Shown piece by piece: positions 1 through 64,000 of a stretch of 64,000 nucleotides of DNA (positions within the stretch are counted from its first letter, which is position 1; each line of letters starts with the position of its first letter). The notes beneath the pieces are model-generated. The model ran no database searches. It was not told where the DNA came from and saw only the letters and a program-made list of their open reading frames with translations. The DNA is from an uncultured Sphingomonadaceae bacterium. GTDB taxonomy: Bacteria; Pseudomonadota; Alphaproteobacteria; Sphingomonadales; Sphingomonadaceae. A program made the position numbers and the translations under genes. The stretch lies in contig CANMWO010000002.1 of the NCBI GenBank assembly GCA_947501695.1, forward strand, positions 573,327-637,326, written 5' to 3'.

Positions 1-320
1 TCTGCCGTGCCGTAACGTTGAACGGCGGTTGCGCCCAAAACAGAAGTCGAGAAAAAGGGTGACGCTGTTAGGTTTCTTCCCATTTGCTCGGCCAAAACGC
101 CTGCGCCGACATAGCCAAATTCGCTGCCGCCATATTGCTCGTCAACGATGATACCGGCCCAACCCATGGCGGCCATTTCTTTCCACAATTCACGGGAGAA
201 CCCGTCGGGATTCTTGCTATCTCTAATCTCTCGAAATGCAGAAACCGGGGCGTTCTCGGTTAAAAACCCACTAGCCGCATCTTGCAGCATTTCCTGTTCT
301 TCGGTGAGGATAAGGGACAT
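1..320 (-). CDS. acyl-CoA dehydrogenase family protein (5' part only, runs off window)
   Basis: Hand-translated from ATG at 320: MSLILTEEQEMLQDAASGFLTENAPVSAFREIRDSKNPDGFSRELWKEMAAMGWAG..., a typical ACAD N-terminus; lies directly downstream of another ACAD; absent from the ORF track because truncated. Confidence 0.85.
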   Translation of the reverse strand, partial: MSLILTEEQEMLQDAASGFLTENAPVSAFREIRDSKNPDGFSRELWKEMAAMGWAGIIVDEQYGGSEFGYVGAGVLAEQMGRNLTASPFFSTSVLGATAVQRYGTA

Positions 321-335
321 ATCAGTCTCGCCTGT

Positions 336-1547
336 CTATGCGCTGGGAAGTTCCAAGACGCGCTTGGAAATTATGTTGAGCTGAACTTCTGTGGTCCCGC
401 CAAGAATGGAATAGGCGCGGTTGTAGAGCCAGGTATTGGCAAGACTGTCATATTCTATGCCGTCAGGACCAATGGTCGCCGCTTCCGTACCGCCAATGTC
501 CATGCGCAGCTCACTGCCCTTTTTGGTCAGTTCCGATGCAGCATATTTCAACATCGATGATTTCGCACCAAGCCCATTACCGGCATTGGCTTCGTCATTC
601 ATCCGCTCGACGGTCAAGGTATAAGCCCAGTCGTCAATTTCAGCCTCGGCGATTTTTTGCCGCAAGGCTGGATCATCAAGCCGGCCCAAATCATCGATGC
701 CAATCTCTTCTGCTGCATATCCACCAAGGTTCTCGGGGCCTTTGACACCGCGTAGAGGTGACATTGTACCCAGCATTCCACGCTCATGGACCAGCAGATT
801 TTTTGCCACATCCCAGCCGCGGTTAACCTCTCCGACAACCGATAAATTACCTTCGCCATAGGCTTTTGGCACTTTTACGTCGTCAAAAAAAGTCTCGCAA
901 AAGGGGGAGTGACCGGAGATCAGGACGATTGGTTTCACGCTGATCCCTTCACTCGCCATATCGATCAGAATGAAAGTAATGCCCTTATGTTTCGGCGCAT
1001 CAAAATCGGTCCGGACCAAACAGAATATCCAGTCTGAAATATCAGCGTTCGAGGTCCAGACTTTTTGACCGTTGATCAGCCAATGATCGCCCTTGTCCTC
1101 GCATTTGCTTTTCAGCGAAGCGAGATCAGAGCCGGCGCCCGGTTCTGAATAGCCCTGACACCAGCGGATTTCTCCGCGAGCAATACCGCCAAGATGCATG
1201 AGCTTTTGTTCGTGCGTCCCAAAAGCCAACAAAGCGGGACCGAGCATCGAAATACCAAAATTGCTAAGCGGTTTGCGCGCGTTGATCCGATCACGCTCTT
1301 CGGTAAGCACTTTCGCTTCGTCCGCTGTTAAGCCAGCGCCGCCATATTCCTTTGGCCATGTCGGAACCGTATAGCCTTTTTCCAAAGCCGCTTCGAACCA
1401 GCGCTTTTGCGCGTCGGACTGAAACTCCCACTGACGTCCACCCCAGCACTGATTCTCAGCCGTAATGTCACCATCACGCATTTCCTGGGGGCAGCTTTCT
1501 GCCAACCAAGCCCGGGTTTCGGCGCGAAATTGTTCCAGATCGCTCAT
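336..1547 (-). CDS. acyl-CoA dehydrogenase
   Basis: WCQGYSEPGAGSDLASL, INGQKVWTS and C-terminal SILGGTTEVQLNIISKRVL motifs. Confidence 0.93.
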   Translation of the reverse strand: MSDLEQFRAETRAWLAESCPQEMRDGDITAENQCWGGRQWEFQSDAQKRWFEAALEKGYTVPTWPKEYGGAGLTADEAKVLTEERDRINARKPLSNFGISMLGPALLAFGTHEQKLMHLGGIARGEIRWCQGYSEPGAGSDLASLKSKCEDKGDHWLINGQKVWTSNADISDWIFCLVRTDFDAPKHKGITFILIDMASEGISVKPIVLISGHSPFCETFFDDVKVPKAYGEGNLSVVGEVNRGWDVAKNLLVHERGMLGTMSPLRGVKGPENLGGYAAEEIGIDDLGRLDDPALRQKIAEAEIDDWAYTLTVERMNDEANAGNGLGAKSSMLKYAASELTKKGSELRMDIGGTEAATIGPDGIEYDSLANTWLYNRAYSILGGTTEVQLNIISKRVLELPSA

Positions 1548-1643
1548 AATTTGCCTCTCGTAATTAAACCGTCATATTGCAGACGGCGAAGGGCTGGCAC
1601 TGCGCAAATAGTTAGCGCAAGTTTTCAGCCAGCCCTTTAGCTG

Positions 1644-2645
1644 TTAGTCCAGTTTGAGCATTTGCTTCCCGAAATTCTGTCCAGCAAACAAGCGTTTGAG
1701 GGTATCAGGGATGTTATCGAAACCCTCTTGGATATCTTCTTTGAAGGTAATTTTGCCTTCCTTGATCCATTGGCGCATGCGTTTTTGTGCTTCTGGATAT
1801 TCACTCATATAATCCAGCACAATGAAACCCGACATCGTTCCGCGCTTGAAGATCAGGTTGAAATAATTTTCTGGACCGGCGGGCATATCGCCTTTTTCAT
1901 AACGGGAAATACCGCCGCAAATCACAACCCGAGCGTTCATGGCAATATGCGCTAAGGCATCGTTCAATATCTTGCCGCCAACATTGTCATAGAAGACGTT
2001 GATCGACTGGTTGCAAAGCTCTTTCAGCTTCGCGCGAACATCTTCATTTTTATAGTCAATCGCATGGTCATAGCCGACATCGCCGGTCAGCCAGTCGCAT
2101 TTTTCCTTGCCGCCCGCGATACCAATGGTGCGACATCCGGCAATCTTGCCAATTTGTCCGACCATCGACCCGGTTGCTCCGGCAGCGCCGGAAACGACCA
2201 ACGTGTCGCCCGGTTGGGGGCGACCATGTTTCAGCAGGCCGAAATAGGCAGTCATGCCGGTTGTGCCAAGCGCGCCCAAATTGGCAGCTAGCAATTCATC
2301 ATCGGGCACTTTGTTCAGCTCGCTGCCCGGGACCATCGCATAATCTTGCCAGCGCAACATACCCATGACTTTGTCACCGGCAGCAAATTTTGGATCACGC
2401 GATTCGACAACCGTTCCAACACCGCTGCCGCGCATTACTTCACCAATTTCGGTAGGCGCGACATAGCCGCCGATATTTTCCATCCAGCCTTTTTGTGCAG
2501 GGTCAAATCCCAGAATCTCGTTCTTGACCAACACATGGCCTTCAACGACGTCTGGCACGGGAGTTACAACTTTCTTGAAATCATCGTCCACCAGCCCGCG
2601 TCCTTTTGGACGTCCGTTGATCAGCCACTGTCTGTTGTCGGTCAT
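1644..2645 (-). CDS. NADP-dependent oxidoreductase (MDR, prostaglandin/alkenal reductase-like)
   Basis: VSGAAGATGSMVGQIGKIAGC, FYDNVGG, RVVICGGISRY, QNFGKQ; start moved to ATG 2645 behind a GGAG RBS. Confidence 0.92.
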   Translation of the reverse strand: MTDNRQWLINGRPKGRGLVDDDFKKVVTPVPDVVEGHVLVKNEILGFDPAQKGWMENIGGYVAPTEIGEVMRGSGVGTVVESRDPKFAAGDKVMGMLRWQDYAMVPGSELNKVPDDELLAANLGALGTTGMTAYFGLLKHGRPQPGDTLVVSGAAGATGSMVGQIGKIAGCRTIGIAGGKEKCDWLTGDVGYDHAIDYKNEDVRAKLKELCNQSINVFYDNVGGKILNDALAHIAMNARVVICGGISRYEKGDMPAGPENYFNLIFKRGTMSGFIVLDYMSEYPEAQKRMRQWIKEGKITFKEDIQEGFDNIPDTLKRLFAGQNFGKQMLKLD

Positions 2646-2762
2646 TATCTTCTCCATCAAAAACTTGGTTCTAATAGATCACAGATTGGCCATGGCATAA
2701 CTGCCAGCTTTGATAGCAGCCTTGGGGCTGGAAAAAGCAGTGACTTATGGCATAGCGTCGTA

Positions 2763-3728
2763 ATGAAGAAGTTTTTACTGGCGACCTTCTTTCTCATTCT
2801 GCTGATTATCGGCGGCCTGTTCGTGTTGCGTTTATTCATGGGATGGAATTACGGGATGGACGAAGCGCGCTCCGAAATTCACGCGACAACACTAGATGGA
2901 AAACTATATGTCGCTGGCGGTATCGGACTGTTCCGTGTGCTCGATAGTTGCGAAGCGCTGGACCTGGCTCTGAATGTCTGGTCAGACTGCGGTGAACTCC
3001 CGCGGGCTCTGCATCATGTGGCTATGGCTGCGGACGATAGCCATGTCTATGCGTCTGGAGGATATGTCGCGCTTCCGTTTGAGGCCGATAAAGAGGCTGG
3101 CCTCTTTCGCCATGATCCCGAGACCAGCACTTGGACCGAGATCAGCAAGCTGCCGCATCCGATTGGCCAGCATGCGATGGTCCATTTTGACGGCTCGTTA
3201 TATTTGATCGGCGGGCAAGATGACGGGAAGGATCTCGACACGATTTGGCGCTACGATATCGCGGCTGACAAATGGTCGGCAATGCAGCCCATGCCGACTG
3301 CGCGCCATTCCCACGCGATCGCTCGTTCCGGGCCGCGACTATATGTGACCGGTGGACGCAGCGCCGAATTTGGCACCGAGATGAAGCGGGTCGACGTCTA
3401 TCATTTCATCGAAAACCGCTGGGATCGCCTGCCGGACATGCAGACCGGACGTGGCGGGCACGGTGCCTTCGTCGACAACAATCAACTGCATGTGTTTGGC
3501 GGAGAATCACTCAGCGCAGCGAAAGTTCTTGCCGATCATGACATATTGGACCTCGCGACATCCCAATGGTCTTCCGGAGAACCTCTCAATCAGCCACGTC
3601 ATGGCTTCGCCGTCAGCGACAAAAAAATGCAGAGCAGATTAACAATTGTTGGGGGCGGTGCGCGGCCAGGGCTGGAGACCATCTATTCCGTGACCGGGAC
3701 AGCTCAGACACTGGGCATTGAGCAATAA
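2763..3728 (+). CDS. Kelch-repeat beta-propeller protein with N-terminal membrane anchor
   Basis: Repeated YxxGG...W kelch units (LYVAGG, VYASGG, LYLIGG, LYVTGG, LHVFGG); hydrophobic MKKFLLATFFLILLIIGGLFVL start at ATG 2763. The 2346 extension is the antisense of the neighbouring gene. Confidence 0.88.
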   Translation: MKKFLLATFFLILLIIGGLFVLRLFMGWNYGMDEARSEIHATTLDGKLYVAGGIGLFRVLDSCEALDLALNVWSDCGELPRALHHVAMAADDSHVYASGGYVALPFEADKEAGLFRHDPETSTWTEISKLPHPIGQHAMVHFDGSLYLIGGQDDGKDLDTIWRYDIAADKWSAMQPMPTARHSHAIARSGPRLYVTGGRSAEFGTEMKRVDVYHFIENRWDRLPDMQTGRGGHGAFVDNNQLHVFGGESLSAAKVLADHDILDLATSQWSSGEPLNQPRHGFAVSDKKMQSRLTIVGGGARPGLETIYSVTGTAQTLGIEQ

Positions 3729-3775
3729 TATAGCCATTTGGAGTGCTGATAACTAGCGCGAGGAGGGGAACCAAT

Positions 3776-4546
3776 ATGAGAACCAGCAAAGACGAAGGCG
3801 TACTGCTTTACGCTTTCACATGCGGCTATATTACTCTGCCGATGAGCTTTTTTCTGGATGGTGAACCAGGCAAAGCCAAGGTTCCCGCCTGTGTATTCCT
3901 GATCGATCATCCCAAAGCTTTGGTGTTGTTCGATACGGGCTTTAGCGACCGTTTCGTTGGCATGGAAAAGGGGCTCGGTAAAATTGTCGATATGCCAGAG
4001 GGAGAGAGCGTTGCTGATCGCCTGCGCGATCTGGACATTGATCCGGCGCGAATCGACTATGTCATCAACTCGCATCTCCATATCGATCATGCCGGCGGCA
4101 ATGCGCTCATTCCCGACGCAACAATTATCGTACAGAAACGTGAATGGGATTTTGGCATGGCAGGCGAAGACACCGCCTATGATCTGCAAGATTTCGATAC
4201 CGGCCAGCCGGTTCAGCGCATTGCCGGAGAGCATGACCTATTTGGTGATGGCACGGTTATTATTTTTCCGACCACCGGGCACACGCCGGGCCATCAGTCG
4301 GTGCGGGTGAAGACGGCGACAGGCGAAGCTGTGCTGGCTGCCGACTGCTGTAATATGCGGCGTTCTCTGGATGAGATGCAGCTGCCCGATCATTGTTACA
4401 ATGTGGATCAATATCGCGGATCACTGGAAACACTGTCGAAATTGCGGCGAGCAGGTGCACAGATTTTCTATGGTCATGATCCGGAATTCTGGGCGACTAT
4501 TCCACAAGCAAAGCCGCTGAATCTCGGCAGCTCGGGTGCGGCCTGA
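3776..4546 (+). CDS. N-acyl-homoserine lactonase family metallo-beta-lactamase-fold hydrolase (AiiA/AttM-like)
   Basis: SHLHIDHAGGN (HxHxDH), TTGHTPGHQS, LAADCC, FYGHDPEFW; substrate not proven. Confidence 0.85.
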   Translation: MRTSKDEGVLLYAFTCGYITLPMSFFLDGEPGKAKVPACVFLIDHPKALVLFDTGFSDRFVGMEKGLGKIVDMPEGESVADRLRDLDIDPARIDYVINSHLHIDHAGGNALIPDATIIVQKREWDFGMAGEDTAYDLQDFDTGQPVQRIAGEHDLFGDGTVIIFPTTGHTPGHQSVRVKTATGEAVLAADCCNMRRSLDEMQLPDHCYNVDQYRGSLETLSKLRRAGAQIFYGHDPEFWATIPQAKPLNLGSSGAA

Positions 4547-4653
4547 AAAGCGTCCTACTCCCTATAACAATAGTGGCGAGTGGCGGGGCCTGCGCTATGT
4601 AGATTTAAGAGCAAAGACCCCCAACAGAGGGTGACCATTAGAGGAGCAAAGCC

Positions 4654-5637
4654 TTGAGCGATACACAGATGGCAGACAAAGATGTCCTGATCGACATTTT
4701 TACCCGCGCGGACCTGATTATGCAGTCGGATATCAAATTCCGCAAAATGATCGGTGCCGGGCAATTGCAAATTGTCTATTATCCCGTGCGTGGTCAGGAA
4801 GTTGTTTCCTCTGCCATGATGGCAGCGATCAATCAGGAAGATTATCTGGTCACCATCTATCGCGGTCTGCATGACCAACTCGCCAAGGGCATTCCATCGA
4901 AAGACCTATGGGCCGAGTTTGCTGGAAAAATGGCAGGCACTTGTAAAGGCAAGGGCGGGCCGATGCACATCACCCATCCTGAAACCGGCGTGATGGTCAC
5001 CACCGGCATTGTCGGTTCCGGCATTCCGATTGCCAATGGCTTGGGTCTTGCGAGCCAGCTCGACAAAGACGGCAAAGTCACTGTCTGCTGCTTTGGTGAT
5101 GGAGCCACCAATATCGGTGCCTTCCATGAAGGCTTGAACATGGCTCAGGTTTGGAAATTGCCGGTTATCTTCCTCTGCCAGAATAACCTCTATTCCGAAC
5201 ATACGCCGATGGCTTATGCGACCAGTTCCGAAACAATCAAACAACGCGGCGACGGCCTCGGCATGCGTTCTGTGCGGGTGAACGGCAATGACGCCAGCGA
5301 AATGTATGCCGCAGCCAAGGAAGCCGTCGAATATGCCCGCGCTGGCAACGGACCGACGTTGATTGAGGCGATGACCTTCCGCTTCCACGGCCATCTGCTC
5401 GGCGATACCGGCCATTATATTCCTGAGGCAGAAATGGAGCAGGCACTGAAGGACGATCCGATGCCGATCTTGCGTCAGCAGCTGCTCGATATTCAGGTTA
5501 GCGAAGCGGACATCGCCGCGATTGAAGCCAAAAATAAAGAGACTATTGACGAAGCGGCGCAATTTGCGCTCGATGCACCTTATCCTCCCGGAGACGAATA
5601 CCGCATCGATGTTCTGGACGTGGAGATTGCAGCATGA
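4654..5637 (+). CDS. TPP-dependent 2-oxoacid/acetoin dehydrogenase E1 alpha subunit
   Basis: GKGGPMH, FGDGATNIGAFHEGLNMA...CQNN (GDG-x26-NN TPP motif), RFHGH; TTG start with GAGGAG RBS. Confidence 0.92.
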   Translation: MSDTQMADKDVLIDIFTRADLIMQSDIKFRKMIGAGQLQIVYYPVRGQEVVSSAMMAAINQEDYLVTIYRGLHDQLAKGIPSKDLWAEFAGKMAGTCKGKGGPMHITHPETGVMVTTGIVGSGIPIANGLGLASQLDKDGKVTVCCFGDGATNIGAFHEGLNMAQVWKLPVIFLCQNNLYSEHTPMAYATSSETIKQRGDGLGMRSVRVNGNDASEMYAAAKEAVEYARAGNGPTLIEAMTFRFHGHLLGDTGHYIPEAEMEQALKDDPMPILRQQLLDIQVSEADIAAIEAKNKETIDEAAQFALDAPYPPGDEYRIDVLDVEIAA

Positions 5638-6626
5638 GTGACGCACCAAAGGAAATCATGTTCGCCCAAGCCTGTAACATGGCTATGGCCAAAGCGATGG
5701 CCGATGATCCAAAAGTCATCCTGATGGGCGAAGATATTGCCGATGATCAAGGCGGCGGCGTCTTCAAAGTAACCGCTGGCCTGTCCGCCCAATTTGGTAC
5801 CGATCGCGTCCGCTCAACACCTATTTCAGAACAGGCGATTGTTGGTGCCGCCGTTGGTTCGGCCTTGGTCGGATACAAACCGGTCGCGGAAATCATGCTG
5901 ATGAATTTCATCACGGTCGCGATGGACCAGATCGTCAATCACGCCGCAAAATTACGCTTCATGTCAGGCGGACAAACCAGCGTGCCATTGACCATCAGGA
6001 CAACCACCGGCGCCGGCACCGGCCTCGGCGGACAGCATAGCGACATGCTTGAAGCCTGGCTGGCCCATGTTCCTGGCCTGAAAGTCGTTGCCGCATCCAA
6101 TCCGGCCGATGCTTATGGATTGCTCTACTCATCGATCATGGATCCCAATCCAGTGATCTTTATCGAGAATACACCGACCTACTTCACCAAAGGCCCTGCA
6201 CCGGCACCCGATCATGTTGTACCACTTGGTGTGGCATCGGTCCCTCGTGAAGGCAGCGATATCAGCCTGATCACCTATAGTCGCGGCGTCGGAGCCTGCC
6301 ATGCTGTTGCCGAGAAACTGGCTGGCGAAGGCATTTCCTGTGAGGTGGTCGACTTACGTACGATTGCGCCATTTGATGAGGAAACCGTGCTGAAAAGCGT
6401 CGCTAAGACGAAGGCGGCTGTGGTTGTTCACGAAGCGGTGAAAAATTTCGGCACCGGCGCCGAAATCTCATCGCGCATCCATGAAGAATTATTCTCTGAA
6501 CTCAAAGCCCCTGTTGGTCGGGTCGGATCAGGCTATGCGCCGGTTCCGTTCTCTCCCGCCATCGAGAAAGCATGGATGTTCAGCGAAGACGATATCGAAC
6601 GCGAAATTCGCAAAATATTGGGGTAA
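5634..6626 (+). CDS. TPP-dependent dehydrogenase E1 beta subunit
   Basis: RVRSTPISEQAIVG, EIMLMNF, GQHS, EVVDLRTIAPFD; ATGA overlap with E1 alpha. Confidence 0.93.
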   Translation: MSDAPKEIMFAQACNMAMAKAMADDPKVILMGEDIADDQGGGVFKVTAGLSAQFGTDRVRSTPISEQAIVGAAVGSALVGYKPVAEIMLMNFITVAMDQIVNHAAKLRFMSGGQTSVPLTIRTTTGAGTGLGGQHSDMLEAWLAHVPGLKVVAASNPADAYGLLYSSIMDPNPVIFIENTPTYFTKGPAPAPDHVVPLGVASVPREGSDISLITYSRGVGACHAVAEKLAGEGISCEVVDLRTIAPFDEETVLKSVAKTKAAVVVHEAVKNFGTGAEISSRIHEELFSELKAPVGRVGSGYAPVPFSPAIEKAWMFSEDDIEREIRKILG

Positions 6627-6628
6627 AA

Positions 6629-6862
6629 ATGGCTACGGAAATACGCATACCGAAATTAGGCTTTAGCATGGAAGTCGGCACTCTCGCTGAGTGGCTGGTC
6701 GCCGATGGTGCCGATGTCACGGAGGGGCAGGAAATCTATGCCTTGGAAAATGACAAATCGACCCAGGAAGTGGAATCACCCGCAACCGGCAAGCTCAAGA
6801 TCATTATCGATACAACCGGTGAGGAATATCCGGTTGGCGAATTGATCGGAACCATTGAATAA
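6629..6862 (+). CDS. stand-alone lipoyl-domain protein
   Basis: 77 aa MATEIRIPKLGFSMEVGTLAEW...LENDKSTQEVESPATG; lipoyl-lysine motif ENDKS; stop directly after the domain. Confidence 0.88.
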   Translation: MATEIRIPKLGFSMEVGTLAEWLVADGADVTEGQEIYALENDKSTQEVESPATGKLKIIIDTTGEEYPVGELIGTIE

Positions 6863-6999
6863 ACATCAGTAAAAAGGGCATTATCAACGCCCTATCGATA
6901 TTATTAGTAATGTTTGGTTGACTGCAAAACCAAACAACGCGACAAGTGACCCTAAATGAGAGCTCGAATGCAAGGGCTCCGTGGAGGATATGCGTTATT

Positions 7000-7812
7000 A
7001 TGGCCGAAAATTTCGTTGCAGAAATTCCTGATGTTTCCAAGGCAACATTCCGCCGCAATCTAGACAGTGTTACCATTACCAGCGCGGCCGAAATCCGTCC
7101 GGCGGCTGAAGCAATCCATAAAATTGCCCAATCCTATGGTTTCCGGATTGCCGTCAGCGCGGACATTTCTTCAAAAGCCCATTTGGTCGACGCCGAAGGC
7201 GAGTTGATCAACAAGGATATCTTCGGATGGGTCGCGGAAGGCGAACGCTGGTGGGAAGATACCAGACTCGCGCTAAGCTCGCCTCTGCCTCGCGCCTGCC
7301 GTTATGAAAGCGAACCAATCTGGTGCAATGCCGACGGTTTTCATGGCCATTGGCAGAATGAATATCTCGACGAGATTGATCTCAAGGATTTTTATGAAGC
7401 TGGCGCCACCGCCAAGTCAGCCATCCTGATACCGGTCCACTTGCCTTTCGGCCAAATCGCGGCCGTTAGCTTTACGCCGATAGATTATAGCGTCACCGAT
7501 TTGAGTGAACCTTACCGGATTTACTCGGACTTTTTGTCCATTGTGACCAGTCGCTTTGTGACCGGTTACGTACTCGCGATGCGCAAGAAGCACCGTATGC
7601 CAACCAATTGCATCCTGTCCAAACGCGAAGCGGAATGTTTGCATTGGGCCGCCATCGGCAAGACCGACAAAGAGATCAGCATGATCTTGTCTTTGAGTCA
7701 TGCGACCATCCGCTATCATGTCAATCGCGCCGGGCAAAAGCTCAACAGCGTAAATCGCGGTCAGACAATTTTCAAAGCTGGCCAGCTCGGTTATTTGGGC
7801 GCTACCGACTAA
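7000..7812 (+). CDS. LuxR-family transcriptional regulator (autoinducer-binding-like N-domain + HTH), no luxI nearby
   Basis: C-terminal LSKREAECLHWAAIGKTDKEISMILSLSHATIRYHVNRAGQKL; ~200 aa N-terminal sensor domain; start could also be GTG 6946. Confidence 0.88.
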   Translation: MAENFVAEIPDVSKATFRRNLDSVTITSAAEIRPAAEAIHKIAQSYGFRIAVSADISSKAHLVDAEGELINKDIFGWVAEGERWWEDTRLALSSPLPRACRYESEPIWCNADGFHGHWQNEYLDEIDLKDFYEAGATAKSAILIPVHLPFGQIAAVSFTPIDYSVTDLSEPYRIYSDFLSIVTSRFVTGYVLAMRKKHRMPTNCILSKREAECLHWAAIGKTDKEISMILSLSHATIRYHVNRAGQKLNSVNRGQTIFKAGQLGYLGATD

Positions 7813-7822
7813 CTAACGACCG

Positions 7823-8230
7823 CTATTTGCGCAGCAACGCAAAAACACCGGTCATCGTCATTAGTAGTCGCTCACCGGCGACAATTTCGCCATGGCAATA
7901 AGCCGTGCGTTTGCCTTTGCGGTCAATATGGGCGTGTGCCACGATCCAATCTCCCAATTTTGCACCGGCCAGGAAATTTGTATTGAGGTTGATAGTAGCG
8001 ATCGGAAGGCGCGGTTTTTCGCTCACAAACAATTGATAGCTGAGCGCGACGTCGGCCAAAGTTGTCAGCACCCCACCATGGGCCACGTCGATCCCGTTGA
8101 GATGCCCTTCCGTTATACGGATGCCGACCGCGATATGGTCTTCGTCCTTACGCGTAAAATAGGGACCGGCAACATCCAGAAATCCGGTGGAGAAAGTCGC
8201 CGGCGCAAATCCTTCGGGGACGTCCGTCAA
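7823..8230 (-). CDS. PaaI-family hotdog-fold thioesterase
   Basis: HLNGIDVAHGGVLTTLADVAL, TINLNTNFLAGAKLGDWI. Confidence 0.88.
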   Translation of the reverse strand: MTDVPEGFAPATFSTGFLDVAGPYFTRKDEDHIAVGIRITEGHLNGIDVAHGGVLTTLADVALSYQLFVSEKPRLPIATINLNTNFLAGAKLGDWIVAHAHIDRKGKRTAYCHGEIVAGERLLMTMTGVFALLRK

Positions 8231-8234
8231 AGCC

Positions 8235-9815
8235 TTATTCTGCTGCTAACAGCTTGGGACTCTTTGGCGGCTCTTCGCTATTCAACCACAAGTCCAATGT
8301 TTCATGGAAATGACGCAACTTACTTTCTTGATAGCTGGCAAAGGTCGCAATGCCATTGGGCTGACTTCTCGCGCCCTTTTGCATCGCCTCGTGGTTGAGG
8401 TAATCCTGATTGAATATCTTGGTCAGATAGCTGCCGAACTCGGCCGCCTCTGTATAGTCATCATGTAGATCTAGGAAGGTGCATTTCGCCGGTTCCGGCC
8501 GCTCCGCGCCCTCGGGCAAGGCGATCATGAACATCACTTCATGGAAGCATTGTTCCGGATTATTCCCGTCTGGCCGAAAGCGGTAGAAGATCGGATTAAA
8601 GTCGGCCCACGGACTGATGTTGGGAAAGACGCTATAAAAAATCGCATCGTTCAAGTCTGCATCGCTAATCGAATCGACCATATCTCCCCATTGCGGACGC
8701 ATTTCTTCGCGGCGCGCTTTGGCCGCCTTATCACGGAATATATGCGCTGGTTCATTGGTATATTCGACCGGAGTATCTTCTTCACCGGGCGATATTTTGC
8801 CGCCGACCCAGTTACACATATGCAGATCAGCCGATTTGAGATCGCCTTCAATATGATTGGCATACATGTCGAAAATGCCGCTCTTGCCGTTGGGCAATGA
8901 CACTTCAACGCGGTTTTCTTCCAAGCGCTTAAACGTGTGTTTGCTGATCGGATGAACAAAGCTCTGAAATGCTTTCCTGTCCGGAAAAGATTCGGGATTT
9001 GGGTTTTTAAAATCGGTGTGCGGGCTGGGCGGGCCGTCTGGCGACATCGCCCGCGACACATTGTGCCACACATCATATTTGCTGTTCGCATCCCCAAAGG
9101 CAGGCATTAATACGGGATGGGTCCCGACCACATGATAGCTTTCCATGAAAGCTTCCTGTGCAATTTTCCAGTTGCATGGCAGGCGCTTAACCAAATGCGC
9201 TGCCTTGTACCGATTCTCAAACGGAATGCCAAAGTGCTGATCCAGTTCGCCCAGGAAATCCTCCAGCGGCTCGCAATCAGGATCAGGGTTGATAAAAACA
9301 AATCCGCCCCATTCACCAACGGCTAGGTTCTTAAGTGAATGCGTTTCCTCGCTAACGGACGGAAAATCCCACTGGCACGGTACTTCCTTGAGTTTCCCAT
9401 CCAATTCCCATGACCAACCGTGAAATGGACAGCGCAGCGCTTTTTGGCCCTGTTTATGATTGTCGCAAATCGCACGGCCCCTGTGCATGCAGCTATTGGG
9501 ATAGGCCTTTATCTCATCCTCAGAAACACGAACGATCAGGAAAGATAGTTCAGCGATGTCATAAACATAAGTATCGCCGACATTGGGAATGTCATCCTTG
9601 TGACAGGCCATTTGCCAGACCCGTTTCCACAACATCTCGACCTCTTTGTCGTGCTCTTCCTGAGTCCAGTAACGGTGGGTTTCGATTGTCGTCACCCCAG
9701 GCTCCATGGGCGAATCTTTCAAATAAATCGCTGGCGGCGGAACGGTATCGCTCTCCAACACTTCATTATAGGAAATGCCGTTTGACCGATTATGCCCGGT
9801 TAACGTCTCGACCAT
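8235..9815 (-). CDS. Rieske non-heme iron oxygenase, large (alpha) subunit
   Basis: Rieske CMHRG...CPFHGW; catalytic NWKIAQEAFMESYHVVGTH; AGGAGA RBS before ATG 9818/9815. Confidence 0.92.
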   Translation of the reverse strand: MVETLTGHNRSNGISYNEVLESDTVPPPAIYLKDSPMEPGVTTIETHRYWTQEEHDKEVEMLWKRVWQMACHKDDIPNVGDTYVYDIAELSFLIVRVSEDEIKAYPNSCMHRGRAICDNHKQGQKALRCPFHGWSWELDGKLKEVPCQWDFPSVSEETHSLKNLAVGEWGGFVFINPDPDCEPLEDFLGELDQHFGIPFENRYKAAHLVKRLPCNWKIAQEAFMESYHVVGTHPVLMPAFGDANSKYDVWHNVSRAMSPDGPPSPHTDFKNPNPESFPDRKAFQSFVHPISKHTFKRLEENRVEVSLPNGKSGIFDMYANHIEGDLKSADLHMCNWVGGKISPGEEDTPVEYTNEPAHIFRDKAAKARREEMRPQWGDMVDSISDADLNDAIFYSVFPNISPWADFNPIFYRFRPDGNNPEQCFHEVMFMIALPEGAERPEPAKCTFLDLHDDYTEAAEFGSYLTKIFNQDYLNHEAMQKGARSQPNGIATFASYQESKLRHFHETLDLWLNSEEPPKSPKLLAAE

Positions 9816-10037
9816 CATATTCTCCTGAAAACTACAATTCTTTGGAACCAGATTACCGCAAGAAGTCGCAAACTCCACTAGTGAATCTGGCAGCCTACTG
9901 AATCTTTTGAGCGAATTTGCTACGATCCATTTTCAAGGCATAACCTAATGTTTTTGAGAGGACCGTTCGACCCTGTTACCTGTGTATCTTCCCCATAATG
10001 AGGCAGTGACGAATCTGCCCAAAAGGAGAGCAAACCC

Positions 10038-10667
10038 GTGAAACTTTATTCCAGCCTTGGTCCCAATCCTCGGCTAGCCCGCATGTTCCTTGTGGAAAAA
10101 GGCATTGAGGTGGAACGAATCCATCTCGACATTATCACCGGCGAGAATCGTGGTGAGGAATATGCGACCAAGAATGTGATGCAAACCACGCCCACTCTGG
10201 AATTGGATGACGGTACGCTGCTCAGTGAATCCACGGTAATCTGTGAATATCTGGAAGAAATTAAACCGGATCCCGTGCTGATCGGTTCGACAGCAAAAGA
10301 GCGGGCAGAGACCAGACGCTGGGCGCGCCGCATAGATCAGGAGATTGCGGTGCCCATGACACTCGGCTTTCGCGGTGGCGGCGGTCGGCCAATGTTCGAA
10401 CCGCGCATGAACGTGGTCAGCACCGAGGCGGCGGCCGAATTGTCGGCCATGTCCGACAAGCACTGGCTTTGGCTCGACGCGCAACTCGGCGACAAAGATC
10501 ATATCTGCCATGGCAAGCTGACATTGGCAGATCTTGTTGCCTTTTGTTTCATCAAATTTGGCGGCACAGTTGGCTGGTCGCTTCCCGAAGGCGCAGATAA
10601 TCTGACACGCTTTGCGGCCAAGATGGAGGAACGCCCTTCAGCGGAAATCTGGCGCGGCGAAGAATGA
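10038..10667 (+). CDS. glutathione S-transferase family protein
   Basis: GPNPRLARMFLVEKG, TPTLELDDGTLLSESTVICEYLEE, LTLADL; GTG start with AGGAG RBS. Confidence 0.9.
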   Translation: MKLYSSLGPNPRLARMFLVEKGIEVERIHLDIITGENRGEEYATKNVMQTTPTLELDDGTLLSESTVICEYLEEIKPDPVLIGSTAKERAETRRWARRIDQEIAVPMTLGFRGGGGRPMFEPRMNVVSTEAAAELSAMSDKHWLWLDAQLGDKDHICHGKLTLADLVAFCFIKFGGTVGWSLPEGADNLTRFAAKMEERPSAEIWRGEE

Positions 10668-11224
10668 CCGATACGCCCTCCTCTTCTCTGGCTACTCTCG
10701 CCAAGCTCGGCACGATTATGCAGATCAGCTATGTGCCGGATGATTATGATGCCGCGCTTGACTATTGGACGCAGAAAATGGGCGCTGGCCCGTTTTTCCA
10801 TACCGAAGGCGTGCTGGTCGAGAATGTCAAATATCGTGGCGAACCATCAGATATCCAGTTTTCTATGGCCATCGGCTATTGGGGCGATGTGCAGGTCGAA
10901 TTGATCCGGCCTGACAATGATGCCCCATCCATGTTCAAGGACTGGCGCGCCAAGGGCCTGCAAGGGGTGCAGCATCTCTGCATCATCGTCGATGATTTGG
11001 CCGAAGCGCGTCAAATTACCGAGAGCAAAGGCGGCGAAGTGATTCAGGAAGTCAGCCTGCCCGGCGGGGTCGGAGGCGCTTTCTATGCTGATTATGGCGG
11101 CGGTCCCGGCACGATCATCGAATATCTGCAAATCCCGCAAGCGGGCCTCGATGGCTTTGCGGCCATGCGTCAGGCCCATCTCGACTGGGATGGCACAAGT
11201 AACCCTGTGATCGGAAAAGAATAG
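10664..11224 (+). CDS. VOC (glyoxalase/methylmalonyl-CoA epimerase-like) protein
   Basis: MQISYV, WGDVQVELIRP, GVQHLC, TIIEYL. Confidence 0.85.
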   Translation: MTDTPSSSLATLAKLGTIMQISYVPDDYDAALDYWTQKMGAGPFFHTEGVLVENVKYRGEPSDIQFSMAIGYWGDVQVELIRPDNDAPSMFKDWRAKGLQGVQHLCIIVDDLAEARQITESKGGEVIQEVSLPGGVGGAFYADYGGGPGTIIEYLQIPQAGLDGFAAMRQAHLDWDGTSNPVIGKE

Positions 11225-12013
11225 ATGAGCGATACACCACCAGAACGCCGCCCGGACCAGAAGCCTATTAAATGTGTGCTGGTTGCCGCGGGCAAATATC
11301 ACGATATTGATTTTGCTCGGCTCGAAATTTTGAAGCTGCTTGCCGAAGATGATCGCATTCGGGTTCGAGTATTTGAAGATTATGAAAATCTTGAAGCCAT
11401 CAAAAACGCCGATATTCTGATCAGCTATACCTGCGATCTGTTGCCCAGCGAAGCGGCGCAGAAAAACATTCAGGCCTTCGTCAATGGCGGCGGACAATAT
11501 TTTGCGCTGCATGGCACCAACAGCGTGCTCAAGTTTCTCGAAGACGGCCGGGTCGATGCGCCCGATGATATGCCCACCTTTGTCGACACATTGGGCAGCC
11601 GGTTTCTGTCCCATCCGCCGATCATCCCTTTCACCGTCGACAATGCCCAACCCGATCATCCATTGGTCAAAGGCATTCCCAGTTTTGAAACGGTTGACGA
11701 GCAATATCTCGTCGAAACCCGAGCCGAAATCGACGTGCTGCTGGACACCGAATATAATGGCACCGACGATATTAGCGGTTTCGTGCATAGCGACATTGAA
11801 AAAAGCCGCCACCCGGTCTTCTACATCCGTAAAATGGGTGAAGGCGCGGTGCTTTATCTGACCATGGGCCATTGCCGCGGCCATTATGATATGGATCCAG
11901 TGCTGGACTGGTGGCCTGAAGTGGATCGTTCCGGTTGGCAGCAGCCGATTATTTACGACCTGCTCCGCCGCGGGATCAACTGGTGCTGCCAGCCCGCTAT
12001 TTCAAAATTCTAA
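11225..12013 (+). CDS. ThuA-like domain protein (class I glutamine amidotransferase-like fold)
   Basis: GKYHDIDFARL, GGQYFALHGT, TVDEQY, YLTMGHCRGHYD. Confidence 0.75.
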   Translation: MSDTPPERRPDQKPIKCVLVAAGKYHDIDFARLEILKLLAEDDRIRVRVFEDYENLEAIKNADILISYTCDLLPSEAAQKNIQAFVNGGGQYFALHGTNSVLKFLEDGRVDAPDDMPTFVDTLGSRFLSHPPIIPFTVDNAQPDHPLVKGIPSFETVDEQYLVETRAEIDVLLDTEYNGTDDISGFVHSDIEKSRHPVFYIRKMGEGAVLYLTMGHCRGHYDMDPVLDWWPEVDRSGWQQPIIYDLLRRGINWCCQPAISKF

Positions 12014-12056
12014 AAGCAAAATTCTAACCCTGAACATCACTTAAAGGAGAGCAAAA

Positions 12057-12815
12057 ATGGAATTAGGACTGAAGGGCAAAAAAGTCATTCTCACAGGCGG
12101 TAGTCGCGGACTAGGGCGCGCTGCGCTGGAGCATTTCGCAAAAGAAGGCGCGGATGTCGCGTTTTTCTCGCGCAATGCGGAACAGGTCGCAGCTGCCAAG
12201 AGCGAATTGGAAGCCCATGGCGGGAAAGTCTTTGCTGAATCATTCGATATGACAGATGCTGAGGGCTATCCAAAATGGCTGGAAAAAGCTGCTGGCGAAC
12301 TCGGTGGTTGCGATATTTTCATCCATAATGTCAGCTCTTCGGGCGCCGGCGGAACCGGTGACTGGGAAATGACATTCAACACCGATATTATCGGCGCGGT
12401 CAAAGCGATGGAAGTGCTCGAACCACATCTGGAAAAATCAGACGATGGCTCGGTGATCTTCATGTCATCGACCGCTGCGTTTGAAACATTCGTGGCGCCT
12501 CAGGCGTTTAACGCGATGAAAGCGGCGCTGATCACCTATGGCAGTCAGCTAAGCCAGGCGCTTGGCCCCAAAGGCATAAGAGTCAATATGGTGTCTCCGG
12601 GCCCGATTAAATTCCCGGGCGGCAACTGGTCCCAAATCGAAGCGGGCATGCCTGAATTTTATGAGATGACCAAAGCAGGCTTTGCTCTGGGCGACTTTGG
12701 CGGTGCCGATGATGTGGCGCGTAGCGTTGTGTTCCTCGCGAGCCCTGCCTCCAGCTATACCACAGGCGCACATCTCGTCATCGACGGCGGCTTTACCAAG
12801 CGCGTCCAGTTCTAA
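12057..12815 (+). CDS. short-chain dehydrogenase/reductase with Phe at the catalytic Tyr position
   Basis: TGGSRGLG, FMSS, IRVNMVSPG, IDGG; YxxxK motif reads FNAMK. Confidence 0.88.
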   Translation: MELGLKGKKVILTGGSRGLGRAALEHFAKEGADVAFFSRNAEQVAAAKSELEAHGGKVFAESFDMTDAEGYPKWLEKAAGELGGCDIFIHNVSSSGAGGTGDWEMTFNTDIIGAVKAMEVLEPHLEKSDDGSVIFMSSTAAFETFVAPQAFNAMKAALITYGSQLSQALGPKGIRVNMVSPGPIKFPGGNWSQIEAGMPEFYEMTKAGFALGDFGGADDVARSVVFLASPASSYTTGAHLVIDGGFTKRVQF

Positions 12816-12823
12816 TTTCGTCG

Positions 12824-12858
12824 AAGGCCGGGCGGCTTAATTGACCGCCCGGTCTTTT
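12824..12858. terminator. probable bidirectional intrinsic terminator between convergent SDR and CoA ligase
   Basis: aaggccgggcgg-(loop)-ccgcccggtctttt inverted repeat. Confidence 0.6.
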
Positions 12859-14417
12859 CCTTCCCAATAGGGTGCCCGCAATTCGCGGCGCAGGATTTTC
12901 CCCGATGGATTGCGCGGCAATTCGGGGATGAAGTCCACAGATTTCGGACATTTGAACCCGGCAATATTGGTCCGGGCATGGGCAATCAGATCAGTCTCGT
13001 TGATCTCCGCGCCGTCTTTTAACACGACACAGGCTTTGACAGCCTCTCCCCATTTTTCATCAGGCACACCGATTACCGCGACATCCGCAATGGCCGGATG
13101 GCCGTAAATCGCATTCTCGACTTCGGCCGGATAAATATTTTCCCCGCCGGAGATGATCATATCCTTCACCCGGTCATGGATATAGAGATAGCCATCCTCA
13201 TCAAAATAGCCCGCATCGCCGGTCCGCAGCCAGCCATCGGCATCGATGGTCGCCGCGGTGGCTTCAGCCATGTTCCAATAGCCTTTCATATTGAACGAGG
13301 AGCGCGTGGCAATCTCTCCCACTTCGCGCGCAGCGACTGTGTTGCCGTCATCATCGATAATCTTGACCTCAACACCCTGTAGCGGTTTTCCGACCGAGCG
13401 CATTTTGTCATTCCCGTTCGGATCATGGTCCTCAGGCGGCAGCGCCACAATCGTTCCCGATGTTTCGGTCATGCCGTACATCTGGATGAACTCACAGCCG
13501 AACATGTCGATGCTCTGCTTCATCATTTCCAGCGGGATCGGTGACGCGCCATATGAGATATATTTGAGCTTGGAAAAATCGACCTCGCCGACCCTTGGAT
13601 TGTTGAGCAAGATCTGGATCGCGGCTGGCACCATGAAAATCTTGCTGATGCCATATTGCTCAATGAAATCAAGCGCCTGTGCGGGATCATATTCGCGCAC
13701 CACAACCGCGTGGCCGCCGCTGTACATATTGCCAAGGCCCGACCCCGTGCCGCCGATATGGAAACACGGCATGGCCAGAAGCATCGTCTCACCCGGCTGC
13801 GATCTCTGCCAGTCGGCCAAATCATCGTCGGTCAGCTTGGAACGCGCGCCAAAAATCGAATAGCCGGTCATGATTGCACCCTTGGGATGGCCAGTCGTTC
13901 CGGAGGTATAGAGTTGAAGGGCGTCATCATCTGGCGCGCAAGCCACCATCGGATCAACATCCGGAAACCCGTCACGCCAGGCCGGATAACCAGCAAATTC
14001 CTCGTTCGCCTGTTCCGAACAGAAGATGGTTTCGACATATTCAAACTGCGGCTTTATCTGCTTAACCAGATCAACAAATTCCGGCCCAATGAACAGGATC
14101 TTGGCTTGGCAATTGTTGACGATGTAAGTGACTTCCGGACCAGCCAGTCGCCAGTTCACCGGCGTCATCACCGCGCCGACCTTTGCTGCACCCAATAATA
14201 TCTCGAAATAGAGATGGGAGTTTTTGCCCATATAGGCGATCCGGTCACCCTTGGTTACACCCAGCGAAGCCAGCGCATTGGCGGCCCGACTGCTTCCCGC
14301 ATCGAGCTGGGCATAGCTCATCTCTTCACCTTCAAAGGTGAAAACGAGCGCGTCGCCCTGATCCTTGGCTTGGTGCCGGATCACATCCGCTACGGTTACA
14401 ATTTCTTCTTTCAGCAT
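12837..14417 (-). CDS. long-chain fatty-acid--CoA ligase (AMP-binding)
   Basis: YTSGTTGHPKG, QMYGMTE, WLRTGDAG, IISGGENIYPAEVE, NPSGKILR. Confidence 0.93.
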   Translation of the reverse strand: MLKEEIVTVADVIRHQAKDQGDALVFTFEGEEMSYAQLDAGSSRAANALASLGVTKGDRIAYMGKNSHLYFEILLGAAKVGAVMTPVNWRLAGPEVTYIVNNCQAKILFIGPEFVDLVKQIKPQFEYVETIFCSEQANEEFAGYPAWRDGFPDVDPMVACAPDDDALQLYTSGTTGHPKGAIMTGYSIFGARSKLTDDDLADWQRSQPGETMLLAMPCFHIGGTGSGLGNMYSGGHAVVVREYDPAQALDFIEQYGISKIFMVPAAIQILLNNPRVGEVDFSKLKYISYGASPIPLEMMKQSIDMFGCEFIQMYGMTETSGTIVALPPEDHDPNGNDKMRSVGKPLQGVEVKIIDDDGNTVAAREVGEIATRSSFNMKGYWNMAEATAATIDADGWLRTGDAGYFDEDGYLYIHDRVKDMIISGGENIYPAEVENAIYGHPAIADVAVIGVPDEKWGEAVKACVVLKDGAEINETDLIAHARTNIAGFKCPKSVDFIPELPRNPSGKILRRELRAPYWEGKDRAVN

Positions 14418-14546
14418 GGTCCTGTCCTATTCTGGCGACCCTCATCGTGGCCGATTCTCACATCTCTATCTAATCGCCGCAGCGGCGCAAACAGCCTAGC
14501 ATATTGACTAGCCGTCTTGGTCGCACGCTTGGATTAGGATTGGTTT

Positions 14547-15344
14547 ATGCGCGACTTAGCCCTCCATCAAATTACTATGACCAAGGGCGGGCCAAACGAA
14601 CTTGTCCGGTTCGCGGCTAGGGCTGGACTCAAGAAAGTCTGCCTGTTCACCGCATCACCGCTGACAGCAGATGGTGAGCGGATGTTTGCGATTGTGGAAC
14701 CATCGGACAAAGCAGTGTTTCAAAGCCAGCTCGCCGATAATGATGTGTCGATTATCAACGCGGAATATTTCCCGGTCATGCCCGAAGCCGATGTAACCGG
14801 ATATACAGCAGCACTGGAACTGGCAGCTGAGCTGGGTGCGAAACGCGCCGTCACCCATATTCATGAGGCTGATCCGACACGTATCGCCGATCAACTCGGT
14901 AGGCTGTGTGCAATGGCTAGTGATTTAGACATGGAAATCGGACTGGAATTTACCGGTTTTGCGAAGGGCTGTGACAGCCTTGAAAAAGCGATGAACTTGC
15001 ATCGAGCCATGAACCAGCGGAACTTGAAGATCGCTATTGATGCGCTGCATTTGTTCCGGACAGGCGGAACGCTCGATCAGCTAAAGGCCGTCGATCCCCA
15101 GATTATCGGCTATGCCCAGATATGCGACGGTCCGCATTTTCGAAAATCTGACGATTATGTCGAAGAAGCCATGAACCGAATGATCCCCGGCGAGGGCATG
15201 TTCCCGCTTCGCGCATTGATTGACCTCCTCGGCCAGCATGTCGACTTAGACATTGAAGTACCCCACTATGCTTCTGCGCCACATTTCGATGCAGAAAATT
15301 GGGCTCGAGAAGCAATAGCGGCGAGCAAGACATTATTAGAATGA
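14547..15344 (+). CDS. sugar-phosphate isomerase/epimerase (xylose-isomerase-like TIM barrel)
   Basis: GLEFTG, IDALHLFR, YAQICDG, RMIPGEG, DIEVP metal-binding pattern. Confidence 0.8.
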   Translation: MRDLALHQITMTKGGPNELVRFAARAGLKKVCLFTASPLTADGERMFAIVEPSDKAVFQSQLADNDVSIINAEYFPVMPEADVTGYTAALELAAELGAKRAVTHIHEADPTRIADQLGRLCAMASDLDMEIGLEFTGFAKGCDSLEKAMNLHRAMNQRNLKIAIDALHLFRTGGTLDQLKAVDPQIIGYAQICDGPHFRKSDDYVEEAMNRMIPGEGMFPLRALIDLLGQHVDLDIEVPHYASAPHFDAENWAREAIAASKTLLE

Positions 15345-15356
15345 TCGGAGACCGTA

Positions 15357-15833
15357 ATGACTCATGATGATTTGATCGACCGGGCAAATATAACCGACCA
15401 TGTGCTAAAATATGCCACCGGCATCGATCGGCACCAGTGGGAGCTATATCGCTCGATCTTCGCGGACGAGATCACACTCGATTTTTCCAGCTGGTCCGGA
15501 GATCCGGCCAGTAAAATGCCGGCCGACGCATGGGTGGCCGGCGTTCGGGCCACGCTGGAACCATTTGACGCAACTCAGCATGTGCTGACCAATTTCGTGG
15601 TCACCCTCGACGGCGATAGCGCCACCTGCACCTGCTATATGGCCGCCCATCATCATCTCGTCGTCGATGGCGACCGGCAGATGCATAGCATTGGCGGCTT
15701 TTATGTGCACGAACTGGAGCGAACGGGCGGTGGCTGGCTGATCCACAAAACCCAGCTCAATGTGACATGGGAAATGGGTGATCGCGGCCTGTTTGAACTG
15801 GCCGCCAAGCGCGGTGCTGCATCGATGGCCTGA
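15357..15833 (+). CDS. SnoaL/NTF2-like protein
   Basis: YATGIDRHQW...F..E...DF, TQHVLTN, GGFYVHEL..TGGGWLI. Confidence 0.85.
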   Translation: MTHDDLIDRANITDHVLKYATGIDRHQWELYRSIFADEITLDFSSWSGDPASKMPADAWVAGVRATLEPFDATQHVLTNFVVTLDGDSATCTCYMAAHHHLVVDGDRQMHSIGGFYVHELERTGGGWLIHKTQLNVTWEMGDRGLFELAAKRGAASMA

Positions 15834-15864
15834 AGCAGTTGCGTCCTGCACAATTGATGCTAAG

Positions 15865-15876
15865 TTGTCCGGACAA
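15865..15876. promoter_or_regulatory. palindromic operator site 1 (TTGTCCGGACAA)
   Basis: Exact palindrome 21 bp upstream of ATG 15898; context aagTTGTCCGGACAAattt. Confidence 0.85.
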
Positions 15877-15897
15877 ATTTAACGAAGGATCATCCTT

Positions 15898-16704
15898 ATG
15901 TTTCTCACCAGCCTCTCCGCTTTGGCCCTCGCCGCCGGATCGCCGCAGACCCTTACCCTGGGCGAGCAGTTGCCGGGCGTCTTCACTAATGAGGAACAGG
16001 CCTATTTTGAAAAAGATGCGGGCCGGACTCCGCCGCCATGGATCGCGCTGAAAATTGAACAGCGAGGTTCCGGGCTCGTCGTCACCCGCACGGATGCCTT
16101 CGGCAAAGCGGTTGCGGCACCACTCACGGGGCTTGCTGCCACAGGCGTGCATCGCGACAGCCTGACATTGGGCAATTGTACCCGCAATTTTGATCGCACG
16201 GACACGGGCTGGGTCTATAGTAAGCTACAAAATAGAATGGCCTGTCGTCAGGATTATCAAATTACCGGCGTCAATGCCGACGGGCTGACCCTGCGTTTTG
16301 CCGATGGCACCGAAACCCAATTGAAGCGCGCCCGTCCGGTCGAATGCTGGGCCGCCGCGAAGAAGACCGAACCCAAGGCAGATGGCAGCCCGGACTGGCT
16401 GTTCGCCCAGAAATTAAGCCTGCATGATCAAGGAGGACGGGTCATGGTTGGTGGCGGAGACAGTGGCGCCGAACCGCTGATCCTGCGTATGCGGGCGGTC
16501 TATTGGCCCAAGCCCAGCACGAACCGGCCAAGCATGGTGCTCTATGTCCATAAGCCCGATAATCCCGATAGCGCCGTCAGCTACAGCTGGGCCGATATCA
16601 ATGCCAGCCGAGTTGGCTTGAACTTGCGCTGGATGCAGGCCAGTTGCACGATCAAAGGCGCCGAGCGTTCCTCCGATGTGACAAGCCAAAATTTTCGTGG
16701 CTGA
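15898..16704 (+). CDS. exported hypothetical protein
   Basis: Signal-peptide-like MFLTSLSALALAAG; C-terminal domain ...LHDQGG...SYSWAD...RVGLNLRWMQASCT; AAGGA RBS; directly behind an operator. Confidence 0.7.
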   Translation: MFLTSLSALALAAGSPQTLTLGEQLPGVFTNEEQAYFEKDAGRTPPPWIALKIEQRGSGLVVTRTDAFGKAVAAPLTGLAATGVHRDSLTLGNCTRNFDRTDTGWVYSKLQNRMACRQDYQITGVNADGLTLRFADGTETQLKRARPVECWAAAKKTEPKADGSPDWLFAQKLSLHDQGGRVMVGGGDSGAEPLILRMRAVYWPKPSTNRPSMVLYVHKPDNPDSAVSYSWADINASRVGLNLRWMQASCTIKGAERSSDVTSQNFRG

Positions 16705-17466
16705 TTATTTTGCCGGTGGTGTGAAAAGGGCCTCGTCTATCGCTGTATTCACTTTGGTTTCTGTCCAGAATACCTCGTTGGATTTGCGCCCGTCATAATA
16801 GAGCGTGACATGACGCGCCTGCAGCCAGCGCGGATCTGCCAGCCTTACGAAATCATCATAGACCCGCAGATGCCAACCCTTTGGGGTGCGAAAACCCATC
16901 GTCCGGATGGCGTGACTTTGTTGATCGATACCAAATAGCGTTTTGCCGCCCTTCGGGTCGGTAAGCTCCACCGTATAAAGCGCATGGCCGCCGACATCAT
17001 CATCCGGCAATCGGGTAGCAGTGAAACCGGGTTTGTCAGCCTGCCGGATGATCCCGAAACCGAAATTACTGGCCCAGAATTTTTCCGCTTCTGCCTTGGG
17101 TGTGATGCCGCGTTCTGTCCATGTTGTTTCCCCGTCGAAACCCACTTCGAAAATCAGCTTTTCGCCCTTTTTTGCTATAATCCTTACTTTGCCATCAGCA
17201 CCATGGGCGACGGTTCGGTTGGAATCAAATATCCGCCACATGCGATAGTCGCTTGCAACAGTGCGAGGGTGATGACCAGTCGCACCAAAGAAAATCGCAT
17301 GACCGGATAGTGTCAGCGAGCGAGCATTGGCCCAATCATCCCCGCCCGCAGCTTCCCGGGCCATGGACAATATGGCCGCACCGTCAGGTTCGCGCTCGGC
17401 GGCCGAAAGCGGTAACACAGCGACTATCAGTGCCATCAGCATCACGCTACGAAACAGACGAAACAT
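16705..17466 (-). CDS. exported hypothetical protein (LolA/lipoprotein-sorting-like beta fold, tentative)
   Basis: Signal peptide MFRLFRSVMLMALIVAVLPLSAA; beta-rich body (VGFDGETTW, TLFGIDQQSHAI); fold guess only. Confidence 0.6.
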   Translation of the reverse strand: MFRLFRSVMLMALIVAVLPLSAAEREPDGAAILSMAREAAGGDDWANARSLTLSGHAIFFGATGHHPRTVASDYRMWRIFDSNRTVAHGADGKVRIIAKKGEKLIFEVGFDGETTWTERGITPKAEAEKFWASNFGFGIIRQADKPGFTATRLPDDDVGGHALYTVELTDPKGGKTLFGIDQQSHAIRTMGFRTPKGWHLRVYDDFVRLADPRWLQARHVTLYYDGRKSNEVFWTETKVNTAIDEALFTPPAK

Positions 17467-17485
17467 GGGCAGCACTCCTATTTAG

Positions 17486-17497
17486 TTGTCCGGACAA
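17486..17497. promoter_or_regulatory. palindromic operator site 2 (TTGTCCGGACAA)
   Basis: Exact palindrome in the 74 bp divergent gap between 17466(-) and 17541(+). Confidence 0.85.
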
Positions 17498-17540
17498 ATT
17501 TACCTTGCCTTCAACCCCTGGTTTCTGTCAACATCAAGCC

Positions 17541-18950
17541 ATGAACAATCAGACCTCTTCAATCAGCAGACGTGCTTTTGTTGGTGGGATGAGTGCATCA
17601 TTAATTGCCTGCGCCGCGCCGCGCCGAACCTGGAGCAAGACCACCGCTGATGTCATTATAGTGGGTGCCGGTCTGGCCGGATTGCACGCCGCGAGCCTGA
17701 TTGAAAACGCCGGCTATAAGGTCATCCTGCTCGAAGGGGCTGCGCATGCTGGGGGTCGTCTGCATACGCTTGACGATTTACCCGGCCAACCTGATGCAGG
17801 CGGCATTCAAATTGGTGCGTCCTATAAGCGTTTTCATAACATTGCCGATCGGCTGGGTGTAGAACGCTATGTCCCGCCGCCGTCGCCACGTGGCTCCTTA
17901 TACCATATTGATGGAATCCCTTTAACCGCAAAGCAGTGGTCAACGGCATTGCAGAACAAACTTGCGGCCCCGGAAAAGGCAACCCTGCCTGATCGCCTGT
18001 TTTTCTCCTACCTGAACAATCTGCCGAAGTTCGAAAATATCGCGGACTGGATGAAACCGGAAGCACAGGCCATTGACATCGCGCTAAGTCAATATTTGCG
18101 TGAACAGGGTGCCTCGGAAGAAGCGCTGCGGCTGATCAATGCCAATCTCAACGGGAACAGCATTGACCAACAATCGGCGTTGCACATGGCCCGATCGCTG
18201 GCGATGTTTCGCGCAAGCTCTGATCCGGTCCGCTACGTGCGCGGCGGATCACAGCGGATGACCGATGCCATGGCTGCGTCCCTGCGCAGCGAATTGCTGC
18301 TCAACAGCCCTGTCATGGCAATAAAGGATGAAGGCGATGGTATTGAGATCAGCCTTGCCGACGGACGCAGATTTGGCGCACGCCATGTCATCTGCACCGC
18401 TCCTTTTTCGACGATACGGAATATGACTATTGAAGCGGATTTACCGCAGGCGTTGCGCGCCATGATCACGCGGCTTCCTTATACACGCGCAAGCTTTGCG
18501 TATCTGTCGGCGGCAGAGGCTTTCTGGAAAAATGATGATCTGCCGGAAACTATTTGGTCTGATGATCCGATGCTCGGCAGAATGTTCGTGCTTGGCGATG
18601 ATCCTGCGATGGTGAAAGTCTGGCTCAACGGTCCCAGCGCAGATCTTGTCGACGCGATGGATGACGCCGCAGCCGGGGCGGTGATAATCCGCAAAATCGA
18701 AGAAGCGCGGCCTTCTGCCAAGGGTAAACTCAAATTTCTGAGGATGTTCAGCTGGCAGAAAAATAAATTTGCCCGCGGAATATATCATCATATCGGTACC
18801 GGTCAGGGCGCGACCTTGGCGCTGGCCACACAATATCGCGGACAACGCCTCCATTTTGCCGGCGAGCATCTGGCTCAGCAAAGCTCAGGTATGGAAGGCG
18901 CGCTGGAAAGCGGGCAGCGAACCGCTGAACATGTGCTTGCGACACTCTAA
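17541..18950 (+). CDS. Tat-exported flavin monoamine oxidase family protein
   Basis: SRRAFVGG twin-arginine signal; VIIVGAGLAGL...EGAAHAGGR; HFAGEH...SGMEGALESG. Confidence 0.88.
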   Translation: MNNQTSSISRRAFVGGMSASLIACAAPRRTWSKTTADVIIVGAGLAGLHAASLIENAGYKVILLEGAAHAGGRLHTLDDLPGQPDAGGIQIGASYKRFHNIADRLGVERYVPPPSPRGSLYHIDGIPLTAKQWSTALQNKLAAPEKATLPDRLFFSYLNNLPKFENIADWMKPEAQAIDIALSQYLREQGASEEALRLINANLNGNSIDQQSALHMARSLAMFRASSDPVRYVRGGSQRMTDAMAASLRSELLLNSPVMAIKDEGDGIEISLADGRRFGARHVICTAPFSTIRNMTIEADLPQALRAMITRLPYTRASFAYLSAAEAFWKNDDLPETIWSDDPMLGRMFVLGDDPAMVKVWLNGPSADLVDAMDDAAAGAVIIRKIEEARPSAKGKLKFLRMFSWQKNKFARGIYHHIGTGQGATLALATQYRGQRLHFAGEHLAQQSSGMEGALESGQRTAEHVLATL

Positions 18951-18976
18951 TGGAACATCACGACAAGGCCTGCAAT

Positions 18977-19840
18977 ATGGATAACAGGAAACCACAAAAA
19001 CTCAGCCGCCGCCAGATCATGGCCGGCACTGCCGCGCTGGGCCTCTCGGCATCGGTAAGCAGCTATGCCAGTGCGAAAACGCTAGCTGTTATCCAGGCAC
19101 CGGAACAGCGCAAAACTGTGGTTCTGGTGCATGGAGCATGGCATGGCGGCTGGTGCTGGCGAGACGTAAGAGCACAGCTTGAGGCGCAGGGTCACCGAGT
19201 ATTCACGCCGACCTTAACTGGTCTTGCCGACAGAGCTCATTTGCTTTCGAAGGATATCGGCCTCGATACGCATATCAAGGACATCACATCCTTGATCGAT
19301 TATTATGACCTCAGCGACATCATATTGGTCGGCCACAGCTATGGCGGGATGGTGATCACCGGGGTGGCCGACGCCAGAAAGGCCCAGATTGCAGAGATTG
19401 TCTATCTTGATGCTGCCTTGCCGGAAAATGGCCAGACGATGATCACGCAGGGTCCAGAACGGAGCCCGGACATCATCGAACAGAGCCGCAAAGCACTGGC
19501 CGGGCTCGCGCCCGATGGTGTTGCGATGGGCGCATTCCCGCCTGAATTTCTCGGGATTTCGACAGATCATCCTGGCTACAACTGGGTTGCCGAAAAGCTT
19601 ACCCCGCACCCCCTAAAAACCTGGCTAGACCCGATCACATTGGAAAACGGCGGTTCGGCGGGATTGAAGCGCAGCTATATCCACTGCACGGCCCCGGCTT
19701 TGCCCAATAGCAGCTTTCCCTTTCATGCCGAGCAGGTGCAAGCCGATGATAGCTGGGTCTATCATGATCTCGCTACCGGCCATGACGCGATGGTGACGGC
19801 GGCCGATGACATTGTCAGGATACTAACCGCCGCAACATAA
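18977..19840 (+). CDS. Tat-exported alpha/beta hydrolase (SABP2/methylesterase-like)
   Basis: SRRQIMAG signal; VLVHGAWHGGWCW, LVGHSYGG (canonical Ser), LATGHDAMV; start may be 18950. Confidence 0.87.
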   Translation: MDNRKPQKLSRRQIMAGTAALGLSASVSSYASAKTLAVIQAPEQRKTVVLVHGAWHGGWCWRDVRAQLEAQGHRVFTPTLTGLADRAHLLSKDIGLDTHIKDITSLIDYYDLSDIILVGHSYGGMVITGVADARKAQIAEIVYLDAALPENGQTMITQGPERSPDIIEQSRKALAGLAPDGVAMGAFPPEFLGISTDHPGYNWVAEKLTPHPLKTWLDPITLENGGSAGLKRSYIHCTAPALPNSSFPFHAEQVQADDSWVYHDLATGHDAMVTAADDIVRILTAAT

Positions 19841-19842
19841 AA

Positions 19843-19868
19843 ACCCGCCGCCCTTTCAGGCAGCGGGT
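19843..19868. terminator. intrinsic terminator between convergent hydrolase and TonB receptor
   Basis: acccgccgcc-ctttca-ggcagcgggt hairpin with a preceding A-tract (U-tract on minus strand). Confidence 0.6.
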
Positions 19869-19889
19869 CTATACCAGTTTTTCGCTGCG

Positions 19890-22340
19890 TCAGTAGCGAG
19901 CTGTCAAAACAACTCCAAATCTCCGTCCAGGCCGAAGACCAGCGATAAAGTTACGCTTGAAGGTGTCATCGCCATCAGCATAACGAATAATCTGCGCGAC
20001 GGAATCCTCGTCAAACAGGTTTTTAACATAGCCCTGTATCTTGAAATTCTCGTTCTGGAAGCCGAGTCGGATGTCCGAAACGACCGATCCGCCAGTTTCC
20101 GCGAGATTGTGAACCTGCGCAAAGCTGGTCGAAACCACGCTGACATTGGCACCGGCAAATACTTCCCAATCACTTGACCCGACGGGCATACGCCAATCTG
20201 CATCGGCAAATATCTGATGGACTGGCGCACGCGGTATGCTTTTGCCTTTGATAGAGCCAAAGATCGATTGGCAGCCCGCGGTGTCGGGGAATTCATCTCC
20301 GGTTGAGCAGTTCACGAGATTATCGTCAGCGACATCATCCAGCACACCCTGGTTTTGATCAAAACCCGAAGTAAATTTGCTGTCAGCAAGGGCATAGTTA
20401 ACTGTAAAGGTAAGATTATCGCTTGGTTTCAAAATCGTTTCCAATTCGAGACCAAATACCCGTGCATCTCCCGCATTGACCACCGCCGATACCACACTGG
20501 TCGGCGATTGGACATTCTGGGTTAGCTGATAGCCTTCTATCTCGTTGTAGAAGGCTGCCAAATTGACCGTCAGCGCGCGATCAAGAAATACGTTCTTCGA
20601 ACCAATTTCATAGGCGGTTGCTTCTTCTTCCTCATAGGAAGGCACACCGGCGTTAATTGCTGTCACACCATTGAAACCGCCGGGCTTCTGGCCTTGGGCA
20701 AAAGTGGCATAAAGCAAGTTATCCGGCGTTACTTGCCAATCTAGCAAGACACGAGGAGAGAATTTGGTGAATGTCGCCGATGACAATACCGGTGCCACTG
20801 CTGGATCACCCAAATCACGGTCAATCACCGATTGCTCGATTTTCTCTTCCGCATAACGGGCTTCTACACTTAGCGTTACCGTGTCGGTAATATCGAAACC
20901 CACTGCGCCAAAAATGGCCCAATTCCGCAGGTCCTGATTATTGACATTGCGCGGGACAATAACATTACCGGCTCCCGCAGGGTTGGTCAGAAAGTTAAAG
21001 AAACATCCGTTGGCAGGGGAACATAATGCGGCGCGGCGAGCTTCCGAATTGGCCAGAGCGCGTATATTGGCATCTGCTGGTAGCGTGCGGATATCGCGGC
21101 TATCATCGCTTTGGTCGAAATAAAAGCCACCTACCATCACATCAAAGCGATCACCATCATAGGCCAAGCGGAGTTCTTGCGACCAGTCTTCGGTCTCACC
21201 AGCATTAGCGAATGAAAAGTCGGTTGGGCCTCCATTGACGATGCCGATACCGACAGGTCCTGCAGGGAAAGTAGCAAATGTGGAAGGCTGAAAACTATTC
21301 GGACCATAGTCGCCGTCCGTAACGAGACTGTTCCGCACGCGATTGTAACCCGTCAATGATGTCAGCGTCAGTTGATCGCTTATGTCATAATCCATCCGCA
21401 AGCTGGCGTTAAATGTTTTCACATTCAAACCCACATCGTCCGGATCAGCAAACTGCCGAGTATAATCAGTATTAATCTGCCCCGGCTGAATCACGCCACA
21501 GAAATAACGGCCTGCCCCTCCATAAAATCCGCCATTATCAAAGAAGCAGTTATTGTCGCTCGCGCTGGTCGCAAAAATCGCCGGTTGGCCATCATCTGTA
21601 CGGTTATAATAGGTCCGTACCTGTGCAGTGAAAGGTCCGCCATCATCGAAGGCAAAACCACCGGCGAAGGAATAGGATTTCTGCTTACCCACCTTATTAC
21701 CATCGAACAGGTTGGTATATTCACCGCCAAATTCAAAATAACGGCCAGAAGCAAAGGCTGTTATAGAATCGGTCACAGGACCACGAATATTGGCATTAAT
21801 ATCAAAGCGGCTATTCTCAGAGATGTCGGCAGAAATGCTGCCGGTCAAACTGTCAGCGCCAGTCTTTGAAATAATATTGATCGCGCCAGAATAGGTATTG
21901 CGACCATAAAGTGCGCTTTGCGGACCTTTTACGACTTCGATCCGCTCGATATTATCGACATTATAATCACCGATTGAGCCGCTAAAATAAATCCCGTCGA
22001 TAAAAATCGCGACACCCGAAGTACCCAAGACATTGGCTTGACCACGAATGACAGGGCGGTTCGCATCCCGGCCCAGACTTGCGTCAAATGTCAGACCGGC
22101 AGTGACTTTCGAAATATCAGCGACGCTATCCAGCGCCAGATCATCTATCGCTTCGGATGACACAACGGCGACCGATGTCGGAATTTCTTGCAGGTTTTCA
22201 GAAAATTTCCGCGCAGTGACTATAATAACGTCAGAATCATCTTCGACGGCGGTATCAGTGGCACTTGTATTTTGTGCCAAGACCGAGGCTGGCATGGCCG
22301 CCGTTGCTGCCAACAGCGCGGCTTTGAATATCGTTTTCAT
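19890..22340 (-). CDS. TonB-dependent receptor
   Basis: Signal peptide MKTIFKAALLAATAA..., VIIVTARK..ENLQEIP, IEVVKGPQSALYGRNT..GAIN, C-terminal GRRFGVVLTARY; GGGAG RBS. Confidence 0.95.
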   Translation of the reverse strand: MKTIFKAALLAATAAMPASVLAQNTSATDTAVEDDSDVIIVTARKFSENLQEIPTSVAVVSSEAIDDLALDSVADISKVTAGLTFDASLGRDANRPVIRGQANVLGTSGVAIFIDGIYFSGSIGDYNVDNIERIEVVKGPQSALYGRNTYSGAINIISKTGADSLTGSISADISENSRFDINANIRGPVTDSITAFASGRYFEFGGEYTNLFDGNKVGKQKSYSFAGGFAFDDGGPFTAQVRTYYNRTDDGQPAIFATSASDNNCFFDNGGFYGGAGRYFCGVIQPGQINTDYTRQFADPDDVGLNVKTFNASLRMDYDISDQLTLTSLTGYNRVRNSLVTDGDYGPNSFQPSTFATFPAGPVGIGIVNGGPTDFSFANAGETEDWSQELRLAYDGDRFDVMVGGFYFDQSDDSRDIRTLPADANIRALANSEARRAALCSPANGCFFNFLTNPAGAGNVIVPRNVNNQDLRNWAIFGAVGFDITDTVTLSVEARYAEEKIEQSVIDRDLGDPAVAPVLSSATFTKFSPRVLLDWQVTPDNLLYATFAQGQKPGGFNGVTAINAGVPSYEEEEATAYEIGSKNVFLDRALTVNLAAFYNEIEGYQLTQNVQSPTSVVSAVVNAGDARVFGLELETILKPSDNLTFTVNYALADSKFTSGFDQNQGVLDDVADDNLVNCSTGDEFPDTAGCQSIFGSIKGKSIPRAPVHQIFADADWRMPVGSSDWEVFAGANVSVVSTSFAQVHNLAETGGSVVSDIRLGFQNENFKIQGYVKNLFDEDSVAQIIRYADGDDTFKRNFIAGLRPGRRFGVVLTARY

Positions 22341-22363
22341 ATCGCTTTCTCCCTGATGTCCAG

Positions 22364-22375
22364 TTGTCCAGACAA
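22364..22375. promoter_or_regulatory. operator site 3 (TTGTCCAGACAA)
   Basis: One central mismatch; 23 bp upstream of the TonB receptor ATG. Confidence 0.8.
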
Positions 22376-22411
22376 ATTTCTCCAAGCCCTGATTTCCACC
22401 GCTTATCTAAT

Positions 22412-22423
22412 TTGTCCAGACAA
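22412..22423. promoter_or_regulatory. operator site 4 (TTGTCCAGACAA)
   Basis: Second copy 48 bp from site 3; context aatTTGTCCAGACAAattt. Confidence 0.8.
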
Positions 22424-22604
22424 ATTTATGTCTAAGTGGCTTTGGAGGCACTCACTGTTACATTATTACAACTATGCAATAGTGCGATATTGGCCGTGCC
22501 TGTAGATTGCGATATTTCGATATTTCCTTCTTCATCGGCTCGAATAATATGGCCTCGGAAATTAGGTGCAAATAGCGGTTGCAATCATTCTCCCTTCGCG
22601 TAAT

Positions 22605-22616
22605 TTGTCCGGACAA
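22605..22616. promoter_or_regulatory. operator site 5 (TTGTCCGGACAA)
   Basis: Exact palindrome 20 bp upstream of ATG 22637, at the head of a 9-gene + strand run. Confidence 0.85.
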
Positions 22617-22636
22617 CTTCTAGAAAGGACTCATCT

Positions 22637-22939
22637 ATGCCAGCCTATATGATTGTGACCGCTGCTATATCGGATCGCGATAAATTCATCGCAGGCTATG
22701 GCGCAGCTGCCGGCGCACTCGTCGAGAAATTTGGTGGGCGCTATGTGCTCCGTGGTCCCGGGGCGGAATTGCTGGAAGGTAGCTTTGGCGATGGCGCGTC
22801 AATGGTCATATCCGAATGGCCAGACAAAGCGGCCGTTTATAAATTCTGGAATAGCCCGGAATATCAGGAAGCAAAAAAGTTACGTGCCGATATCGCCGAA
22901 TGTCAGGTGCTAGTTATCGAAAGCCCGAAAATCGCATGA
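22637..22939 (+). CDS. DUF1330 family protein (dimeric alpha+beta barrel)
   Basis: MPAYMIV...YG...VEKFGGRYVLRG...EW...FWNSPEYQEAKKLR. Confidence 0.88.
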   Translation: MPAYMIVTAAISDRDKFIAGYGAAAGALVEKFGGRYVLRGPGAELLEGSFGDGASMVISEWPDKAAVYKFWNSPEYQEAKKLRADIAECQVLVIESPKIA

Positions 22940-23409
22940 CCGATATTATAAAACGAACGACCCTCATGGTCCGCGATGGCGACACCGCCTCGCATTGGTA
23001 TGAAACAGTATTGGGCATGACCAAATGGATGGATACGCCGTTCACGCTTTCCGGAACGCAATTGGCAGCCGGGAAGAAAGGTGATCAGACGCGCTTGATC
23101 ATATTGAAATGCGAACATGATATGATTGGCATGATCGGCCTGCTCGAATGGCTTGATCCCAAACAGGATGCACCCAAAGAGCTACCCACCGAGATTAAAT
23201 TTGGCGCCCCGGTATTCGTTGTCGCTTCCGAAGATGCCAAGGGCGCTGTCGAGCGCGCTCGCGCACTCGGGTCCGCAATCCACAGTGAACCGCGCGAATG
23301 GACCGTTACTGGCGCTGATGGCAAACAAAAGGACATGATCGGCTGCTCTTTCTGGGATCTGGACGGCTATTTCTTTGAGGTGAATCAAGTGGTTAAGGTT
23401 CATGACTGA
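22936..23409 (+). CDS. VOC family protein
   Basis: IKRTTLMVRD...WYETVLG, IGLLEW, FWDLDGYFFEVNQ; start set at ATG 22936 (ATGA overlap). Confidence 0.8.
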   Translation: MTDIIKRTTLMVRDGDTASHWYETVLGMTKWMDTPFTLSGTQLAAGKKGDQTRLIILKCEHDMIGMIGLLEWLDPKQDAPKELPTEIKFGAPVFVVASEDAKGAVERARALGSAIHSEPREWTVTGADGKQKDMIGCSFWDLDGYFFEVNQVVKVHD

Positions 23410-24504
23410 GTGACCGCCGCTGGTTCCTCTCTTGCCGATTTTAACAGGCTTGCCGCCGACAAGCAGATTGACGATGATGCAAATTATCAGTGGCGGGTTG
23501 CTGCACGGCCCGTTGGTAACGTCGTGCCATCGGACTTTGAGTGGGCAGTGACAGACATTCCCGAACCAGGCGATGGCGAAGTGCTGTTGAAAACCCATTA
23601 TCTCGGCCTTGCGCCCGTCATGCGTTTCTACATGCAGGGTACCGGTGCTGCTGGCGAGCGCGTGCTGGAACCCGGTGATGTAATCCATGGCCGCGGCGTC
23701 GCACAGGTCGTCAAATCCCGTCATCCTGACTGGCGCGAAGGCGAGATGGTGCAAGGGCAGATGGGTTGGCAAATCTACAAAGTCTCTCGCATGACACCGC
23801 AGGAGAAGTTTTTCCGGATGCCGCCCAATGGTCTGCCAGCAGCGCTCGGCTCAGGTGTGCTTGGCATGACCGGCCTGTCTGCTCATGCCGGATTATTCGC
23901 GTGCGGTGATCCCCGAAAGGGCGATCGGATGGTCTTGTCAGGGGCCGCAGGCGGTGTTGGATCCATGGTCAGTCAGCTGGCGGCCAATGTCGCAGACTGT
24001 GAGGTTATTGGCATGGCGGGAGGGCCCGAAAAATGCGCGTTCATTCTCGACCACGGCTGCTCGCAGGCGATTGATTATAAAGTGGAAGATATCGACGAAC
24101 GATTAGACATATTATGCCCCGACGGTATTGATTTATATTTCGACAATGTCGGCGGGGAAACGCTGGAATCCTGTCTCGAACGGCTGCGGCTCCATAGCCG
24201 GGTCGTGCTGTGTGGATCGATCAGCGAATATACCAGAGAAAAGCCGTTCAAACTTTCCAACTATACCCGGCTGCGCGCCACCGAAACGCGGATGCAGGGC
24301 TTTTTTGTTTATAATCATCTGGACCGCTGGGATGCGGTTATGGATGATCTGGCGGGATGGATTCACGACGGCAAGCTAAAACCGGTACAAGATGTCGAAC
24401 AGGGCTTTGAAAATATGCCACGCGCGCTCGCCAACCTTTACTATGGTCAGAATGTTGGCGTGCAATGTTGTTCGGTCCGGGGTGAGCCAGATAATTGGAT
24501 TTGA
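23410..24504 (+). CDS. NADP-dependent oxidoreductase (alkenal/ene reductase-like MDR)
   Basis: GVLGMTGLSAHAGL, LSGAAGGVGSMVSQLA, YFDNVGG, RVVLCGSISEY; paralogue of 1644..2645. Confidence 0.9.
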   Translation: MTAAGSSLADFNRLAADKQIDDDANYQWRVAARPVGNVVPSDFEWAVTDIPEPGDGEVLLKTHYLGLAPVMRFYMQGTGAAGERVLEPGDVIHGRGVAQVVKSRHPDWREGEMVQGQMGWQIYKVSRMTPQEKFFRMPPNGLPAALGSGVLGMTGLSAHAGLFACGDPRKGDRMVLSGAAGGVGSMVSQLAANVADCEVIGMAGGPEKCAFILDHGCSQAIDYKVEDIDERLDILCPDGIDLYFDNVGGETLESCLERLRLHSRVVLCGSISEYTREKPFKLSNYTRLRATETRMQGFFVYNHLDRWDAVMDDLAGWIHDGKLKPVQDVEQGFENMPRALANLYYGQNVGVQCCSVRGEPDNWI

Positions 24505-24516
24505 GGGAGATTAGCT

Positions 24517-24969
24517 ATGGGTGAGAAACAACAGACGCGGTTTCAGCGCGGCAATTTTGTGGTTGCAGATATCGACCGGGCGCTGACATTTTATCGCGAT
24601 GTGCTGGGTTTTGAGGAGACGTTTCGCAAAGGCCATAATCCCGACAGCTATTCGTTTCCGGTATTCGAAATTCCCGAAGAGGCGGAGATTGGGTTTTCGA
24701 TCCTTTCGCTTCCTGGTCAGCCCCGTGTCATGGCTCTTTCAGAGGTTAAAAATGTTCCGTTAGAACCTGTGCCCCATCCAAGACGCGGCGCCATTGTGCT
24801 CGACGTTGCCGATCCCGACGCGGTTATGGAGGGGGCACGAAAATTGGGCTTGCAAGTTTATGAAGAAGGGCGGCTCGAAACGCATGATGGGCGGATCGGG
24901 CGCGAGATTGGCATTGTCGATTTTGACGATAATCTGGTGGTTATCTATCTGATTCCGGACGCGCAATAA
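24517..24969 (+). CDS. VOC family protein
   Basis: FQRGNFVVADIDRALTFYRDVLG, DFDDNLVVIY. Confidence 0.8.
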   Translation: MGEKQQTRFQRGNFVVADIDRALTFYRDVLGFEETFRKGHNPDSYSFPVFEIPEEAEIGFSILSLPGQPRVMALSEVKNVPLEPVPHPRRGAIVLDVADPDAVMEGARKLGLQVYEEGRLETHDGRIGREIGIVDFDDNLVVIYLIPDAQ

Positions 24970-26321
24970 TGGCCAGTCAAGCAGACACGGATGCTGCGCC
25001 CAGCGCACCTGCAAAGCCGTATCCCAGTGCTACAGCAGGGTGGTTTCTGGTGGTCATGCTAACCATCGCCTATATTTTTAGTTTCGTGGACCGCTATATC
25101 CTCGGACTGTTGATAGAACCCATTAAAGCCGAATTTGATCTGTCTGACCGTTCCATCGGTTGGCTGCTCAGTGCATTCACTTTGGTCTATGGCTTTGTCG
25201 GCATATTCATGGGCTGGCTGATTGACCGGGGCAAACGGATGTGGATCGTATCCATTGGCGTCGCTCTGTGGTCGGCCGCGACGGTCGCCACCGGGACGGC
25301 AAAAAATTTCTTCCAGCTGTTCGCGGCGCGGATGGGCGTCGGTGTTGGCGAGGCGACCCTCAGCCCTGCAACATTCTCGATGATCGGGGATAGTTTTCCG
25401 ACCGAGAAACGCGGCAAGCCCATAGCTTTCTACTCTTCTGCATTGCCAATTGGTGCCGGGCTGGCATCCTTGCTGAGCGGCGCGATAATTGCTTGGACGG
25501 CATCCAGTGGAACGCAATCCTTACCCTTTTTCGGCGAGCTTTCACCCTGGCGCTTCACATTAATCCTCGTCGGTCTGCCAGGCATATTGTTCGCTGCGTT
25601 TTTCCTGTTCATGAAAGAACCTGCGCGACGTCCAGCACCCGTTTCCTCTGACGTTATCGGCGGTAGTGGTTTTCTTGATGCACTTAAATATATCTGGAAA
25701 AACAAGGCGCTTTATATCGGCTTTGTTCTGATAATCGGCACGATGACAACCATCGCCTATAGCCAAGGTTTTCTCGCCCCCACATTTGAACGCACCTGGG
25801 GTTGGTCTGCCCAGAAATACGCGTTCGTCAACGGCGTCGCCTTACTGATTATCGGCCCTGCAAACATGATGATCATGGGTACCATTTCCGATTGGTGGAC
25901 CAAAAAAGGGGTGCAGGATGCATCCTTGCGCATTCTCTATATCGGCTTTTTCATCATGGTCCCGACCGCTGCCATCCCCTTGTTCATGCCCAGCGCAGAA
26001 TTGGCCTTTGCGATATTGTGCATCAATACCATCGGTATCGGCATAGTCTCTGCCATTGGTGTGACATCGCTACTGGTCATTACACCGGCCCAGATTAGGG
26101 GACAGGTTGTCGCGCTCTACTATCTCTCGATTAGCTGGTTCGGATCGCTTGGGCCTATTGCCGTCGGAGAATTGTCGAGCAGCGTTTTTGGCGAGGACAA
26201 CTTGCGCTATGCGGTGGCGGCAGTCCCCCTGATCTTTGGCCTCGTCCCGTTTTTGATGATGCCCATGACACGGCGACTCTACCGGGAGCAGATGGTGCGC
26301 CTGGGAGCGGCCAGCGAATGA
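24969..26321 (+). CDS. MFS transporter (spinster-like)
   Basis: FSFVDRYILGLLIEPIKAEFDLSD, ARMGVGVGEATLSPA...IGDSFP.EKRG; 12 TM pattern. Confidence 0.92.
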   Translation: MASQADTDAAPSAPAKPYPSATAGWFLVVMLTIAYIFSFVDRYILGLLIEPIKAEFDLSDRSIGWLLSAFTLVYGFVGIFMGWLIDRGKRMWIVSIGVALWSAATVATGTAKNFFQLFAARMGVGVGEATLSPATFSMIGDSFPTEKRGKPIAFYSSALPIGAGLASLLSGAIIAWTASSGTQSLPFFGELSPWRFTLILVGLPGILFAAFFLFMKEPARRPAPVSSDVIGGSGFLDALKYIWKNKALYIGFVLIIGTMTTIAYSQGFLAPTFERTWGWSAQKYAFVNGVALLIIGPANMMIMGTISDWWTKKGVQDASLRILYIGFFIMVPTAAIPLFMPSAELAFAILCINTIGIGIVSAIGVTSLLVITPAQIRGQVVALYYLSISWFGSLGPIAVGELSSSVFGEDNLRYAVAAVPLIFGLVPFLMMPMTRRLYREQMVRLGAASE

Positions 26322-27124
26322 TCCGCAAAGGTTATAGTGACGGCCCCTTTGGCCAGCTCCATTGGCGGATGCTGGAGCCTGCAGGAAAAGTGAGCCAACC
26401 CGACCTTTTTTGCCTTCATCCCGCGCCTTTTAGCGGACTCGCTTTTACCGGCATCATGCCGCATCTGGCCCAAGGGCGCAGGATCATTGCGCCAGACTAT
26501 CCAGGTCATGGTGGCTCGGATGCATTTAAGACCGAACCATCTATTGAACAATATGCAGCAGCCATAGAGGCCGTGATAGCCGACCTTTCGGCCAACGCTG
26601 CGGTTGATCTCATGGGCTTTCATACCGGCAATCTTGTCGCGGTTGAGATAGGCCTGTTCGTTGCGGATCGCGTTCGCCGTCTGGCGCTGGTCGACGTTCC
26701 TGCCTTTGACCCCAAAACCCGTGACAAATATCGCGGCGCGATGTCCAAACCGTTGGAGATCACGCCCGAAATGCAATGTCTTGAGGCAGCATGGGATCGC
26801 GGAATGACCAAAAGATTGGCAAGCCAAGGCCCAGACCGCAGCTTTGACATGTTTGTCGAACAACTACGCCATGGCAAAAACATGAATGCGGCGTTTCATG
26901 CCGGATTTAGCTATGATGTCGACGGCAAGCTTCCTCAAGTCGCGCATCCAACACTGATATTGGCTTCTCAATCTGCGTTGCTCGAAGCTACGCATCGGGC
27001 GTCCAAATTGATACCTACCGCCAAATTGGTCGAAAGGCCCGACATCGCGCGTGCTGTGCTTGATGAGGCCGCTGCGATAACAGCATCAGAAGTCCTGATG
27101 TTTCTAGACAAGGAAAACCCATGA
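26318..27124 (+). CDS. alpha/beta-hydrolase-fold protein with His at the nucleophile elbow
   Basis: GQLHWR, LHPAP.SG, APDYPGHGGSD, elbow LMGFHTGN (GxHxG instead of GxSxG). Confidence 0.82.
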   Translation: MIRKGYSDGPFGQLHWRMLEPAGKVSQPDLFCLHPAPFSGLAFTGIMPHLAQGRRIIAPDYPGHGGSDAFKTEPSIEQYAAAIEAVIADLSANAAVDLMGFHTGNLVAVEIGLFVADRVRRLALVDVPAFDPKTRDKYRGAMSKPLEITPEMQCLEAAWDRGMTKRLASQGPDRSFDMFVEQLRHGKNMNAAFHAGFSYDVDGKLPQVAHPTLILASQSALLEATHRASKLIPTAKLVERPDIARAVLDEAAAITASEVLMFLDKENP

Positions 27125-27423
27125 AATCCTATGCCATCTATTGCACCGACAAACCGGATACCGCTCAAAAACGGCTGGATGCGCGCGACGCGCATTTCGC
27201 GCATATAGAAAAGACGCTGGATAATTTGCTCATTGCCGGTCCGCTGCTAGACGAAGCCGGCGTGACCATCGGATCACTCTTGGTTGTCAAAGCCGACAAT
27301 GCGGAACAGGCTCGGAAACAGTTGGAGGCCGACCCCTATTTCAGCGCTGATATCTGGGTCGATATCCGGATAACGCCGTTCATGCCAGCCGCTGGCGATT
27401 GGATTGGCGGCAAGATATGGTAG
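27121..27423 (+). CDS. YciI family protein (dimeric alpha+beta barrel)
   Basis: RLDARDAHFAHI, AGPLLD...GSLLVVKA...DPYF. Confidence 0.9.
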   Translation: MKSYAIYCTDKPDTAQKRLDARDAHFAHIEKTLDNLLIAGPLLDEAGVTIGSLLVVKADNAEQARKQLEADPYFSADIWVDIRITPFMPAAGDWIGGKIW

Positions 27424-27452
27424 GCTTTCACAATTGCTGAGGAGATCAGAAA

Positions 27453-28055
27453 ATGACCCGCATCACGCCGTTGACCATCGACGAATTGCCCGACGAGACA
27501 CAGGCTGCTCTTAAATTCTCTGAAAATCTGATGGGCTATGTCCCCAATTCAGTGATGACCATGGCGCACTGGCCGGAATTGCTAGGCGCATTTCGCGGGT
27601 TGGTGAGTATAATCTATGGCGAGAGCACGATCGACAATGGCCTGAAGCGTCTGATCGGCGCGGTGGTCAGCGCAGCAGCCGGATGCCAATATTGCAAAGC
27701 GCATACGACATTAGGAGCCCGCGATGTTGGCGTGGATGAGGAAAAGGTCAAAGCCGTCTGGGACTATCAGTCGAGCGATTTATTCAACGCCGCCGAACGG
27801 GCCGCCCTTGATCTTGCCTTTGCCGCCGGACAGGTGCCCAATGCAGCGACTGACTCGCATTTCACCGCGCTCGATGCCTTTTATGACGAACGCCAGAAAA
27901 CTGAGATTATAGCGGTAATCAGCATGTTCGGCTTTCTCAATCGCTGGAATGACAGCCTCGCCACGGAGCTGGAAGACAAACCGTTTAATTCCGCTACCGC
28001 GCTTTATACGCCGGACCAATGGCAAGCAGGTCCCCATCGCCGCCAGGAGGCATGA
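27453..28055 (+). CDS. carboxymuconolactone decarboxylase/AhpD-like protein
   Basis: VSAAAGCQYCKAH (CxxC), ISMFGFLNRWND. Confidence 0.87.
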   Translation: MTRITPLTIDELPDETQAALKFSENLMGYVPNSVMTMAHWPELLGAFRGLVSIIYGESTIDNGLKRLIGAVVSAAAGCQYCKAHTTLGARDVGVDEEKVKAVWDYQSSDLFNAAERAALDLAFAAGQVPNAATDSHFTALDAFYDERQKTEIIAVISMFGFLNRWNDSLATELEDKPFNSATALYTPDQWQAGPHRRQEA

Positions 28056-28064
28056 ATAGTGCAA

Positions 28065-28568
28065 ATGAAATCAACTTTGATAGCCGCCGTACTTGCAATC
28101 ACGCTCCCCATGGCCTCTCCCGCAAATGCGCTTGATGGTCAGGCAGAAATGTCGCCAACAGATGAGCAGATGATCGTCGAGTGGGGTAACAAGTGGCAGC
28201 AGTTGTTCGAGGCTGGTGATATCGAGCAGATGCGCGATATGTATGAACCCGACGCGGTTCTGATGGCCCATGGCGCGTTGCCGCAAACCGGCGTTGATGA
28301 AATCCTGTCATTTCTGGGCCGCAACAAAGCCGCTGGCAACAGAGTCACCATCGATTTTGCCAATGAAGACATCACCATCGACGGCCAGCGCGCTTATCTA
28401 ACCGCCAAATATTGGATGACAATCACCTTAGCCAACAGTCAAGTTCTGGACTTCAAAGGCCGATCCTTTCTGGTTTATAAGAAAAGTGGCGAGGGTCAGT
28501 GGCGGCTGTGGCGCGATATGGATAATCAGGCACCAGACGTGGCGGTGGAAGAACGCCCTACCCGTTAA
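28065..28568 (+). CDS. exported SnoaL/DUF4440 (YybH-like) protein
   Basis: Signal peptide MKSTLIAAVLAITLPMASPANA; YEPDAVLM, GQWRLWRDMDN. Confidence 0.78.
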   Translation: MKSTLIAAVLAITLPMASPANALDGQAEMSPTDEQMIVEWGNKWQQLFEAGDIEQMRDMYEPDAVLMAHGALPQTGVDEILSFLGRNKAAGNRVTIDFANEDITIDGQRAYLTAKYWMTITLANSQVLDFKGRSFLVYKKSGEGQWRLWRDMDNQAPDVAVEERPTR

Positions 28569-29467
28569 CCGATTTCAATCAGTTCCAACAGTTCACCAGC
28601 CGGACCATAAGCAGTCGCCGTTCGACGATCCCGATAAAGCGCCCCTGATCGGATCACAGGTGGAGCGATCCAGTCAATCTGGATCGCATCCAGATTGGAG
28701 ACGGCCAGCGTCACGAGCGCATTTCCAGGTGGCAACATTCCGGCATGCTTTGGTCGCAGCGTTGCTTCTTCGGGATAATCATCCACTTCAACAATCGGCA
28801 AGCGTTCGATCTGGACCATGGTCAAATCAGACACTGTTCCTGCCGGCTTTCCGAACGCTTCATTGATCATGGTATATTCCAACGTATAGGTATCGCCTTC
28901 TGTCAAATGAAGCTGATCGCGATACCAGTTCACGGTTTGCACGCGGTCCTGAGCCGCTAAAATGACGATGAATATGTGATCTGTCAGCGACCGCGCTTTG
29001 GGCAGATCTGTTGTTGGTGTATCCTCCCGCACCTCATTTAGGTAAATCATTTCGCGACCGGGGCCGAGTGCCTGCATCGGCACAAAATAGGGTAGAATAT
29101 CAATTTCCTTGGGCGGCCCGATAATATCAAAGCTACTGCCTTCCAAGCGCCCGGGCCAACCGAAGACATCTTCAACCGTTAATTCATAGGCCGCCCAGCC
29201 ATAAGTTGTGGTCGGTTTAAAATCGGGATGGGCAGGCTGCTCGACAAGGCGGATGAAGCAATCAGCGCCGCTAGTCGGCTGCAAGACGGCCATCGGTGCT
29301 CCGGCTATCTTTGGACAGTCCCAGCTTTGCGCCAGATCTTCGGTCAATGTGCCACTTTCCACAAGCTGCATGCCCAGCACATCATGATAATCTTTCAGAG
29401 CCACTTCCAGATTCGGGACAGTGACAACACCGCCCAATATCGAACCATGTTGCAAAGCATGTGTCAT
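28565..29467 (-). CDS. two-domain VOC family protein
   Basis: Two repeats (VVTVPNLEVALKDYHDVLG / IVILAAQDRVQTVNWYRDQL), end GPAGELLELIE. Confidence 0.72.
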   Translation of the reverse strand: MTHALQHGSILGGVVTVPNLEVALKDYHDVLGMQLVESGTLTEDLAQSWDCPKIAGAPMAVLQPTSGADCFIRLVEQPAHPDFKPTTTYGWAAYELTVEDVFGWPGRLEGSSFDIIGPPKEIDILPYFVPMQALGPGREMIYLNEVREDTPTTDLPKARSLTDHIFIVILAAQDRVQTVNWYRDQLHLTEGDTYTLEYTMINEAFGKPAGTVSDLTMVQIERLPIVEVDDYPEEATLRPKHAGMLPPGNALVTLAVSNLDAIQIDWIAPPVIRSGALYRDRRTATAYGPAGELLELIEIG

Positions 29468-29468
29468 G

Positions 29469-30233
29469 TCAAAACTCCGGTTTTCTCTTTTCCATGAAAG
29501 CGCTCACGCCCTCTTTGAAATCATCGCTTTCAAAAGCAGAGTCAAACAACCGCTCCGTCTCCGCATCATCATCGGCTTGCCCGTCCAATATCCGTTTGAT
29601 GATGGATTTGCTCATGGTCTGGCTGTGCGAAGAAACCGACGCCATAGTGTTCGCTAACGCTTCAGCCTCGCTATAGGGATCATCAACCAGCAAGGTAATC
29701 AAGCCGATATCCAAGGCTTCCTGTGCTGACAGCAATTGCCCGGTGAATAATATCCGCTTCGCTTGCGATGGTCCGACCAGATCGACGAGCAATTTGGTAT
29801 CGTGCAATGGATAGACCAGCCCCAGTTTGGAAGGCGTAATTCCGAAACGTGCTTTCGGACCAGCCACACGCATGTCGCAGGCCAGCGCTATGCCGCAACC
29901 ACCGCCGACACAATCACCATCGATGATCGCGATAGTCGGCTTGGGTGCCTGCGCTAGCTCATGCTGTACCTTACCAATGGCCGCCTGATTTTTGGCCCGC
30001 CATTCAGGATCGGTAGAGCCAGTTGCAAATTCACCAATATCGGCACCGGCACAAAAGGCGCTGTCCTTTCGGCTTGCATGCAAGGTCAACACGCGGATCG
30101 CATCGTCGGCCATTGCATCAGCCAGCAATTCGGGCAGCAGTTCCCACATCGCTTGATTAAACGCATTGCGCTTTTCCGGCCGGTCAATGATCAGATGTGC
30201 GACCTTGCCCTCTTTTTCGAGCCGCAATGTCAT
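29469..30233 (-). CDS. enoyl-CoA hydratase/isomerase (crotonase)
   Basis: RPEKRNAF, FCAGADIGEF, IDGDCVGGGCGIALACDMR, FGITPSKLGL, EGVSAFMEKRKPEF. Confidence 0.93.
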   Translation of the reverse strand: MTLRLEKEGKVAHLIIDRPEKRNAFNQAMWELLPELLADAMADDAIRVLTLHASRKDSAFCAGADIGEFATGSTDPEWRAKNQAAIGKVQHELAQAPKPTIAIIDGDCVGGGCGIALACDMRVAGPKARFGITPSKLGLVYPLHDTKLLVDLVGPSQAKRILFTGQLLSAQEALDIGLITLLVDDPYSEAEALANTMASVSSHSQTMSKSIIKRILDGQADDDAETERLFDSAFESDDFKEGVSAFMEKRKPEF

Positions 30234-31096
30234 GCAGGATCAACCTTCGCCAGATGCTGTGCAATCTGATGCCGGGTGGTCACCCAGACATGTTTTTTCG
30301 ACCGCACATGTTTCAGAAATTCTTCGAACGCCCAAATCCGGCCCGGACGACCAATGATGCGTAGATGCAGGCCGAGCGACATCATCTTGGGATTGCCTTC
30401 TTCGCCTTCGCGATAGACTTGATCAAAATTGCGCTTGGCATAATCCAGCCATTGCTGCGGTGTCATTGCCGGGTCGGTCCACATTTTCATATCATTGCTA
30501 TCGAGCTGATAGGGCACAATCGCAATCGGTTTTTCCGGAACCGTCTCCTTGTCCCAGAACGGAATATCGCCCGAATAATCATCCATATGATAGGCGAAGC
30601 CCTCTTCGATCAACAGGCGGCGGGTATTATCGGTATGGAAATAGCGCGACAACCATCCATAGGGCCGCGTGCCCGTGGTTTTCTCAATCGATGAAACAGC
30701 CTTGCGAATGAAATCGCGTTCCTTTTCCTCATCCATCTTGAACTGATGCACCCAGCGATAGCCATGGCTTACTGGTTCATGGCCCATGTCGGCGATAGCC
30801 TCGGCAATCTCGGGATGATTTTCCAGACTCATCGCGGCGACGGTCCAGCTGGCCATAATCTCATATTCTTTCAGTAGCTTAACGATGCGCGGCGCACCCG
30901 CCTTGATACCATAGAGATAGTTGCTCTCATTGCCATAATTGCGGATCGGCGATTTAATGTGGATGCCCAGCTCATCAACCGGTTCCATTCCGCGATCGCC
31001 GCGCGCAATCGTCATTTCACTGCCTTCTTCAACATTGACGACAATGCTCAGCGCCATTTTCGCATCGTCTGGCCAGTCCATCCGTTCTTCGATCAA
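30230..31096 (-). CDS. PuuE/allantoinase-like polysaccharide-deacetylase-fold amidohydrolase
   Basis: VVNVEEGSE, ESNYLYGIKAG, SHGYRW, RPYGWLSR, MMSLGLHLRIIGRPGR. Confidence 0.88.
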   Translation of the reverse strand: MIEERMDWPDDAKMALSIVVNVEEGSEMTIARGDRGMEPVDELGIHIKSPIRNYGNESNYLYGIKAGAPRIVKLLKEYEIMASWTVAAMSLENHPEIAEAIADMGHEPVSHGYRWVHQFKMDEEKERDFIRKAVSSIEKTTGTRPYGWLSRYFHTDNTRRLLIEEGFAYHMDDYSGDIPFWDKETVPEKPIAIVPYQLDSNDMKMWTDPAMTPQQWLDYAKRNFDQVYREGEEGNPKMMSLGLHLRIIGRPGRIWAFEEFLKHVRSKKHVWVTTRHQIAQHLAKVDPA

Positions 31097-31896
31097 TGCA
31101 TTTCCTCCCCGCCGGAAACGTTAAGCGCCTCTCCTGTAACATAAAAGGCATCGTCGCTAGCCAACCATGCACAGGCAGCTGCCGTATCCGATGGCAAACC
31201 GGGCCGCCCCATCGGATTTTTCGTGCTCATGTTAGCGAGATAGGCTTCGACATTTTCAAAACCGAGCAGCTTGGAAAAATATTCATTCTGCTGGGCGCCA
31301 AGACCGGTGGTCACATGATTGGGGCAAACTGCGTTGACCGTAATGCCGTGCGTACCAAGCTCCACTGCGCTGGCCCGGGTAAGGCCCACCATGCCATGTT
31401 TGGAACTCACATAAGCGGGCAGATGCGGGAAGCCGGTTTTTGCGGCTTGTGATGCAATGTTGATGATGCGGCCACCATTGCCTGCTGCAACCATCGCTTT
31501 GGCAGCCGCCTGGGTACAGTAAAACGCGCCGGATAGATTCACACCGATGACCTGATCCCATTCCTTGGCTGTATCGACCTCAAGCAGCGGCTTCATCATA
31601 AAACCGATACCGGCATTGTTGACGAAAATATCAACCGCACCAAAGGCATCCACGCTTTGATCGACCAAGGCCTGACATTGCACCGCATTACTGACATCAC
31701 AGGCGATGGTCGCGACTTTGGCGCCACGCCCACGTAATTCTTCAGCGACCCCTTCTTCCTGATCGCCGATGGCAAGGTCTGAGACGACACAATTGGCGCC
31801 TTCATCAGCAAAGCGTTGCAATATGCCTTGTCCCAGCCCCTTTTCCTTTCCGGAACCGGTAACGACGATCGTCTTTCCTGCAAATTTCCCGGACAT
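31093..31896 (-). CDS. short-chain dehydrogenase/reductase
   Basis: TGSGKEKGLG, FVNNAG, IASQA, YVSSK, VNAVCP. Confidence 0.92.
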   Translation of the reverse strand: MSGKFAGKTIVVTGSGKEKGLGQGILQRFADEGANCVVSDLAIGDQEEGVAEELRGRGAKVATIACDVSNAVQCQALVDQSVDAFGAVDIFVNNAGIGFMMKPLLEVDTAKEWDQVIGVNLSGAFYCTQAAAKAMVAAGNGGRIINIASQAAKTGFPHLPAYVSSKHGMVGLTRASAVELGTHGITVNAVCPNHVTTGLGAQQNEYFSKLLGFENVEAYLANMSTKNPMGRPGLPSDTAAACAWLASDDAFYVTGEALNVSGGEEMH

Positions 31897-32204
31897 TAGA
31901 GATCTTCTGTAAGTATGAATTGTGGGCCGTCGGCATAGTCCTGGAAAGGTGCCGCCATCGCTTGAAATTCTGGGTCCGACACATCGGTGACAAATTCATC
32001 CATGCCGGTAATATCGATAATCTCGAAATATTCGTAAGGCGACGGATCATCCGAACCGAACAGGCCGGTTGCTTTGTGGACGGTGAAAGACGTGACCGAA
32101 CTCAGCGCGCTGGCTGCGGGAATATCGCGTGTTTTCGCCCACTCCTCATATTCACCGATATCGACGCCTTCTTTCAGGTTAAACAAAACAATGATGCGCA
32201 TCAT
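31896..32204 (-). CDS. RedY/PigK/HapK-like (EthD-type dimeric alpha+beta barrel) protein
   Basis: IIVLFNLKEGVD..EYEEWAKTRDIP...L.SV..F.V......PYEYFEIIDI resembles the REDY-like HapK family from memory; needs HMM confirmation. Confidence 0.68.
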   Translation of the reverse strand: MMRIIVLFNLKEGVDIGEYEEWAKTRDIPAASALSSVTSFTVHKATGLFGSDDPSPYEYFEIIDITGMDEFVTDVSDPEFQAMAAPFQDYADGPQFILTEDL

Positions 32205-33412
32205 CTCTCTCCTCTATATGTTTCCAAAAAAACTTCTGGCACGCGATAGGCGGACAGCTTTTCGTCCAGCTCTCGCGCTAGTGCAAATAGCCCCAGTTCA
32301 TTACCTGCAGCGCCGATGAGCTGCATGCCAACCGGCAAGCCATCGCTTGACCAACCTGCGGGGATACTGATCGCGGGTAATCCGGCGATATTGGCTAAGC
32401 AAGTAAAGTCGGCCTGATTGGCTGGTGCCTTATCGTCATGGCTGAATGCGACTTGCGGCGCGGTAGGTAGCAAAATCGCGCCATGTTGCTCCACTACCGC
32501 CCTGATAGCATCGGTTGTTTCGGCGAGAGTTTTCTGGTCTTCCGCTAAGTCAGCAGCACTGCGTTCCGTGCCAAAGGTCAGCAGAAACTTGAGATGGTCA
32601 GACAGGCCGTCAGGGTTATTTTTCAGTACATCTGCCAGTTCTTGGGACAGGCCCAGCGAGGACAGGATAAACCCGGCAAAACGGATGCGGGTCAGCGGGT
32701 GCGGCAAGGTAAACTTCTGTTTGGCTCCAACGGCCTCCCGAGCCCTTTCGTAGCCTTCAAGCACAGCGGGCTCACAGTCCACGCCGCCAAGATTTTCTAA
32801 TAATGCTATATTTTCAATGACTTGCGGATCAGCGAGATTCATCAATACCCGCGAAACCGTCTCCAAGTCCTCCAGTGATCGCGCCAGCGGACCGATGCTG
32901 TCGAGCGATGAATCCACAATCTCAAGTCCATCCTGACTGATCGCACCGGCGGTCGGTTTCAGACCATAGATGCCGCAATAGGCCGCCGGAATCCGCACCG
33001 ATCCCATCGTGTCCGTACCCAATGCAGCATCGCAAAGTCCTGCCGCCACCGCAGCACCGCTGCCACCCGAAGAACCACCCGGCGTATAACTGATCTTGTG
33101 CGGATTATGGGTCGCACCGAAAAACGGATTGTCCGTCTTGGCACCAAGCGCCGCTTCTTCCATGTTGAGCGTGCCGATTATCGCAGCGCCAGCCGCGCGC
33201 AGTTTCGCAACAGCTTCGGCGTCCTTACCGGCGATGCGATCCTTGTAAGCCTTCAAGCCGCCAGTCCAGGGCAATCCCTCAACCGCAATATTGGCTTTGA
33301 TGCCAATAGTCAGATTACTCAGCGGCCCGTCACCAAGCCGCGCATCCCGATCGAAATCGGTAAAGGCATTTAGCGCAGCATTAGCACTTTCAAGATCATC
33401 CCAATGGAGCAT
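32201..33412 (-). CDS. amidase (amidase-signature family)
   Basis: IGIKANI, TPGGSSGGSGAAVA, GTDTMGSVRIPAAYCG (Lys-cisSer-Ser triad). Confidence 0.92.
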   Translation of the reverse strand: MLHWDDLESANAALNAFTDFDRDARLGDGPLSNLTIGIKANIAVEGLPWTGGLKAYKDRIAGKDAEAVAKLRAAGAAIIGTLNMEEAALGAKTDNPFFGATHNPHKISYTPGGSSGGSGAAVAAGLCDAALGTDTMGSVRIPAAYCGIYGLKPTAGAISQDGLEIVDSSLDSIGPLARSLEDLETVSRVLMNLADPQVIENIALLENLGGVDCEPAVLEGYERAREAVGAKQKFTLPHPLTRIRFAGFILSSLGLSQELADVLKNNPDGLSDHLKFLLTFGTERSAADLAEDQKTLAETTDAIRAVVEQHGAILLPTAPQVAFSHDDKAPANQADFTCLANIAGLPAISIPAGWSSDGLPVGMQLIGAAGNELGLFALARELDEKLSAYRVPEVFLETYRGER

Positions 33413-33420
33413 CGATCAGA

Positions 33421-34782
33421 TCATAGCCCCCGCTCGTCAATCAGGCGAATCGGCTTTTGCCTTGTATCAATTTGCGTAGCCTTGGCCGTAGCACCAACAT
33501 CGACAAGTTGCACAGCTACCTCAATGCCCAATCCCTTGCGCAACAGATCAACGGTTTGTGCATGATTGCTATCGCCGCGACTTTCCAATGTCACATGCAT
33601 GTCATCTCGTCCGGCGGCGTCTCGCGTCACGCGGCAGACATATTCACCTGTCAGATCATCCCGCCCTTCAATGATCGCACCAATAGCGTGAGGAAAAATG
33701 TTGATACCGCGCAGCTTGACCATATTATCGCTGCGGCCCTTGAAACCGGTAATCCGCTTGAACACCATCCCGGTGGCATTGCTGTCGGTGCGTTCCTCGG
33801 TAATATCATGGGTGTTGAACCGGATACAGGGCGCGATGTCGTCCTTAAACAGGCATGTAACGACCATGTCACCCGTTTCGCCAGGTGCTACTGGCGCGCC
33901 GGTATCGACATTCAACAATTCCAGATATTGTGCATCTTCCCAAACATACATGCCGTCGCGTTCCGGTCCCTCTCCGGCGATGCTGCCGGTGTCACCGACG
34001 CCGTACCAATCAAAAGCTTTGGCCCCCTGCCAAGCCGCTTCGGTTGAGGCACGATCTTCGGTCCCCAGATGACCGATGATCATTTTCAAATTGATCCGGT
34101 CAAACAATTCTTCTGCTGCCGCGACATCTCCCAATTTGCGGATATAGTCGACAAAACCAACCATGCAGGTAACTTTGAAATCGGCCATCAGATTGACCTG
34201 GTTGATCGACCGAGTTTCTATCCCTGTACCTGCGCTCAAGAACAGGGCGTTAGTAAAGTGGGTCACGGCCTCGCGAATGTAATGCCCGCCGTTGATCATC
34301 CCGTGGCCATATACCGACTGCACGACATCATCCCGGCCCAACCCCATCCAGCGATACATCCGCCCGACTAGCAGATTGGTAATTTCTCTGCCCTTGGGGC
34401 CAAACATCAAGGGTTGCGGTCGCCCAGTCGTCCCCGAAGTAGTATGGAAAACCACCGGTTCGTCGCCGCGACCATCAAAATCACCATAAGGTGGAAATTC
34501 ATTGACCGAGGCCATCAAATCGCTCTTGTCATAAACAGGAAGCTTAATAATGTCGGCCAAGCTCGCAATGTCACCAGCTTCAACACCCTGATTTCCCCAC
34601 AGGCGTTGATAGAAAGGAATCTCCCAACCACGCTTCATGAGTTTCAGGAACCGCTTTTCCTGCAAAGCATGAAGCTCGTCTCGCGACATGCCGACATATC
34701 GGTTCGTAAAGGCTTCACCGATCGGATAATCTGCCAGCATCTGTTTGGCATCAAAGGCTTCGAAATAAGTTGGGAAGGTCAT
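33421..34782 (-). CDS. phenylacetate--CoA ligase-like (PaaK-family) adenylate-forming enzyme
   Basis: LPVYDKSDL, HTTSGTTGRP, WYGVGD, GRSDNMVKLRGINIFP. Confidence 0.87.
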   Translation of the reverse strand: MTFPTYFEAFDAKQMLADYPIGEAFTNRYVGMSRDELHALQEKRFLKLMKRGWEIPFYQRLWGNQGVEAGDIASLADIIKLPVYDKSDLMASVNEFPPYGDFDGRGDEPVVFHTTSGTTGRPQPLMFGPKGREITNLLVGRMYRWMGLGRDDVVQSVYGHGMINGGHYIREAVTHFTNALFLSAGTGIETRSINQVNLMADFKVTCMVGFVDYIRKLGDVAAAEELFDRINLKMIIGHLGTEDRASTEAAWQGAKAFDWYGVGDTGSIAGEGPERDGMYVWEDAQYLELLNVDTGAPVAPGETGDMVVTCLFKDDIAPCIRFNTHDITEERTDSNATGMVFKRITGFKGRSDNMVKLRGINIFPHAIGAIIEGRDDLTGEYVCRVTRDAAGRDDMHVTLESRGDSNHAQTVDLLRKGLGIEVAVQLVDVGATAKATQIDTRQKPIRLIDERGL

Positions 34783-36086
34783 CGGGGCTCCGTCGCATAG
34801 GCTAAAGGATCGTCAAATATTCTGTTGTCGCAATCGTTACTGGCAAGATTGCGAGCAAGATCACATTTGGCTTTGGTCTGGGCATCGGACATTGGCGCGG
34901 TAGGGCTGCCAAGATTGTCTGTGATTACGCGCTTAACCTGCGTGCCATCGGAAAGAGTGATGTTCAGTTGCTGGGGCGCCAAAGCATTGTGATCAGAATT
35001 ATCATCAATCCGAACAGTCACTTTCCCGCCAAGCCCCGCCAATGCCGGATTGGCAAATTCGGCTGCCGTGAAACAGCGCGGATCGATCATCCGATCCCGT
35101 AGCATCAATGGCACAAGAAAGGGCAGGCATAGCCGCGCATAGCTTGGTGTCATATCCGTCTTATAGGGCCGCCCAACGAGTCGGTGGATCAACGGTGGCG
35201 CAGCGACATCGACCGATTGCACCATTGCCGGATCAAGAGATCCATCGCGGAGCATGTTATCAATAACGCCCAATATTCCATGGCTGGCCCGCCCGGATGG
35301 GAAAGGCTTTATACTGACGTCTTCAATCAGCCATTTGGCGCCAACATTCTTAGTATAGAGAGAAATATCGCCGGGCTCGAACAGTTTAAAATAACCATAT
35401 GGCCCTTCTAGCGCATCATGCGGTCCATTCATGCCTGCTTTGGCGAGATCGACTGCGGTAATCGCGGCCCGGGACGCACTGGCAATTTGCAGAGGCAAGG
35501 CAATTGATGCCTCTATATGGGCCTGCATCGTACCGGCAGCCTGGGAATAAGCGAGACCCAGGACATCAGCGAAGCGTTCGGCAGGCAGGCTTTCAAGCCG
35601 CGCCACCGCTAAAGCCGCACCGATAATGCCTGCCGTAGCTGGGCGGAAAAACTGCATGCCGCCAGTCGCCGCAACACCCATACCGCTTGCGATATCAACG
35701 CCTACGGCCAGCGCAGTTAGCAACTGCTCCGAGTCACATCCACCCATGCGATCTGCGCTTGCGAGCAAGGCCGCAGTAACAACGGACATAGCATGAACCA
35801 CCGCCGGTTCATGCACAGCATCCCATTCGAGGCAATGGATTGCAAAGCCATTAAACCAGGCTGCTGAGGGCGTTGGCATGCGGTCTTCCGAACCCAGTAA
35901 TCTTGCATCAGCACCTATACCCCACCCCTTCAGCGCGGGCATCATGGATTGCCCTGCAGCGGAAGCGGCACCCGAAGCGCCTATAGCTAGGGTGTCTCCG
36001 AGCAGATGGAGAGTTCCAGCTTTTGTGCTTGCGGGCAAGACATGATCTACCGCAGCAAAATCTAGGATTTGTCGTGTCGCGGTCAT
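34779..36086 (-). CDS. MmgE/PrpD family protein
   Basis: NGFAIHCLEWDAVH...HAMS, KPFPSGRASH, DNLGSPTAPM. Confidence 0.88.
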   Translation of the reverse strand: MTATRQILDFAAVDHVLPASTKAGTLHLLGDTLAIGASGAASAAGQSMMPALKGWGIGADARLLGSEDRMPTPSAAWFNGFAIHCLEWDAVHEPAVVHAMSVVTAALLASADRMGGCDSEQLLTALAVGVDIASGMGVAATGGMQFFRPATAGIIGAALAVARLESLPAERFADVLGLAYSQAAGTMQAHIEASIALPLQIASASRAAITAVDLAKAGMNGPHDALEGPYGYFKLFEPGDISLYTKNVGAKWLIEDVSIKPFPSGRASHGILGVIDNMLRDGSLDPAMVQSVDVAAPPLIHRLVGRPYKTDMTPSYARLCLPFLVPLMLRDRMIDPRCFTAAEFANPALAGLGGKVTVRIDDNSDHNALAPQQLNITLSDGTQVKRVITDNLGSPTAPMSDAQTKAKCDLARNLASNDCDNRIFDDPLAYATEPR

Positions 36087-37312
36087 GACAGCCAGTCTTG
36101 CAGCATCTGGTGAATTTCGTGCGGATTATCGGTTTTAAGCGCCAGATCAATAGCGCGGTCCGCTTCTTTTTCCGACAGTCCGCCCCAGGCAACAAGCGCG
36201 CGAGTCTTATTGATCATGCCTTCGTAAGACAAAGGTCGTTCTGGATCTCCGAGCGTATCGACCAGTTCGATGCTTTCACCGCCTCCGCTAACCCGCGCGC
36301 CATAATGATCTGGGTATCGTGCGGTGATATCGCTCGCTTCCGAAACTTTGATACGGCTGCGTGCTTTGGCGAGCGCAGCGATCGCTTCTGGTTCAAAATC
36401 TGCTAGCTGTGGGACGCCGCGTTCGGCGACGATGGCCAAAGCGTGCTGGATCGAGAATTTTGCATCAATGACGGATAGCGGATCAGGTCGGTCACAAAAA
36501 CTGATCGCATCGGCATAGGTTTCAACATAAATATCGCCATCGAGCACTTGTAGCTTAGCTTTAAGTTTCAACGCGGCATCGATAGCTGGATGGGCGTGAC
36601 GGCATGCCCCCCATGGCTTGAAGCTGACTTCATGGATACGCCATTGATCCGGGAAGGTCATCGGTTTTGGGCTTTCACAAGTTGCAGCGTAAAGTCCTTG
36701 CGGCCCTTCGAGTATAAACCTAGGGCCTATAGCCCCATCTTCCGCTGCCATTCCGGCTTCGACCCCACTCATATGGGCGTGCGATATATGCCATTGCTTG
36801 GCATCCGAATGCTCATGTCGCATCTGCCACAATCCGCCTGCAATACTGCCTACGAGCCCCATGGCGTTGACCATGACCTGCTGATCCAATCCCTCGTCTC
36901 CCATAGAGACGATGGCTGCACCAAACGCCCCGGCCGTCGCGGTATTGTGATAAAAGGAATAATGCCGGTCATCGAAGGTTGACCCAATTGCTATGATTGC
37001 TTCATATCCACGGACGGCTGCATCAAGGAACGAATTCATCGTTCCCGCAGGACTTTCAAGCGCCGGCCAAATGACTGGGCCGGGGTGCAGGATTGAGCTT
37101 CGGTGCACATCATCCATCTCTAGGACATTGCCCAGCCATGCAGACCGGCTGCTGAAATCTCCCAGCTTCTTTTTCGCCTGTCCTGAATTGTGCGCTCCAG
37201 CCACACAGCCAAGCCAATCGAGCAAATGCAGTCTTGCCCGTTGCCGGGTCGCCTCATCAACGGGTCGCATCAAATGTACGGACAATTTCTCGGTCAGGCT
37301 CTCTTGCGTCAT
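36083..37312 (-). CDS. MmgE/PrpD family protein (second, tandem)
   Basis: ARLHLLDWLGC, LEMDDVH...HPGPVIWP, FKPWGACRHAHPAID, AKFSIQ, LGDPERPLS. Confidence 0.88.
   Translation of the reverse strand: MTQESLTEKLSVHLMRPVDEATRQRARLHLLDWLGCVAGAHNSGQAKKKLGDFSSRSAWLGNVLEMDDVHRSSILHPGPVIWPALESPAGTMNSFLDAAVRGYEAIIAIGSTFDDRHYSFYHNTATAGAFGAAIVSMGDEGLDQQVMVNAMGLVGSIAGGLWQMRHEHSDAKQWHISHAHMSGVEAGMAAEDGAIGPRFILEGPQGLYAATCESPKPMTFPDQWRIHEVSFKPWGACRHAHPAIDAALKLKAKLQVLDGDIYVETYADAISFCDRPDPLSVIDAKFSIQHALAIVAERGVPQLADFEPEAIAALAKARSRIKVSEASDITARYPDHYGARVSGGGESIELVDTLGDPERPLSYEGMINKTRALVAWGGLSEKEADRAIDLALKTDNPHEIHQMLQDWLS
37274..37285. promoter_or_regulatory. degenerate operator (ATGTACGGACAA), possible autoregulatory site of gntR
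   Basis: 2 mismatches to consensus; lies inside the 5' end of the divergent MmgE/PrpD gene, 53 bp upstream of the gntR ATG. Confidence 0.45.
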
Positions 37313-37338
37313 CGCCGCACCCGTCCTAAGACTGAGCT

Positions 37339-38100
37339 ATGTCTGGGAGAGAAAATTTGGCCACCAAAAGCTCGGCGAAGAAAAAGCCTCGCTATCTGGA
37401 ATTGGCCGATGAACTGCGTGAAGCAGTTTTGCGCGGTGACTATTCCGATCCTGGCGATTTCCCAACCGAATCCGTCTTGTGCAAAAAATACGATGTGAGC
37501 CGTTTCACCGTCAGAGAGGCTTTGCGCAAACTGACAGCAGAGGGTCTGATCACCCGTAAACGTGGTTCGGGAACGGTGGTTCAGCCAGCAACCGCTCGCG
37601 CCGGTGCGCTGCATCAACCGCTCAGCAATGTCGGTGAGATTTTGCAGTATGCGCATGACACTACGATCAGCTTTGAACCAGGAAAACCTGGCGCGATTCC
37701 TCACGATGTCGCTGAACAGATTGATACCAAAGCCAAAGGTGATTGGTTTACTTTTCGCGGCAAGCGCACAAAGCTCGGTCGCAAGCGGCCGATTGCTGTG
37801 ACCGAAGCATGGGTTCATCCGGAGCTGGCGGACGCGGTCGCACAGATTGATATCAACGCCAAAACCCTTTTTGGGCAGATCGAAACTTTGGGGCAAGTCA
37901 GTGTGACTCGAGTGACGCAGGATATTCAAGCGATCAAGGGCACGAAAAAGATATTGGCGGACCTCGGCTTGGAAAAGGGCGATCCTGTGCTGCGTATCTT
38001 GCGCTGCTATTTTGACGAAACCGACCGGATGTTTGAGATTTCGGCGAGCTATCATCCCGGCGAACGCTTTGCCTATTCGATGCATATCGAGGTCGATTAG
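37339..38100 (+). CDS. GntR family regulator, HutC subfamily (wHTH + UTRA)
   Basis: PRYLELADELRE...FPTESVLCKKYDVSRFTVREAL...RKRGSGTVV; UTRA-type C-terminus (VTQDIQA, PVLRILRCYF, SYHPGERF). Confidence 0.92.
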   Translation: MSGRENLATKSSAKKKPRYLELADELREAVLRGDYSDPGDFPTESVLCKKYDVSRFTVREALRKLTAEGLITRKRGSGTVVQPATARAGALHQPLSNVGEILQYAHDTTISFEPGKPGAIPHDVAEQIDTKAKGDWFTFRGKRTKLGRKRPIAVTEAWVHPELADAVAQIDINAKTLFGQIETLGQVSVTRVTQDIQAIKGTKKILADLGLEKGDPVLRILRCYFDETDRMFEISASYHPGERFAYSMHIEVD

Positions 38101-38108
38101 AGCCCGCT

Positions 38109-39197
38109 TCATTGCAACTTATCGACGATTGGGGCATCTTCCGCTTGCCAATTCTTTTCCGACGCAAAGCGAAACGACGGCCCAATCTGATGGCTACCAT
38201 GGGCCTCGATCAATAGGCCGCGCTCGCGTAGGAAATCCTGATCCAGTGCGTCCCGAAAATCGAGAACGGGGGAGAAAGCAACATCCTTATCGGCGAACCA
38301 AGCGACCCATTCATCACGGCTTTTGGTTGCGAAGGTTCCGCGCAAATAGGCAATTAGGGGCGCTTGCCCGGCGCCGGGCTCAGCCTCGGCGAGTGGCAAT
38401 AAATCTATTCTATCCAATGCTTTAAGAAGGTTTCGCGCGAATTTTATTTCCCGAGCGCCAAGCACGACATGCTTGCCATCGGCGGTTTCGTAAACATTGT
38501 AAAAGGCCGCGCCACCCAGAGAGCGTTGTGATTGAGATTGTGGTGATGCGCCTCCGGAAATGGCCGACCCAGCGGTATGGGCACACCAAGGGAGCATGGA
38601 GTCAAACATCGCGATATCGATATAGTCGCCCTCGCCCGATTTCTCCCGACCGATCAACGCCATAAGCACCGCTGACAAACCATTCAGACCAGCGGCCATA
38701 TCCGCTGAAGGCACACCGGGTACCACCGGCGTTCCGTCCGCACCATCGTTGACCGACAGAAAGCCGGACAGGGCCTGCACTGCGAGGTCATGCGCGGGAT
38801 GTTGCGCCATTTCGCCCTCTTGCCCAAAGGCAGAGATAGAACAATAGACAAGCTTCGGAAAGCGCGCCGATACAGCTCCGTAGTCAAAACCGAGCCGCTT
38901 CATCACACCGGGCCGAAATCCCTCGATCATCACGTCAGCATCCGCCAACAAATCCCACAACTGCGCTCGACCTTCGTCGGATTTGAGATCCAGCGTCAGC
39001 GCCTGCTTGCCGCGATTGAGATTGCGGAACCAAACCGATTGACCCGCTTCCATTGGTTCCATTGTCCGCGCAGGATCGCCAGCAGGCGGCTCGACCTTGA
39101 TCACTTCAGCGCCATGGTCGGCCATCATCATGCTGAGCATCGGGCCCGGCAGAAAAAGCGAGAGGTCAATGACCTTGATACCCGTTAGCTTGGCCAT
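38109..39197 (-). CDS. CaiB/BaiF family III CoA transferase
   Basis: VIDLSLFLPGP, VIKVEPPAGDPAR, NLNRGK, EGFRPGV, AHDLAVQALSG. Confidence 0.92.
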   Translation of the reverse strand: MAKLTGIKVIDLSLFLPGPMLSMMMADHGAEVIKVEPPAGDPARTMEPMEAGQSVWFRNLNRGKQALTLDLKSDEGRAQLWDLLADADVMIEGFRPGVMKRLGFDYGAVSARFPKLVYCSISAFGQEGEMAQHPAHDLAVQALSGFLSVNDGADGTPVVPGVPSADMAAGLNGLSAVLMALIGREKSGEGDYIDIAMFDSMLPWCAHTAGSAISGGASPQSQSQRSLGGAAFYNVYETADGKHVVLGAREIKFARNLLKALDRIDLLPLAEAEPGAGQAPLIAYLRGTFATKSRDEWVAWFADKDVAFSPVLDFRDALDQDFLRERGLLIEAHGSHQIGPSFRFASEKNWQAEDAPIVDKLQ

Positions 39198-39204
39198 TGG
39201 AGTT

Positions 39205-40398
39205 TCAGACTATCCCTTTCGCGCGCAGATCCGCAATCGCATCCGCATCATAACCAGCCTCGGCCAATACCGCATCACTGTCAGCGCCGAGCAATGGCCC
39301 CGCGCGGTTCGGCAAACGTTCGCCATTCAATTTGATCGGGCTGGACAATACATTCATGTCCGCGCGATCCGGATGGCTGACTGTATCACGCATGCCGATG
39401 GTTTTCAGCCAAGGACTATCCAGCGCCTGATCTAAACCATAAACGGGGGCGATAGGCATCAATCCCTGAAGCAATTCCAGCCAATGCGCCACCGGCTGGG
39501 CAGCAAAAACCTCACCCAACAGATCCGAAAGCGCCGCGCGATTGGTCAGGCGATTGGCCGGTGTATCAAAGCGCGGGTCGGTGATGAGCGCTTCGTAACC
39601 AATCCGCTCACACAGGATCGTCCAGAATTTCGGCAACTGTGCCATGACAAACATCCAGCCATCCGCCGCCTTGAACATCTGACTGGGCGTCGCCGAAGGA
39701 TGGGCACCATAAGGCGCGCGGCCCGTGACATCCTGTTCATTCATATACCAAAGTGCTGGATAGCTGGTCTGATGCACAGCCGCCGATAACAGATCGACAT
39801 CGACATCACAGCCTTCGCCGGACCGCTGCGAATCCAGCAAGGCAGCGAGCAAACCAACGGCAGCCATCGTGCCCGTCATGAAATCCACCATCGACAGGCC
39901 AAAGCGCACCGGCGGCCCATCGGGATCACCGGTTAGCGCGCAGAAACCGGCTTCGGCCTGCATCAAATAGTCATAGCCCGGCCATTTCGACCGTTCATTG
40001 CCGCGACCATAGGCGGAGATATGCGCGCAAACGATCGCGGGATTAACCGCTTTCAATGCGTCATAGTTCAGGCCAACTTTATCCGGCACGTCACCGCGCA
40101 GATTATTCGCTACGACATGCGCGTCCTTAGCGAGATCATGCAGCACCTTCTGGCCTTCATCAGTCCGCAGGTCGAGGGTGAGCGAACGCTTGTTGAGATT
40201 GAAACTTTGAAAATAGAGGCTTTCCTGTTCGCGCAACCAGTGCGGCCCAACATGCCGCGCCGTGTCGCCACCTTTTGGCGGTTCGATCTTAATGACGTCA
40301 GCGCCCATTTGCGCTAGGAACATGGTGCCATAAGGACCGGCACCATATTGTTCCGCGGAAAGAACGCGAAAGCCTTTGAGGGGTTGTTTTACGCTCAC
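39205..40398 (-). CDS. CaiB/BaiF family III CoA transferase (second, tandem)
   Basis: EQYGAGPYG, GADVIKIEPP.GGD, FNLNKRS, GYDYLMQAEAG. Confidence 0.92.
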   Translation of the reverse strand: MSVKQPLKGFRVLSAEQYGAGPYGTMFLAQMGADVIKIEPPKGGDTARHVGPHWLREQESLYFQSFNLNKRSLTLDLRTDEGQKVLHDLAKDAHVVANNLRGDVPDKVGLNYDALKAVNPAIVCAHISAYGRGNERSKWPGYDYLMQAEAGFCALTGDPDGPPVRFGLSMVDFMTGTMAAVGLLAALLDSQRSGEGCDVDVDLLSAAVHQTSYPALWYMNEQDVTGRAPYGAHPSATPSQMFKAADGWMFVMAQLPKFWTILCERIGYEALITDPRFDTPANRLTNRAALSDLLGEVFAAQPVAHWLELLQGLMPIAPVYGLDQALDSPWLKTIGMRDTVSHPDRADMNVLSSPIKLNGERLPNRAGPLLGADSDAVLAEAGYDADAIADLRAKGIV

Positions 40399-41573
40399 GC
40401 AGGGTTCCTCTTAACCCACTGTTTGGAAATGATCATTCGCTGCATCTCATTGGTACCCTCGCCAATGCACATGAGCAATGAATCGCGATAATAGCGTTCA
40501 ATCTCATATTCTTTGGAATAAGCATAGCCGCCATGGACGCGCATCGATTCCTCGGAATTGCGGACCGCCGCTTCCGAGGCAAAATATTTCGCCATACCTG
40601 CTTCCAGATCACAGCGTTCGCCGCGATCATAAGCTTCGGCAGCATCCAGCGTCAGCAAGCGCGCAGCCCGCGCCCGCGTTACCATTTCGCCGAGCTTCAA
40701 CTGGATCGCCTGATGGTCGGCTATCGGTTTGCCCATGGTCTCGCGCAGCTGCGCATATTCCGTCGCCAACCGCAACGAGCCCTCCGCCAAGCCAACGCCG
40801 CGTGCGGCCACATTGATCCTGCCAAGTTCCAGACCACCAGTGGCCTGAAAAAAACCTTGCCCTTCAACGCCGCCGATCAGGTTCTCGGCGGGAATACGAT
40901 AATTGTCGAACATCAACTCTGCGCTGTCGATACTGTTATAACCGAGTTTCTTGAACTTCTTGCCAACTGTAAAGCCCTCGCCCTTGGGCGCGATCATAAG
41001 GCTCATACCTTTGTAGCGCGGGTCCGCTTTCGGATCGGTTTTAACCAGCAGCGCAAAACAGCTGCCATTGATGCCGTTAGAAATCCAAGTCTTGGTACCG
41101 TTGATCACATAATCATCGCCATCCCTTACGGCAGTCGTGCGGATCGCCTGCAAATCGGTACCCGCATTGGGCTCAGTCAAAGCCAGTCCGCCGCGAATTT
41201 CACCGCTGGCAAATTTGGGTAGCCATTTGGCTTTTTGCTCGGCCGTGCCAAAACGCTCGACCGCACAGGCCATGATCAGGTGCGAATTGAAAATGCCAGT
41301 GATCGCCATCCAGTGAGACGCGATCTCGGCAACAATTTTCGCATAGCTGGTCGCCGGTAAGCCCAGGCCTCCATATTGCTCGCCGATAGTGGCACCGAAC
41401 AATCCCATGTCAGCCATTTCACCAACAAGCTGTTCGGGCCATTTATCCTCATGATCATGTTCCATGACCACGGGCTTTACCGAACGCATAATCCATTTCT
41501 GGATCGCATCCATGAAAGCCTGTTCCTCTTCCGGGTCAATCATATGCTGCGCAGTATCAATTGCCGTTGCCAT
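40395..41573 (-). CDS. acyl-CoA dehydrogenase
   Basis: LALTEPNAGTDL, INGTKTWISNG, GRINVAARGVG, RVHGGYAYSKEY.IERYYRD, IGEGTNEMQR. Confidence 0.93.
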   Translation of the reverse strand: MATAIDTAQHMIDPEEEQAFMDAIQKWIMRSVKPVVMEHDHEDKWPEQLVGEMADMGLFGATIGEQYGGLGLPATSYAKIVAEIASHWMAITGIFNSHLIMACAVERFGTAEQKAKWLPKFASGEIRGGLALTEPNAGTDLQAIRTTAVRDGDDYVINGTKTWISNGINGSCFALLVKTDPKADPRYKGMSLMIAPKGEGFTVGKKFKKLGYNSIDSAELMFDNYRIPAENLIGGVEGQGFFQATGGLELGRINVAARGVGLAEGSLRLATEYAQLRETMGKPIADHQAIQLKLGEMVTRARAARLLTLDAAEAYDRGERCDLEAGMAKYFASEAAVRNSEESMRVHGGYAYSKEYEIERYYRDSLLMCIGEGTNEMQRMIISKQWVKRNPA

Positions 41574-41652
41574 TATCGTCGCTCCTGAATATCTTAAAAT
41601 TGGGGCCCCTCCCCCATTTTATTCTAGTCGCCAGCCTATTTAGTTGGCCGGT

Positions 41653-42162
41653 TTAATCGTCGGCTCCGCCAAATCCGCGTTTCCAGATCAGCATCGTGCG
41701 TTCAAAAGTACACACAACTTTATCATCCTGATTTTTGCCAATGGTCTTAATTGTTACGATGCCCTGCTCCGGTCGCGAGGCGGACTCTTTTTTGTTCAGA
41801 ACTTCGCTTTCGGCGTAAAGCGTGTCGCCGGGAAATAGCGGATGAGTAAGGCGGATTTTATCCCAACCCAAATTGGCCACGGCTTTCTGGCTGGTATCCG
41901 AAACGCTCATTCCAACCATCAATGCAACAGTCAACGGAGAGCAGACCAAAGGCTTTTTGAACTCGGTTTTCTTGGCAAATTCATAATCGAAATGCGCCGG
42001 ATGGGTGTTCATTGTCAGCAAAGTGAAATGCACATTGTCGGTATCGGTGATCGTCCGGCCGGGACGATGCTCATAGATATGACCGACTTCAAAATCTTCA
42101 TAATAACGCCCGAAAGTTTCGCGGAAACGTCCCGGGCTGACTTCAATTACTCCATCACGCAT
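41653..42162 (-). CDS. MaoC-family (R)-specific hydratase/dehydratase (itaconyl-CoA hydratase/RipB-like)
   Basis: GRYYEDFEVG.IYEHRPGRTITDTDN..FTLLTMNTHPAHFD, ANLGWD, PLFPGDTLY. Confidence 0.88.
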   Translation of the reverse strand: MRDGVIEVSPGRFRETFGRYYEDFEVGHIYEHRPGRTITDTDNVHFTLLTMNTHPAHFDYEFAKKTEFKKPLVCSPLTVALMVGMSVSDTSQKAVANLGWDKIRLTHPLFPGDTLYAESEVLNKKESASRPEQGIVTIKTIGKNQDDKVVCTFERTMLIWKRGFGGADD

Positions 42163-42197
42163 GTATTTATCCTTATCTGTAAAATCGATTTAAATGT

Positions 42198-43007
42198 TCA
42201 GGCCGTAGCAACGACATGACGATATCGTTGCATAACCGGTGCTTCCAACATACGGCCATTATGACTAATTGCTTTGCCGCCAGCTTCATCAAATGCATTG
42301 ATCGCATCTATGGCTTCGGTTATTTCGGCAGCCGTAGGTTTCATTGCGGTTGCAATGGCGGAAATTTGCTTGGGATGGATAGCTGCTTTGGCATGAAAAC
42401 CCATCGCCTTCGCTTTGCGGGATTCTTCTTCCAAACCCGCTTCGTTGCCCATATCAATATAGGGCACATCAATCGCAGTTACAGCAGCCGAGGCGCAGCA
42501 TAATATGAACCCCCCACGCGCTGCCAAAAGTGGTTCCCATTCGAGCTTAGTTCCAAGCTCAGCAGAAAAATCACCGCCGCCGAACATCATAGCGGTAACC
42601 CCGGCACTCGCGGCAATAGCATCTCCTGCGCGCAGTCCTTTGACCGTTTCGATAAGCGGGACCAGACCATCTATCCGGTCACCCATAATAGCGTGAACAA
42701 TTTCAACCTCTGTTGGACTTTCCACCATCGGCAGAAAAATCAAAGAAGGAAGATGTTTTGCTGTGGATAGCGCGAGCAAGTCAGCGAGACCGGCTGCGGT
42801 TTTAAGACCATTGATTCGCACCGCTGTTTTCGAACGATCGAGTGTATTTAATGCGTCCAGAACGGATTCGCGTGCACTGTCTTTCTGATCCGCAGGGACC
42901 GAATCCTCCAGATCGATACAGATCAGATCAGCATCGCTATTCGCTGCTTTTTCAAAGCGTTCAGGGCGATTGGCAGGTACAAAAAGGAAGTTGGTAAAAC
43001 CGGACAT
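42198..43007 (-). CDS. CitE/HpcH-family CoA-ester lyase (citramalyl-/malyl-CoA lyase-like)
   Basis: LFVPANRPERFEKA, IDLEDSVP, VRING, PLIET..G, FGGGDFSAELG, GFHAKAAIHPKQ, GRMLEAP. Confidence 0.9.
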   Translation of the reverse strand: MSGFTNFLFVPANRPERFEKAANSDADLICIDLEDSVPADQKDSARESVLDALNTLDRSKTAVRINGLKTAAGLADLLALSTAKHLPSLIFLPMVESPTEVEIVHAIMGDRIDGLVPLIETVKGLRAGDAIAASAGVTAMMFGGGDFSAELGTKLEWEPLLAARGGFILCCASAAVTAIDVPYIDMGNEAGLEEESRKAKAMGFHAKAAIHPKQISAIATAMKPTAAEITEAIDAINAFDEAGGKAISHNGRMLEAPVMQRYRHVVATA

Positions 43008-43049
43008 AAGTTCCATTATCATGATTGATTGATATTGCCTCTTCACAAT

Positions 43050-43061
43050 TTGTCCGGACAA
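43050..43061. promoter_or_regulatory. operator site 6 (TTGTCCGGACAA)
   Basis: Exact palindrome in the divergent gap between citE-like (-) and DUF1838-like (+). Confidence 0.85.
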
Positions 43062-43131
43062 ATCTAAAGTCAACTAGAAAGTGAAATTAATTGCATTATC
43101 ACTGGACGTAACTTTTAGGGAGAAGCGTGAA

Positions 43132-44040
43132 ATGAATCGATTTTTGAAGCAGACGGCTTTGGCGACAATGGTGGCATCTTTTGCCTTCAGCACCCCATCA
43201 TCCGCGCGAACGCTGGATCCGAAAAAACCCGAAGATGCTCTGGAAATTATGAAACGCACGCAGTGTGGCACGGCTGATGGTGTGCCGGCTGTTTATCACT
43301 GGTCAGGCAAAGTCTATTCTCGCGTTCAGGGCGAACCTGACAAGCACTTATATAATGGCGAAGGAATGAACATCCGCCAGTGTGTGAAGATAGAAAACCC
43401 CAAACGCGGTGTCGGTTACCGGCAGGTCAGTCGCGAAGTAATGTTTTATCTCGATCCCAAGACCAATGAAGTGCTGCGCACCTGGGACAATCCGTGGACC
43501 GGAGAGACAGTCAAGGTCATGCAGATTGCTAATGATCCAGTGAACAGCCGCCCCAACTATCCCTATCGCGCCGACGGCACGCCTTATACGCTTCCCAACA
43601 TCCGCACACAGGGCAACTGGATGTTCATGCCGATCGAAGTACCGCTTTTCTATCACAATGTGCTCGCGGGCGATTATCAGGATTATGTCGGAAACAAATA
43701 TCATGCGATGGAGATTTTCGATTTCACCATGCTAGCGGACGAAATGCTCGATACCAAGAACCCGACCGCCTATCCGTCGATCAGCTGGGTGCGCATTTCC
43801 GATTGGATGCCGTGGATGAAAATGCGCGGACGGCAGGGGCAAATGGTCTTCAACGCTATGGGAGCGAAGCTGAAAAGCTATGATGAGCTACCCAAGGTGA
43901 TCAAGGATGAAATTGCGCTCAACTATCCCGAATATACCGCTCCGCCGCCGGGCGACGATCCGCGCAAGAACGAAACCACCTGGACGGTGTTCAAAGAGAT
44001 GATTGATGCGGAACGGGCCGCAGAAGAAACCAAAAAATAA
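43132..44040 (+). CDS. exported DUF1838-like protein
   Basis: Signal peptide; YHWSGKVYSR, EGMNIRQC, SREVMFYLDPKT.EVL.TWDNPWTGETV.V..IANDPVN match DUF1838 as I recall it. Confidence 0.78.
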   Translation: MNRFLKQTALATMVASFAFSTPSSARTLDPKKPEDALEIMKRTQCGTADGVPAVYHWSGKVYSRVQGEPDKHLYNGEGMNIRQCVKIENPKRGVGYRQVSREVMFYLDPKTNEVLRTWDNPWTGETVKVMQIANDPVNSRPNYPYRADGTPYTLPNIRTQGNWMFMPIEVPLFYHNVLAGDYQDYVGNKYHAMEIFDFTMLADEMLDTKNPTAYPSISWVRISDWMPWMKMRGRQGQMVFNAMGAKLKSYDELPKVIKDEIALNYPEYTAPPPGDDPRKNETTWTVFKEMIDAERAAEETKK

Positions 44041-44066
44041 CGCTTCCTAAAAGAGTTTTCTCCCTC

Positions 44067-44098
44067 GGGGTCGGCCGCGTTGGTCGGCCTCTTTTTTT
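44067..44098 (+). terminator. intrinsic terminator
   Basis: ggggtcggcc-gcgtt-ggtcggcctc stem (with G-U pairs) followed by 7 T. Confidence 0.7.
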
Positions 44099-44101
44099 GT
44101 C

Positions 44102-44788
44102 CTAAAACGGTTTAATATTTCCAAGAAATGCGGTTGCGACCAGCAACAGATAGACCATCCAGACCCAGATTCGGGTCGTGTCCATCGTCTTGCGCAGCGG
44201 TATCTCGGTAGCGTCTGACGACCCCTCGGCTATCAGCTTACCGAGCTGCCCGCCGACAGGCTTGAAAGCAACATCAATCATGATTGCTGCGGCAAAGATC
44301 AACCCGAACATCAGCGCTTTGGTTGCCAGCCAAACCGGCATAAGGGGCTCGCCTTGCGTCAGCGACAGGATTCCGAGGCCGAGGTAAAAGACGGTGAGTG
44401 CGATTCTTAGCACGGATTCGATTTTGCGGTCACGGGCAGCACGCTCTGTCTGGTCATGATGGTGCGCATCCCACACCAGCCATATCCAGAAAGCACCGAC
44501 GGCCCAGGACAAAGCCACGGCCCAACCAGGCAAATCCCACCAGCCGCCAGCATCAACCATGGTGATCGTCAGCGGCACCATCAAAGCCCATGCAGTACGT
44601 GGCACCATGTCGAGATTGACCAACAATTGCAGCAGGACGAGTCGCTGCGGCAGATCATATTTGTCCCGCTTGCGAAAATGCTGACCGAGCATGAACACGC
44701 CAACATCAGCGCCGAGCCAGAGTACGAACAGGATGATATGGACGAATACCAGCAGCTGGTAGAAGGAAATATTGAATAGCTCTGTCAT
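44102..44788 (-). CDS. integral membrane protein of unknown function
   Basis: About 6 hydrophobic helices; TM1 VHIILFVLWLG (HxxxxxxWxG, reminiscent of CopD/HemJ/DUF2269-type membrane proteins). Confidence 0.7.
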   Translation of the reverse strand: MTELFNISFYQLLVFVHIILFVLWLGADVGVFMLGQHFRKRDKYDLPQRLVLLQLLVNLDMVPRTAWALMVPLTITMVDAGGWWDLPGWAVALSWAVGAFWIWLVWDAHHHDQTERAARDRKIESVLRIALTVFYLGLGILSLTQGEPLMPVWLATKALMFGLIFAAAIMIDVAFKPVGGQLGKLIAEGSSDATEIPLRKTMDTTRIWVWMVYLLLVATAFLGNIKPF

Positions 44789-44833
44789 CGCGCTGGGCCC
44801 CCGATTGTTCTTTTTCTGCAATCATAGATATAT

Positions 44834-44845
44834 ATGTCCGGACAA
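44834..44845. promoter_or_regulatory. operator site 7 (ATGTCCGGACAA)
   Basis: One mismatch; in the gap upstream of the membrane protein gene. Confidence 0.72.
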
Positions 44846-44863
44846 ATTGCAAACACCTTTGAG

Positions 44864-45331
44864 CTAGTCCAACACCCGATGTTCATCACACAAGGTCCGC
44901 TTGAACAATTGCCCATCCTTGAACCAATGCCAGGTCCGTGCGCGGTGATTATCATCATCGCCCAAACATATGATCTCATAAAAATTCGCTCCGGGATCAT
45001 CCTTGCGGTTGAGGTTAAGCAGGATCAGACCAAAATCGGTTTCCCAGCCGCAGCCATCGAAATTCTCATTGTCCCACCACAGCTTCCCATCGCGCAGAAC
45101 GCCGTTTAACGTAGAGCGATACTCGCGGCCATCATCCCACTGGAACAGGTTTTTCTGGATATAGGCATAGGGTCCCTCATGAGGAAAAATGCATTCCACG
45201 CGGGCCTTATGCTCGTCGACTAGCTGGTTGTCGGTGTCGACGTGACGGTAGATCCCGGTCCAGACACCATCATGTTTCATCATGGCCGGCATGATGTCCT
45301 TTAAAATCGCTTCACTCTGAACAACCACCAT
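44864..45331 (-). CDS. DUF3598-like beta-barrel protein
   Basis: HDGVWTGIYRH, YIQKNLFQWDDG, LWWDNE, RARTWHWFKDG...RTLCDE; clearly homologous to 63521..64000. Confidence 0.72.
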   Translation of the reverse strand: MVVVQSEAILKDIMPAMMKHDGVWTGIYRHVDTDNQLVDEHKARVECIFPHEGPYAYIQKNLFQWDDGREYRSTLNGVLRDGKLWWDNENFDGCGWETDFGLILLNLNRKDDPGANFYEIICLGDDDNHRARTWHWFKDGQLFKRTLCDEHRVLD

Positions 45332-45455
45332 CAAATATCCTCATTTCCCAACTTTATCTGGCGTCCGGTAGGCGAGATGAAATGGGCCCACCAACAACCG
45401 ATATTGGACTTTACACAGCTTTTGATTGTAATTGCCTTGCAACAAGGAATTGATC

Positions 45456-46445
45456 ATGAGCAAACCCGACCTGCGCCAGCGCTTCATTAAGCCGTCCATG
45501 GACCCTCAAAAATTGCTGCATTTTCTGTCGGTCTATGACACCGGCAGCTTTTCCCGCGCCGCAACCGACAATGATGTCAGCCAGCAAGCCGTATCCAAAA
45601 GCGTTGCAAAGCTAGAGGAAAGCCTTGGCGTAAAGCTCTTCGAACGCGGTGCCTTTGGCGCGGAACCCAATCAATTTGGCCACGCCTTGGCTCGGCGGGC
45701 GAAAGTTATCACAGCCGAAAGCCGCCTTGCCGCTGCGGAAATTAGCGCCATGCGCGGCGCTGATCGCGGCTATGTCCGTATCGGCCTGGGCTGGTCATTC
45801 CTCACCCGGATAGCGCCGATGATCATCAACCGGTTTAGCGACAAACAACCCGGCGTGACGCTGAGCATAACATCTGGCGACACCAAATCGCTCCACGAGA
45901 AACTGTTGCGCGGCGAAGTCGAGTTTGTCGCTAGCGCCCCGCCGACCGATCTGGAAATTGACAGCGCCATAGAAACTACCCAATTGTTTGAAGACCGCGA
46001 CGTCATCATGATGCGGCGCGATCATCCCCTTGCCGCCAAGTCCGATATAACACTGGAGGATCTAGCCTCACAGACCTGGTTGGTTTCCATGCAGTTACAA
46101 ATGCAATGGAACCGGATTTGCAACGTCTTCCTTGCAGCCGGCCTCGCCCCACCAGCCAAATATGTCGATATGGATTCAGTGATCCTTGCCAAATCAACCC
46201 TGTTACAAAGTGACGCGGTCATGCTGCTCGCCAAGGAGCTGTTCGCAACCGAAGAAGAACGCGCCCAATATCATATCGTTGAGGGAACCCAATTTCCTGT
46301 CGCCCGCACCGCTTATTTTGCTACCCGCCGTAACTCCGTTCTTCAGCCTGCAGCCCAGAGCCTGAAAAACGAATTGGTCGCCGCCTGCCGTGCCGTGGTC
46401 GGGATCAACCAGCTGCGCGGAATCACTGTGGCTGAAAAGCCATAG
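45456..46445 (+). CDS. LysR family transcriptional regulator
   Basis: FLSVYDTGSFSRAATDNDVSQQAVSKSVAKLEESLGVKLFER; substrate-binding domain follows. Confidence 0.93.
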   Translation: MSKPDLRQRFIKPSMDPQKLLHFLSVYDTGSFSRAATDNDVSQQAVSKSVAKLEESLGVKLFERGAFGAEPNQFGHALARRAKVITAESRLAAAEISAMRGADRGYVRIGLGWSFLTRIAPMIINRFSDKQPGVTLSITSGDTKSLHEKLLRGEVEFVASAPPTDLEIDSAIETTQLFEDRDVIMMRRDHPLAAKSDITLEDLASQTWLVSMQLQMQWNRICNVFLAAGLAPPAKYVDMDSVILAKSTLLQSDAVMLLAKELFATEEERAQYHIVEGTQFPVARTAYFATRRNSVLQPAAQSLKNELVAACRAVVGINQLRGITVAEKP

Positions 46446-46534
46446 AAACATAAAAAATCGATTTGGTTGTAGATACCGCCTAATTGGTTGTTAGCCCTCC
46501 CCCTATCAAGAAGATTAGCGCTATTTCTGCAAAT

Positions 46535-46546
46535 TTGTCTGGACAA
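46535..46546. promoter_or_regulatory. operator site 8 (TTGTCTGGACAA)
   Basis: Reverse complement of sites 3/4; 52 bp upstream of the second TonB receptor ATG. Confidence 0.8.
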
Positions 46547-46598
46547 CTTGAATGGTAATCAAGCATTCTCAGATTGTCTGGAACCAGGGAGACAAAAA

Positions 46599-49100
46599 AT
46601 GACATCGCGCAAAGACGCTTTTAAGAATTCCGCCGTTTTTGGATTGGCCTTAACTGCATTGGTTGGCACACCCGCCTATGCGCAGGAAGCTGCCTCGGAA
46701 GAGGCGGCTCAAGAAGGTGGTCTGAACGTTATAGTCGTGACGGCGCAACGCCGCAAAGAAAGCGTGCAAGACATTCCCATAGCAATTTCTGCTTTCTCCG
46801 CGGAAGAACTAGAAACGCGCGGTGTGTCCAACGCACTGGAAGTAACCCAATTTGTTCCCAACCTTGTCGGCTTGAACAACACTGGACTTGGGACCGCCAA
46901 CTCCTATTATCTGCGAGGAATTGGGAATACCGAATCCATCGCAACTTTCGATCCGCCGATCGGTACCTATGTTGACGATATTTACATGTCGCGCCAAAAT
47001 GCCAATAATCTGTCTTTTTTCGATATTGAACGCTTGGAGGTGCTGCGCGGTCCGCAAGGAACATTGTTTGGCCGAAACACAACGGGTGGCGCAATCAATG
47101 TGATTTTGAAAGAACCAGGCGATGAATTCGCAGGCTATGTAGAAGCCGGGTATGGCAGCTATGAGCGCTATTTGGTGCGCGCATCGGTGGACGTGCCGCT
47201 CGCCGACAGTTTCGCTGTAAAACTATCCGGTTATTTCCAGGATGACGATGGATATGCTCAGAACACGACAACAGGTGAGCGCGTAAATGAAAATGATGGC
47301 TGGGGTGTAAGACTAGGGTTTCGTGGGGAGCTATCCGACAATGTTCGTTGGACAGGTTCTTATATGCACACTTATGCAGATTCCGGAAACATACTCAATT
47401 TTGAATGTGATCCCGCCAATCCATCCAATTGTGACGGCCGGTTCGTAACAACAGGGCTCACCAAAGGCGGCGACTTCAATGGTCTTTTGACAGGGCCTAA
47501 AAATAATTTTGGGTCTGGAAACGAAGTCTCTATGGACTTTATATCATCCAACCTTGAATTTGGCGTGGGTGATTTCACTGTAAACCTCATCACTGGTTTT
47601 GTTAGCCTAGATCAGGATTTTGCTCTGGATTTCGCAGATGGCCGCGGATTGCCGAGTACAAGTTCGCCAATCCCACCGGTTCTCGGATATACATTCGGTG
47701 GATTCACGATCGCCAATCAGGGTGATCACACGCAATTCACTCAGGAACTGAAATTCACAGGATCACTAGCTGACGGACTAATCGATCTTGTTGGTGGGGT
47801 ATATTATTTCCATGAAGAGAATACGACCGATTTCGGCGACATATTCACTTTACCTTTTGCACCGCCGCCCACTGGTTTTCCAATCGTTTTGGCTGATCGG
47901 ACAATTAAAAATAGCGCAGAAGCTTGGGCAGGTTACCTTCAGGGAGATCTAAACGTAACGGATGAGCTAACAATTACAGCCGGTATTCGTTACACGGACG
48001 AAGAAAAGTCGTTTGATATTCGCGACAACAGGGCATCGTGTAACGATGGAACCATCGAAGCGACCTGCGTTGATTCACAGAATTTGATCGCCACCAATGG
48101 TTTGGCGATCCCAGGCGACCAAAGCGTTGGTATTTGGACACCACGTTTTGCGATCAACTATGAAGCAACCGATGACCTTCTGCTCTTTGCTTCCGCGACA
48201 CGGGGCTTCAAATCTGGTGGCTGGAATGCTCGCGGAACCTCCGCAAGCGAACTGCTGCCATTTGGACCAGAAAAAGCGTGGAGTTATGAAGCTGGCTTCA
48301 AATCGGAATTTCTCGACAATAGGGTGCGCTTGAACGTCACCGCATTTTATCTGGATATTGCAGATCTCCAGACACCCTCGGCATTTATTCGGCCAAATGG
48401 TTCACTCGCCTTTATCACCCGAAATTTTGCAGATTATCGTAACAAGGGTATCGAAGTGGAGTTTAACACGGCACCGGTGGATGGATTGAACATTTTCGCG
48501 TCACTCGGGTATCAAGACGATAATTATCGGATAAACCGCAACGCGCCAGCTTTAGATGCGTTTGGCGTACAATCGGTAAATGCACAACAAGCGGCATGTC
48601 AGGCCCAATTAGCTACCGGTCAAATCCCGAACCTTTCGGGCGGTGACACTGCGGCTTCCTGTGGAGTCGGCATTGTTGCTCCTGATGGCAGTATCGCGGA
48701 ACCCGTCCGGACACCTGATTGGACAATTGCAATCGGCGGTAGCTACACAGCGGAATTTGGTGGCGGCTTCTCTCTCGTTCCGTCAATCAATGCAAACTGG
48801 CGCAGCAGCAGTGAAACCGGCACGAGCGAGGTCACGCTTTATGATCAACCGGTAACTGGACTTAGCGGAACAGTCTTCCCTTCCAACACTCTTGGCAATG
48901 GGAATGTGATCACGGGCTCTTTTTCCGATGATCGATGGATCGTTAATGCCGGCATCGCGCTTAAAAGCGATGCGGGTTGGTCGATCACCGCCGAATGCAA
49001 AAATTGTTTCGATCAGGAATCTGTAGAATCAACATTGGCAAACTATAGCTATCTTAATCCGCCACGTTCGTTCCTGATCAAAGGACGTTTTGATTTTTAA
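46599..49100 (+). CDS. TonB-dependent receptor
   Basis: Signal peptide, VIVVTAQRRKESVQDIPIAISAF, LEVLRGPQGTLFGRNTTGGAIN, C-terminal PPRSFLIKGRFDF; AGGGAG RBS. Confidence 0.95.
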   Translation: MTSRKDAFKNSAVFGLALTALVGTPAYAQEAASEEAAQEGGLNVIVVTAQRRKESVQDIPIAISAFSAEELETRGVSNALEVTQFVPNLVGLNNTGLGTANSYYLRGIGNTESIATFDPPIGTYVDDIYMSRQNANNLSFFDIERLEVLRGPQGTLFGRNTTGGAINVILKEPGDEFAGYVEAGYGSYERYLVRASVDVPLADSFAVKLSGYFQDDDGYAQNTTTGERVNENDGWGVRLGFRGELSDNVRWTGSYMHTYADSGNILNFECDPANPSNCDGRFVTTGLTKGGDFNGLLTGPKNNFGSGNEVSMDFISSNLEFGVGDFTVNLITGFVSLDQDFALDFADGRGLPSTSSPIPPVLGYTFGGFTIANQGDHTQFTQELKFTGSLADGLIDLVGGVYYFHEENTTDFGDIFTLPFAPPPTGFPIVLADRTIKNSAEAWAGYLQGDLNVTDELTITAGIRYTDEEKSFDIRDNRASCNDGTIEATCVDSQNLIATNGLAIPGDQSVGIWTPRFAINYEATDDLLLFASATRGFKSGGWNARGTSASELLPFGPEKAWSYEAGFKSEFLDNRVRLNVTAFYLDIADLQTPSAFIRPNGSLAFITRNFADYRNKGIEVEFNTAPVDGLNIFASLGYQDDNYRINRNAPALDAFGVQSVNAQQAACQAQLATGQIPNLSGGDTAASCGVGIVAPDGSIAEPVRTPDWTIAIGGSYTAEFGGGFSLVPSINANWRSSSETGTSEVTLYDQPVTGLSGTVFPSNTLGNGNVITGSFSDDRWIVNAGIALKSDAGWSITAECKNCFDQESVESTLANYSYLNPPRSFLIKGRFDF

Positions 49101-49193
49101 TTCCGGCAATATGTCTGATAACATTTAGGCTCCGATAGTCGGTAAAATGATATCTAGCTTGCCCTTTAATGTGGCGAGACAATCGCATAGACT

Positions 49194-49234
49194 AAGAGGG
49201 AAGACAGGCATTTGATCGCCTGCCTTCCCTTTTT
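49194..49234 (+). terminator. intrinsic terminator downstream of TonB receptor
   Basis: aagagggaagacaggc-atttgatc-gcctgccttccc-ttttt. Confidence 0.72.
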
Positions 49235-49272
49235 AAGACTTTTGATAGCGCTACAACTGAAAGGCGTTATAG

Positions 49273-49284
49273 TTGTCCGGACAA
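49273..49284. promoter_or_regulatory. operator site 9 (TTGTCCGGACAA)
   Basis: Exact palindrome 22 bp upstream of the MFS ATG at the head of a 6-gene operon. Confidence 0.85.
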
Positions 49285-49306
49285 CTTTTCGAATCACAGA
49301 GGGTGC

Positions 49307-50599
49307 ATGACAGATCAGAACACGAGCAGTAACGAGTTTGCCATGGGCTGGAAGGTCCTGCTCGCCGGCGTTCTCGGCGTGGCCTGTGGAGCGTCACCGA
49401 TACCGTTTAACGTCATCGGTTTTACCGTCGAACCACTGATCGAAGAATTTGGCTGGACCCGCACCCAGATATTGTTTCCAATAACGATTTTCGGAATTAT
49501 TGCATCTTTACTGGCACCGTTTTTCGGGTCGCTGGCGGATAAATATGGCGTCCGGAAAGTCGCACTCTATTCGCTGCTGGCCTTTGGTCTGTCCTTCGCA
49601 GCGATTTCCTTCACGCCGACGGCTCAGGTAACATCGACACTCTATATCTACTATGCCCTATGGGTCGTCGTTGGCTTGATTGGCATTGGTTCCACGCCGG
49701 TTAGCTGGAGCCGGGCGATCAACCTATGGTTCTATAAAAATCGCGGACTGGCACTGGGCATATTACTTTTAGGTACTAGTCTAGCGGCCATTGCCGTTCC
49801 AAAGCTAGCTGTATGGGGTATCGAAAATTACGGCTGGCGGGCCATGTTTGCCATTGTCGCTGCGCTGCCGATATTCGTAGCCTTGCCACTTGGTTATTTT
49901 CTGTTTCGCGAACCGCGACCAGAGGAACGGCCCAAAGCGATATTGAGCGACAGCGGCAATCTCACGGGTGTAAACCTTGGCACAGCCCTCAAAGACTATC
50001 GTTTCTGGCTCATCTGGGTGTCGATTGCCATCATCGCCACGGCCTTTGGCGGCGCGTTCATAAATTTGCCGACCATGCTTAGCGATCGTGGATTGAATGC
50101 GCAGACAGCAGCTTCGGTCATGGGCGTACTGGGCATCGGTATATTTTCCGGGCGTATCATCACCGGCGCGCTATTGGATCGGTTTTGGCAAGGGGTGGTG
50201 GCTTTTCCCTTGCTCTGCTTGCCAGCAATCTCCTGCTATCTCCTACTCGGTGACAGCATCACTTTTCCAATGGCAGCGCTAGCCGGCTTCCTGCTAGGCT
50301 TTGCTGCCGGAGCGGAAAGCGATCTGATCGCTTATCTCACCGGCCGCTATTTCGGCATGGCCAACTACGGAAAAATCTACGGCATGCTTTACATGCCTTT
50401 TGGTTTTTTCTCGGCATTGTCGCCAATTATATACGCCAGCGTACGCGATAACATGGGCAGCTATGATCCGATCCTGAGCGTCGCCATCTTTGCCTTTGTT
50501 ATCGGCGGTGGCTTACTCTTATTCCTTGGGCGCTATCCAGATAGCTTCCCAGAAACCGACCCTTCCCCCACGAGTAAACTTGCAATGGAGCAAAGCTGA
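49307..50599 (+). CDS. MFS transporter
   Basis: GSLADKYGVRKV, WF.KNRGLALG, GALLDRF, RYFG..NYGKIYG; 12 TM pattern. Confidence 0.92.
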   Translation: MTDQNTSSNEFAMGWKVLLAGVLGVACGASPIPFNVIGFTVEPLIEEFGWTRTQILFPITIFGIIASLLAPFFGSLADKYGVRKVALYSLLAFGLSFAAISFTPTAQVTSTLYIYYALWVVVGLIGIGSTPVSWSRAINLWFYKNRGLALGILLLGTSLAAIAVPKLAVWGIENYGWRAMFAIVAALPIFVALPLGYFLFREPRPEERPKAILSDSGNLTGVNLGTALKDYRFWLIWVSIAIIATAFGGAFINLPTMLSDRGLNAQTAASVMGVLGIGIFSGRIITGALLDRFWQGVVAFPLLCLPAISCYLLLGDSITFPMAALAGFLLGFAAGAESDLIAYLTGRYFGMANYGKIYGMLYMPFGFFSALSPIIYASVRDNMGSYDPILSVAIFAFVIGGGLLLFLGRYPDSFPETDPSPTSKLAMEQS

Positions 50600-52149
50600 T
50601 GGCCACAAAAGCCAATCCCACCGCTGCCCAATATATCGCTGATACCGGTGCAGAGATACTGACCGATAGCGAGACACTGAATTTCTATGCGCATGACGTG
50701 TATCAGCGTGGCGCCGATCTGCTGGCTGTCGTGCGCCCGAAAGATAAGAATGAACTGTCCGCCGCAATTGCAGCAACCACAGCGCAGAATATTCCGGTCA
50801 TCCCTCGTGGCGGCGGCATGAGCTATACCGGCGGCTACACGACGACCAAGGCTGGGGCGGTGTTGTTTGATCTGGCCGCGATGGACCGGATATTAGAGAT
50901 TAACGAGACCGACATGACGGTCACGGTAGAAGCAGGCTGCACTTGGGCGAAGCTTTATGAAACGCTTGCGGCCAAGGGATTACGCACACCATTTTGGGGC
51001 ACCTTGTCAGGTCTGAAAGCATCCATCGGCGGCGGCATGAGCCAGAACTGCCTGTTCTGGGGATCGGGTCGTTATGGTACGGCAGCGCAAAGCTGCATTG
51101 CTATGGAAGTCGTGCTGGCCGATGGCACTATCCTTAAAACAGGCGCAAATTTCACGCGGCCTTATGGGCCTGATCTGACGGGTTTGTTTCTGGCTGATAC
51201 CGGCGCACTAGGCATGAAAGCGACCATCACCCTGCGTCTGATCCCCGAAGCCGAGGCACATGCATATGCCAGCTTCACTTTTGAAAATCACCAGGACATA
51301 TTGGCGGCAATGGGCGCGATTGAACGGTCCGGTGTCTCCACGGAATGTTTCGGGTTCGACCCCAGTCTTAATGCCCTGCGGATGAAGCGCGATAGTCTGG
51401 GCAGCGATGCCAAGGCGCTGGGCCAGATGATGAAGAAACAAGGCTCGGTCTGGGGCGCAATCAAGGAAGGTGCAAAAGTTGTCGCGGCGGGCCGTGATTT
51501 CATGGACGAAGCGAAGTTCTCGTTGCATGTGCTGACCGAAGCACGAATACAGGCAGCGGCGGATGATGATCTGGAGCGCGCGCGCAAGCTGGCTTTGGAT
51601 AACGGTGCGACCGAGACTGAAAACACCATTCCCAAAATCATCCGCGCCAATCCATTCGGGCCGTTGAATAGCATGCTGGGGCCACAAGGCGAACGCTGGG
51701 CTCCGGTTCATGGCCTGCTGCCGCATAGCCGCGCATTGGCATGCTATGATGCGATCCTCGCGTTGTTTGAAGAGCATAGCGAAGAAATGGATCGCCATGG
51801 CATTTTTACCGGCACGCTTGTATCAGCGGTCAGCGGCTCGGGCGCGATTATCGAACCGTGCCTCTATTGGCCCGATGCTTCAAATCCGGTCCACGAGGCA
51901 ACGATCGAGCCTTCCCATTTTGCGAAACTACCGACATTGGAAAGCAATGCAGACGCCTGGGCATTTACCCAGAAACTGAAGCAAGCGCTTGTCGACCTGT
52001 TCCACGATCAGGGCGCGGCGCATTTGCAGATAGCAAAAACATATCGCTATCGCGACAGTCTAGATCCTGCTGCCGATACTCTGTTGCAAGATTTGAAAAA
52101 AGCCGTTGACCCAAAGGGCCTTATGAATCCGGGATCACTGGGTTTATAG
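50599..52149 (+). CDS. FAD-binding oxidoreductase (VAO/PCMH family, D-lactate dehydrogenase-like)
   Basis: IPRGGGMSYTGG, VTVEAG, SIGGG, GPDLTGLFLADTGALG, DPKGLMNPG. Confidence 0.88.
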   Translation: MATKANPTAAQYIADTGAEILTDSETLNFYAHDVYQRGADLLAVVRPKDKNELSAAIAATTAQNIPVIPRGGGMSYTGGYTTTKAGAVLFDLAAMDRILEINETDMTVTVEAGCTWAKLYETLAAKGLRTPFWGTLSGLKASIGGGMSQNCLFWGSGRYGTAAQSCIAMEVVLADGTILKTGANFTRPYGPDLTGLFLADTGALGMKATITLRLIPEAEAHAYASFTFENHQDILAAMGAIERSGVSTECFGFDPSLNALRMKRDSLGSDAKALGQMMKKQGSVWGAIKEGAKVVAAGRDFMDEAKFSLHVLTEARIQAAADDDLERARKLALDNGATETENTIPKIIRANPFGPLNSMLGPQGERWAPVHGLLPHSRALACYDAILALFEEHSEEMDRHGIFTGTLVSAVSGSGAIIEPCLYWPDASNPVHEATIEPSHFAKLPTLESNADAWAFTQKLKQALVDLFHDQGAAHLQIAKTYRYRDSLDPAADTLLQDLKKAVDPKGLMNPGSLGL

Positions 52150-52155
52150 AGCGGG

Positions 52156-53310
52156 ATGGATTTTGACCGCAGACAGATGATGGCCGCGGCGCTTTGCGCC
52201 ACTGTCACGCCGCCTGTTTTTGCCGCGACCGGAAAGAGTGATAAAGACAAAACTATGACCGAAACTAAAAACTACGCCGCCGTCGCGATGCAATTGGCCG
52301 CGCGATCGATCGAAAAGACACCGGATAAAGCGGCGGCCCGCGCACAGATGTTGGCAATGATTGGTGAGGTTGAAACCAAAATCCGTTCAGCCACCATTTT
52401 CATCCAGCAATATGGCGGCAGTCCAGTCAAATTGGTGGTGCTTCCAGAATATTTGCTGACTAGCTATCCTGGACGCATTTCCATTCCGGATTTTGCGGAC
52501 AAGGCCGCGCTGGAAGCCGATGGACCAGAATATGAAGCCCTTGGCGCGATGGCCCAGCGGCTGAAAATGTTCGTTGCAGGCAATGCCTATGAGGTAGACA
52601 GCAATTTCCCCGGCCTCTATTTTCAGGCGAGCTTCGTCATCGCGCCTTCCGGTGATGTGGTACTGCGCTATCGTCGGCTCAATTCCATGTTCGCGCCCAC
52701 ACCCCATGATGTGTGGACAAAATATCTCGACATCTATGGGCTAGACGGTGTCTTCCCAGTAGCCAAAACAGAGATCGGCAACCTCTCGGCCATTGCGTCA
52801 GAAGAAATACTCTATCCCGAAATCGCGCGCGCGCATGCGCTGCGCGGAGCAGAGGTTTTCGTGCATAGTTCTTCGGAAATCGGATCACCGCTGGATACAC
52901 CCAAAGATATCGGCAAGCGTGCTCGGGCACAGGAAAACATGGCCTATGTCGTGTCCGCCAATACCGCTGGCATTGAAAACACCACGTTGCCGCTGGCCTC
53001 GGCTGACGGCAACAGCATGATAGTGGATTATAAAGGCCGAGTAATGGCTGAATCGAACAGCGGAGAGACGTTTACCGCTTTTGCCGATATTGACATTGGT
53101 GCTCTGCGCGCCGCCCGCCGTAAACCGGCCATGACCAATTTTCTCGCGCGCCAGCGGCTGGATCTGTTCGCTGCGACCTATAGCGATTTATCCGTACAAA
53201 AAGCCGATGGTTTGATCGAGAACAATGACATCATCTCTCCGAACCGCGACTATTTTCTCCGTACCCAGGAAGAAACGATCGAACGGATGATAAAGGAGGG
53301 TTTGATATGA
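52156..53310 (+). CDS. nitrilase/carbon-nitrogen hydrolase-fold protein with altered triad, twin-Arg-like N-terminus
   Basis: VVLPEY, LRYRRL, IASEEILYPE..R..ALRGAEV, GNSMIVDYKG; DRRQMMAAAL signal. Confidence 0.82.
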   Translation: MDFDRRQMMAAALCATVTPPVFAATGKSDKDKTMTETKNYAAVAMQLAARSIEKTPDKAAARAQMLAMIGEVETKIRSATIFIQQYGGSPVKLVVLPEYLLTSYPGRISIPDFADKAALEADGPEYEALGAMAQRLKMFVAGNAYEVDSNFPGLYFQASFVIAPSGDVVLRYRRLNSMFAPTPHDVWTKYLDIYGLDGVFPVAKTEIGNLSAIASEEILYPEIARAHALRGAEVFVHSSSEIGSPLDTPKDIGKRARAQENMAYVVSANTAGIENTTLPLASADGNSMIVDYKGRVMAESNSGETFTAFADIDIGALRAARRKPAMTNFLARQRLDLFAATYSDLSVQKADGLIENNDIISPNRDYFLRTQEETIERMIKEGLI

Positions 53311-54551
53311 GCACGAAAACCTCGACTGACCAGAAACTGGACGTAGCGCCCCCTTATAATGCGGTGGCCCGGCACGGTGTATCGCCACAGCCGTCCCATG
53401 ACGAAGTGGCGCGCTTTGATTTCCTCGCCAATTTCAACAAATTTCTCTCCGGCGCGCTCGGGCCCGGCAACAAACTTACTTATGACAAGCGCGTACAACC
53501 TGCTTTCGAGAAAGAACATGGCCGCGCACCCAAGGACCGGTTCGAAATCCGCCACGCAATGAACAATGATCCGTTCCACACATTCTGGTCAGCCCTGAAA
53601 CGCAATTCGATGGAAATGCGCCAGCAAAATGGTCGCGCGATGGTGTTGCGCCAGATTGACGAGCTTAGCGCCAAGGCACGCCAGTATAATGAAGGCCGTG
53701 ACACGCTGGAACTAAATCCAGAAATCGAAGTCCCACGCTATCAAAACGCCGTCGACATACATTGCATGCCCGGTAGCTATCATGGCGAAGAATTGGCTGG
53801 CGATGTGTCAGCCGGCGCCAATTATGACTGCGGAATATTCGCAACAACGGCAGGAGGCCTTGGCGCTCTATCCGATGGCGGCGGCGCAGCCTTGGTGGAA
53901 TGGATCAAGCAGCAGCGCCCCGGATGGGAACCGTGCCGCGTTCTCGACATCGGCACTACAGTTGGTCACAACATCGTGCCGCTGGCACTGGCTTTTCCCA
54001 ATTGCGAGTTTATCGCCATCGACACAGCGGCCCCGATTTTGCGCTATGCCCATGCCCGGGCGCAGTCGCTCGGCGCAACCAATATCAAGTTTATTCAGGC
54101 CAATGCTGAGGATCTATCTCGCTGGGAAGACGGCACGTTTGACTGGGTTCAAACTACGATGTTCCTGCATGAGACAAGCGGCAAAGCGCTACCAAAAATC
54201 ATCGCTGAGGGCTATCGTGTGCTGGCCGATGATGGCCTGATGTTCCATCTTGAACAGCCGGAATATTCCGATGAAATGCCGCTCTATGAGCAATTTATCC
54301 GCGATTGGGATGCGTTTAACAACAACGAGCCATTCTGGTCCTCGATGCATGCGCTCGACATGAAAACCGTCATGAACGAAGCCGGCTTTGCGGCAAATGA
54401 GCTGTTTGAAAGCGGTGTCCGCGCCGTAGTCGATACGGATATCTTCCCCGAAGCCGCTACCGGCGATGACGAAGATCATGGCCGAGCAGCCTATTGGCAT
54501 GCTTATGGAGCCTGGAAAAATAGCGATCAGATGCAGGAAGCAGCGGAGTAG
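53307..54551 (+). CDS. class I SAM-dependent methyltransferase-fold protein
   Basis: VLDIGTTVGH, IDTAA.ILRYA, FDWVQTTMFLHE, large N-terminal extension with HCMPGSY. Confidence 0.82.
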   Translation: MSTKTSTDQKLDVAPPYNAVARHGVSPQPSHDEVARFDFLANFNKFLSGALGPGNKLTYDKRVQPAFEKEHGRAPKDRFEIRHAMNNDPFHTFWSALKRNSMEMRQQNGRAMVLRQIDELSAKARQYNEGRDTLELNPEIEVPRYQNAVDIHCMPGSYHGEELAGDVSAGANYDCGIFATTAGGLGALSDGGGAALVEWIKQQRPGWEPCRVLDIGTTVGHNIVPLALAFPNCEFIAIDTAAPILRYAHARAQSLGATNIKFIQANAEDLSRWEDGTFDWVQTTMFLHETSGKALPKIIAEGYRVLADDGLMFHLEQPEYSDEMPLYEQFIRDWDAFNNNEPFWSSMHALDMKTVMNEAGFAANELFESGVRAVVDTDIFPEAATGDDEDHGRAAYWHAYGAWKNSDQMQEAAE

Positions 54552-54554
54552 GAC

Positions 54555-54917
54555 ATGACAGAAGAAGTTTTCGACTGGATGGCAGCGGCCAATAAAAAAG
54601 CCAAAGGCAAACGACCAGAATATTTTGATGATCCCGAAGACGAACGGATGCTGTCGATCTTGATGGCCGTCGTCGGAGAAGTATCAGTGCTGCGCGAGCG
54701 CATGGATACCGTCGAACGCCTGCTCGATGCCAACGGTACGATCTCGCGTAACGATATTGAAAATTACGCGCCGGATAAACAAGCCGCATATGAGCGCGGT
54801 GCGATGATCCGCGAATATATATACCGCGTTATGCGCGGCCCGCATCAAATGGTGCAGGAACTGGAGCAAGTCGAGCCACCGGTTGAAGAGGTGAGCCGCG
54901 AACTCAAGGACATTTAA
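54555..54917 (+). CDS. small helical hypothetical protein (partner of methyltransferase)
   Basis: RPEYFDDPEDERMLSILMAVVGEVSVLRERMDTVERLL; homologous to 56651..56932. Confidence 0.75.
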   Translation: MTEEVFDWMAAANKKAKGKRPEYFDDPEDERMLSILMAVVGEVSVLRERMDTVERLLDANGTISRNDIENYAPDKQAAYERGAMIREYIYRVMRGPHQMVQELEQVEPPVEEVSRELKDI

Positions 54918-55645
54918 TGCAACACCGTATTATCGAAGGTCGTCTGGAATATACGTCACGCAAACCAGAAATGGCTGGGCAGAATCGCGGTTTTGAAACC
55001 TTCATGTTTACACATCATCACGACGGCAAAGTGACGATGCGCGCGCATTGCGAGATATATGAGCCAGAACCGACGGTAATGCGGGACATTATCTACGCAA
55101 TTGATGAAGACAATCAACCGATGGACTGTCATGTCCGGCTGACAGTCGGCGACAGCTTCATGGGTTCTGGTTGGATGCGGTTTGACGGAACGCATATCGA
55201 AATGGAATCCTATGGACCATCGATCGGACGTCTGTCCCAACGCGTAGAAGCGCAATTACCACTGGATGGTTTTGGCACGCACCCGATTGTCTCGGACGGT
55301 TATATGCTATCGACCAAGGACTGGGACAAAGACACAAAGCGCCTGCTCAATTGTTACCTGCCCTCCCCCGATCATCGCGGTGCCACGCCGCCGCAGATCG
55401 CTCAGGTAAAAATTGGAGCGGTCTATCTGGGAAAAGAGGAAGTAACCGTGAAAGCGGGAACCTTTCAATGCCAACATCTTCAATTTGTTGACGATGCCAG
55501 CATCGTTCCGGGGACCGGTGGCATGGCTGGCGAACATCCCGCCTATGATGTCTGGATCACCGATGACGAAGACGGCATATTTGTGCAGGGCGGCGTCGGT
55601 GGTTACATGATGACCTGGTACGAGCTGGTCGAACTTAAACGGTAA
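54917..55645 (+). CDS. hypothetical beta-rich protein
   Basis: 242 aa ORF coupled (TAATG) to the upstream gene; no family recognised. Confidence 0.68.
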   Translation: MQHRIIEGRLEYTSRKPEMAGQNRGFETFMFTHHHDGKVTMRAHCEIYEPEPTVMRDIIYAIDEDNQPMDCHVRLTVGDSFMGSGWMRFDGTHIEMESYGPSIGRLSQRVEAQLPLDGFGTHPIVSDGYMLSTKDWDKDTKRLLNCYLPSPDHRGATPPQIAQVKIGAVYLGKEEVTVKAGTFQCQHLQFVDDASIVPGTGGMAGEHPAYDVWITDDEDGIFVQGGVGGYMMTWYELVELKR

Positions 55646-56654
55646 TCATGATCTTGCCCATATGGGCACCGTTCTCCAGATGGGTGAACGCTGCGGGCGC
55701 ATCGCCAAAATCAAACACACTTTCGACCAGAAGTTCGATGTTGTTTTGGGCAACCACATCCAGCGCCTGCTGCAGCATTTGACGATCCCCGGACGCAATA
55801 CCCTTGATCGTTATATTCTTGCCTATCAGTGCGCCTTGACTGGCGCTGGATTGGTCCTGGGGTGTTCCTGAAAGCGCTCCAAGCGATCCAATGCGGGCAT
55901 TGACAGCGCAGGCCGCCACTGTCTCGCCCATCGCTGGAAATCCCAGCGTATCGACTACCACATCTGCGCCGCGACCACCTGTGGCTTCGAGCAACGCTGC
56001 GGCCCAATCGGGCCTGTCGCGATAATTTATGCCGAAATCAGCGCCCATTTCCTTTGCGCGAGAGAGTTTTTCGTCACTGGATGACGTGATAGCAAAATCC
56101 ATTCCCATCGCCTTCGCCAACTGCAGGGTAAATATCGATACACCGCCGGTTCCTTGCGCGAGTACAAGATTACCCGGTTTGGCATCTCCAAACGACATCA
56201 TGGCGTGCCAGACCGTGCTGCCAACGACGGAGAAGGTTGCCGCGCTGCTATCACTGACATTTTCAGGCACTATGATAGCGGCATTGGCCGGCAAAATAAT
56301 TTTCTCAGCCAGCCAGCCATTGGCCGTCACGCCAAGGTCCTTGCCAAATACCGCAAAGCTATAAGCGCCATCCAGCCAGGTCGCGAAATGTGGTGCCATA
56401 ATGCGCATGCCAACGTCCAGTCCCGAAACATCTGCACCGACAGCTTCAATCACACCGACGCCATCAGATAAAGGCACCCGATCTTCAGGCAAGTCCGTGC
56501 CATAATCGCCGCGCAGCACCATCAGGTCACGATAGTTGAGACCGGCTGCCGAGACCTTAATCAGAATTTCTCCGGGACCAGGCTCCGGTTCGGGATGATC
56601 TACTAGCTGCAGTCCGCCAATGCCGGTCCGTGAACCCATTTGCCATGCCTTCAT
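55635..56654 (-). CDS. zinc-type alcohol dehydrogenase-like MDR oxidoreductase
   Basis: LNYRDL, PLSDGVG, QGTGGVSIF.LQLAKA, TSSSDEKL, HMGKIMI. Confidence 0.9.
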   Translation of the reverse strand: MKAWQMGSRTGIGGLQLVDHPEPEPGPGEILIKVSAAGLNYRDLMVLRGDYGTDLPEDRVPLSDGVGVIEAVGADVSGLDVGMRIMAPHFATWLDGAYSFAVFGKDLGVTANGWLAEKIILPANAAIIVPENVSDSSAATFSVVGSTVWHAMMSFGDAKPGNLVLAQGTGGVSIFTLQLAKAMGMDFAITSSSDEKLSRAKEMGADFGINYRDRPDWAAALLEATGGRGADVVVDTLGFPAMGETVAACAVNARIGSLGALSGTPQDQSSASQGALIGKNITIKGIASGDRQMLQQALDVVAQNNIELLVESVFDFGDAPAAFTHLENGAHMGKIMITV

Positions 56655-56932
56655 GTGTCGTCACTCCCTTGCTCGCGCAGCGGCGCGAAAATACGATCAA
56701 TAAACTTTTGTAGCTTGGCTTCTCGGTCGGCCGCAGACGCTTCCAATCCTTCGAGCGCCATCAGTCGCTCTTCCTGAACCCACATTTCTTGCGCCATGTT
56801 CATAGCTACAGCGACAAAGCGATCCATGCCCGGATCGTCGAAAAATTGTGGCTTACCGTCGGGGCCGTAAATATCCTTCGGCGTATCATCCGGCCTAAAC
56901 GCCGGACCGGGCTCCTCGGTTTCTGCGCTCAT
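56651..56932 (-). CDS. small helical hypothetical protein (partner of second methyltransferase)
   Basis: KPQFFDDPGMDRFVAVAMNMAQEMWVQEERL; start at ATG 56932 overlapping the upstream TGA. Confidence 0.72.
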   Translation of the reverse strand: MSAETEEPGPAFRPDDTPKDIYGPDGKPQFFDDPGMDRFVAVAMNMAQEMWVQEERLMALEGLEASAADREAKLQKFIDRIFAPLREQGSDDT

Positions 56933-58116
56933 CGTTTCCATGCTCCGAAACCAAACCACATGATACCTTCCGCCAGCCGTCCGGTGGTTTCGCTATCAAC
57001 AGCGTTAGCGCTCTCATCCGCTATCGCTTGCGCAACGGCTTCCTCACCGTAAATGCCAATGCTGGGCACAACGAACTGGAAATAGTCATCGGCGGCAAAA
57101 CCACCCGCTTCGCAAAGCGCTGGAGGGCTCTCATCGCGATAGCCTTTGTAGAACGGCTCCGAGTTATACCAACTGTCCCAATCGAGATAAAAGCCGTCAA
57201 AGGCGTTCATCTGGTCATTAGGCGGCAACTCCATATGAAGCAGCAGACCGCCAGGCTTGAGCACGCGATAGGCTTCTTTAAACGCGGCTGCACGGGCCTT
57301 TTTAGAGAGCTCGTGAAGGAACATTGAAGAGAAGACGAGGTCAAAGCTGTCGTCCGGATAATCCAGCGCATCGGCGGACATTTGCGCGAAATCGACGTCC
57401 TGACCCTGCATTTTAGCGCGAGCCGAGGCATAGCGTAATCCGCCTGCCGCAGCGTCGATCGCTTCAATCTTCGCATCGGGATAAGTCTGTTTCCATGGTA
57501 ACGTATTGTGACCAATGGTGCAGCCAGTATCTAAAATGCTCTGCGGTTTAAAGTCCGGATACTTGCCCTTCACATAGGCGGCCATGGATAGACCAATATC
57601 ATCCAAGTTAGAGCCCATCAGACCCATGGAGAACACAGCCAACCCCTGATCATAAACTGCGCCGGCCTCCAGCGATTCCCCGCCCCGGGTATAGCTGCCC
57701 GGCATCAGGTGCACCTCTATCGCATCGACATTGCGCGGAATATCTAGATCGGGATTCAGTTTGAGCGCACCGGGCCGGGCCGCAACTTTCTGCGCTTCTG
57801 CTTCGAGCCGCTCGATATCACGGGCCACGACATCGCCCGAGGCGTGCCAGACCATTTTCTGAGCCTGCACCCGCATCGACGAGTAAATATTAAATGCCGG
57901 ATCACCGCGCAGGGCCTGATGTGCTTCGTTGCTGGTTTCCGGTGCGCGGCCTTTGTCACGGGCAAAAGCCGGTGCGGCACGCTTGTCATAAGCGGTACGC
58001 AAATCGCCTGCGAGATCGTTGAGAATAAACGCTCTGATGCCCGACACAAAGCGTCCACGCGCCGCTTCCTCTGCGGTCAATTCCGGTTTCATCGGATGTT
58101 GTAATTCTACGCCCAT
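56929..58116 (-). CDS. class I SAM-dependent methyltransferase-fold protein (paralogue of 53307..54551)
   Basis: HLMPGSY, AGAVYDQG, ILDTGCTIGH, FDLVFSSMFLHE; start at ATG 58116. Confidence 0.83.
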   Translation of the reverse strand: MGVELQHPMKPELTAEEAARGRFVSGIRAFILNDLAGDLRTAYDKRAAPAFARDKGRAPETSNEAHQALRGDPAFNIYSSMRVQAQKMVWHASGDVVARDIERLEAEAQKVAARPGALKLNPDLDIPRNVDAIEVHLMPGSYTRGGESLEAGAVYDQGLAVFSMGLMGSNLDDIGLSMAAYVKGKYPDFKPQSILDTGCTIGHNTLPWKQTYPDAKIEAIDAAAGGLRYASARAKMQGQDVDFAQMSADALDYPDDSFDLVFSSMFLHELSKKARAAAFKEAYRVLKPGGLLLHMELPPNDQMNAFDGFYLDWDSWYNSEPFYKGYRDESPPALCEAGGFAADDYFQFVVPSIGIYGEEAVAQAIADESANAVDSETTGRLAEGIMWFGFGAWKR

Positions 58117-59537
58117 CAGAAATTCTCCTCTGCAAAAGCTTCTATTCGCGCTGCCTCGCCCGATTGCCGGATCAGCGCCTGTTTGCGGAAAAAGCGCATC
58201 AATCCGCTTGCCCCCATCCGTGATGCACCAAGCCCGGAATGGCCAAAGCTCGATTTCTCCGCTTCCCAAACCATCGAGGTCAAGGAACCATCATTAATCG
58301 ATACTGCACCCGCATTGAGGCGCGATGCAACTATTTCAGCCTCTTGAGCTGATCCTCCAATGACCGCTGCAGACAAACCGAACTGGCTGTGATTGGCCAT
58401 CATCACGGCTTCATCCACATCGTCAAACACCCGTACAGGGATAACGGGTCCGAAATTCTCATCAGAAATTACCGTCATCGATGAGGTCACATTGGTCAGG
58501 ATCGTTGGCCGCAAATAAAGACCACCACCGAGTTTTTCGACTTTGCCGCCCGAAAGCAACTCCGCGCCTTTTTTAACCGCATCATCAATCTGAGACTGCG
58601 CTATCTGCGCCTGTTTCTCAAAGATAAACGGCCCGATATGGCCTTGGTTGATATCAGGATGATTGAGCTGCACCGCCTCTGCCTGAGCGACCAGACTGGT
58701 GAGGAAAGGGTCTGCGATTGCCTGGGCTACATAGACCCGCTCAATCGACTGACAGGCCTGACCAGTGTTGACGATACTCGCCCTAAGCGCCGTCGCGGCC
58801 GCCTTTTCGGGATCGGCACTGGCAAGAACGATCATCGGGTCTTTGCCGCCTAGTTCCAGACTTGCCGGAATAAAAGCTCTCGCCGCCGCTTGACCGACGT
58901 TGCGCCCCGTGGCGACCGATCCGGTAAAGCAAATATAGTCGACATGGTCGACCATCGCAGCACCCGTCGCACCGTCGCCTTCGATGATCGACAGCACAGT
59001 CGCCAGTTCCGGAACTTTCTGCACGGCTTCCATCAAAGGTTTGATAAAGCGCGGTGTCACTTCAGATGGTTTTACCAACACCGCCGATCCCGCCATCAGT
59101 GCCGGAATCGCGTCGATCAATGCCAGTGTCATCGGGAAGTTCCACGGGCTGATCACGCCAACCAAGCCAAAGGGCACCAGTCGCGTCGAAGTAGTGATCG
59201 TCGGCACCGATGTTGGTTGATCTACCGGCTGGCCATCGGCCATGAGCTGTGGCGCCATAGCGGCCCAGCGTCTTATCTGCCCCGGTACGCCCGCTGCTTC
59301 AATTTTTGAGATACCGCCGCGTCCGGTATCAGCAGTCAGGGCCGGAATGATATCGCCCAGATTGGCCTCTATCGCATCAGCCCATTGCAACAATATCCCG
59401 CCACGCGCTTCCGGTGTTTTCGCAGCCCAATTTTTTTGTGCATCGCGAAGCCGCTTTGCTTCGTCGGCAACCGCCTCAACGTCTAGGGGCGTGATTGCAT
59501 AGTCTGCTTTGCCCGTACGCGGATTGCGTATCTTCAT
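58116..59537 (-). CDS. aldehyde dehydrogenase
   Basis: VISPWNFP, VKPSE.TP, FTGSVATG, LELGGKDP, NTGQACQSIER, DENFGP. Confidence 0.94.
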   Translation of the reverse strand: MKIRNPRTGKADYAITPLDVEAVADEAKRLRDAQKNWAAKTPEARGGILLQWADAIEANLGDIIPALTADTGRGGISKIEAAGVPGQIRRWAAMAPQLMADGQPVDQPTSVPTITTSTRLVPFGLVGVISPWNFPMTLALIDAIPALMAGSAVLVKPSEVTPRFIKPLMEAVQKVPELATVLSIIEGDGATGAAMVDHVDYICFTGSVATGRNVGQAAARAFIPASLELGGKDPMIVLASADPEKAAATALRASIVNTGQACQSIERVYVAQAIADPFLTSLVAQAEAVQLNHPDINQGHIGPFIFEKQAQIAQSQIDDAVKKGAELLSGGKVEKLGGGLYLRPTILTNVTSSMTVISDENFGPVIPVRVFDDVDEAVMMANHSQFGLSAAVIGGSAQEAEIVASRLNAGAVSINDGSLTSMVWEAEKSSFGHSGLGASRMGASGLMRFFRKQALIRQSGEAARIEAFAEENF

Positions 59538-59577
59538 TGCTGTGCCTTCATTTTTGGGCCTTCATTTCTGGGCCTTC
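59534..59577 (-). repeat. three tandem 14-bp units (AGGCMCARMAATGA) at the deacetylase/ALDH junction
   Basis: Minus strand reads aggcccagaaatga aggcccaaaaatga aggcacagcaatga. Confidence 0.8.
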
Positions 59578-60485
59578 CAGCTATCGAGTATCGCATCACC
59601 CCGTGCGAACCCGATATCATTGTGCTCAGCAACGCCGGCAATCAACTTCTCAAAACTGCTAATGCGATAGGGTAGACCCATAATATAAGGCGTTAGGTGC
59701 ATGGGTAGCATTCGCCCGCCATTTTGCTCCGCCTCCGCGAGCAACCAATTGGCCGCATCGGTCATCTGCTGTGCATAGCTGTCAACCGATTGCTGCTGGA
59801 CATTGATGATCTGACGATCCGATAGTTCGTGGTTGAGCGGGATATTGGTAATCGCTCCCGAATCTGTCTGAAACGCATAAGGCAATTCGTCATTGGCCCA
59901 ATCACACATATAATCGACACCGGCCTCGGCGAGCAATTTTGCGGTGTTGAAACTTTGCGAACGCGCTATCGACAACCAGCCGCGTGGGCGCGTTCCGATC
60001 ACTTTTTCCAGCGCGGTGAGCGAACCTTCGATTAGCGCTTTCTCATCCGCTTCAGCCAGTCCGCTCGCAATAGTGCCGTTCATGTCGGTGCTATGCGCGA
60101 TAATCTCATGGCCGCCGGAGATGATGTCCTCAATCAACTGCGGATAGCGCTGGGCGATGACGCTGTTGGTCGCGACCGAAATCTTCGCGCCAACCTTCTC
60201 AAACGCACCAAGCAACCGGTAAATCCCGATCCGCGTGCCATATTCGCGCGCGGTATAATGGCGATAGTCGGGATAAGCGGTCTGCATATGCCCCGGCGCG
60301 CGGAACGGATTGTCGTTGGGCACCATCGGGAAATATTCGAGGGAGATGACCGGCCATATCATCAGCTTTTTGTCGCCCGGCCATTGCACCGGCTTGCGAT
60401 CAAACAGATTGCTGTACGGATAATAGTCATGGTCCATTCCGTGGCGGCGCTTGGGATAGTCGAGATAGCTGGCATCAAGGCTCAT
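59562..60485 (-). CDS. polysaccharide-deacetylase-fold (PuuE/PgdA-like) amidohydrolase
   Basis: VISLEYF, REYGTRIGIYRL, HEIIAH, PRGWLS, DWANDELP, HLTPYIMGLPYR. Confidence 0.87.
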   Translation of the reverse strand: MSLDASYLDYPKRRHGMDHDYYPYSNLFDRKPVQWPGDKKLMIWPVISLEYFPMVPNDNPFRAPGHMQTAYPDYRHYTAREYGTRIGIYRLLGAFEKVGAKISVATNSVIAQRYPQLIEDIISGGHEIIAHSTDMNGTIASGLAEADEKALIEGSLTALEKVIGTRPRGWLSIARSQSFNTAKLLAEAGVDYMCDWANDELPYAFQTDSGAITNIPLNHELSDRQIINVQQQSVDSYAQQMTDAANWLLAEAEQNGGRMLPMHLTPYIMGLPYRISSFEKLIAGVAEHNDIGFARGDAILDSWKAQK

Positions 60486-61375
60486 GATAAGTCTCCCGTC
60501 TGTTTGCGGAAGGCGTCAACTATATCACCAGCCTTGGTAATCCATGCCCGACCATCAGCCGCAATATGTTCAAGCACTGCTTCAAACGGACCAATGCGGT
60601 GAGGCTGTCCGATCAGATAGCTGTGCAGCGGGATGCACATCACCGTGCCGGACTGCGCGCCCTCTTCAGCGAGCCGGTCATATTGCCTGATCAGCGTATC
60701 GGCATATTCCCGCGGGCTCATGTTATAGATAAAGAACCCATAATGATCATTGACCTCTAGGCTGTAGGGTATCGCCGTCAGCTGGCCGGATTTCACCTTC
60801 ACGTCAGTCGGCTGGTCATCATGATAAAGGTCACAGGTATAATCCATGCCATATTCCGCGAGCAGGTCGAGCGTGCGCGGCGTGTGGGTCAGCGCTGGCG
60901 CCAGCCAGCCTTTGATCCGTTGGCCGGTAGCGCGCTGAACTGTTTCAATCGAATCCTCAATGATCGCGCGTTCCTGCGCCTCATCCATTCCATAAGAATA
61001 GCGTGTGTTGTAAATGCCGTGGCTGAAAAACTCCCAACCGCGCTGATTGGCATCCTCGACCACTTCGGGAATATGGTCACATAACGCCACGGACAAGCTG
61101 ACAGATCCCGGAAAACCATGCTTGGTCATCATCTCCGCCATGCGCCAATGTGACACGCGATTGGCATGATCGCGATGGCTGTAGCCGACCACATCGGGAT
61201 GAGGCTTTGGCCAACTCTTCCGATGCGGATTGACCGCCGGGTCGAGTTCATAAAATTCCAAATTGGGCGCGACCCAAACAGCGCAGGTTTTGCCGTCAGG
61301 CCACTCGATTTTCGGACGCCCACGATAGGGCGCATAATCAAATAGTCCCGGATCAGATTTCTGCACGTCAGACAC
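60482..61375 (-). CDS. polysaccharide-deacetylase-fold (PuuE/PgdA-like) amidohydrolase (tandem paralogue)
   Basis: VAPNLEFY, RDHANRVSHWR, WEFFSHG, IKGWLAP, DLYHDDQP, PYSLEVND, LHSYLIGQPHR. Confidence 0.87.
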   Translation of the reverse strand: MSDVQKSDPGLFDYAPYRGRPKIEWPDGKTCAVWVAPNLEFYELDPAVNPHRKSWPKPHPDVVGYSHRDHANRVSHWRMAEMMTKHGFPGSVSLSVALCDHIPEVVEDANQRGWEFFSHGIYNTRYSYGMDEAQERAIIEDSIETVQRATGQRIKGWLAPALTHTPRTLDLLAEYGMDYTCDLYHDDQPTDVKVKSGQLTAIPYSLEVNDHYGFFIYNMSPREYADTLIRQYDRLAEEGAQSGTVMCIPLHSYLIGQPHRIGPFEAVLEHIAADGRAWITKAGDIVDAFRKQTGDLS

Positions 61376-62055
61376 TAGCGCGCCTCCAACCAGTCAATCA
61401 CTGTCTGCACTGGCTCGACATCAGCATATTTAATCTGCAAGTCGGTCAGATTGGCAAAATGATAGCTTTCATGCTTGTCCGCACATGTTTCAATCGGCAC
61501 GATTGTGCGATAACCATAGCTTAAAGCATCCACCGCTGTGGCCCGAACACAACCGGATGTAGAACCGCCGGTGACAATCACCGTATCCACTTTATGCCAC
61601 GTCAAATAGCTCGCCAGTTGTGTTTCAAAAAAGGCGCTGGGCATGCGCTTGGTATATTGCAGGTCATTGGCATCGACCTCGCAACGCGGATCAAGTTTAT
61701 GCCGCTCGCTGTCATATTTGATATTCTGGAGCGAATCTTCGGTATCGGTGCGCGTGCCCCAGACACCGGCATCGCCTGCATCCGCTTTATAAGCGACACG
61801 ACTCCAGATCACCGGCATGGCCTTTGCTCGTGCCAAAGCCGATATCTGATTAATATAGTCAATCTGCTTCGGATCGGTCTCATAAGCGGTTTTGAACATA
61901 TCCATCCGGGTATAGGCTTGTTGTACATCAACATTGACGATGGCGAGCTTTTCTCCGAAACCGAATTTCTTGCGCGCTGGATTGCCAATCAACTCTTCAA
62001 AAATTTCCTTGGCCGTACGCCCGTCCTCAACCATTTTTGTGCCTTTGACGTCCAT
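61375..62055 (-). CDS. isochorismatase-family amidohydrolase (maleamate amidohydrolase NicF / N-carbamoylsarcosine amidase-like)
   Basis: NVDVQ (Asp), KRMPSAFF (Lys), TGGSTSGCVRATAVDA (Cys); start 62055 or 62034. Confidence 0.88.
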   Translation of the reverse strand: MDVKGTKMVEDGRTAKEIFEELIGNPARKKFGFGEKLAIVNVDVQQAYTRMDMFKTAYETDPKQIDYINQISALARAKAMPVIWSRVAYKADAGDAGVWGTRTDTEDSLQNIKYDSERHKLDPRCEVDANDLQYTKRMPSAFFETQLASYLTWHKVDTVIVTGGSTSGCVRATAVDALSYGYRTIVPIETCADKHESYHFANLTDLQIKYADVEPVQTVIDWLEAR

Positions 62056-62104
62056 AAAGTTTCTCTCCGGAATCGATAAAAATGTAATAAACAACAGAAA
62101 AGAC

Positions 62105-62130
62105 TTGTCGAGACAAATTTGTCCGGACAA
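62105..62130. promoter_or_regulatory. tandem operator sites 10 and 11 (TTGTCGAGACAA; TTGTCCGGACAA)
   Basis: 62105-62116 (2 mismatches) and 62119-62130 (exact) in the 86 bp divergent gap. Confidence 0.85.
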
Positions 62131-62141
62131 ATATAGAGGTT

Positions 62142-63521
62142 ATGATTACACGCCATTTTATAGACGTCGCCAAAGACGGCAACACACGCCGTGTCCATTA
62201 TCGCATGGTGGGTAGTGGCCCGCCGCTGCTTATGGTGCATCAAAGCCCGCGCAGTTCAAAAGAATATGAAGCGCTGATGGTAAAATGGTCTTCCCATTTC
62301 ACCTGTATCGCCCCCGATACGCCGGGTTTCGGGCAATCCGATCCGCTGCCTGGTCATCCCGAGATCGCCGAATATGCCGATGCGGCCATCGAATTTCTTG
62401 ATGCTTTAGGTATCGAAAAATGCGCCGCTTATGGTTTCCATTCCGGCGGGATCATATTGGTGACAGCGGTCAAACGGCATCCGACTCGAATCACCACCTT
62501 GGCCGTCGGCGGCTATGCTATCTGGTCCGCCGAAGAAATGGCCTTGTTCAGCGACCGCTATCTGCCCGAATTTCATCCGTCCGATTATGGCGAGCATCTG
62601 ACATGGCTTTGGAATCGTATTCTCGAACAAAGCTGGTTCTTCCCATGGTTTGCGACAGATGATGCCCACCGGCTATCTGTCGCCAATGACGATCCGGCGC
62701 GGGTCGACGCAATCGTTCGCGAAATGCTTGATGCGGGCAATGCTTATCAGGCTGGCTATGGTGCCGTACTGCGCGCACCGCGGGATATTCCGGCGGTGGA
62801 TGCTGATGTCCCTCCTTGCCTGATCAGCGCCTATGATGGTGATCCGCTGCAGGAGCATATTGATCGACTGGGCGATATGCCGCCGACTTGGTCGGCCCAA
62901 AAAGTAGCTACCCCAGAGGACCATCAGGCCGTCAGCTTAAATCATTTATTGGCCTCCCAAACAGCAGTGGTCGATGGTTTGAATGAGGCCAGCGACGAAG
63001 GCTTTGTAGCGATACAAACCGATATCTTTAATGGCCTAATCCATTGGCGCGGAGCGCGCGATGCTGATGAGCTTGTTCTGCATGCGCCTGCCTATGCAGC
63101 GATAAATGATCAACCTGCCGGCCAGATTGCGATTGATTTGCCCGGTCATGGCTTGTCCGACAATTGGATCGGCGAAGCACCTGTCGCTTGGAGTGCATGG
63201 GATGATGTCATCACTGCGGTTGCAGATGCACTTGGTACTAGCGAGACAGTCTATCCCGCTCTGCCCGATGGCGCACCGGATCAACTCTATCCGGATTTAT
63301 CCCCTGACCGGTTTGGTAACTATCTGAATATGGCGTGGCAAATTGTTCGCGCCCGCCACATGTTTGCCCCTTGGTATCAGGTAGATGCAGCCCATGCCGT
63401 TGCTTTTGAGGAAGAGCGGCTGCGGCCTGAACATCTCGCCGCCGAGCATCTCTCGCTAATCAATGCATCAGCAGCCAAAGAATTTCACATCGCCCTCCAA
63501 TTCAGACAAAAGGAAAACTAA
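62142..63521 (+). CDS. alpha/beta-hydrolase-fold protein with His elbow plus degenerate second domain
   Basis: LLMVHQSPRSS, APDTPGFGQSD, AYGFHSGG; C-terminal half has AIDLPGHGLSD but no full second active site. Confidence 0.8.
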   Translation: MITRHFIDVAKDGNTRRVHYRMVGSGPPLLMVHQSPRSSKEYEALMVKWSSHFTCIAPDTPGFGQSDPLPGHPEIAEYADAAIEFLDALGIEKCAAYGFHSGGIILVTAVKRHPTRITTLAVGGYAIWSAEEMALFSDRYLPEFHPSDYGEHLTWLWNRILEQSWFFPWFATDDAHRLSVANDDPARVDAIVREMLDAGNAYQAGYGAVLRAPRDIPAVDADVPPCLISAYDGDPLQEHIDRLGDMPPTWSAQKVATPEDHQAVSLNHLLASQTAVVDGLNEASDEGFVAIQTDIFNGLIHWRGARDADELVLHAPAYAAINDQPAGQIAIDLPGHGLSDNWIGEAPVAWSAWDDVITAVADALGTSETVYPALPDGAPDQLYPDLSPDRFGNYLNMAWQIVRARHMFAPWYQVDAAHAVAFEEERLRPEHLAAEHLSLINASAAKEFHIALQFRQKEN

Positions 63522-64000
63522 TGGGAATCAGAGAAGACATGCCGCTTTTGGGCCGCCATGAAGGCGTTTGGGATGGCACCTACACCTATTTTAATGCACA
63601 GAATGAAAAGATTGACGAGCACGCTTCCCGCCTGCTGTGCCGTCTTCCTGATGACGGGGATATTCCTTACCACCAGACCAACCATTACAAATGGGCTGAC
63701 GGCAAAACCGAAATTCGCGAATTTCCTGCCGCTTATCATGACAAGCGCATATGGTGGGACAATGAACTGATAAAAGGCTGGGCCGCAGAAGTGCCGCTAG
63801 ACGAATATAATCGCACCATGATGTTGTATTGGCAGCGGCAAGGTGATCCATCGCTTTATCTATATGAGCAGATCCAGATTTCGGATGACGGTCAGAACCG
63901 CTGCCGGACATGGCATTGGATTCGCAACGGCATGTTGGAAACGCGGACCGCGATACAGGAGACTTTTGTGACCAAAGACTGGCGCAGTATTGATGCGGAA
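63521..64000 (+). CDS. DUF3598-like beta-barrel protein (runs off window)
   Basis: Hand-translated: MGIREDMPLLGRHEGVWDGTYTY...YHQTNHYKWADG...IWWDNE...NRCRTWHWIRNG..TRTAIQE; TAATG coupling; missing from the ORF track. Confidence 0.75.
   Translation, partial: MGIREDMPLLGRHEGVWDGTYTYFNAQNEKIDEHASRLLCRLPDDGDIPYHQTNHYKWADGKTEIREFPAAYHDKRIWWDNELIKGWAAEVPLDEYNRTMMLYWQRQGDPSLYLYEQIQISDDGQNRCRTWHWIRNGMLETRTAIQETFVTKDWRSIDAE

Follow-up and report, generated by a model that had tools for sequence, protein, structure and literature searches.

Some 48 genes in the 64,000-nucleotide Parasphingorhabdus stretch analysed here (the window), where the operator-linked genes are located, are tied together by one operator and, presumably, one HutC-type GntR regulator. 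The overall reading, put forward at slightly under an even chance, is of a GntR-repressed regulon of about 52 genes for uptake and full breakdown of an N-heterocycle with alkyl-substituted five-membered lactam or imide (pyrrole-derived) rings, with bilins (linear tetrapyrroles), either free or bound to peptides, or the products of their oxidation as its most likely source. If read rightly, the regulon represents an undescribed route for N-heterocycle import, imide opening and branched dicarboxylic acid breakdown; no published description of such a pathway was found.

The operator and its presumed regulator

The operator is a 12-base palindrome, TTGTCCGGACAA, or with its flanks roughly AATTTGTCCGGACAAATT, of which six exact copies and six with one or two mismatches are listed, spanning 15865-62130. 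At up to two mismatches there are 17 matches in the window against 2.19 expected, a number reached in 0 of 100 shuffles. Judged against refined start codons, all 12 listed sites are in promoter or divergent gaps, except 37274. Exact copies precede the gene at 15898 by 22 bp (15865-15876), lie between the divergent genes 16705-17475(-) and 17541(+) (17486-17497), precede the DUF1330 gene at 22637 by 21 bp (22605-22616), lie between the genes for the CitE-like lyase (start 43022, -) and DUF1838 (start 43132, +) (43050-43061), and precede MFS transporter 2 by 23 bp (49273-49284). The sixth, at 62119, is the second of two adjacent operators (62105-62130) flanked by the isochorismatase-fold gene (start 62055, -) on one side and the 62142(+) hydrolase gene on the other, the first being TTGTCGAGACAA with two mismatches. 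Single-mismatch sites are found before TonB receptor 1, 24 bp from its start at 22340 (22364-22375), elsewhere in the TonB receptor 1/DUF1330 gap (22412-22423), upstream of the membrane protein gene that starts at 44788(-) (44834-44845), and before TonB receptor 2, about 53 bp from its start at 46599 (46535-46546). The operator-like ATGTACGGACAA at the PrpD/GntR junction (37274-37285, two mismatches) is represented in other Parasphingorhabdus genomes by ATGTCCGGACAA.

No operator is present in the window 5' of 15865, and the left boundary that the initial annotation had placed there stands. Its contention that one operator links about 45 genes is borne out by both statistics and positions, with the count now about 48: by operon, some 47-48 window genes are behind operators, and at least four further genes in the last operon, beyond 64000, bring the regulon to about 52 or more. 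The GntR/UTRA (HutC-type) gene, 37339-38100(+), is masked by a shadow ORF of greater length on the - strand, and its product is presumed to be what binds TTGTCCGGACAA. The regulator beside this operator in Tistrella is no orthologue of the window's GntR, and the pairing of regulator with operator is therefore one that we infer.

The operator recurs in over 80 Sphingomonadales genomes, together with these gene modules in rearranged order. Operator and modules are present in 84 of the 87 fetched loci, whose 1.54 Mb contain 107 exact 12-mers (0.08 expected). Co-occurrence of the gene set in other genomes, set beforehand as a test, is found across the order.

Gene content, with predicted uptake and ring oxidation

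A Pfam inventory leaves the initial gene list essentially intact: two TonB receptors, two MFS transporters, DUF1838 (E 1.6e-68), HapK (E 1.5e-11), three VOC proteins (one weak), three Polysacc_deac_1/PuuE-like proteins, one each of isochorismatase, signature amidase, ALDH, CurA-like and QOR-like reductase, and a CoA block of two family III CoA-transferases, MaoC, CitE-like lyase, ACAD and two PrpD. None of the NCBIfam hits in the window reaches its curated cut-off, which leaves no enzyme as the equivalog of a characterised one. Judged by eye, at least seven soluble proteins have a Sec or TAT signal, where at least six exported proteins had been claimed.

TonB-dependent receptors 1 (19890-22340(-)) and 2 (46599-49100(+)) would bring the compound into the periplasm, to be bound and trimmed by exported proteins. 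The putative carriers, beta-barrel or LolA-like, are a 268-aa protein without Pfam match (15898-16704(+)), a 256-aa protein weakly LolA-like at E 0.1 (16705-17475(-)) and the DUF1838 beta-barrel protein (43132-44040(+)), all exported; other likely periplasmic players are a flavin amine-oxidase-family protein (17541-18950(+)) and an alpha/beta hydrolase (18950-19840(+)), both TAT-exported, a CN-hydrolase with a TAT-like signal (52156-53310(+)) and an exported SnoaL/DUF4440 protein (28059-28568(+)). Ring-sized fragments would then enter the cell via MFS transporters 1 (24969-26321(+)) and 2 (49307-50599(+)). Conversion of the rings to cyclic imides may involve the FAD_binding_4 oxidase (50599-52149(+)), two VOC/glyoxalase-fold proteins (22900-23409(+) and 24517-24969(+)) and a weakly matching 300-aa VOC-like one (28565-29467(-)), the SDR oxidoreductase (31093-31896(-)), and ene-reductases, candidates being a CurA-like MDR double-bond reductase (23410-24504(+); 264 bits, short of the cut-off of 440) and a Zn-ADH/quinone-oxidoreductase-like reductase (55635-56654(-)). 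Small cofactor-less barrel proteins, i.e. DUF1330 (dimeric alpha-beta barrel; 22637-22939(+)), YCII (27121-27423(+)) and HapK/RedY (31896-32204(-)), may also act at this stage.

Also encoded are a further alpha/beta hydrolase (26318-27124(+)), a CMD (AhpD-like) family protein (27453-28055(+)), an enoyl-CoA hydratase/crotonase (29469-30233(-)), a PaaK-like acid-CoA ligase (33421-34782(-)), an integral membrane protein without Pfam match that is conserved in the regulon (44102-44788(-)), and a LysR regulator found only in close relatives and of uncertain regulon membership (45456-46445(+)). A 414-aa class I methyltransferase-fold protein (53307-54551(+)) with its 120-aa partner (54555-54917(+)) is followed by a 242-aa, weakly DUF3108-like protein (54917-55645(+)), and on the other strand are a second methyltransferase-fold protein (56929-58116(-)), a second small partner, paralogous to 54555-54917 (56651-56941(-)), and an aldehyde dehydrogenase nearest succinic semialdehyde DH, below cut-off (58116-59537(-)). 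A 459-aa alpha/beta hydrolase (62142-63521(+)) is encoded first in the operon that continues beyond 64000.

Predicted imide opening and its two branches

For saturated rings, the succinimide would be opened by the PuuE/imidase-type hydrolase (30230-31096(-)), whose Glu...SHGYRW motif keeps the E-H-W triad and which matches PDB 3S6O, itself 91% identical to the imidase BpIH (PMC11424739). Imidase activity has been shown for PuuE-fold enzymes (PMC11424739, PMC9304392), and in Aspergillus an SDR is followed by a cyclic imidase and then an amidase (PMC9304392). The amidase-signature amidase (32201-33412(-)) would remove ammonia, and two MmgE/PrpD-family enzymes (34779-36086(-) and 36083-37312(-)) epimerise or isomerise the 2,3-substituted succinate. 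Cleavage, as in methylsuccinate/itaconate degradation, would fall to family III CoA-transferase (38109-39197(-) and 39205-40398(-), the latter 50% identical to its Azospirillum cluster counterpart), acyl-CoA dehydrogenase (40395-41573(-), 60-72% identical to those of itaconate/methylsuccinate-type clusters), MaoC hydratase, nearest RipB/Ich (41653-42162(-)), and CitE-like acyl-CoA lyase, nearest RipC/Ccl (42198-43022(-)). Methylsuccinate isomerase is a PrpD protein and methylsuccinyl-CoA dehydrogenase an ACAD (PMC12290011); the central CoA block belongs to this published itaconate/methylsuccinate type, and for it the label undescribed has to be dropped.

For unsaturated rings, maleimides would be opened by two divergent PuuE-like hydrolases with the triad Trp replaced (59562-60485(-) and 60482-61375(-)), and an Ami/NicF/CSHase-like isochorismatase-fold amidohydrolase with an Asp-Lys-Cys triad (61375-62055(-)) would yield alkyl-maleates. 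The latter is nearest to carbamoylsarcosine amidase, to PDB 4L07, which is deposited under the name isochorismatase-family hydrolase only and which we take to be Ami, and to PDB 3OT4/3UAO, presumably NicF. A LeuCD-like hydratase would then add water, and a CoA-transferase and an HMG-CoA-lyase-like enzyme give pyruvate or acyl-CoA. Genes for such a hydratase, such a lyase and a third CoA-transferase are found beyond the window end, the last operon continuing in P. litoris and Blastomonas into genes of LeuC-like, LeuD-like, HMGL-like and CoA-transferase type; added to the NicF-like amidase and PuuE-like hydrolases, they would constitute an alkyl-maleate branch. They lend support to the chemistry initially envisaged, i.e. 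imide opening, deamidation and CoA-dependent cleavage, and imide-to-branched-dicarboxylate catabolism is, from the sequences, a probable function of the regulon.

Possible source compound and kindred regulons

That the substrate originates from bilins is a tentative proposal, held with a little less confidence than the overall reading and drawing on sequence and structural models. CpcT/CpeT-family proteins (PF06206, 74-79 bits; 2.9e-9 against PDB CpcT 4O4O) are encoded in operator-controlled operons, though at only two of about 100 regulon loci, L196 and Sphingomonas L073, the gene in the latter being co-operonic with the counterpart of 16705-17475. At least 19 representative proteins of other bacteria combine a CpcT/CpeT domain with the C-domain of 15898-16704 (about residues 130-255) in one chain, and one such fusion gene adjoins an orthologous VOC-MDR-VOC-MFS operon. 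These neighbours and fusions, with the CpcS-like fold below, give the bilin idea more support than it had in the initial annotation, though of an indirect kind; against it, the window has no sequence-detectable CpcT protein, and 15898-16704 does not itself directly resemble CpcT-like proteins.

Two proteins, 44864-45334(-) and 63521-64000(+) (cut by the window end), miss the Pfam threshold for their earlier label, DUF3598-like (E 0.04 and 3e-4), but homologues carry that name at NCBI and the fold agrees. A model of the first, with pLDDT 94, is a CpcS/nitrobindin-type barrel, with TM 0.55-0.72 to the CpcS/CpeS lyases 3BDR and 4TQ2, DUF3598 2O62 and nitrobindin, the CpcS-like match being at fold level only (11-17% identity). 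Calycin barrels bind many different ligands, and the top structural match is BFA1, which is without a tetrapyrrole role. Of the barrel comparisons suggested for the unknown proteins, that for DUF1838 gave no informative neighbour. HapK family membership says nothing about the substrate, and no obvious methine-bridge-cleaving enzyme can be named in the regulon.

Simpler relatives place the operator in a broader context. Compact metagenomic operons bring the parts together, L184 for instance with HapK-SDR-PuuE-like-CitE-MaoC-ACAD after a single operator. Reduced regulons, whose operator is identical or nearly so, occur in Tistrella (minimally PuuE-like, TRAP, PrpD, ACAD and two CoA-transferases) and in Pseudosulfitobacter and Azospirillum (CitE, MaoC, PrpD, ACAD, CoA-transferase, GntR and TRAP). 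As this operator also governs the CoA module by itself in other Alphaproteobacteria, the GntR probably responds to a dicarboxylate further down the pathway or to the CoA ester of it. The window PrpD proteins differ from those of the simple CoA clusters, with only 24-28% identity, and in other Alphaproteobacteria operator and regulator appear to be part of the itaconate/methylsuccinate-type CoA module.

Operator, regulator and gene content

A 12-base palindrome, TTGTCCGGACAA, is present at every promoter of the regulon and at the regulator's own gene, and its form fits the GT...AC-core palindrome of HutC regulators. Exact copies are at 15865, 17486, 22605, 43050, 49273 and 62119, with single-mismatch sites at 22364, 22412, 44834 and 46535 and two-mismatch sites at 37274 and 62105. 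All are 20-60 bp 5′ of a gene or in a divergent gap (starts having been refined against the calls for Parasphingorhabdus litoris), and symmetry widens via the flanks to about AATTTGTCCGGACAAATT. Matches with two mismatches or fewer number 17 against 2.19 expected, a count that no shuffle equalled, and the operons behind the sites comprise 47-48 genes of the window. The motif was absent upstream of 15865 in a scan of the window, which bears out the left boundary proposed in the initial annotation. The GntR/UTRA regulator claimed there is real: 37339-38100 (+) encodes an N-terminal GntR winged helix (PF00392, 6.7e-17) and a C-terminal UTRA domain (PF07702, 5.3e-16), the domain composition of the HutC subfamily, and HutC is the closest NCBIfam model, with a score below cut-off. 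An ORF on the other strand, 37309-38112 (-), was rejected as a gene, being a shadow of the GntR gene. It specifies 267 arginine-rich, low-complexity amino acids with no family match and covers the real gene entirely, so that a longest-ORF gene caller would miss the regulator.

Two other features touch on control. A LysR gene (45456-46445), between the gene for DUF3598-like protein a (44864-45334, -) and that for the second TonB receptor, is without an operator site of its own. It is confined to the closest Parasphingorhabdus relatives (17 loci) and missing from the regulon elsewhere, which suggests either that it was inserted recently or that it adds a further layer of control over that receptor. 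GC-rich hairpins discerned by eye in 19841-19889, 44041-44101 and 49101-49306, at convergent or operon ends and with a T run after two of the three (e.g. GGTCGGCCGCGTTGGTCGGCC...TTTTTTT 3′ of DUF1838), look like intrinsic terminators bounding operator-controlled units.

Six-frame ORF calling and Pfam scans yielded about 49 genes between 15865 and 64000, in agreement with the earlier inventory. They encode two each of TonB-dependent receptors, MFS carriers, MmgE/PrpD proteins and family III CoA-transferases, three VOC proteins (one weak), three Polysacc_deac_1/PuuE-like proteins and four alpha/beta hydrolases. Represented once are the DUF1330, YCII, CMD, SnoaL, HapK/RedY and DUF1838 families; among oxidoreductases, a flavin amine-oxidase-family protein with TAT export, a FAD_binding_4 oxidase, an aldehyde dehydrogenase, an ACAD, an SDR, a CurA-like double-bond reductase and a quinone-oxidoreductase-like enzyme; and, of other enzymes, enoyl-CoA hydratase, MaoC hydratase, CitE-like lyase, PaaK-like ligase, signature amidase, CN-hydrolase and isochorismatase-fold hydrolase. 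Also present are two methyltransferase-fold proteins with one small partner protein apiece, and two small proteins of weak DUF3598 likeness. Sec or TAT signals are visible by eye on seven soluble proteins. Both TonB receptors match the plug (PF07715) and barrel (PF00593) families, and none of the substrate-specific NCBIfam models reached cut-off with either. More broadly, no window protein attained an NCBIfam equivalog cut-off, exact-protein look-ups of window proteins returned no record, and a search of RNA runs for the locus gave no match.

The methyltransferase-fold proteins (~400 aa, with an N-terminal half of no recognised family) and their small partners (~100-120 aa) are encoded at 53307-54917 and 56651-58116, and the pair recurs in contig L196, from a relative, and in paralogous clusters on plasmids pJE1 and pSA1. 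The second window copy has DTGCTIG instead of the usual glycine-rich SAM motif, and comparison of these proteins with the PDB gave generic methyltransferases only. Positions 1-15833 are a separate catabolic island with no operator. Its one product named by scan is a SnoaL_4 protein; translation points to an ACAD, an MDR reductase, a kelch-repeat protein, an MBL-fold hydrolase, acetoin-dehydrogenase-like E1 alpha and beta subunits, a small lipoyl protein, a LuxR regulator, a 547-aa Rieske-type oxygenase, GST, VOC, ThuA-like and SDR proteins, an AMP-ligase and a TIM-barrel protein.

The window's DUF1838 protein is 94% identical to that of P. litoris, whose locus is fully syntenic, and 205 relatives were found with one genome scanned per species. 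The best 80 of the 205 are almost all labelled Sphingomonadales (genera including Parasphingorhabdus, Sphingomonas, Novosphingobium, Blastomonas, Porphyrobacter, Sphingopyxis and Sandaracinobacter). When window proteins were searched against the loci, the same modules adjoined DUF1838 in widely varying order, and the promoter gaps of relatives hold the same palindrome, with variants ...ACAT and TTGTCCAGACAA. At least one operator site is present in 84 of the 87 fetched loci, and exact 12-mers number 107 in 1.54 Mb of fetched DNA against 0.08 expected. This is a conserved, order-wide regulon rather than a chance neighbourhood; co-occurrence of the gene set in other genomes, on which the initial annotation had staked its proposal, holds for both modules and operator across Sphingomonadales. 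Near-identical sequence is present in algal metagenomes. A minimal version in Tistrella mobilis has the exact operator before a PuuE-like gene 64% identical to the window's, followed by genes for a TRAP transporter, PrpD, ACAD and two CoA-transferases, and on a metagenomic contig, L184, HapK-SDR-PuuE-like-CitE-MaoC-ACAD form one operator-bearing operon.

It is very unlikely that no single pathway is involved and that a global repressor governs several functions that have nothing to do with each other, in scavenging or in the detoxification of electrophiles (stress of maleimide or quinone type), the chemical logic being an apparent one, a by-product of common enzyme families. Many of the families are of generic stress type (VOC, CMD/AhpD-like, YCII, DUF1330, quinone-oxidoreductase-like), and the free shuffling of modules among genomes is in keeping with such a view. 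However, the same unusual combination recurs across genomes, collapsing to single operons in L184 and L196, and carbon flow to central metabolism is implied by two TonB receptors and as many MFS carriers, with three CoA-transferases and two lyases. Catabolic operons are, besides, what UTRA-type GntR regulators typically govern.

Sphingomonads have other gene sets of this kind. Plasmids pJE1 (Sphingomonas sp. JE1, L087) and pSA1 (Novosphingobium resinovorum, L088) carry paralogous clusters, at 30-60% identity, with HapK plus SDR, PrpD, Zn-ADH, two FAD oxidases and hydrolases, MFS carriers and a TonB receptor, the family of the window's 242-aa protein (54917-55645) and the methyltransferase/small-protein pair, to which pSA1 adds LeuCD-like and CoA-transferase genes and pJE1 hydantoinase A/B. 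Both clusters are without the TTGTCCGGACAA operator. Their sharing of the regulon's odd parts argues that sphingomonads hold a family of pathways for related compounds. Literature searches on pJE1 returned irrelevant results only.

Proposed ring opening and two CoA-dependent branches

On several independent lines, the regulon probably serves catabolism that leads from cyclic imides or lactams to branched dicarboxylates. The product of 30230-31096, whose gene has those for the SDR and the signature amidase as neighbours, matches PuuE 3CL6 at 1e-63 and, at 1e-59, 3S6O, which is 91% identical to the imidase BpIH; it keeps, as VNVEEG...SHGYRW, the Glu-His-Trp catalytic triad of BpIH (PMC11424739) that, instead of the metal triad of the polysaccharide-deacetylase fold, marks PuuE-fold imidases and allantoinases. 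Its two PuuE-like paralogues keep Glu and His, with Met or Asn for Trp. None of the three qualifies for the allantoinase equivalog TIGR03212 (249, 101 and 109 bits against a cut-off of 424.6). In Aspergillus an SDR (HxnW), a cyclic imidase (HxnM) and an amidase (HxnN) take a hydroxy-lactam via the imide and half-amide to a dicarboxylate (PMC9304392). The Asp, Lys and Cys of the isochorismatase-fold protein all align with 4L07/4L08 and 3OT4 (4L08 having Ala at the Cys position), with E-values of 3e-29 for 4L07 and 1e-19 for 3OT4/3UAO. We take 4L07 to be Ami and 3OT4/3UAO to be NicF; the closest solved relative is N-carbamoylsarcosine amidase. Genes for 2,5-dihydroxypyridine dioxygenase or N-formylmaleamate deformylase were found neither in the window nor in relatives' flanks.

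Such enzymes could also serve an N-heterocycle of other than tetrapyrrole derivation, e.g. a pyrrolidine or pyrrolizidine alkaloid, a kainoid, a lactam or tetramic-acid natural product, or a pyridine or piperidine degraded via a cyclic imide, as in the Aspergillus nicotinate pathway. The TAT-exported flavin amine oxidase is closest to monoamine, cyclohexylamine and hydroxynicotine oxidases, fitting conversion of a cyclic amine to a lactam, and the adjoining SDR, imidase-type and amidase genes mirror HxnW/HxnM/HxnN (PMC9304392). The NicF/Ami-like amidohydrolase, and the pathway family suggested by the operator-less plasmid clusters, are in line with this too. Against it, Pfam scans of the window detected no molybdenum hydroxylase, NicX-type dioxygenase or NicC-type monooxygenase, the PrpD family and the Ich/Ccl-like and LeuCD-like enzymes act on a C4 1,4-dicarboxylate backbone and not on glutarate (PMC12290011), high conservation in freshwater, marine and soil Sphingomonadales favours a ubiquitous substrate, and the CpcT/CpcS-type proteins associated with the regulon would go unexplained. 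An origin of this sort is distinctly unlikely.

For imide-to-dicarboxylate catabolism, the data support two branches. In one, saturated imides would pass from the PuuE-type hydrolase to the amidase, PrpD and a methylsuccinate-like module; in the other, unsaturated imides would meet the two sequence-divergent PuuE-like hydrolases, the NicF-like enzyme, a LeuCD-like hydratase and an HMGL-like lyase. The latter two are encoded beyond the window. Its last operon (a hydrolase at 62142, then DUF3598-like b, 63521-64000 (+), cut by the window end) gains four more genes in P. litoris and Blastomonas. Two encode the large and small subunits of an aconitase-family enzyme, and the others an HMGL-like lyase and a family III CoA-transferase, the third of the regulon. 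Both hydratase subunits exceed isopropylmalate-dehydratase subfamily cut-offs (655 versus 531 bits being given for the hydratase), and the lyase scores above the HMG-CoA-lyase subfamily cut-off. LeuCD works via 2-isopropylmaleate, and relatives of it hydrate maleate and dimethylmaleate. Divergent from this operon is that for the NicF/Ami-like amidohydrolase, two PuuE-like hydrolases and aldehyde dehydrogenase, and together the two are read as a putative route from a maleimide-type ring via maleamate, alkyl-maleate, alkyl-malate and CoA ester to cleavage.

After the LeuCD/HMGL/CoA-transferase genes, the P. litoris locus (L084, 16068-20771) encodes a KstD-like FAD dehydrogenase, NmrA-like and PhoX proteins, a second isochorismatase and another TonB receptor; a search of this stretch found no operator, which puts the probable end of the regulon near 15970 of L084. 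Adjoining the minimal regulon of T. mobilis plasmid pTM2 (L083, 1-9845) is a second cluster, with GntR, hydantoinase B/oxoprolinase, cysteine hydrolase, ACAD, CaiB CoA-transferase and LeuCD, apparently a counterpart of the maleate-type branch for lactams opened at the expense of ATP.

The central CoA block appears to be of a known, published kind. In the pseudomonad itaconate cluster of Gonner et al., ACAD is methylsuccinyl-C4-CoA dehydrogenase and PrpD is (S)-(R)-methylsuccinate isomerase, the itaconate/methylsuccinate set being Ict, Ich, Ccl, Mcd and Msi (Pseudomonas aeruginosa PA0878-0883, and Cupriavidus necator), and the substrates of the PrpD family all have a 1,4-dicarboxylate backbone substituted at C2/C3 (PMC12290011). 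The window's MaoC protein has RipB/Ich as its best model (240 bits, cut-off 340) and the CitE-like protein RipC/Ccl (231 bits, cut-off 375), with the CoA-transferases closest to the mesaconate and glutarate types, also below equivalog cut-offs. The ACAD is 60-72% identical to cluster ACADs of Azospirillum, Pseudosulfitobacter, Variovorax and Tistrella. Clusters of CitE, MaoC, PrpD, ACAD, CoA-transferase, GntR and TRAP genes are present on plasmids of Pseudosulfitobacter and Azospirillum, with identities to the window of 60-61% for ACAD, 58-59% for MaoC and 50% for CoA-transferase, and their promoter gaps hold ATGTCCGGACAA and TTGTACGTACAA. The operator-regulator pair seems to be ancestrally part of the CoA module, which suggests a downstream dicarboxylate, or its CoA ester, as the regulator's effector. 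Orthology of the window regulator with that of Tistrella (L083 18672-19400, a UTRA regulator adjoining an exact operator; 49% over 45 residues) was rejected on comparison. As the helix-turn-helix is all that the two have in common, one 12-base operator seems to serve regulators whose effector domains are unrelated.

With this background, the whole regulon might be for branched C5-dicarboxylates (itaconate, methylsuccinate, citraconate, mesaconate) and their natural amide, imide, ester and lactone derivatives from fungi, plants and fermenters, with no tetrapyrrole link; peripheral conversions would then be the task of the hydrolases, methyltransferase-fold proteins and oxidoreductases, and scavenging of dilute acids that of the TonB receptors. 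That the module stands by itself with TRAP and a near-identical operator in Pseudosulfitobacter and Azospirillum, that the partial Tistrella set, lacking CitE and MaoC, has the exact operator, and that itaconate/methylsuccinate degradation is the published role of such clusters (PMC12290011) all lend it weight, as do the affinities of MaoC, CitE and ACAD. It is nevertheless unlikely. Dicarboxylate use would need far less than six C-N hydrolases, seven exported proteins and an amine-oxidase-family enzyme, CpcT-family and CpcS-fold proteins in the regulon are left unexplained, and MaoC and CitE fall under the equivalog cut-offs. Moreover, both window PrpDs are just 24-28% identical to the PrpD of simple clusters, pointing to different, more substituted acids as their probable substrates.

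Association with bilin-lyase-type proteins

A tetrapyrrole origin of the imide substrate is plausible, at somewhat less than an even chance, given the ring chemistry, the periplasmic carriers and TonB receptors, an association with bilin-lyase-type proteins and the presence of the sequence in algal metagenomes. Tetrapyrrole rings would give dialkyl-maleimides and dialkyl- or ethylidene-succinimides, and periplasmic carriers with TonB receptors plausibly suit a large hydrophobic pigment. No bridge-cleaving enzyme can be named in the regulon.

The model of the DUF3598-like protein (pLDDT 94.1) has as best structural neighbours BFA1, DUF3598 2O62 (TMq 0.69), the CpcS-type proteins 3BDR (0.65/0.65) and 4TQ2 (0.72/0.64), and nitrobindin (~0.55); it is a ten-stranded barrel of the calycin kind, superposable, at the level of fold, on DUF3598 and CpcS/CpeS structures. 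The structural comparison recommended in the initial annotation has thus produced a match, at fold level only, with TM 0.65-0.72 for the CpcS types. Structural comparison alone succeeded, a profile search against PDB sequences having no match. PF12204 gives 14.7 and 21.6 bits with the two window proteins (cut-off 22), and a few homologues have a precomputed match to it; NCBI names them DUF3598.

CpcT-type proteins enter via relatives. Contig L196 encodes two PF06206 proteins (74.5 and 77.5 bits) beside a methyltransferase/small partner and HapK-SDR-PuuE-like-CMD-VOC, and a Sphingomonas locus (L073) encodes one (78.9 bits), whose gene shares an operon with the orthologue of 16705-17475 and diverges from that for DUF1838. 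In both, the genes sit within orthologous operator-controlled operons. The profile of these proteins matches phycocyanobilin lyase CpcT 4O4O (2.9e-9) and Arabidopsis CRL, and inspection by eye suggests export signals in two of the three at least. PF06206 has no match among window ORFs, CpcT genes are rare among regulon loci, and a search of plasmids found no CpcT-like protein.

A search with the product of 15898-16704, which covered 1.84 billion representatives, revealed proteins of two domains, 19 or more in number, in which a CpcT domain comes first and the C-terminal part is homologous to residues 130-255 of the query. The three looked up all have PF06206, and the gene for one adjoins an orthologous VOC-MDR-VOC-MFS operon (59-65% identity for three of the four genes). 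In the divergent gap there (L213 2455-2610) is a different palindrome, ACTAATGTTATATCATTAGT, rather than the operator, so in that genome the VOC-MDR-VOC-MFS module is under another regulator. Direct homology between 15898-16704 and the CpcT-like proteins, whose N-terminal motifs are alike by eye, was also considered. BLASTP lent it no support, hhalign of 13 orthologues against three CpcT-like proteins returned a probability of 0.2, a deeper 69-sequence profile returned 0.8%, and Pfam was negative on the 13 orthologues. The putative link to CpcT is one of domain fusion only.

The HapK/RedY protein matches PF11639 at 45.1 bits (gathering 25) and PDB 2JDJ at 2e-4. Its gene is not in a prodiginine biosynthetic cluster; it sits between the SDR and amidase genes of a catabolic operon, and in relatives HapK is always paired with SDR. 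The DUF1838 model (pLDDT 85.7) had no Foldseek match in the PDB with TM above 0.32, and its haemophore hit (TM 0.25) is not meaningful.

It can be tentatively proposed that the regulon lets bacteria mineralise linear tetrapyrroles completely (phycobilins and biliverdin-type compounds, or the chromopeptides and photo-oxidation products of these), which would make it the first such pathway. After import through TonB receptors, exported relatives of the cyanobacterial bilin lyases (CpcT-type domains, CpcS-type barrels), perhaps run in reverse, would free or carry the pigment in the periplasm; it would be split to maleimide and succinimide rings, with two CoA-dependent branches burning the dialkyl-maleates and dialkyl-succinates, and a repressor sensing a downstream dicarboxylate would govern the whole. 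The chance that a catabolic pathway for bilin rings has here been met for the first time is substantial. Of the parts, PuuE-fold imidases and the core CoA module are already known, while the regulon as a whole, the LeuCD/HMGL branch, the exported proteins and the association with bilin-lyase types have no description in the literature searched. Literature searches found nothing on the operator sequence or DUF1838 function, on bacterial (alkyl-)maleimide or hematinic-acid catabolism or imide-metabolism genes, or on phycobilin use by heterotrophs.

Synthesis and destruction of tetrapyrrole pigments (chlorophyll, haem, phycobilins) are processes of very large scale, and we know of no gene-level basis for heterotrophic mineralisation of their N-ring fragments, nor of a pathway in the literature searched. 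If the proposal is correct, functions would follow for DUF1838, DUF3598-like, HapK-like and DUF1330 proteins, the methyltransferase-fold/small-protein pair and the 15898-16704 family, bilin-lyase-type proteins would have a catabolic role outside phototrophs, and there would be a marker of pigment recycling by Sphingomonadales near algae and cyanobacteria. The source of environmental methylsuccinate-type acids, a question raised in PMC12290011, may also be explained. Even with another heterocycle as substrate, an operator-defined set of about 50 genes is available for pathway discovery.

Relation to known systems

The resemblance to phycobiliprotein lyases is to both the T-type (CpcT/CpeT), through PF06206 proteins in orthologous regulons, and the S-type (CpcS/CpeS), through the DUF3598-like barrels. 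In contrast to those lyases, the hosts are non-photosynthetic heterotrophs, and the CpcT-like proteins have plausible export signals and are encoded in catabolic operons. The window itself has just the fused-partner domain (15898-16704) and a fold-level resemblance to CpcS, and bilin binding by its proteins is putative.

Cyclic imide metabolism by imidase and half-amidase (known biochemically in Blastobacter, and represented by the PuuE-fold imidases BpIH and Pseudomonas putida YZ-26 CIH and by Aspergillus HxnW/HxnM/HxnN) has its parallel in a PuuE-fold E-H-W hydrolase beside an SDR and a signature amidase (PMC11424739, PMC9304392). The regulon differs in having three PuuE-like paralogues, two with an altered triad, whose substrates are putative, and the literature searched gave no bacterial gene cluster in which imide catabolism is tied to CoA-dependent cleavage. 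With the late nicotinate/nicotine pathway (NicD/NicF and Ami, maleamate to maleate) it shares an isochorismatase-fold Asp-Lys-Cys amidohydrolase, but it is without the NicX/Hpo dioxygenase, NicC and maleate isomerase of that pathway, and LeuCD-like, CoA-transferase and HMGL-like genes are downstream instead. The putative LeuCD-like hydratase, encoded outside the window, is like dimethylmaleate hydratase, maleate hydratase and LeuCD in being a two-subunit aconitase-family enzyme, here from a catabolic operon. However, a CoA-transferase and an HMG-CoA-lyase-family enzyme come after it, and not a dimethylmalate lyase of the isocitrate-lyase family.

The itaconate/methylsuccinate cluster, like the regulon, has adjoining genes for a family III CoA-transferase, MaoC-type hydratase, CitE-type lyase, ACAD and MmgE/PrpD, and in its alphaproteobacterial versions GntR and a near-identical operator as well. 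Unlike the simple clusters, the regulon has two CoA-transferases and two PrpDs, and its CoA module is one of about ten operons, set amid C-N hydrolases, exported proteins and TonB receptors.

Follow-up and report, generated by a model that had tools for sequence, protein, structure and literature searches.

A repeated palindrome in the window

The DNA analysed here is a 64,000-nucleotide stretch (the window) from an uncultured marine Sphingomonadaceae bacterium. Between 15.9 and 64 kb, copies of a short palindrome head approximately 13 transcription units comprising about 46 genes, and the putative regulon extends beyond the right end of the window. Six exact copies of the 12-mer core, TTGTCCGGACAA, begin at positions 15865, 17486, 22605, 43050, 49273 and 62119, compared with 0.01 expected from dinucleotide shuffles. 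Cores with one mismatch were found at 22364, 22412, 44834 and 46535, and a core with two mismatches, TTGTCGAGACAA, at 62105. The six exact and five near-copies were at the positions listed in an earlier sequence-only reading of the same DNA, which missed a twelfth, weaker site at 37274. When up to two mismatches to the core were allowed, the 64-kb window contained 17 matches, compared with 2.2 expected. The 11 listed sites scored 22–33 bits with a position-weight matrix and all background sequence scored 5.9 bits or less.

The motif had been described as 18 bp long; the motif proper is a 16-bp palindrome, A-K-TTGTCYRGACAA-M-T, in which the matrix gives K and M at the positions beside the 12-mer where the earlier IUPAC string had W. 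The 12-mer is preceded, with one base in between, by an A and followed at the same spacing by a T, both of which were invariant (24/24 half-sites), and the flanks of the window sites are not shared beyond 18 bp. No site was found between positions 1 and 15864, as had been stated, and the sole match in this segment with two or fewer mismatches (8977) is in coding sequence and has a background score. The left boundary of the system that had been drawn from this absence corresponds simply to the position of the first site.

Start codons were corrected using public gene calls and tblastn matches over the full length, together with ribosome-binding sites and signal peptides. If each ORF is drawn at its maximum length, the sites at 17486, 22364, 43050, 46535 and 62105/62119 are enclosed in ORFs; with the best-supported starts they are intergenic. 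The operator-to-start-codon gaps were 11, 19, 20, 21, 22, 23, 33, 43, 45, 49, 52, 70 and 71 nt, such that the claim of intergenic sites 11–72 bp before starts held for the listed sites with a corrected range of 11–71 nt.

Arrangement of the sites and transcription units

The sites are numbered O1 to O12 from left to right. O1 (15865–15876), an exact core, lies 21 nt upstream of the ATG at 15898 of a gene for a secreted 268-aa protein of unassigned family. O2 (17486–17497), also exact, occupies a 74-bp divergent gap; the leftward start (ATG 17466, − strand) is 19 nt away and belongs to a gene for a secreted 253-aa protein, and the rightward start (ATG 17541, + strand) is 43 nt away and belongs to a gene for a Tat-signal flavin amine oxidase that is followed by an alpha/beta hydrolase gene. 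O3 (22364–22375) and O4 (22412–22423) both have the sequence TTGTCCAGACAA, are 48 bp apart, and lie 23 and 71 nt, respectively, upstream of the ATG at 22340 (− strand) of the gene for TonB-dependent receptor 1. O5 (22605–22616), an exact core, is 20 nt upstream of the ATG at 22637 of a nine-gene operon (22637–28568, + strand) encoding DUF1330, glyoxalase, ADH, glyoxalase, MFS, hydrolase, YCII, CMD and SnoaL proteins. O6, the weaker site, is described below with the regulator gene.

O7 (43050–43061), an exact core, is in a 115-bp divergent gap between an operon encoding an HpcH lyase, MaoC, ACAD and two CoA-transferases (ATG 43016, − strand, 33 nt away) and a gene for a secreted DUF1838 protein (ATG 43132, + strand, 70 nt away). 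O8 (44834–44845; ATGTCCGGACAA) is 45 nt upstream of the ATG at 44788 (− strand) of a gene for a 228-aa membrane protein (unk228), and O9 (46535–46546; TTGTCTGGACAA) is 52 nt upstream of the ATG at 46599 of the gene for TonB-dependent receptor 2 (TBDR2). O10 (49273–49284), an exact core, is 22 nt upstream of the ATG at 49307 of an operon (49307–55645, + strand) encoding MFS (MFS2), FAD-linked oxidase, CN-hydrolase and methyltransferase-like proteins as well as two unknowns. A terminator-like hairpin is present at approximately 49200–49228, ahead of this operon. O11 (62105–62116; TTGTCGAGACAA) is 49 nt upstream of the ATG at 62055 (− strand) of an operon (55635–62055, − strand) encoding an isochorismatase, two polysaccharide-deacetylase-like proteins, ALDH, a methyltransferase and ADH. 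O12 (62119–62130), an exact core 14 bp from O11, is 11 nt upstream of the ATG at 62142 of an alpha/beta hydrolase gene, the operon of which runs past the window. The unk228, secreted 268-aa (unk268), secreted 253-aa (unk253) and DUF1838 proteins were considered as alternative regulators and rejected as membrane or secreted proteins rather than DNA binders.

A GntR regulator encoded within the island

The gntR gene (37339–38100, + strand) encodes a 253-aa member of the HutC subfamily of GntR proteins, the proposed cognate repressor. [quoted passage not shown] The nearest solved structures were NagR/YvoA and DasR (4u0v/4wwc, 2wv0 and 4zs8), which aligned over the full length with E-values of 1e-15 to 2e-9. 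The domains and these alignments bear out the HutC-type regulator that had been proposed at this position. The top NCBIfam models were HutC, PhnF and TreR, none of which reached its cutoff; the best, HutC (TIGR02018), scored 90.6 bits compared with an equivalog cutoff of 220. No hutU, hutH, hutI or hutG gene was found in the window, and with a score this far under the TIGR02018 cutoff and no accompanying hut genes the assignment of the protein as HutC proper was rejected. A megablast plasmid search with the 36–44 kb segment of the window returned no match.

O6 (37274–37285; ATGTACGGACAA) precedes the gntR ATG by 53 nt, matches the core at 10/12 positions and scores 14 bits. This site falls within codons 10–13 of a divergent prpD-like gene, i.e. 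in coding sequence; the prpD-like gene is the first of a nine-gene operon (28565–37312, − strand). The gntR start region itself, ATGTCTGGGAGA, is a decayed operator copy.

HutC acts locally to repress catabolic operons, responds to a pathway intermediate as inducer and recognizes TGT...ACA-type palindromic operators. The window GntR resembles it in that HutC is the closest NCBIfam model and in being, as proposed here, a local regulator of catabolic operons. NagR/YvoA of Bacillus subtilis and DasR of Streptomyces repress, as dimers, sugar-amine regulons made up of several operons, and their palindromic operators have a GT...AC core; the operator of this group, dre, has a core of the GGTCTAGACC type and the effectors are GlcNAc-6-P and GlcN-6-P. 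These proteins share the GntR winged helix-turn-helix and UTRA architecture with the window GntR, whereas the overall identity is low and the operator, effectors and target genes differ.

Conservation of the regulator and its candidate sites

Orthologues of gntR were found in approximately 30 Sphingomonadales genomes (48–89% identity, GC contents of 50–69%), in which the corresponding target genes are preceded by this palindrome even where gene order is rearranged. The genera with both orthologue and palindrome are Parasphingorhabdus, Sphingorhabdus, Novosphingobium, Sphingosinicella, Croceicoccus, Sphingobium and Erythrobacter. Exact sites in 27 orthologous genome loci are located in the HpcH/DUF1838 gap and before unk228, TBDR2 and MFS2. 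In Croceicoccus, where identity is 48% and the order is rearranged, sites are present in the gap between ALDH and abH3, following gntR and ahead of the isochorismatase operon, and the same pattern was seen in Sphingobium, Erythrobacter and a JGI genome (57–59% identity, GC 64–68%). The GT...AC symmetry that had suggested a HutC-type operator is that of a TTGTCYRGACAA palindrome that occurs at the regulator and target promoters and is co-conserved with the regulator.

Most orthologous loci retain a copy at or near the start of the regulator gene. ATGTCCGGACAA overlaps the gntR start codon in six loci (L018, L021, L023, L026, L027 and L030), and an alternative self-site lies in the 5′ coding region of prpD in the window and in L009, L010, L033, L029, L158 and L159. 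The core matches at 11/12 or 12/12 positions at the O6 position in Novosphingobium (L029), and at 12/12 in the 5′ coding part of prpD in Sphingobium (L158) and the JGI genome (L159).

All strong matches in 596 kb of orthologous loci are before orthologous genes, and the operator-to-start distance is conserved for several targets (21–22 nt for MFS2, 30–52 nt for HpcH). These results bear on the idea that no dedicated regulator recognizes the palindrome and that it is instead a REP-like or mobile intergenic repeat, which the sequence-only reading had named as the finding that would undo its proposal. In Bacteroidota contigs, among the matches listed, a nested GGACAAATT repeat is indeed built around the 18-mer; it lies between genes that are unrelated and is frequently located close to the end of a contig. 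The sequence alone therefore does not identify the present system. However, in the sphingomonads, i.e. in the window and the 596 kb of loci, sites occur only before orthologous genes at conserved start-codon distances and share no flanking repeat, which makes a repeat explanation very improbable here.

The comparison of loci also bears on a LysR-type regulator (45457–46445), the gene for which sits between the sites at 44834 and 46535 and could on that basis encode the binding protein. No homologue of this gene is present in L018–L032, yet the sites before unk228, TBDR2 and MFS2 remain. Moreover, the divergent gap between the LysR gene and unk156, where a LysR box (T-N11-A) would be expected, is without a site, and where the LysR protein is present it is 45–58% identical while its neighbours exceed 85%. 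Recognition of the palindrome by the LysR protein is scarcely credible in light of these data.

Each genome locus that carries sites also carries the gntR orthologue, and two loci with a non-orthologous GntR (L034 and L035) have no site. It could be argued that the palindrome is bound by a factor encoded outside the window, such as a paralogous HutC-type or global regulator, with the local GntR being just one of its targets. A metagenome scan for the 18-mer yielded at least 120 loci whose proportions describe a sample rather than a census. Among the matches listed, 41 of the 64 non-Bacteroidota occurrences are in contigs with window-regulon homologues, nearly always with the homologue within 400 bp of the site, which speaks against a repeat that is indifferent to gene context. 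Three others adjoin genes for distant GntR+UTRA proteins (27–32% identity). These three are the argument for an outside factor, as they indicate that more than a single group of orthologues has this specificity. Nevertheless, the association of the sites with the local GntR orthologue across rearrangements and GC contents from 50 to 69%, the site at gntR's own start in most loci and the lack of sites beside non-orthologous GntR genes render an outside factor quite unlikely. We consider the local GntR the better candidate.

Predicted mechanism of regulation

From the distribution of sites and regulator we conclude that A-K-TTGTCYRGACAA-M-T is probably the operator of the HutC-subfamily GntR encoded at 37339–38100, and that GntR would repress approximately 13 units through it. 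In six units the operator is separated from the start codon by only 11–23 nt, within which the ribosome-binding site also lies, such that the operator would be at or downstream of the start of transcription. O7 lies between two conserved promoter-like hexamers, TTCACA and TAAAGT, which are 17 nt apart, and the sole conserved block of the HpcH/DUF1838 gap has the operator as its core, between these hexamers. A scan for E. coli-type promoters identified a consensus promoter at one operator only (43050) and was otherwise uninformative in this alphaproteobacterium; promoter overlap is therefore argued mostly from distances. Searches for RNA sequencing runs yielded exclusively DNA-type or contig-only ones. 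The positions of the sites argue for repression by promoter occlusion that would be relieved by a pathway metabolite.

One bacterial precedent for the core came from a full-text literature search with the 12-mer and 10-mer, the MscA paper being the sole one found. MscA (Ms5630/MSMEG_5630) of Mycobacterium smegmatis binds its own promoter, which contains box1 and box2, in EMSA; the shift was kept when either box was deleted singly and lost when both were deleted, and box2 was termed the main motif (PMC11711680). Ms5630 has been classed in the HutC subfamily (PMC2018728, Table 2). MscA is therefore like the window GntR in its subfamily, in having a site at the regulator's own promoter and in its box2, which is TTGTCCGGACAA and identical to the window core. 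In contrast, MscA is actinobacterial and was reported as a Cu2+- and oxidation-sensitive activator of an 'antioxidant' cluster, with one promoter and two different boxes, whereas the window system has 12 sites, 13 units, repressor-like positions and a catabolic island.

As MscA raises expression from the promoter it binds and was reported as an activator (PMC11711680), the window GntR might bind the palindrome as an activator or dual regulator. Sites located 33–71 nt from starts (43050, 44834, 46535, 62105 and 22412) could be activator positions. However, the six operators 11–23 nt from a start, with a ribosome-binding site in between, leave no room for a downstream promoter, and operator 43050 fills the spacer of conserved −35-like and −10-like hexamers. 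In addition, the characterized HutC-subfamily members NagR, DasR and HutC are repressors. We regard an activating or dual role as unlikely.

In the repression model that we prefer, one GntR dimer would bind each operator copy, with two dimers at each of the paired sites (62105/62119 and 22364/22412). Bound on or just downstream of the core promoters, GntR would block RNA polymerase at approximately 13 units (about 46 genes plus the operon that runs off the right end). Via the site at its own 5′ end, GntR would also control its own gene and the divergent prpD-like operon, and the gntR mRNA would be leaderless. A substrate or intermediate of the pathway is predicted to bind the UTRA domain and cause release of the repressor.

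Content of the putative regulon

Transport functions in the putative regulon comprise two TonB-dependent receptors and two MFS transporters. Its units also encode periplasmic and secreted proteins, amide- and amine-processing enzymes, and a CoA-dependent route that resembles C5-dicarboxylate (itaconate/mesaconate-type) breakdown. NCBIfam searches with key enzymes reached no curated equivalog cutoff; the best lead was HpcH, which scored 231 bits against the RipC/Ccl itaconate lyase model compared with a cutoff of 375. A nicotine-like route (Tat-signal amine oxidase, ALDH, alpha/beta hydrolase and isochorismatase-type amidase) was considered and dropped, as the annotated genes include neither a molybdenum hydroxylase nor an HspB-type enzyme. 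Several sequencing runs associate island-bearing sphingomonads with algae.

Tentatively, we suggest that the conserved GntR regulon may delimit an undescribed multi-operon pathway common to marine and soil Sphingomonadales, consisting of these genes together with an operon for an aconitase-type hydratase and an HMG-lyase-like protein beyond the window. A nitrogen-containing, probably alga-derived compound would enter through the two TonB-dependent receptors and be channelled into the C5-dicarboxylyl-CoA route. As part of the same proposal, the operator of gntR would have moved between two positions, one at the start codon of gntR, whose mRNA is probably leaderless, and one in the divergent prpD-like coding sequence.

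The regulatory mechanism is of a textbook kind (local repressor, palindromic operators and autoregulation), and the wiring is neat and conserved, yet ordinary. The presence of the TTGTCCGGACAA box in several distant HutC-type clades, rather than in mycobacterial MscA alone, suggests a widely shared recognition code. For the sphingomonads, the motif supplies a list of the conserved genes of a large catabolic island and a guide to an uncharacterised pathway; taken with the absence of equivalog enzymes and the algal association, that list points to targets for gene knockout and to promoters for reporter constructs in a search for the substrate.

Palindromic sites in the window

The exact core TTGTCCGGACAA occurs six times in the window (15865, 17486, 22605, 43050, 49273 and 62119, each the first base of the core), whereas dinucleotide-preserving shuffles predict 0.01 copies. 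Allowing up to two mismatches gave 17 matches in the 64 kb compared to 2.2 expected, including near-copies at 22364, 22412, 44834, 46535 and 62105. A position-weight matrix (PWM) built from the sites themselves scored these eleven sites at 22–33 bits, while the top unrelated position in the 64 kb scored 5.9 bits. The sequence-only reading had reported the same eleven copies, and all of them were recovered. A weaker twelfth site, ATGTACGGACAA at 37274 (14 bits), is missing from its list. The proposed operator is indeed a palindrome but is shorter than the 18 bp first assigned to it. Two bases before the core there is always an A, and two bases after it always a T (24/24 half-sites); the base between each of them and the core is T or G on one side and A or C on the other, and one base beyond this 16-bp motif there is only a weak A/T preference. 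As the outer bases are invariant and the intervening bases are K and M, we conclude that the functional motif is the 16-bp palindrome A-K-TTGTCYRGACAA-M-T.

Start codons were reassigned on the evidence of ribosome-binding sites, signal peptides, public gene calls and full-length tblastn matches, which places each of the eleven listed sites between genes, 11–71 nt before a start codon, in agreement with the earlier estimate of 11–72 bp. The gap is 21 nt for site 15865, 23 nt for 22364, 71 nt for 22412, 20 nt for 22605, 45 nt for 44834, 52 nt for 46535, 22 nt for 49273, 49 nt for 62105 and 11 nt for 62119. Sites 17486 (19 and 43 nt, in a 74-bp gap) and 43050 (33 and 70 nt) occupy divergent gaps. 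Together the sites head ~13 transcription units containing ~46 genes. Hairpins followed by T-runs at 19841–19870 (after the convergent abH1/TBDR1 pair), 44067–44091 (after DUF1838) and 49200–49228 (after TBDR2, a TonB-dependent receptor) resemble terminators and support the proposed unit limits.

The candidate regulator

The ORF at 37339–38100 (+), hereafter gntR, encodes a GntR winged helix-turn-helix domain and a UTRA domain, and the alignment of its product with the NagR/YvoA and DasR structures spans the whole protein. By these features the protein is assigned to the HutC subfamily of GntR regulators, as originally proposed. Its best NCBIfam models were HutC, PhnF, PhnR and TreR, all well under cutoff; the HutC score was well below cutoff, and identity with HutC itself was rejected. 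The membrane protein unk228 and the secreted proteins unk268 and unk253, which lack a Pfam match and are kept across relatives, were rejected as DNA binders because of their location. The other regulators in the window are LuxR-type (6946–7812, outside the regulon) and LysR-type (45457–46445). The latter gene is divergent from that of a 156-aa protein of unknown family (unk156) across a gap without the palindrome. The pair (44864–46445) appears to form a local control module of its own inside the island, one that many related loci lack. LysR homologues are absent from loci L018–L032, in which the sites are still present.

Conservation among relatives

Scanning one genome per species identified 27 orthologous loci (48–89% identity) in Parasphingorhabdus, Sphingorhabdus, Allopontixanthobacter, Novosphingobium, Sphingosinicella and Croceicoccus, which points to a Parasphingorhabdus-like sphingomonad as the source of the window. 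Nearly all carry the exact palindrome in the divergent HpcH/DUF1838 gap (site 43050), with more copies ahead of unk228, TBDR2 and the transporter gene MFS2. All PWM matches of at least 14 bits in 596 kb of orthologous loci precede an orthologous gene or lie at the gntR start, and two non-orthologous GntR loci contained no palindrome. In Croceicoccus (GC 68%, regulator 48% identical) gene order is scrambled, and sites are found in the ALDH/alpha-beta-hydrolase gap, directly after gntR and ahead of the isochorismatase operon. Three more orthologues (57–59% identity, GC 64–68%), from Sphingobium, Erythrobacter and a JGI genome, follow the same pattern. The density and conservation of the sites are striking.

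In a ten-lineage alignment the HpcH/DUF1838 gap contains one conserved block with the operator at its center, within the 17-nt spacer of TTCACA...TAAAGT, the sole match at any operator found by a promoter scanner. The block is flanked by AGTCAA, on the opposite strand TTGACT, which could be the −35 element of the leftward operon.

Most island genes are 85–99% identical in close relatives (L007–L017, L033). The amidase (32201–33412) is only 57–59% identical, with the same type in L009 alone (90%), the second PrpD (36083–37312) ~70% and the LysR protein 45–58%, which suggests that single genes were swapped by allelic replacement or recombination inside a conserved operon.

A site also appears nearly always at the predicted 5' end of gntR itself, its position shifted between lineages. 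ATGTCCGGACAA overlaps the start codon (Met-Ser-Gly-Gln) in six loci (L018, L021, L023, L026, L027 and L030), with the variants ATGTCCAGACAA in L019 and L020 and ATGTCCGGAAAA in L022, L024 and L025; the start-codon copy has degenerated to ATGTCTGGGAGA or ATGTCCGGGAGA in the window and in the relatives closest to it. A 10/12 site lies inside codons 10–13 of the divergent prpD-like gene in the window, L009, L010 and L033. Novosphingobium has an 11/12 core at that position, and the Sphingobium (L158) and JGI (L159) genomes have a 12/12 core deeper in the 5' coding part. Upstream of the gntR ATG the window (37286–37341) has TTGCGT, a 17-nt spacer, TAAGAC, 6 nt and ATG, an arrangement shared by most orthologues (with TAAGAC or TAAGAT); no Shine-Dalgarno sequence was seen in the window or the orthologues compared, and the prpD-like (37312) and gntR (37339) ATGs are only 26 bp apart. 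The gntR mRNA may be leaderless, with the ancestral operator covering +1 to +12; we can only infer this, as prpD coding sequence on the opposite strand accounts for part of the conservation.

Occurrence in metagenomes

A metagenome scan with AAKTTGTCCGGACAAMTT returned at least 120 loci, 56 of them Bacteroidota contigs (GC 0.41–0.50). There a nested GGACAAATT repeat, with the 18-mer AATTTGTCCGGACAAATT at its core, sits between unrelated genes (SusD, GH43, permease, OMP) and looks like a REP/MITE-like intergenic element separate from the GntR system. This repeat reads ACACGGACAAATTGAATTTGTCCGGACAAATTGTCCGG... and often lies 100–200 bp from contig ends (L039, L046, L051–L053, L055, L146:5893, L142:9599 and ~50 more loci). 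Among the matches listed, 64 were non-Bacteroidota, and 41 of these fell in contigs (GC 0.39–0.70, mostly >0.55) that encode homologues of regulon genes from the window, in almost every case <400 bp from the site. The adjoining genes include those for isochorismatase/alpha-beta hydrolase, unk228/TBDR, HpcH/DUF1838, HapK/SDR and a methyltransferase-like protein, and many of these contigs keep the paired layout of the isochorismatase gap (62105/62119), TTGTCGAGA...(14 bp)...TTGTCCGGACAA. Three of the remaining 23 (L044, L125, L133) adjoin GntR+UTRA genes whose products are 27–32% identical to the window regulator. From these 41 contigs and three neighbors among the matches listed, we infer that the sequence in non-Bacteroidota bacteria goes with HutC-type regulators and with this set of genes; in Bacteroidota the identical string is part of a different element.

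Proposed mode of regulation

A full-text literature search found the 12-mer in only one bacterial paper, on MscA of Mycobacterium smegmatis. Box2 of the MscA (Ms5630) promoter is TTGTCCGGACAA, identical to the core in the window; the EMSA shift survives loss of either box but is abolished without both, and box2 is, according to the authors, the principal binding motif (PMC11711680). MSMEG_5630 is a HutC-subfamily GntR of 245 aa (PMC2018728). This implicates the exact 12-mer in binding by a HutC-type protein. MscA boosts expression from its box-bearing promoter (PMC11711680), a warning that a HutC-type protein with this box can act positively.

Six units have only 11–23 nt between operator and start codon. 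Because this stretch includes the ribosome-binding site, transcription should start inside the operator or before it, which puts the operator in a repressor position. Site 43050 fills the promoter spacer common to two divergent units. Given these positions and that of 17486 in its 74-bp gap, we favor a model in which bound GntR would occlude the promoters and repress transcription; two dimers would bind at paired sites, and a pathway metabolite would bind the UTRA domain and release GntR from the DNA. The sites probably belong to this GntR; that it acts purely as a repressor is somewhat less probable.

Content of the proposed regulon

Pfam and NCBIfam scans identify 15.9–64 kb as an island of genes for catabolism and transport. 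The transport proteins include two TonB-dependent receptors and two MFS transporters. Among the enzymes are a Tat-signal flavin amine oxidase, an FAD-linked oxidase, ALDH and ADHs, together with several alpha/beta hydrolases, an amidase, a CN-hydrolase and an isochorismatase-type hydrolase; the island also encodes three polysaccharide-deacetylase/PuuE-like proteins, two PrpD-family proteins and a PaaK-like ligase. In one operon, genes for two family-III CoA-transferases and an HpcH/RipC-like lyase stand with those for an acyl-CoA dehydrogenase and a MaoC hydratase, a set that resembles a C5-dicarboxylate route of the itaconate/mesaconate type. No island enzyme reached an equivalog cutoff in the NCBIfam scan of the window. 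The flavin amine oxidase opens with the twin-arginine signal SRRAFVGG (within 17541–17640) and is probably periplasmic; unk268, unk253 and the DUF1838 protein also have signal peptides. Because of these signals some of the pathway seems to operate beyond the cytoplasm, in keeping with the two TonB-dependent receptors.

The palindrome is absent from window positions 1–15800, where a different gene set encodes an acyl-CoA dehydrogenase, a Kelch-repeat protein, a metallo-beta-lactamase-fold protein, an E1 alpha/beta dehydrogenase, the LuxR-type regulator, a Rieske oxygenase alpha subunit, GST, ThuA and an AMP-ligase. The operon headed by the alpha/beta hydrolase gene at 62142 runs on past the window in the contig overlapping its right end (L156), which has no further sites in the next 10 kb. 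Its continuation (L156:1–9914) encodes a 166-aa protein and the large and small subunits of an aconitase-type hydratase. These are followed by genes for an HMGL-like lyase, a family-III CoA-transferase, an FAD flavoprotein and an NmrA-like protein, and the whole resembles a second CoA-dependent module for branched acids.

Local HutC-type repressor regulons are of a well-known kind, and we found no departure from textbook regulation here; the regulon usefully outlines an uncharacterized pathway.

Follow-up and report, generated by a model that had tools for sequence, protein, structure and literature searches.

An antisense reading frame kept open through an embedded gntR repressor gene, a candidate translated bridge within a predicted non-contiguous catabolic operon

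The Staphylococcus aureus non-contiguous operon menE-menC-MW1733-ytkD-MW1731 (Saenz-Lahoya et al. 2019; PMC11034616) shares its plan with the locus described here: related co-directional genes, one reversed gene among them, and a transcript that is expected to be fully antisense to the reversed gene. The problem stated by its discoverers is how transcription survives a long ribosome-free stretch. According to the S. aureus atlas, transcription of these operons must traverse untranslated antisense regions, and this is explained by runaway transcription in Gram-positive bacteria (PMC11034616). Excludons, described in Listeria, produce a long transcript that is mRNA for some genes and antisense RNA to a reversed neighbor, with mutually exclusive expression (PMC7154746); the same arrangement is predicted here. 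In phage P4, as summarized in PMC10111431 citing Forti 1999, eta is coupled to its upstream gene, and translation of eta keeps transcription from terminating. The EHEC antisense genes (PMC9927249; reviewed in PMC7457138) resemble the present case in being long ORFs that lie wholly antisense to an annotated gene and are open in relatives. The review of antisense overlapping genes leaves Rho and polarity unmentioned (PMC7457138). In our literature searches, neither this locus nor any translated antisense bridge in a cellular operon turned up as already described.

The gene run and its reversed repressor gene

The window is the whole 64,000-nucleotide stretch of DNA that was analyzed, from an uncultured Sphingomonadaceae bacterium. 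The ORF map and Pfam confirmed the layout given in the initial annotation: 14 tightly packed minus-strand genes, joined by 1- or 4-nt overlaps or separated by gaps of 1–79 nt, are broken only by gntR, the sole plus-strand gene within the run. The genes were assigned by ORF map and Pfam, and the two halves of the run by these and synteny.

38109-43007, minus strand, upstream half of the run, citE-like to caiB2
42198-43007, minus strand, citE-like lyase (HpcH/CitE-like)
41653-42162, minus strand, MaoC hydratase
40395-41573, minus strand, acyl-CoA dehydrogenase
39205-40398, minus strand, caiB1, family-III CoA-transferase
38109-39197, minus strand, caiB2, family-III CoA-transferase
37339-38100, plus strand, gntR, HutC-type repressor (GntR wHTH plus UTRA; Pfam), with no TTA, CTA or TCA codons
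28565-37312, minus strand, downstream half of the run, prpD1 to VOC (nine genes)
36083-37312, minus strand, prpD1, MmgE/PrpD
34779-36086, minus strand, prpD2, MmgE/PrpD
33421-34782, minus strand, PaaK-like ligase
32201-33412, minus strand, amidase
31896-32204, minus strand, HapK-like
31093-31896, minus strand, SDR
30230-31096, minus strand, deacetylase
29469-30233, minus strand, enoyl-CoA hydratase
28565-29467, minus strand, VOC

Both domains that define the HutC subfamily were found in the gntR product above their curated cut-offs (PF00392, E 6.7e-17; PF07702, E 5.3e-16). The tight spacing reported earlier was reproduced, with 26 bp between the starts of prpD1 and gntR (37313-37338) and 8 bp between the stops of caiB2 and gntR (38101-38108). 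A scan of the operon strand from caiB2 to prpD1 revealed no terminator-like sites, and scans of the run and its 3' end found nothing beyond shuffle expectation. A sigma-70 promoter scan around gntR gave 0 matches on either strand, a result that can neither place the gntR promoter nor exclude one for prpD1.

Itaconate degradation genes encode the CoA-transferase Ict, the hydratase Ich and the lyase Ccl. The upstream half of the run resembles this set in its HpcH/CitE-like lyase, MaoC, family-III CoA-transferases and acyl-CoA dehydrogenase, and MmgE/PrpD and VOC genes are shared too. It differs in that the CoA-transferases and PrpD are duplicated here and that extra amidase, ligase, deacetylase and HapK-like genes are present.

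Synteny in relatives had been suggested as a check on the inverted placement of gntR. This placement is kept in 32 orthologous loci of Parasphingorhabdus/Sphingorhabdus, Allopontixanthobacter and Novosphingobium (three genera, identity down to 55%), so that an opposite-strand gene amid co-directional genes of one functional unit, the layout of a non-contiguous operon, was found in 32 loci. The full 14-gene synteny is conserved, and all embedded relatives have a homologue of the operator at the head of the run. In Sphingosinicella, prpD1 heads a stand-alone operon that is divergent from gntR.

Selection on an open antisense frame

The most informative feature of the locus, overlooked in the initial annotation, is an ORF opposite gntR that bridges caiB2 and prpD1.

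37309-38112, minus strand, antisense ORF that forms the bridge, 267 codons in length and codon-aligned with gntR (ORF map; no Pfam family)
38109-38112, minus strand, junction A, ATGA, shared by the caiB2 stop TGA and the antisense-ORF start ATG (sequence, relatives)
37309-37312, minus strand, junction B, ATGA, antisense-ORF stop TGA overlapping the prpD1 ATG (sequence, relatives)

Stops in the bridging frame correspond to the gntR codons TTA, CTA and TCA, and the frame therefore exists only because gntR never uses them. These codons account for 0 of 8137 gntR codons in the 32 embedded loci. In a 19-locus set the counts were 0/4820 for gntR, 121/7130 for caiB2 and 152/7597 for prpD1 (1.7–2.0% in the flanks), and 1–19 stops, mostly 5–14, were present in the four remaining alternative frames of gntR. 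Of the 1917 host genes that encode 240 aa or more, just 7 are free of the three codons, gntR included; the remainder are pheS, rplC, etfB-like or probable miscalls. The genome-wide expectation of such a gene is P about 0.004–0.01 per gene, and gntR is the sole example among the 85 host genes sandwiched by opposite-strand neighbors. All nine non-embedded homologues have TTA, CTA or TCA codons (1–9 each) despite GC3 values of up to 0.86. The gntR copy at L010, which is 76% identical, non-embedded and has left the operon, has mirror-stop codons.

A tree-aware Fitch count was used with the flanks as reference (175 mirror-stop events per 623 synonymous Leu/TCN changes). It found 138 synonymous Leu/TCN changes in gntR and 0 mirror-stop events, compared to 38.8 expected (P about 1.5e-17). 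The lineages are effectively independent because synonymous sites are near saturation (pS 0.5–0.8) and change at about the flank rate (gntR pS/flank pS = 0.93–0.95). Codon usage in gntR differs from that of the flanks by more than the three missing codons, since NCA and ATA codons are about 2.5-fold low. A general shunning of A-ending or TA-containing codons is only partly true, with GTA, GGA, AGA and CGA near normal; because it is partly true, the P value is also given with a 0.4 gene-specific discount (1.8e-7). The genome-wide, flank, tree-aware and non-embedded-homologue comparisons led us to reject chance or codon bias as the cause of the missing codons.

The junctions are conserved along with the frame. 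At junction A an in-frame start lies on the caiB2 stop (ATGA, GTGA or TAATG) in all embedded loci, and junction B is ATGA in all of them but L048 (GTGA). The final codon of caiB2 is variable across the embedded loci, yet almost without exception A is its last base. The caiB2-gntR stop-to-stop spacer varies in steps of 3 only. Coupling of the bridging frame to the upstream gene is thus visible at the sequence level in every embedded locus. The bridge ATG has no preceding Shine-Dalgarno sequence, so that initiation would hinge on termination-reinitiation. These data show strong selection on the frame, on both junctions and on how they are phased, and not on the amino acid sequence.

A dual-coding explanation, in which the 267-aa product is a functional pathway protein and both strands are selected, was weighed against the properties of this product and appears improbable. 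A long ORF opposite a real gene is kept open in relatives, here in 32 loci with gene-like 4-nt overlaps to both neighbors, and divergence at four-fold sites is about 9% lower in gntR than in caiB2. The NCA/ATA depletion could also mirror composition constraints on the product. Neither purifying selection on the amino acid sequence nor a recognizable fold was found, however. Identity of the product (0.41–0.61) is no higher than that of imaginary antisense translations of the flanks (0.32–0.73), and the pS ratio of gntR to its flanks is the near-unity value given above. The codon-usage score is typical of antisense frames (47th percentile), a Pfam search of the product returned no family, and AlphaFold gave a pLDDT of 30 and a pTM of 0.19 from a 23-sequence alignment. 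Codon usage, conservation, Pfam and AlphaFold rule out an ordinary gene; a functional protein that is disordered or carries only a small motif could escape the conservation and folding tests. Selection on openness only is indicated because the antisense protein is unconserved, its codon usage is not coding-like and it lacks a fold.

Operators and control of gntR

Three features bear on the control of the run and of gntR.

43048-43063, no strand, perfect 16-bp palindromic operator ATTTGTCCGGACAAAT at the head of the run, between the divergent citE and DUF1838 genes and 40 nt ahead of the citE-like ATG
37272-37287, no strand, degenerate putative operator AAATGTACGGACAATT, 12/16 (core 10/12), in prpD1 codons 9–14, at -67 from the gntR ATG
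37286-37312, minus strand, near-invariant first 27 nt of prpD1 (ATGACGCAAGAGAGCCTGACCGAGAAA), candidate gntR promoter region, 27–53 nt upstream of the gntR ATG

The head site had been called the only perfect operator for the run. That is true, ATTTGTCCGGACAAAT having a single copy there at up to three mismatches, but it misleads: the site is one of about 10 regulon sites, the window contains 13 matches compared to 0.34 expected, and a second perfect copy lies at 62117. Regulators of the HutC subfamily bind GT..AC-type palindromes in the promoters under their control, and the palindrome is a candidate site of this kind. The presence of operator sites tracks gntR across genomes. The palindrome occurs in 5–13 copies in exactly those 19 congeneric genomes that carry gntR and in none of the other congeners except G030, a 78%-complete genome with 2 copies. 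The palindrome motif is also found 91 bp upstream of a 31%-identical homologue from another family. Among ten candidates tested, a LysR was the only regulator found besides gntR; we consider it an unlikely owner of the palindrome, reasoning from the even length and perfect symmetry of the site.

The degenerate site within prpD1 had been proposed as autoregulatory. Operator-like sites do recur at the gntR 5' end: the Sphingosinicella locus L051 has a strong site at -68, equivalent in position, strong sites are found at both -68 and -38 in distant lineages, and deeper lineages have a near-consensus operator over the gntR ATG, 28 bp upstream of prpD1. AAATGTACGGACAATT itself is kept only in some close relatives, 7 of the closest loci. 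Autoregulation of gntR is likely and its exact site uncertain, because the operator positions differ among close, deeper and distant lineages. A conserved RNA fold was not found at the prpD1 start (consensus energy -5 kcal/mol, 0 covarying pairs), and a masked RBS at this position was rejected (single-sequence z-score 0.26, no covarying pairs).

Within the window the prpD1 half lacks a separate operator, although every other unit of the island has one, and this speaks for a bridge. Two observations from relatives count against a bridge. The operator 28 bp upstream of prpD1 in the deeper lineages is placed where it could equally serve a regulated promoter for prpD1 alone, and the Sphingosinicella prpD1 operon is able to stand alone. 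Both are expected if gntR divides two independent operons, the second transcribed from a promoter within gntR, and the open frame is a by-product of codon bias. The codon-aligned antisense frame is well known to be poor in stops, and long ORFs there are a familiar artefact. This two-operon explanation is strongly disfavored, and we regard it as highly improbable, in view of the per-gene genome-wide probability, the tree-aware P of about 1e-17, the regular use of TTA, CTA and TCA in the flanks and in all nine non-embedded homologues, and the conserved junction overlaps. No conserved synonymous-site block that would point to a promoter was found inside gntR in the 32 embedded loci, and the sigma-70 scan was empty.

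The initial annotation proposed positive feedback of the excludon type. If the bridge served mainly as such a regulatory device, induction would silence gntR through collision, dsRNA and RNase III cleavage, or transcriptional interference and create a positive-feedback switch, with downstream expression secondary or from an internal promoter. The operon RNA and gntR mRNA would be complementary over the full 762 nt, the starts and stops are as close as described above, the operator-like sites at the gntR 5' end suggest tight control of the repressor level, and the account of non-contiguous operons in PMC11034616 includes a precedent with mutual repression. Silencing on induction is a plausible consequence of read-through, but as the explanation of the locus this device is unlikely: silencing by antisense needs transcription only, and 267 stop-free codons phased to both neighbors are therefore left unexplained.

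A proposed translated bridge and its relation to described systems

The explanation that we favor, and consider probable, is a translated bridge, in which ribosomes would be carried from caiB2 to prpD1 on the read-through mRNA of a non-contiguous operon and Rho polarity would be prevented. The 14 catabolic genes would form one transcription unit running from a GntR-controlled promoter near 43048 through the reversed gntR, and the 804-nt stretch of operon mRNA antisense to gntR would be translated and not bare. A ribosome would end caiB2 at UGA, restart at the overlapping AUG (AUGA, 38112), cross the 267-codon frame to the UGA that overlaps the prpD1 AUG (AUGA, 37312) and be handed over to prpD1. 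The polypeptide would be a by-product, and continuous ribosome cover the selected trait. This cover would block Rho loading on the C-rich, purine-poor bridge segment, prevent base-pairing between this segment and gntR mRNA, and sustain translational coupling into the nine downstream genes.

The premise of one unit with antisense read-through, already present in the initial annotation, gains strong though indirect support from the open, joined frame. Transcription and translation of the strand is the only reading that appears to make sense of an open frame with start/stop overlaps in every embedded orthologue. Read-through transcription, translation of the frame and Rho protection as its purpose are what we infer from these data. 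The bridge segment is the sole clearly C>G part of the operon strand (+0.049; hapK is about neutral) and its most purine-poor part (0.476), and Rho is encoded in the host genome; this composition and general knowledge of proteobacterial polarity suggest Rho dependence. As a side effect, induced transcription and translation across gntR would likely lower repressor synthesis.

The locus suggests a proteobacterial answer to the expected Rho polarity, a translatable frame laid through a reversed gene by synonymous changes alone. We tentatively raise the possibility that conduit reading frames form a general, unannotated bacterial class, ORFs selected only for openness and phase that carry operons of Rho-sensitive bacteria through reversed genes. 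The gene crossed here is the operon's own repressor, so that on induction ribosomes would also pass over it and silence it, a built-in bistable switch. If conduit frames exist, they would be detectable genome-wide as embedded genes without TTA, CTA and TCA, and the absence of three codons would be a comparative signature of read-through operons for which RNA data are not needed. Selection could then favor a reading frame purely for being translated, which would complicate gene annotation and claims of antisense proteins and would bear on transcription-translation coupling and the design of repressor feedback. Single synonymous gntR mutations should be polar on the nine downstream genes, which makes the case clean and easily tested.

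The proposed translated bridge differs from each described system. In the S. aureus non-contiguous operons the crossed region is described as untranslated, whereas this Rho-bearing alphaproteobacterium has a conserved ORF phased to both neighbors; here the operon carries its own repressor as the embedded gene, and co-transcription is predicted here from sequence. For excludons the overlap is described as consisting of UTR or antisense RNA (PMC7154746), whereas a translated frame is predicted here. The EHEC-type antisense genes are proposed to be functional proteins with their own promoters, in contrast to an ORF that appears to be selected for openness only and is wired into the operon by start/stop overlaps. 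The nested eta/kil genes of P4, as far as they are described in Forti et al. 1999 (PMC94026), provide an upstream-coupled frame whose translation permits downstream expression, as is proposed here. The eta and bridge ORFs have no sequence relationship. The former encodes a protein reported to have its own activities, lies over RNA immunity elements and belongs to a mobile element, whereas the latter lies antisense to a repressor gene in a chromosomal catabolic operon.

Reading frames across the gntR region

The host genome is 3.6 Mb in size with a GC content of 51.8%, and its named relatives put it in Parasphingorhabdus/Sphingorhabdus (family Sphingomonadaceae). The ORF list and Pfam scans place 14 catabolic genes on the minus strand between the ATG of a citE-like lyase at 43007 and a VOC gene at 28565, and their junctions are either overlaps of 1 or 4 nt or gaps of 1–79 nt. 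The run is interrupted by gntR, which is inverted between caiB2, a family-III CoA-transferase gene upstream on the operon strand, and prpD1, an MmgE/PrpD gene downstream. The winged helix and UTRA domains classify the gntR product as a HutC-type regulator. Spacers of 26 bp and 8 bp separate gntR from the prpD1 start and the caiB2 stop, respectively. Simple scans found no terminator-like sites on the operon strand between caiB2 and prpD1, and terminators and promoters were not in excess at any point in the run. The ORF list, Pfam matches, and scans match the layout described in the initial annotation. The antisense strand of gntR carries a long open reading frame, termed the bridge, which the initial annotation had overlooked.

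Features of the gntR region
37339–38100, plus strand: gntR, the sole plus-strand gene in the run (GntR winged helix, E 6.7e-17; UTRA, E 5.3e-16)
37309–38112, minus strand: bridge ORF of 267 codons, exactly opposite gntR, without a Pfam family

The bridge ATG and the caiB2 stop overlap in an ATGA at 38109–38112, the bridge TGA and the prpD1 ATG overlap in a second ATGA at 37309–37312, and the run plus the bridge form 15 reading frames chained without a break. The bridge is codon-aligned with gntR, and TTA, CTA, and TCA codons in gntR would be read as stops in this frame (mirror stops); gntR contains none. Among the antisense frames, the codon-aligned one alone can lose all its stops through purely synonymous changes in gntR, which explains its use here. 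A bridge-frame start overlaps the caiB2 stop in every locus where gntR is embedded between caiB2 and prpD1, mostly as ATGA but as GTGA in loci L011 and L039 and TAATG in L013 and L043. The distance from the bridge start codon to the gntR stop is 3, 6, 9, or 18 nt with constant phase, and the final caiB2 codon varies (CAA, AAA, GAA, GGA, and others) and nearly always ends in A. The overlap at the prpD1 end is ATGA in all embedded loci except L048 (GTGA). The prpD1 N terminus appears shorter than that of its paralogue: the MmgE/PrpD N-domain match begins at profile position 82 (residue 62) in prpD1 (36083–37312, 409 aa) and at profile position 16 (residue 18) in prpD2 (435 aa).

Absence of mirror stops in embedded gntR genes

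The three mirror-stop codons account for 2.18% of all codons in the host genome, and the expected probability of finding none in 253 codons is 0.004. Of the 1917 host genes encoding 240 aa or more, only 7 are free of them. One is gntR, and the remaining six are either strongly codon-biased (pheS, rplC, and etfB-like genes) or probable miscalls. Among the 85 host genes sandwiched between opposite-strand neighbors, gntR is the sole one without mirror stops. Orthologues were compared from 19 genomes of the same genus (72–92% identity) and from further named loci, among them Allopontixanthobacter (73%) and Novosphingobium (55%). Cultured carriers are Parasphingorhabdus marina DSM 22363 (L050) and Sphingorhabdus sp. 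EL138 and sp. 109. The 32 distinct embedded loci contain no mirror stops in 8137 gntR codons; the flanking genes of loci from this set have 121 in 7130 codons (caiB2) and 152 in 7597 codons (prpD1). The remaining four alternative frames of gntR have 1–19 stops each, mostly 5–14. Pairwise synonymous differences in gntR are 0.5–0.8, which is near saturation and 0.93–0.95 of the flank values, thus ruling out shared ancestry as the cause of the absence.

Fitch counting on a tree put the number of independent synonymous changes at Leu and TCN-Ser positions of gntR at 138 or more, with no mirror stop among them; the flanks had 175 mirror-stop events in 623 changes. The number expected in gntR was 38.8 and none was observed (P ~1.5e-17); a harsh 0.4 discount for the under-use of NCA and ATA codons in gntR gives P = 1.8e-7. 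The 32-locus comparison rules out chance as the source of the open frame, a conclusion for which a single genome would not suffice.

GCA, CCA, ACA, and ATA are ~2.5-fold rarer in gntR and its orthologues than in caiB2 and prpD1. The antisense of the first three reads TGC, TGG, and TGT (Cys/Trp), and that of ATA reads TAT. This depletion may reflect avoidance of Cys and Trp in the peptide by-product, or of codons that a single change would turn into stops. GTA, GGA, AGA, and CGA are near normal, and depletion is absolute for the three mirror codons only.

Homologues outside this arrangement carry mirror stops. In locus L010 (G029:C155:4784-8521), a gntR copy with 76% identity has relocated outside the operon and contains TCA and CTA; the locus retains a decayed remnant of ~50 nt of the prpD1 5′ end. 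We regard it, from its sequence, as a natural relaxed-selection control. The non-embedded homologues from Sphingosinicella and Croceicoccus, together with six distant homologues of the HutC type, have 1–9 mirror stops each, despite GC3 values of up to 0.86. Mirror stops therefore occur in 0 of 32 embedded versus 9 of 9 non-embedded loci (Fisher's exact 1/C(41,9) ~3e-9, phylogeny ignored). In Sphingosinicella, prpD1-prpD2-ligase is divergent from gntR with an operator in between and without caiB2 upstream, a layout that suggests a two-operon ancestral state that was fused later. One genome (G021) has two diverged caiB2-gntR-prpD1 modules on separate contigs (L017 on C1, L026 on C13), and the antisense frame is open in both.

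Selection on a bridge protein left no sign in these data. Bridge translations are 41–61% identical between lineages, within the same range (32–73%) as hypothetical translations of the strands opposite caiB2 and prpD1. Divergence at four-fold sites is only ~9% lower in gntR than in caiB2, a difference that would follow from barring A after CT and TC. The codon-usage score of the bridge is at the 47th percentile among antisense frames of the host genome, and the AlphaFold model of its product (23-sequence alignment) has a mean pLDDT of 30, a pTM of 0.19, and no residues above 50. These data indicate that selection acts on the openness and phase of the bridge rather than on its protein sequence.

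The palindromic operator and gntR regulation

The palindrome ATTTGTCCGGACAAAT has 13 matches with at most 3 mismatches in the window versus 0.34 expected.

Palindrome copies
15863, 17484, 22362/22410/22603, 43048, 44832, 46533, 49271, 62117: good copies, all at transcription-unit heads

The units headed by these copies include two TonB-dependent receptor genes. With at most 1 mismatch, 5–13 copies occur in each of the 19 congeneric genomes with gntR and, apart from 2 copies in G030, an assembly that is only 78% complete, in no other congener. By sequence, the copies outline a regulon that spans the island, and within the genus its occurrence follows that of gntR. In another family of the same order, ATTTGTCTGGACAAAT lies 91 bp upstream of the start of a GntR homologue with 31% identity (G058:C1:54836-55649), which supports an association of the palindrome with this subfamily of GntR regulators. 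A scan of 10 further candidate proteins found one LysR as the only other regulator in the island. GntR is the likely binder based on this co-occurrence, the homologue's site, and the finding of no regulator other than LysR among the candidates scanned.

The VOC gene (minus strand) and a SnoaL/DUF4440 gene (plus strand, 28059–28568) converge and overlap by 4 nt at 28565–28568, and no terminator-like site was found at this convergence. A copy of the operator heads each of their operons (43048 and 22603), which makes this a head-on collision of two co-regulated operons; most relatives keep the two genes adjacent.

The first 27 nt of prpD1 (37286–37312, ATGACGCAAGAGAGCCTGACCGAGAAA) are almost invariant in all embedded loci, although synonymous sites outside this block have reached saturation. 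RNA structure analysis of these 27 nt gave no conserved fold. The block lies 27–53 nt upstream of the gntR ATG and may hold the gntR promoter (TTGCGT, 17 nt, TAAGAC, plus strand), in which case the gntR mRNA would be nearly leaderless. The spacer at 37313–37338 has a conserved CCTAAG/CTTAAG motif, with a GTCTTAAGAC palindrome in several lineages, and the purine-rich GGACGGG-like stretch that follows the motif on the operon strand could be the prpD1 ribosome-binding site.

Autoregulation of gntR is plausible from its upstream sites. In deeper lineages, ATATGTCCGGACAAAA overlaps the gntR ATG with 11/12 of the core; P. marina is one of the carriers with a site at the ATG. This site was lost in the window's clade, and the degenerate operator inside prpD1 that the initial annotation proposed as autoregulatory (37272–37287, at −67) keeps 10/12 of the core in seven close loci. 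Strong operator-like sequences lie at −68 in Sphingosinicella and −38 in Novosphingobium. An operator-controlled internal prpD1 promoter may exist in the deeper lineages, but it would leave the open frame unexplained. The initial annotation had proposed a possible non-contiguous operon with one perfect operator for the run, in which read-through across gntR could silence the repressor on induction. This reading is partly supported: the selected open antisense frame favors a run-through unit, and all relatives have a single operator per run, at its head. The head operator is not unique in the window.

Proposed translation of the bridge and comparison with known systems

Selection for openness and phase would mean that the bridge strand is transcribed and translated, and is therefore indirect evidence for the postulated read-through. 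The bridge is the sole operon-strand segment with a clear excess of C over G (+0.049 versus −0.025 to −0.148 elsewhere, with hapK approximately neutral) and the most purine-poor (0.476). C-rich, purine-poor RNA is expected to favor Rho loading, and Rho is encoded in the host genome. In the proposed mechanism, ribosomes leaving caiB2 would reinitiate at the overlapping AUGA, cover the antisense-gntR stretch, and pass into prpD1 through the AUGA at the far end. Ribosome cover would prevent Rho polarity on the nine downstream genes and perhaps also block pairing with the gntR mRNA. Rho dependence, bridge translation, and feedback on GntR are inferences. The evolutionary support for the main finding, a conserved and putatively translated bridge in a probable non-contiguous operon, is very strong.

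No description of a translated bridge in a cellular operon, or of the present locus, was found in the literature, and a review of antisense proteins did not mention Rho or polarity. The architecture of the gntR-interrupted run fits a non-contiguous operon. The S. aureus atlas of such operons (PMC11034616) describes the crossed antisense regions as untranslated and accounts for this by runaway transcription in Gram-positives. The region crossed at gntR appears to be translated, or at least selected for translatability. The nearest mechanistic precedent for the bridge is eta of phage P4, which, in the account of PMC10111431 citing Forti et al. 1999, is coupled to the gene before it and, when translated, prevents termination, thus allowing the downstream genes to be read.
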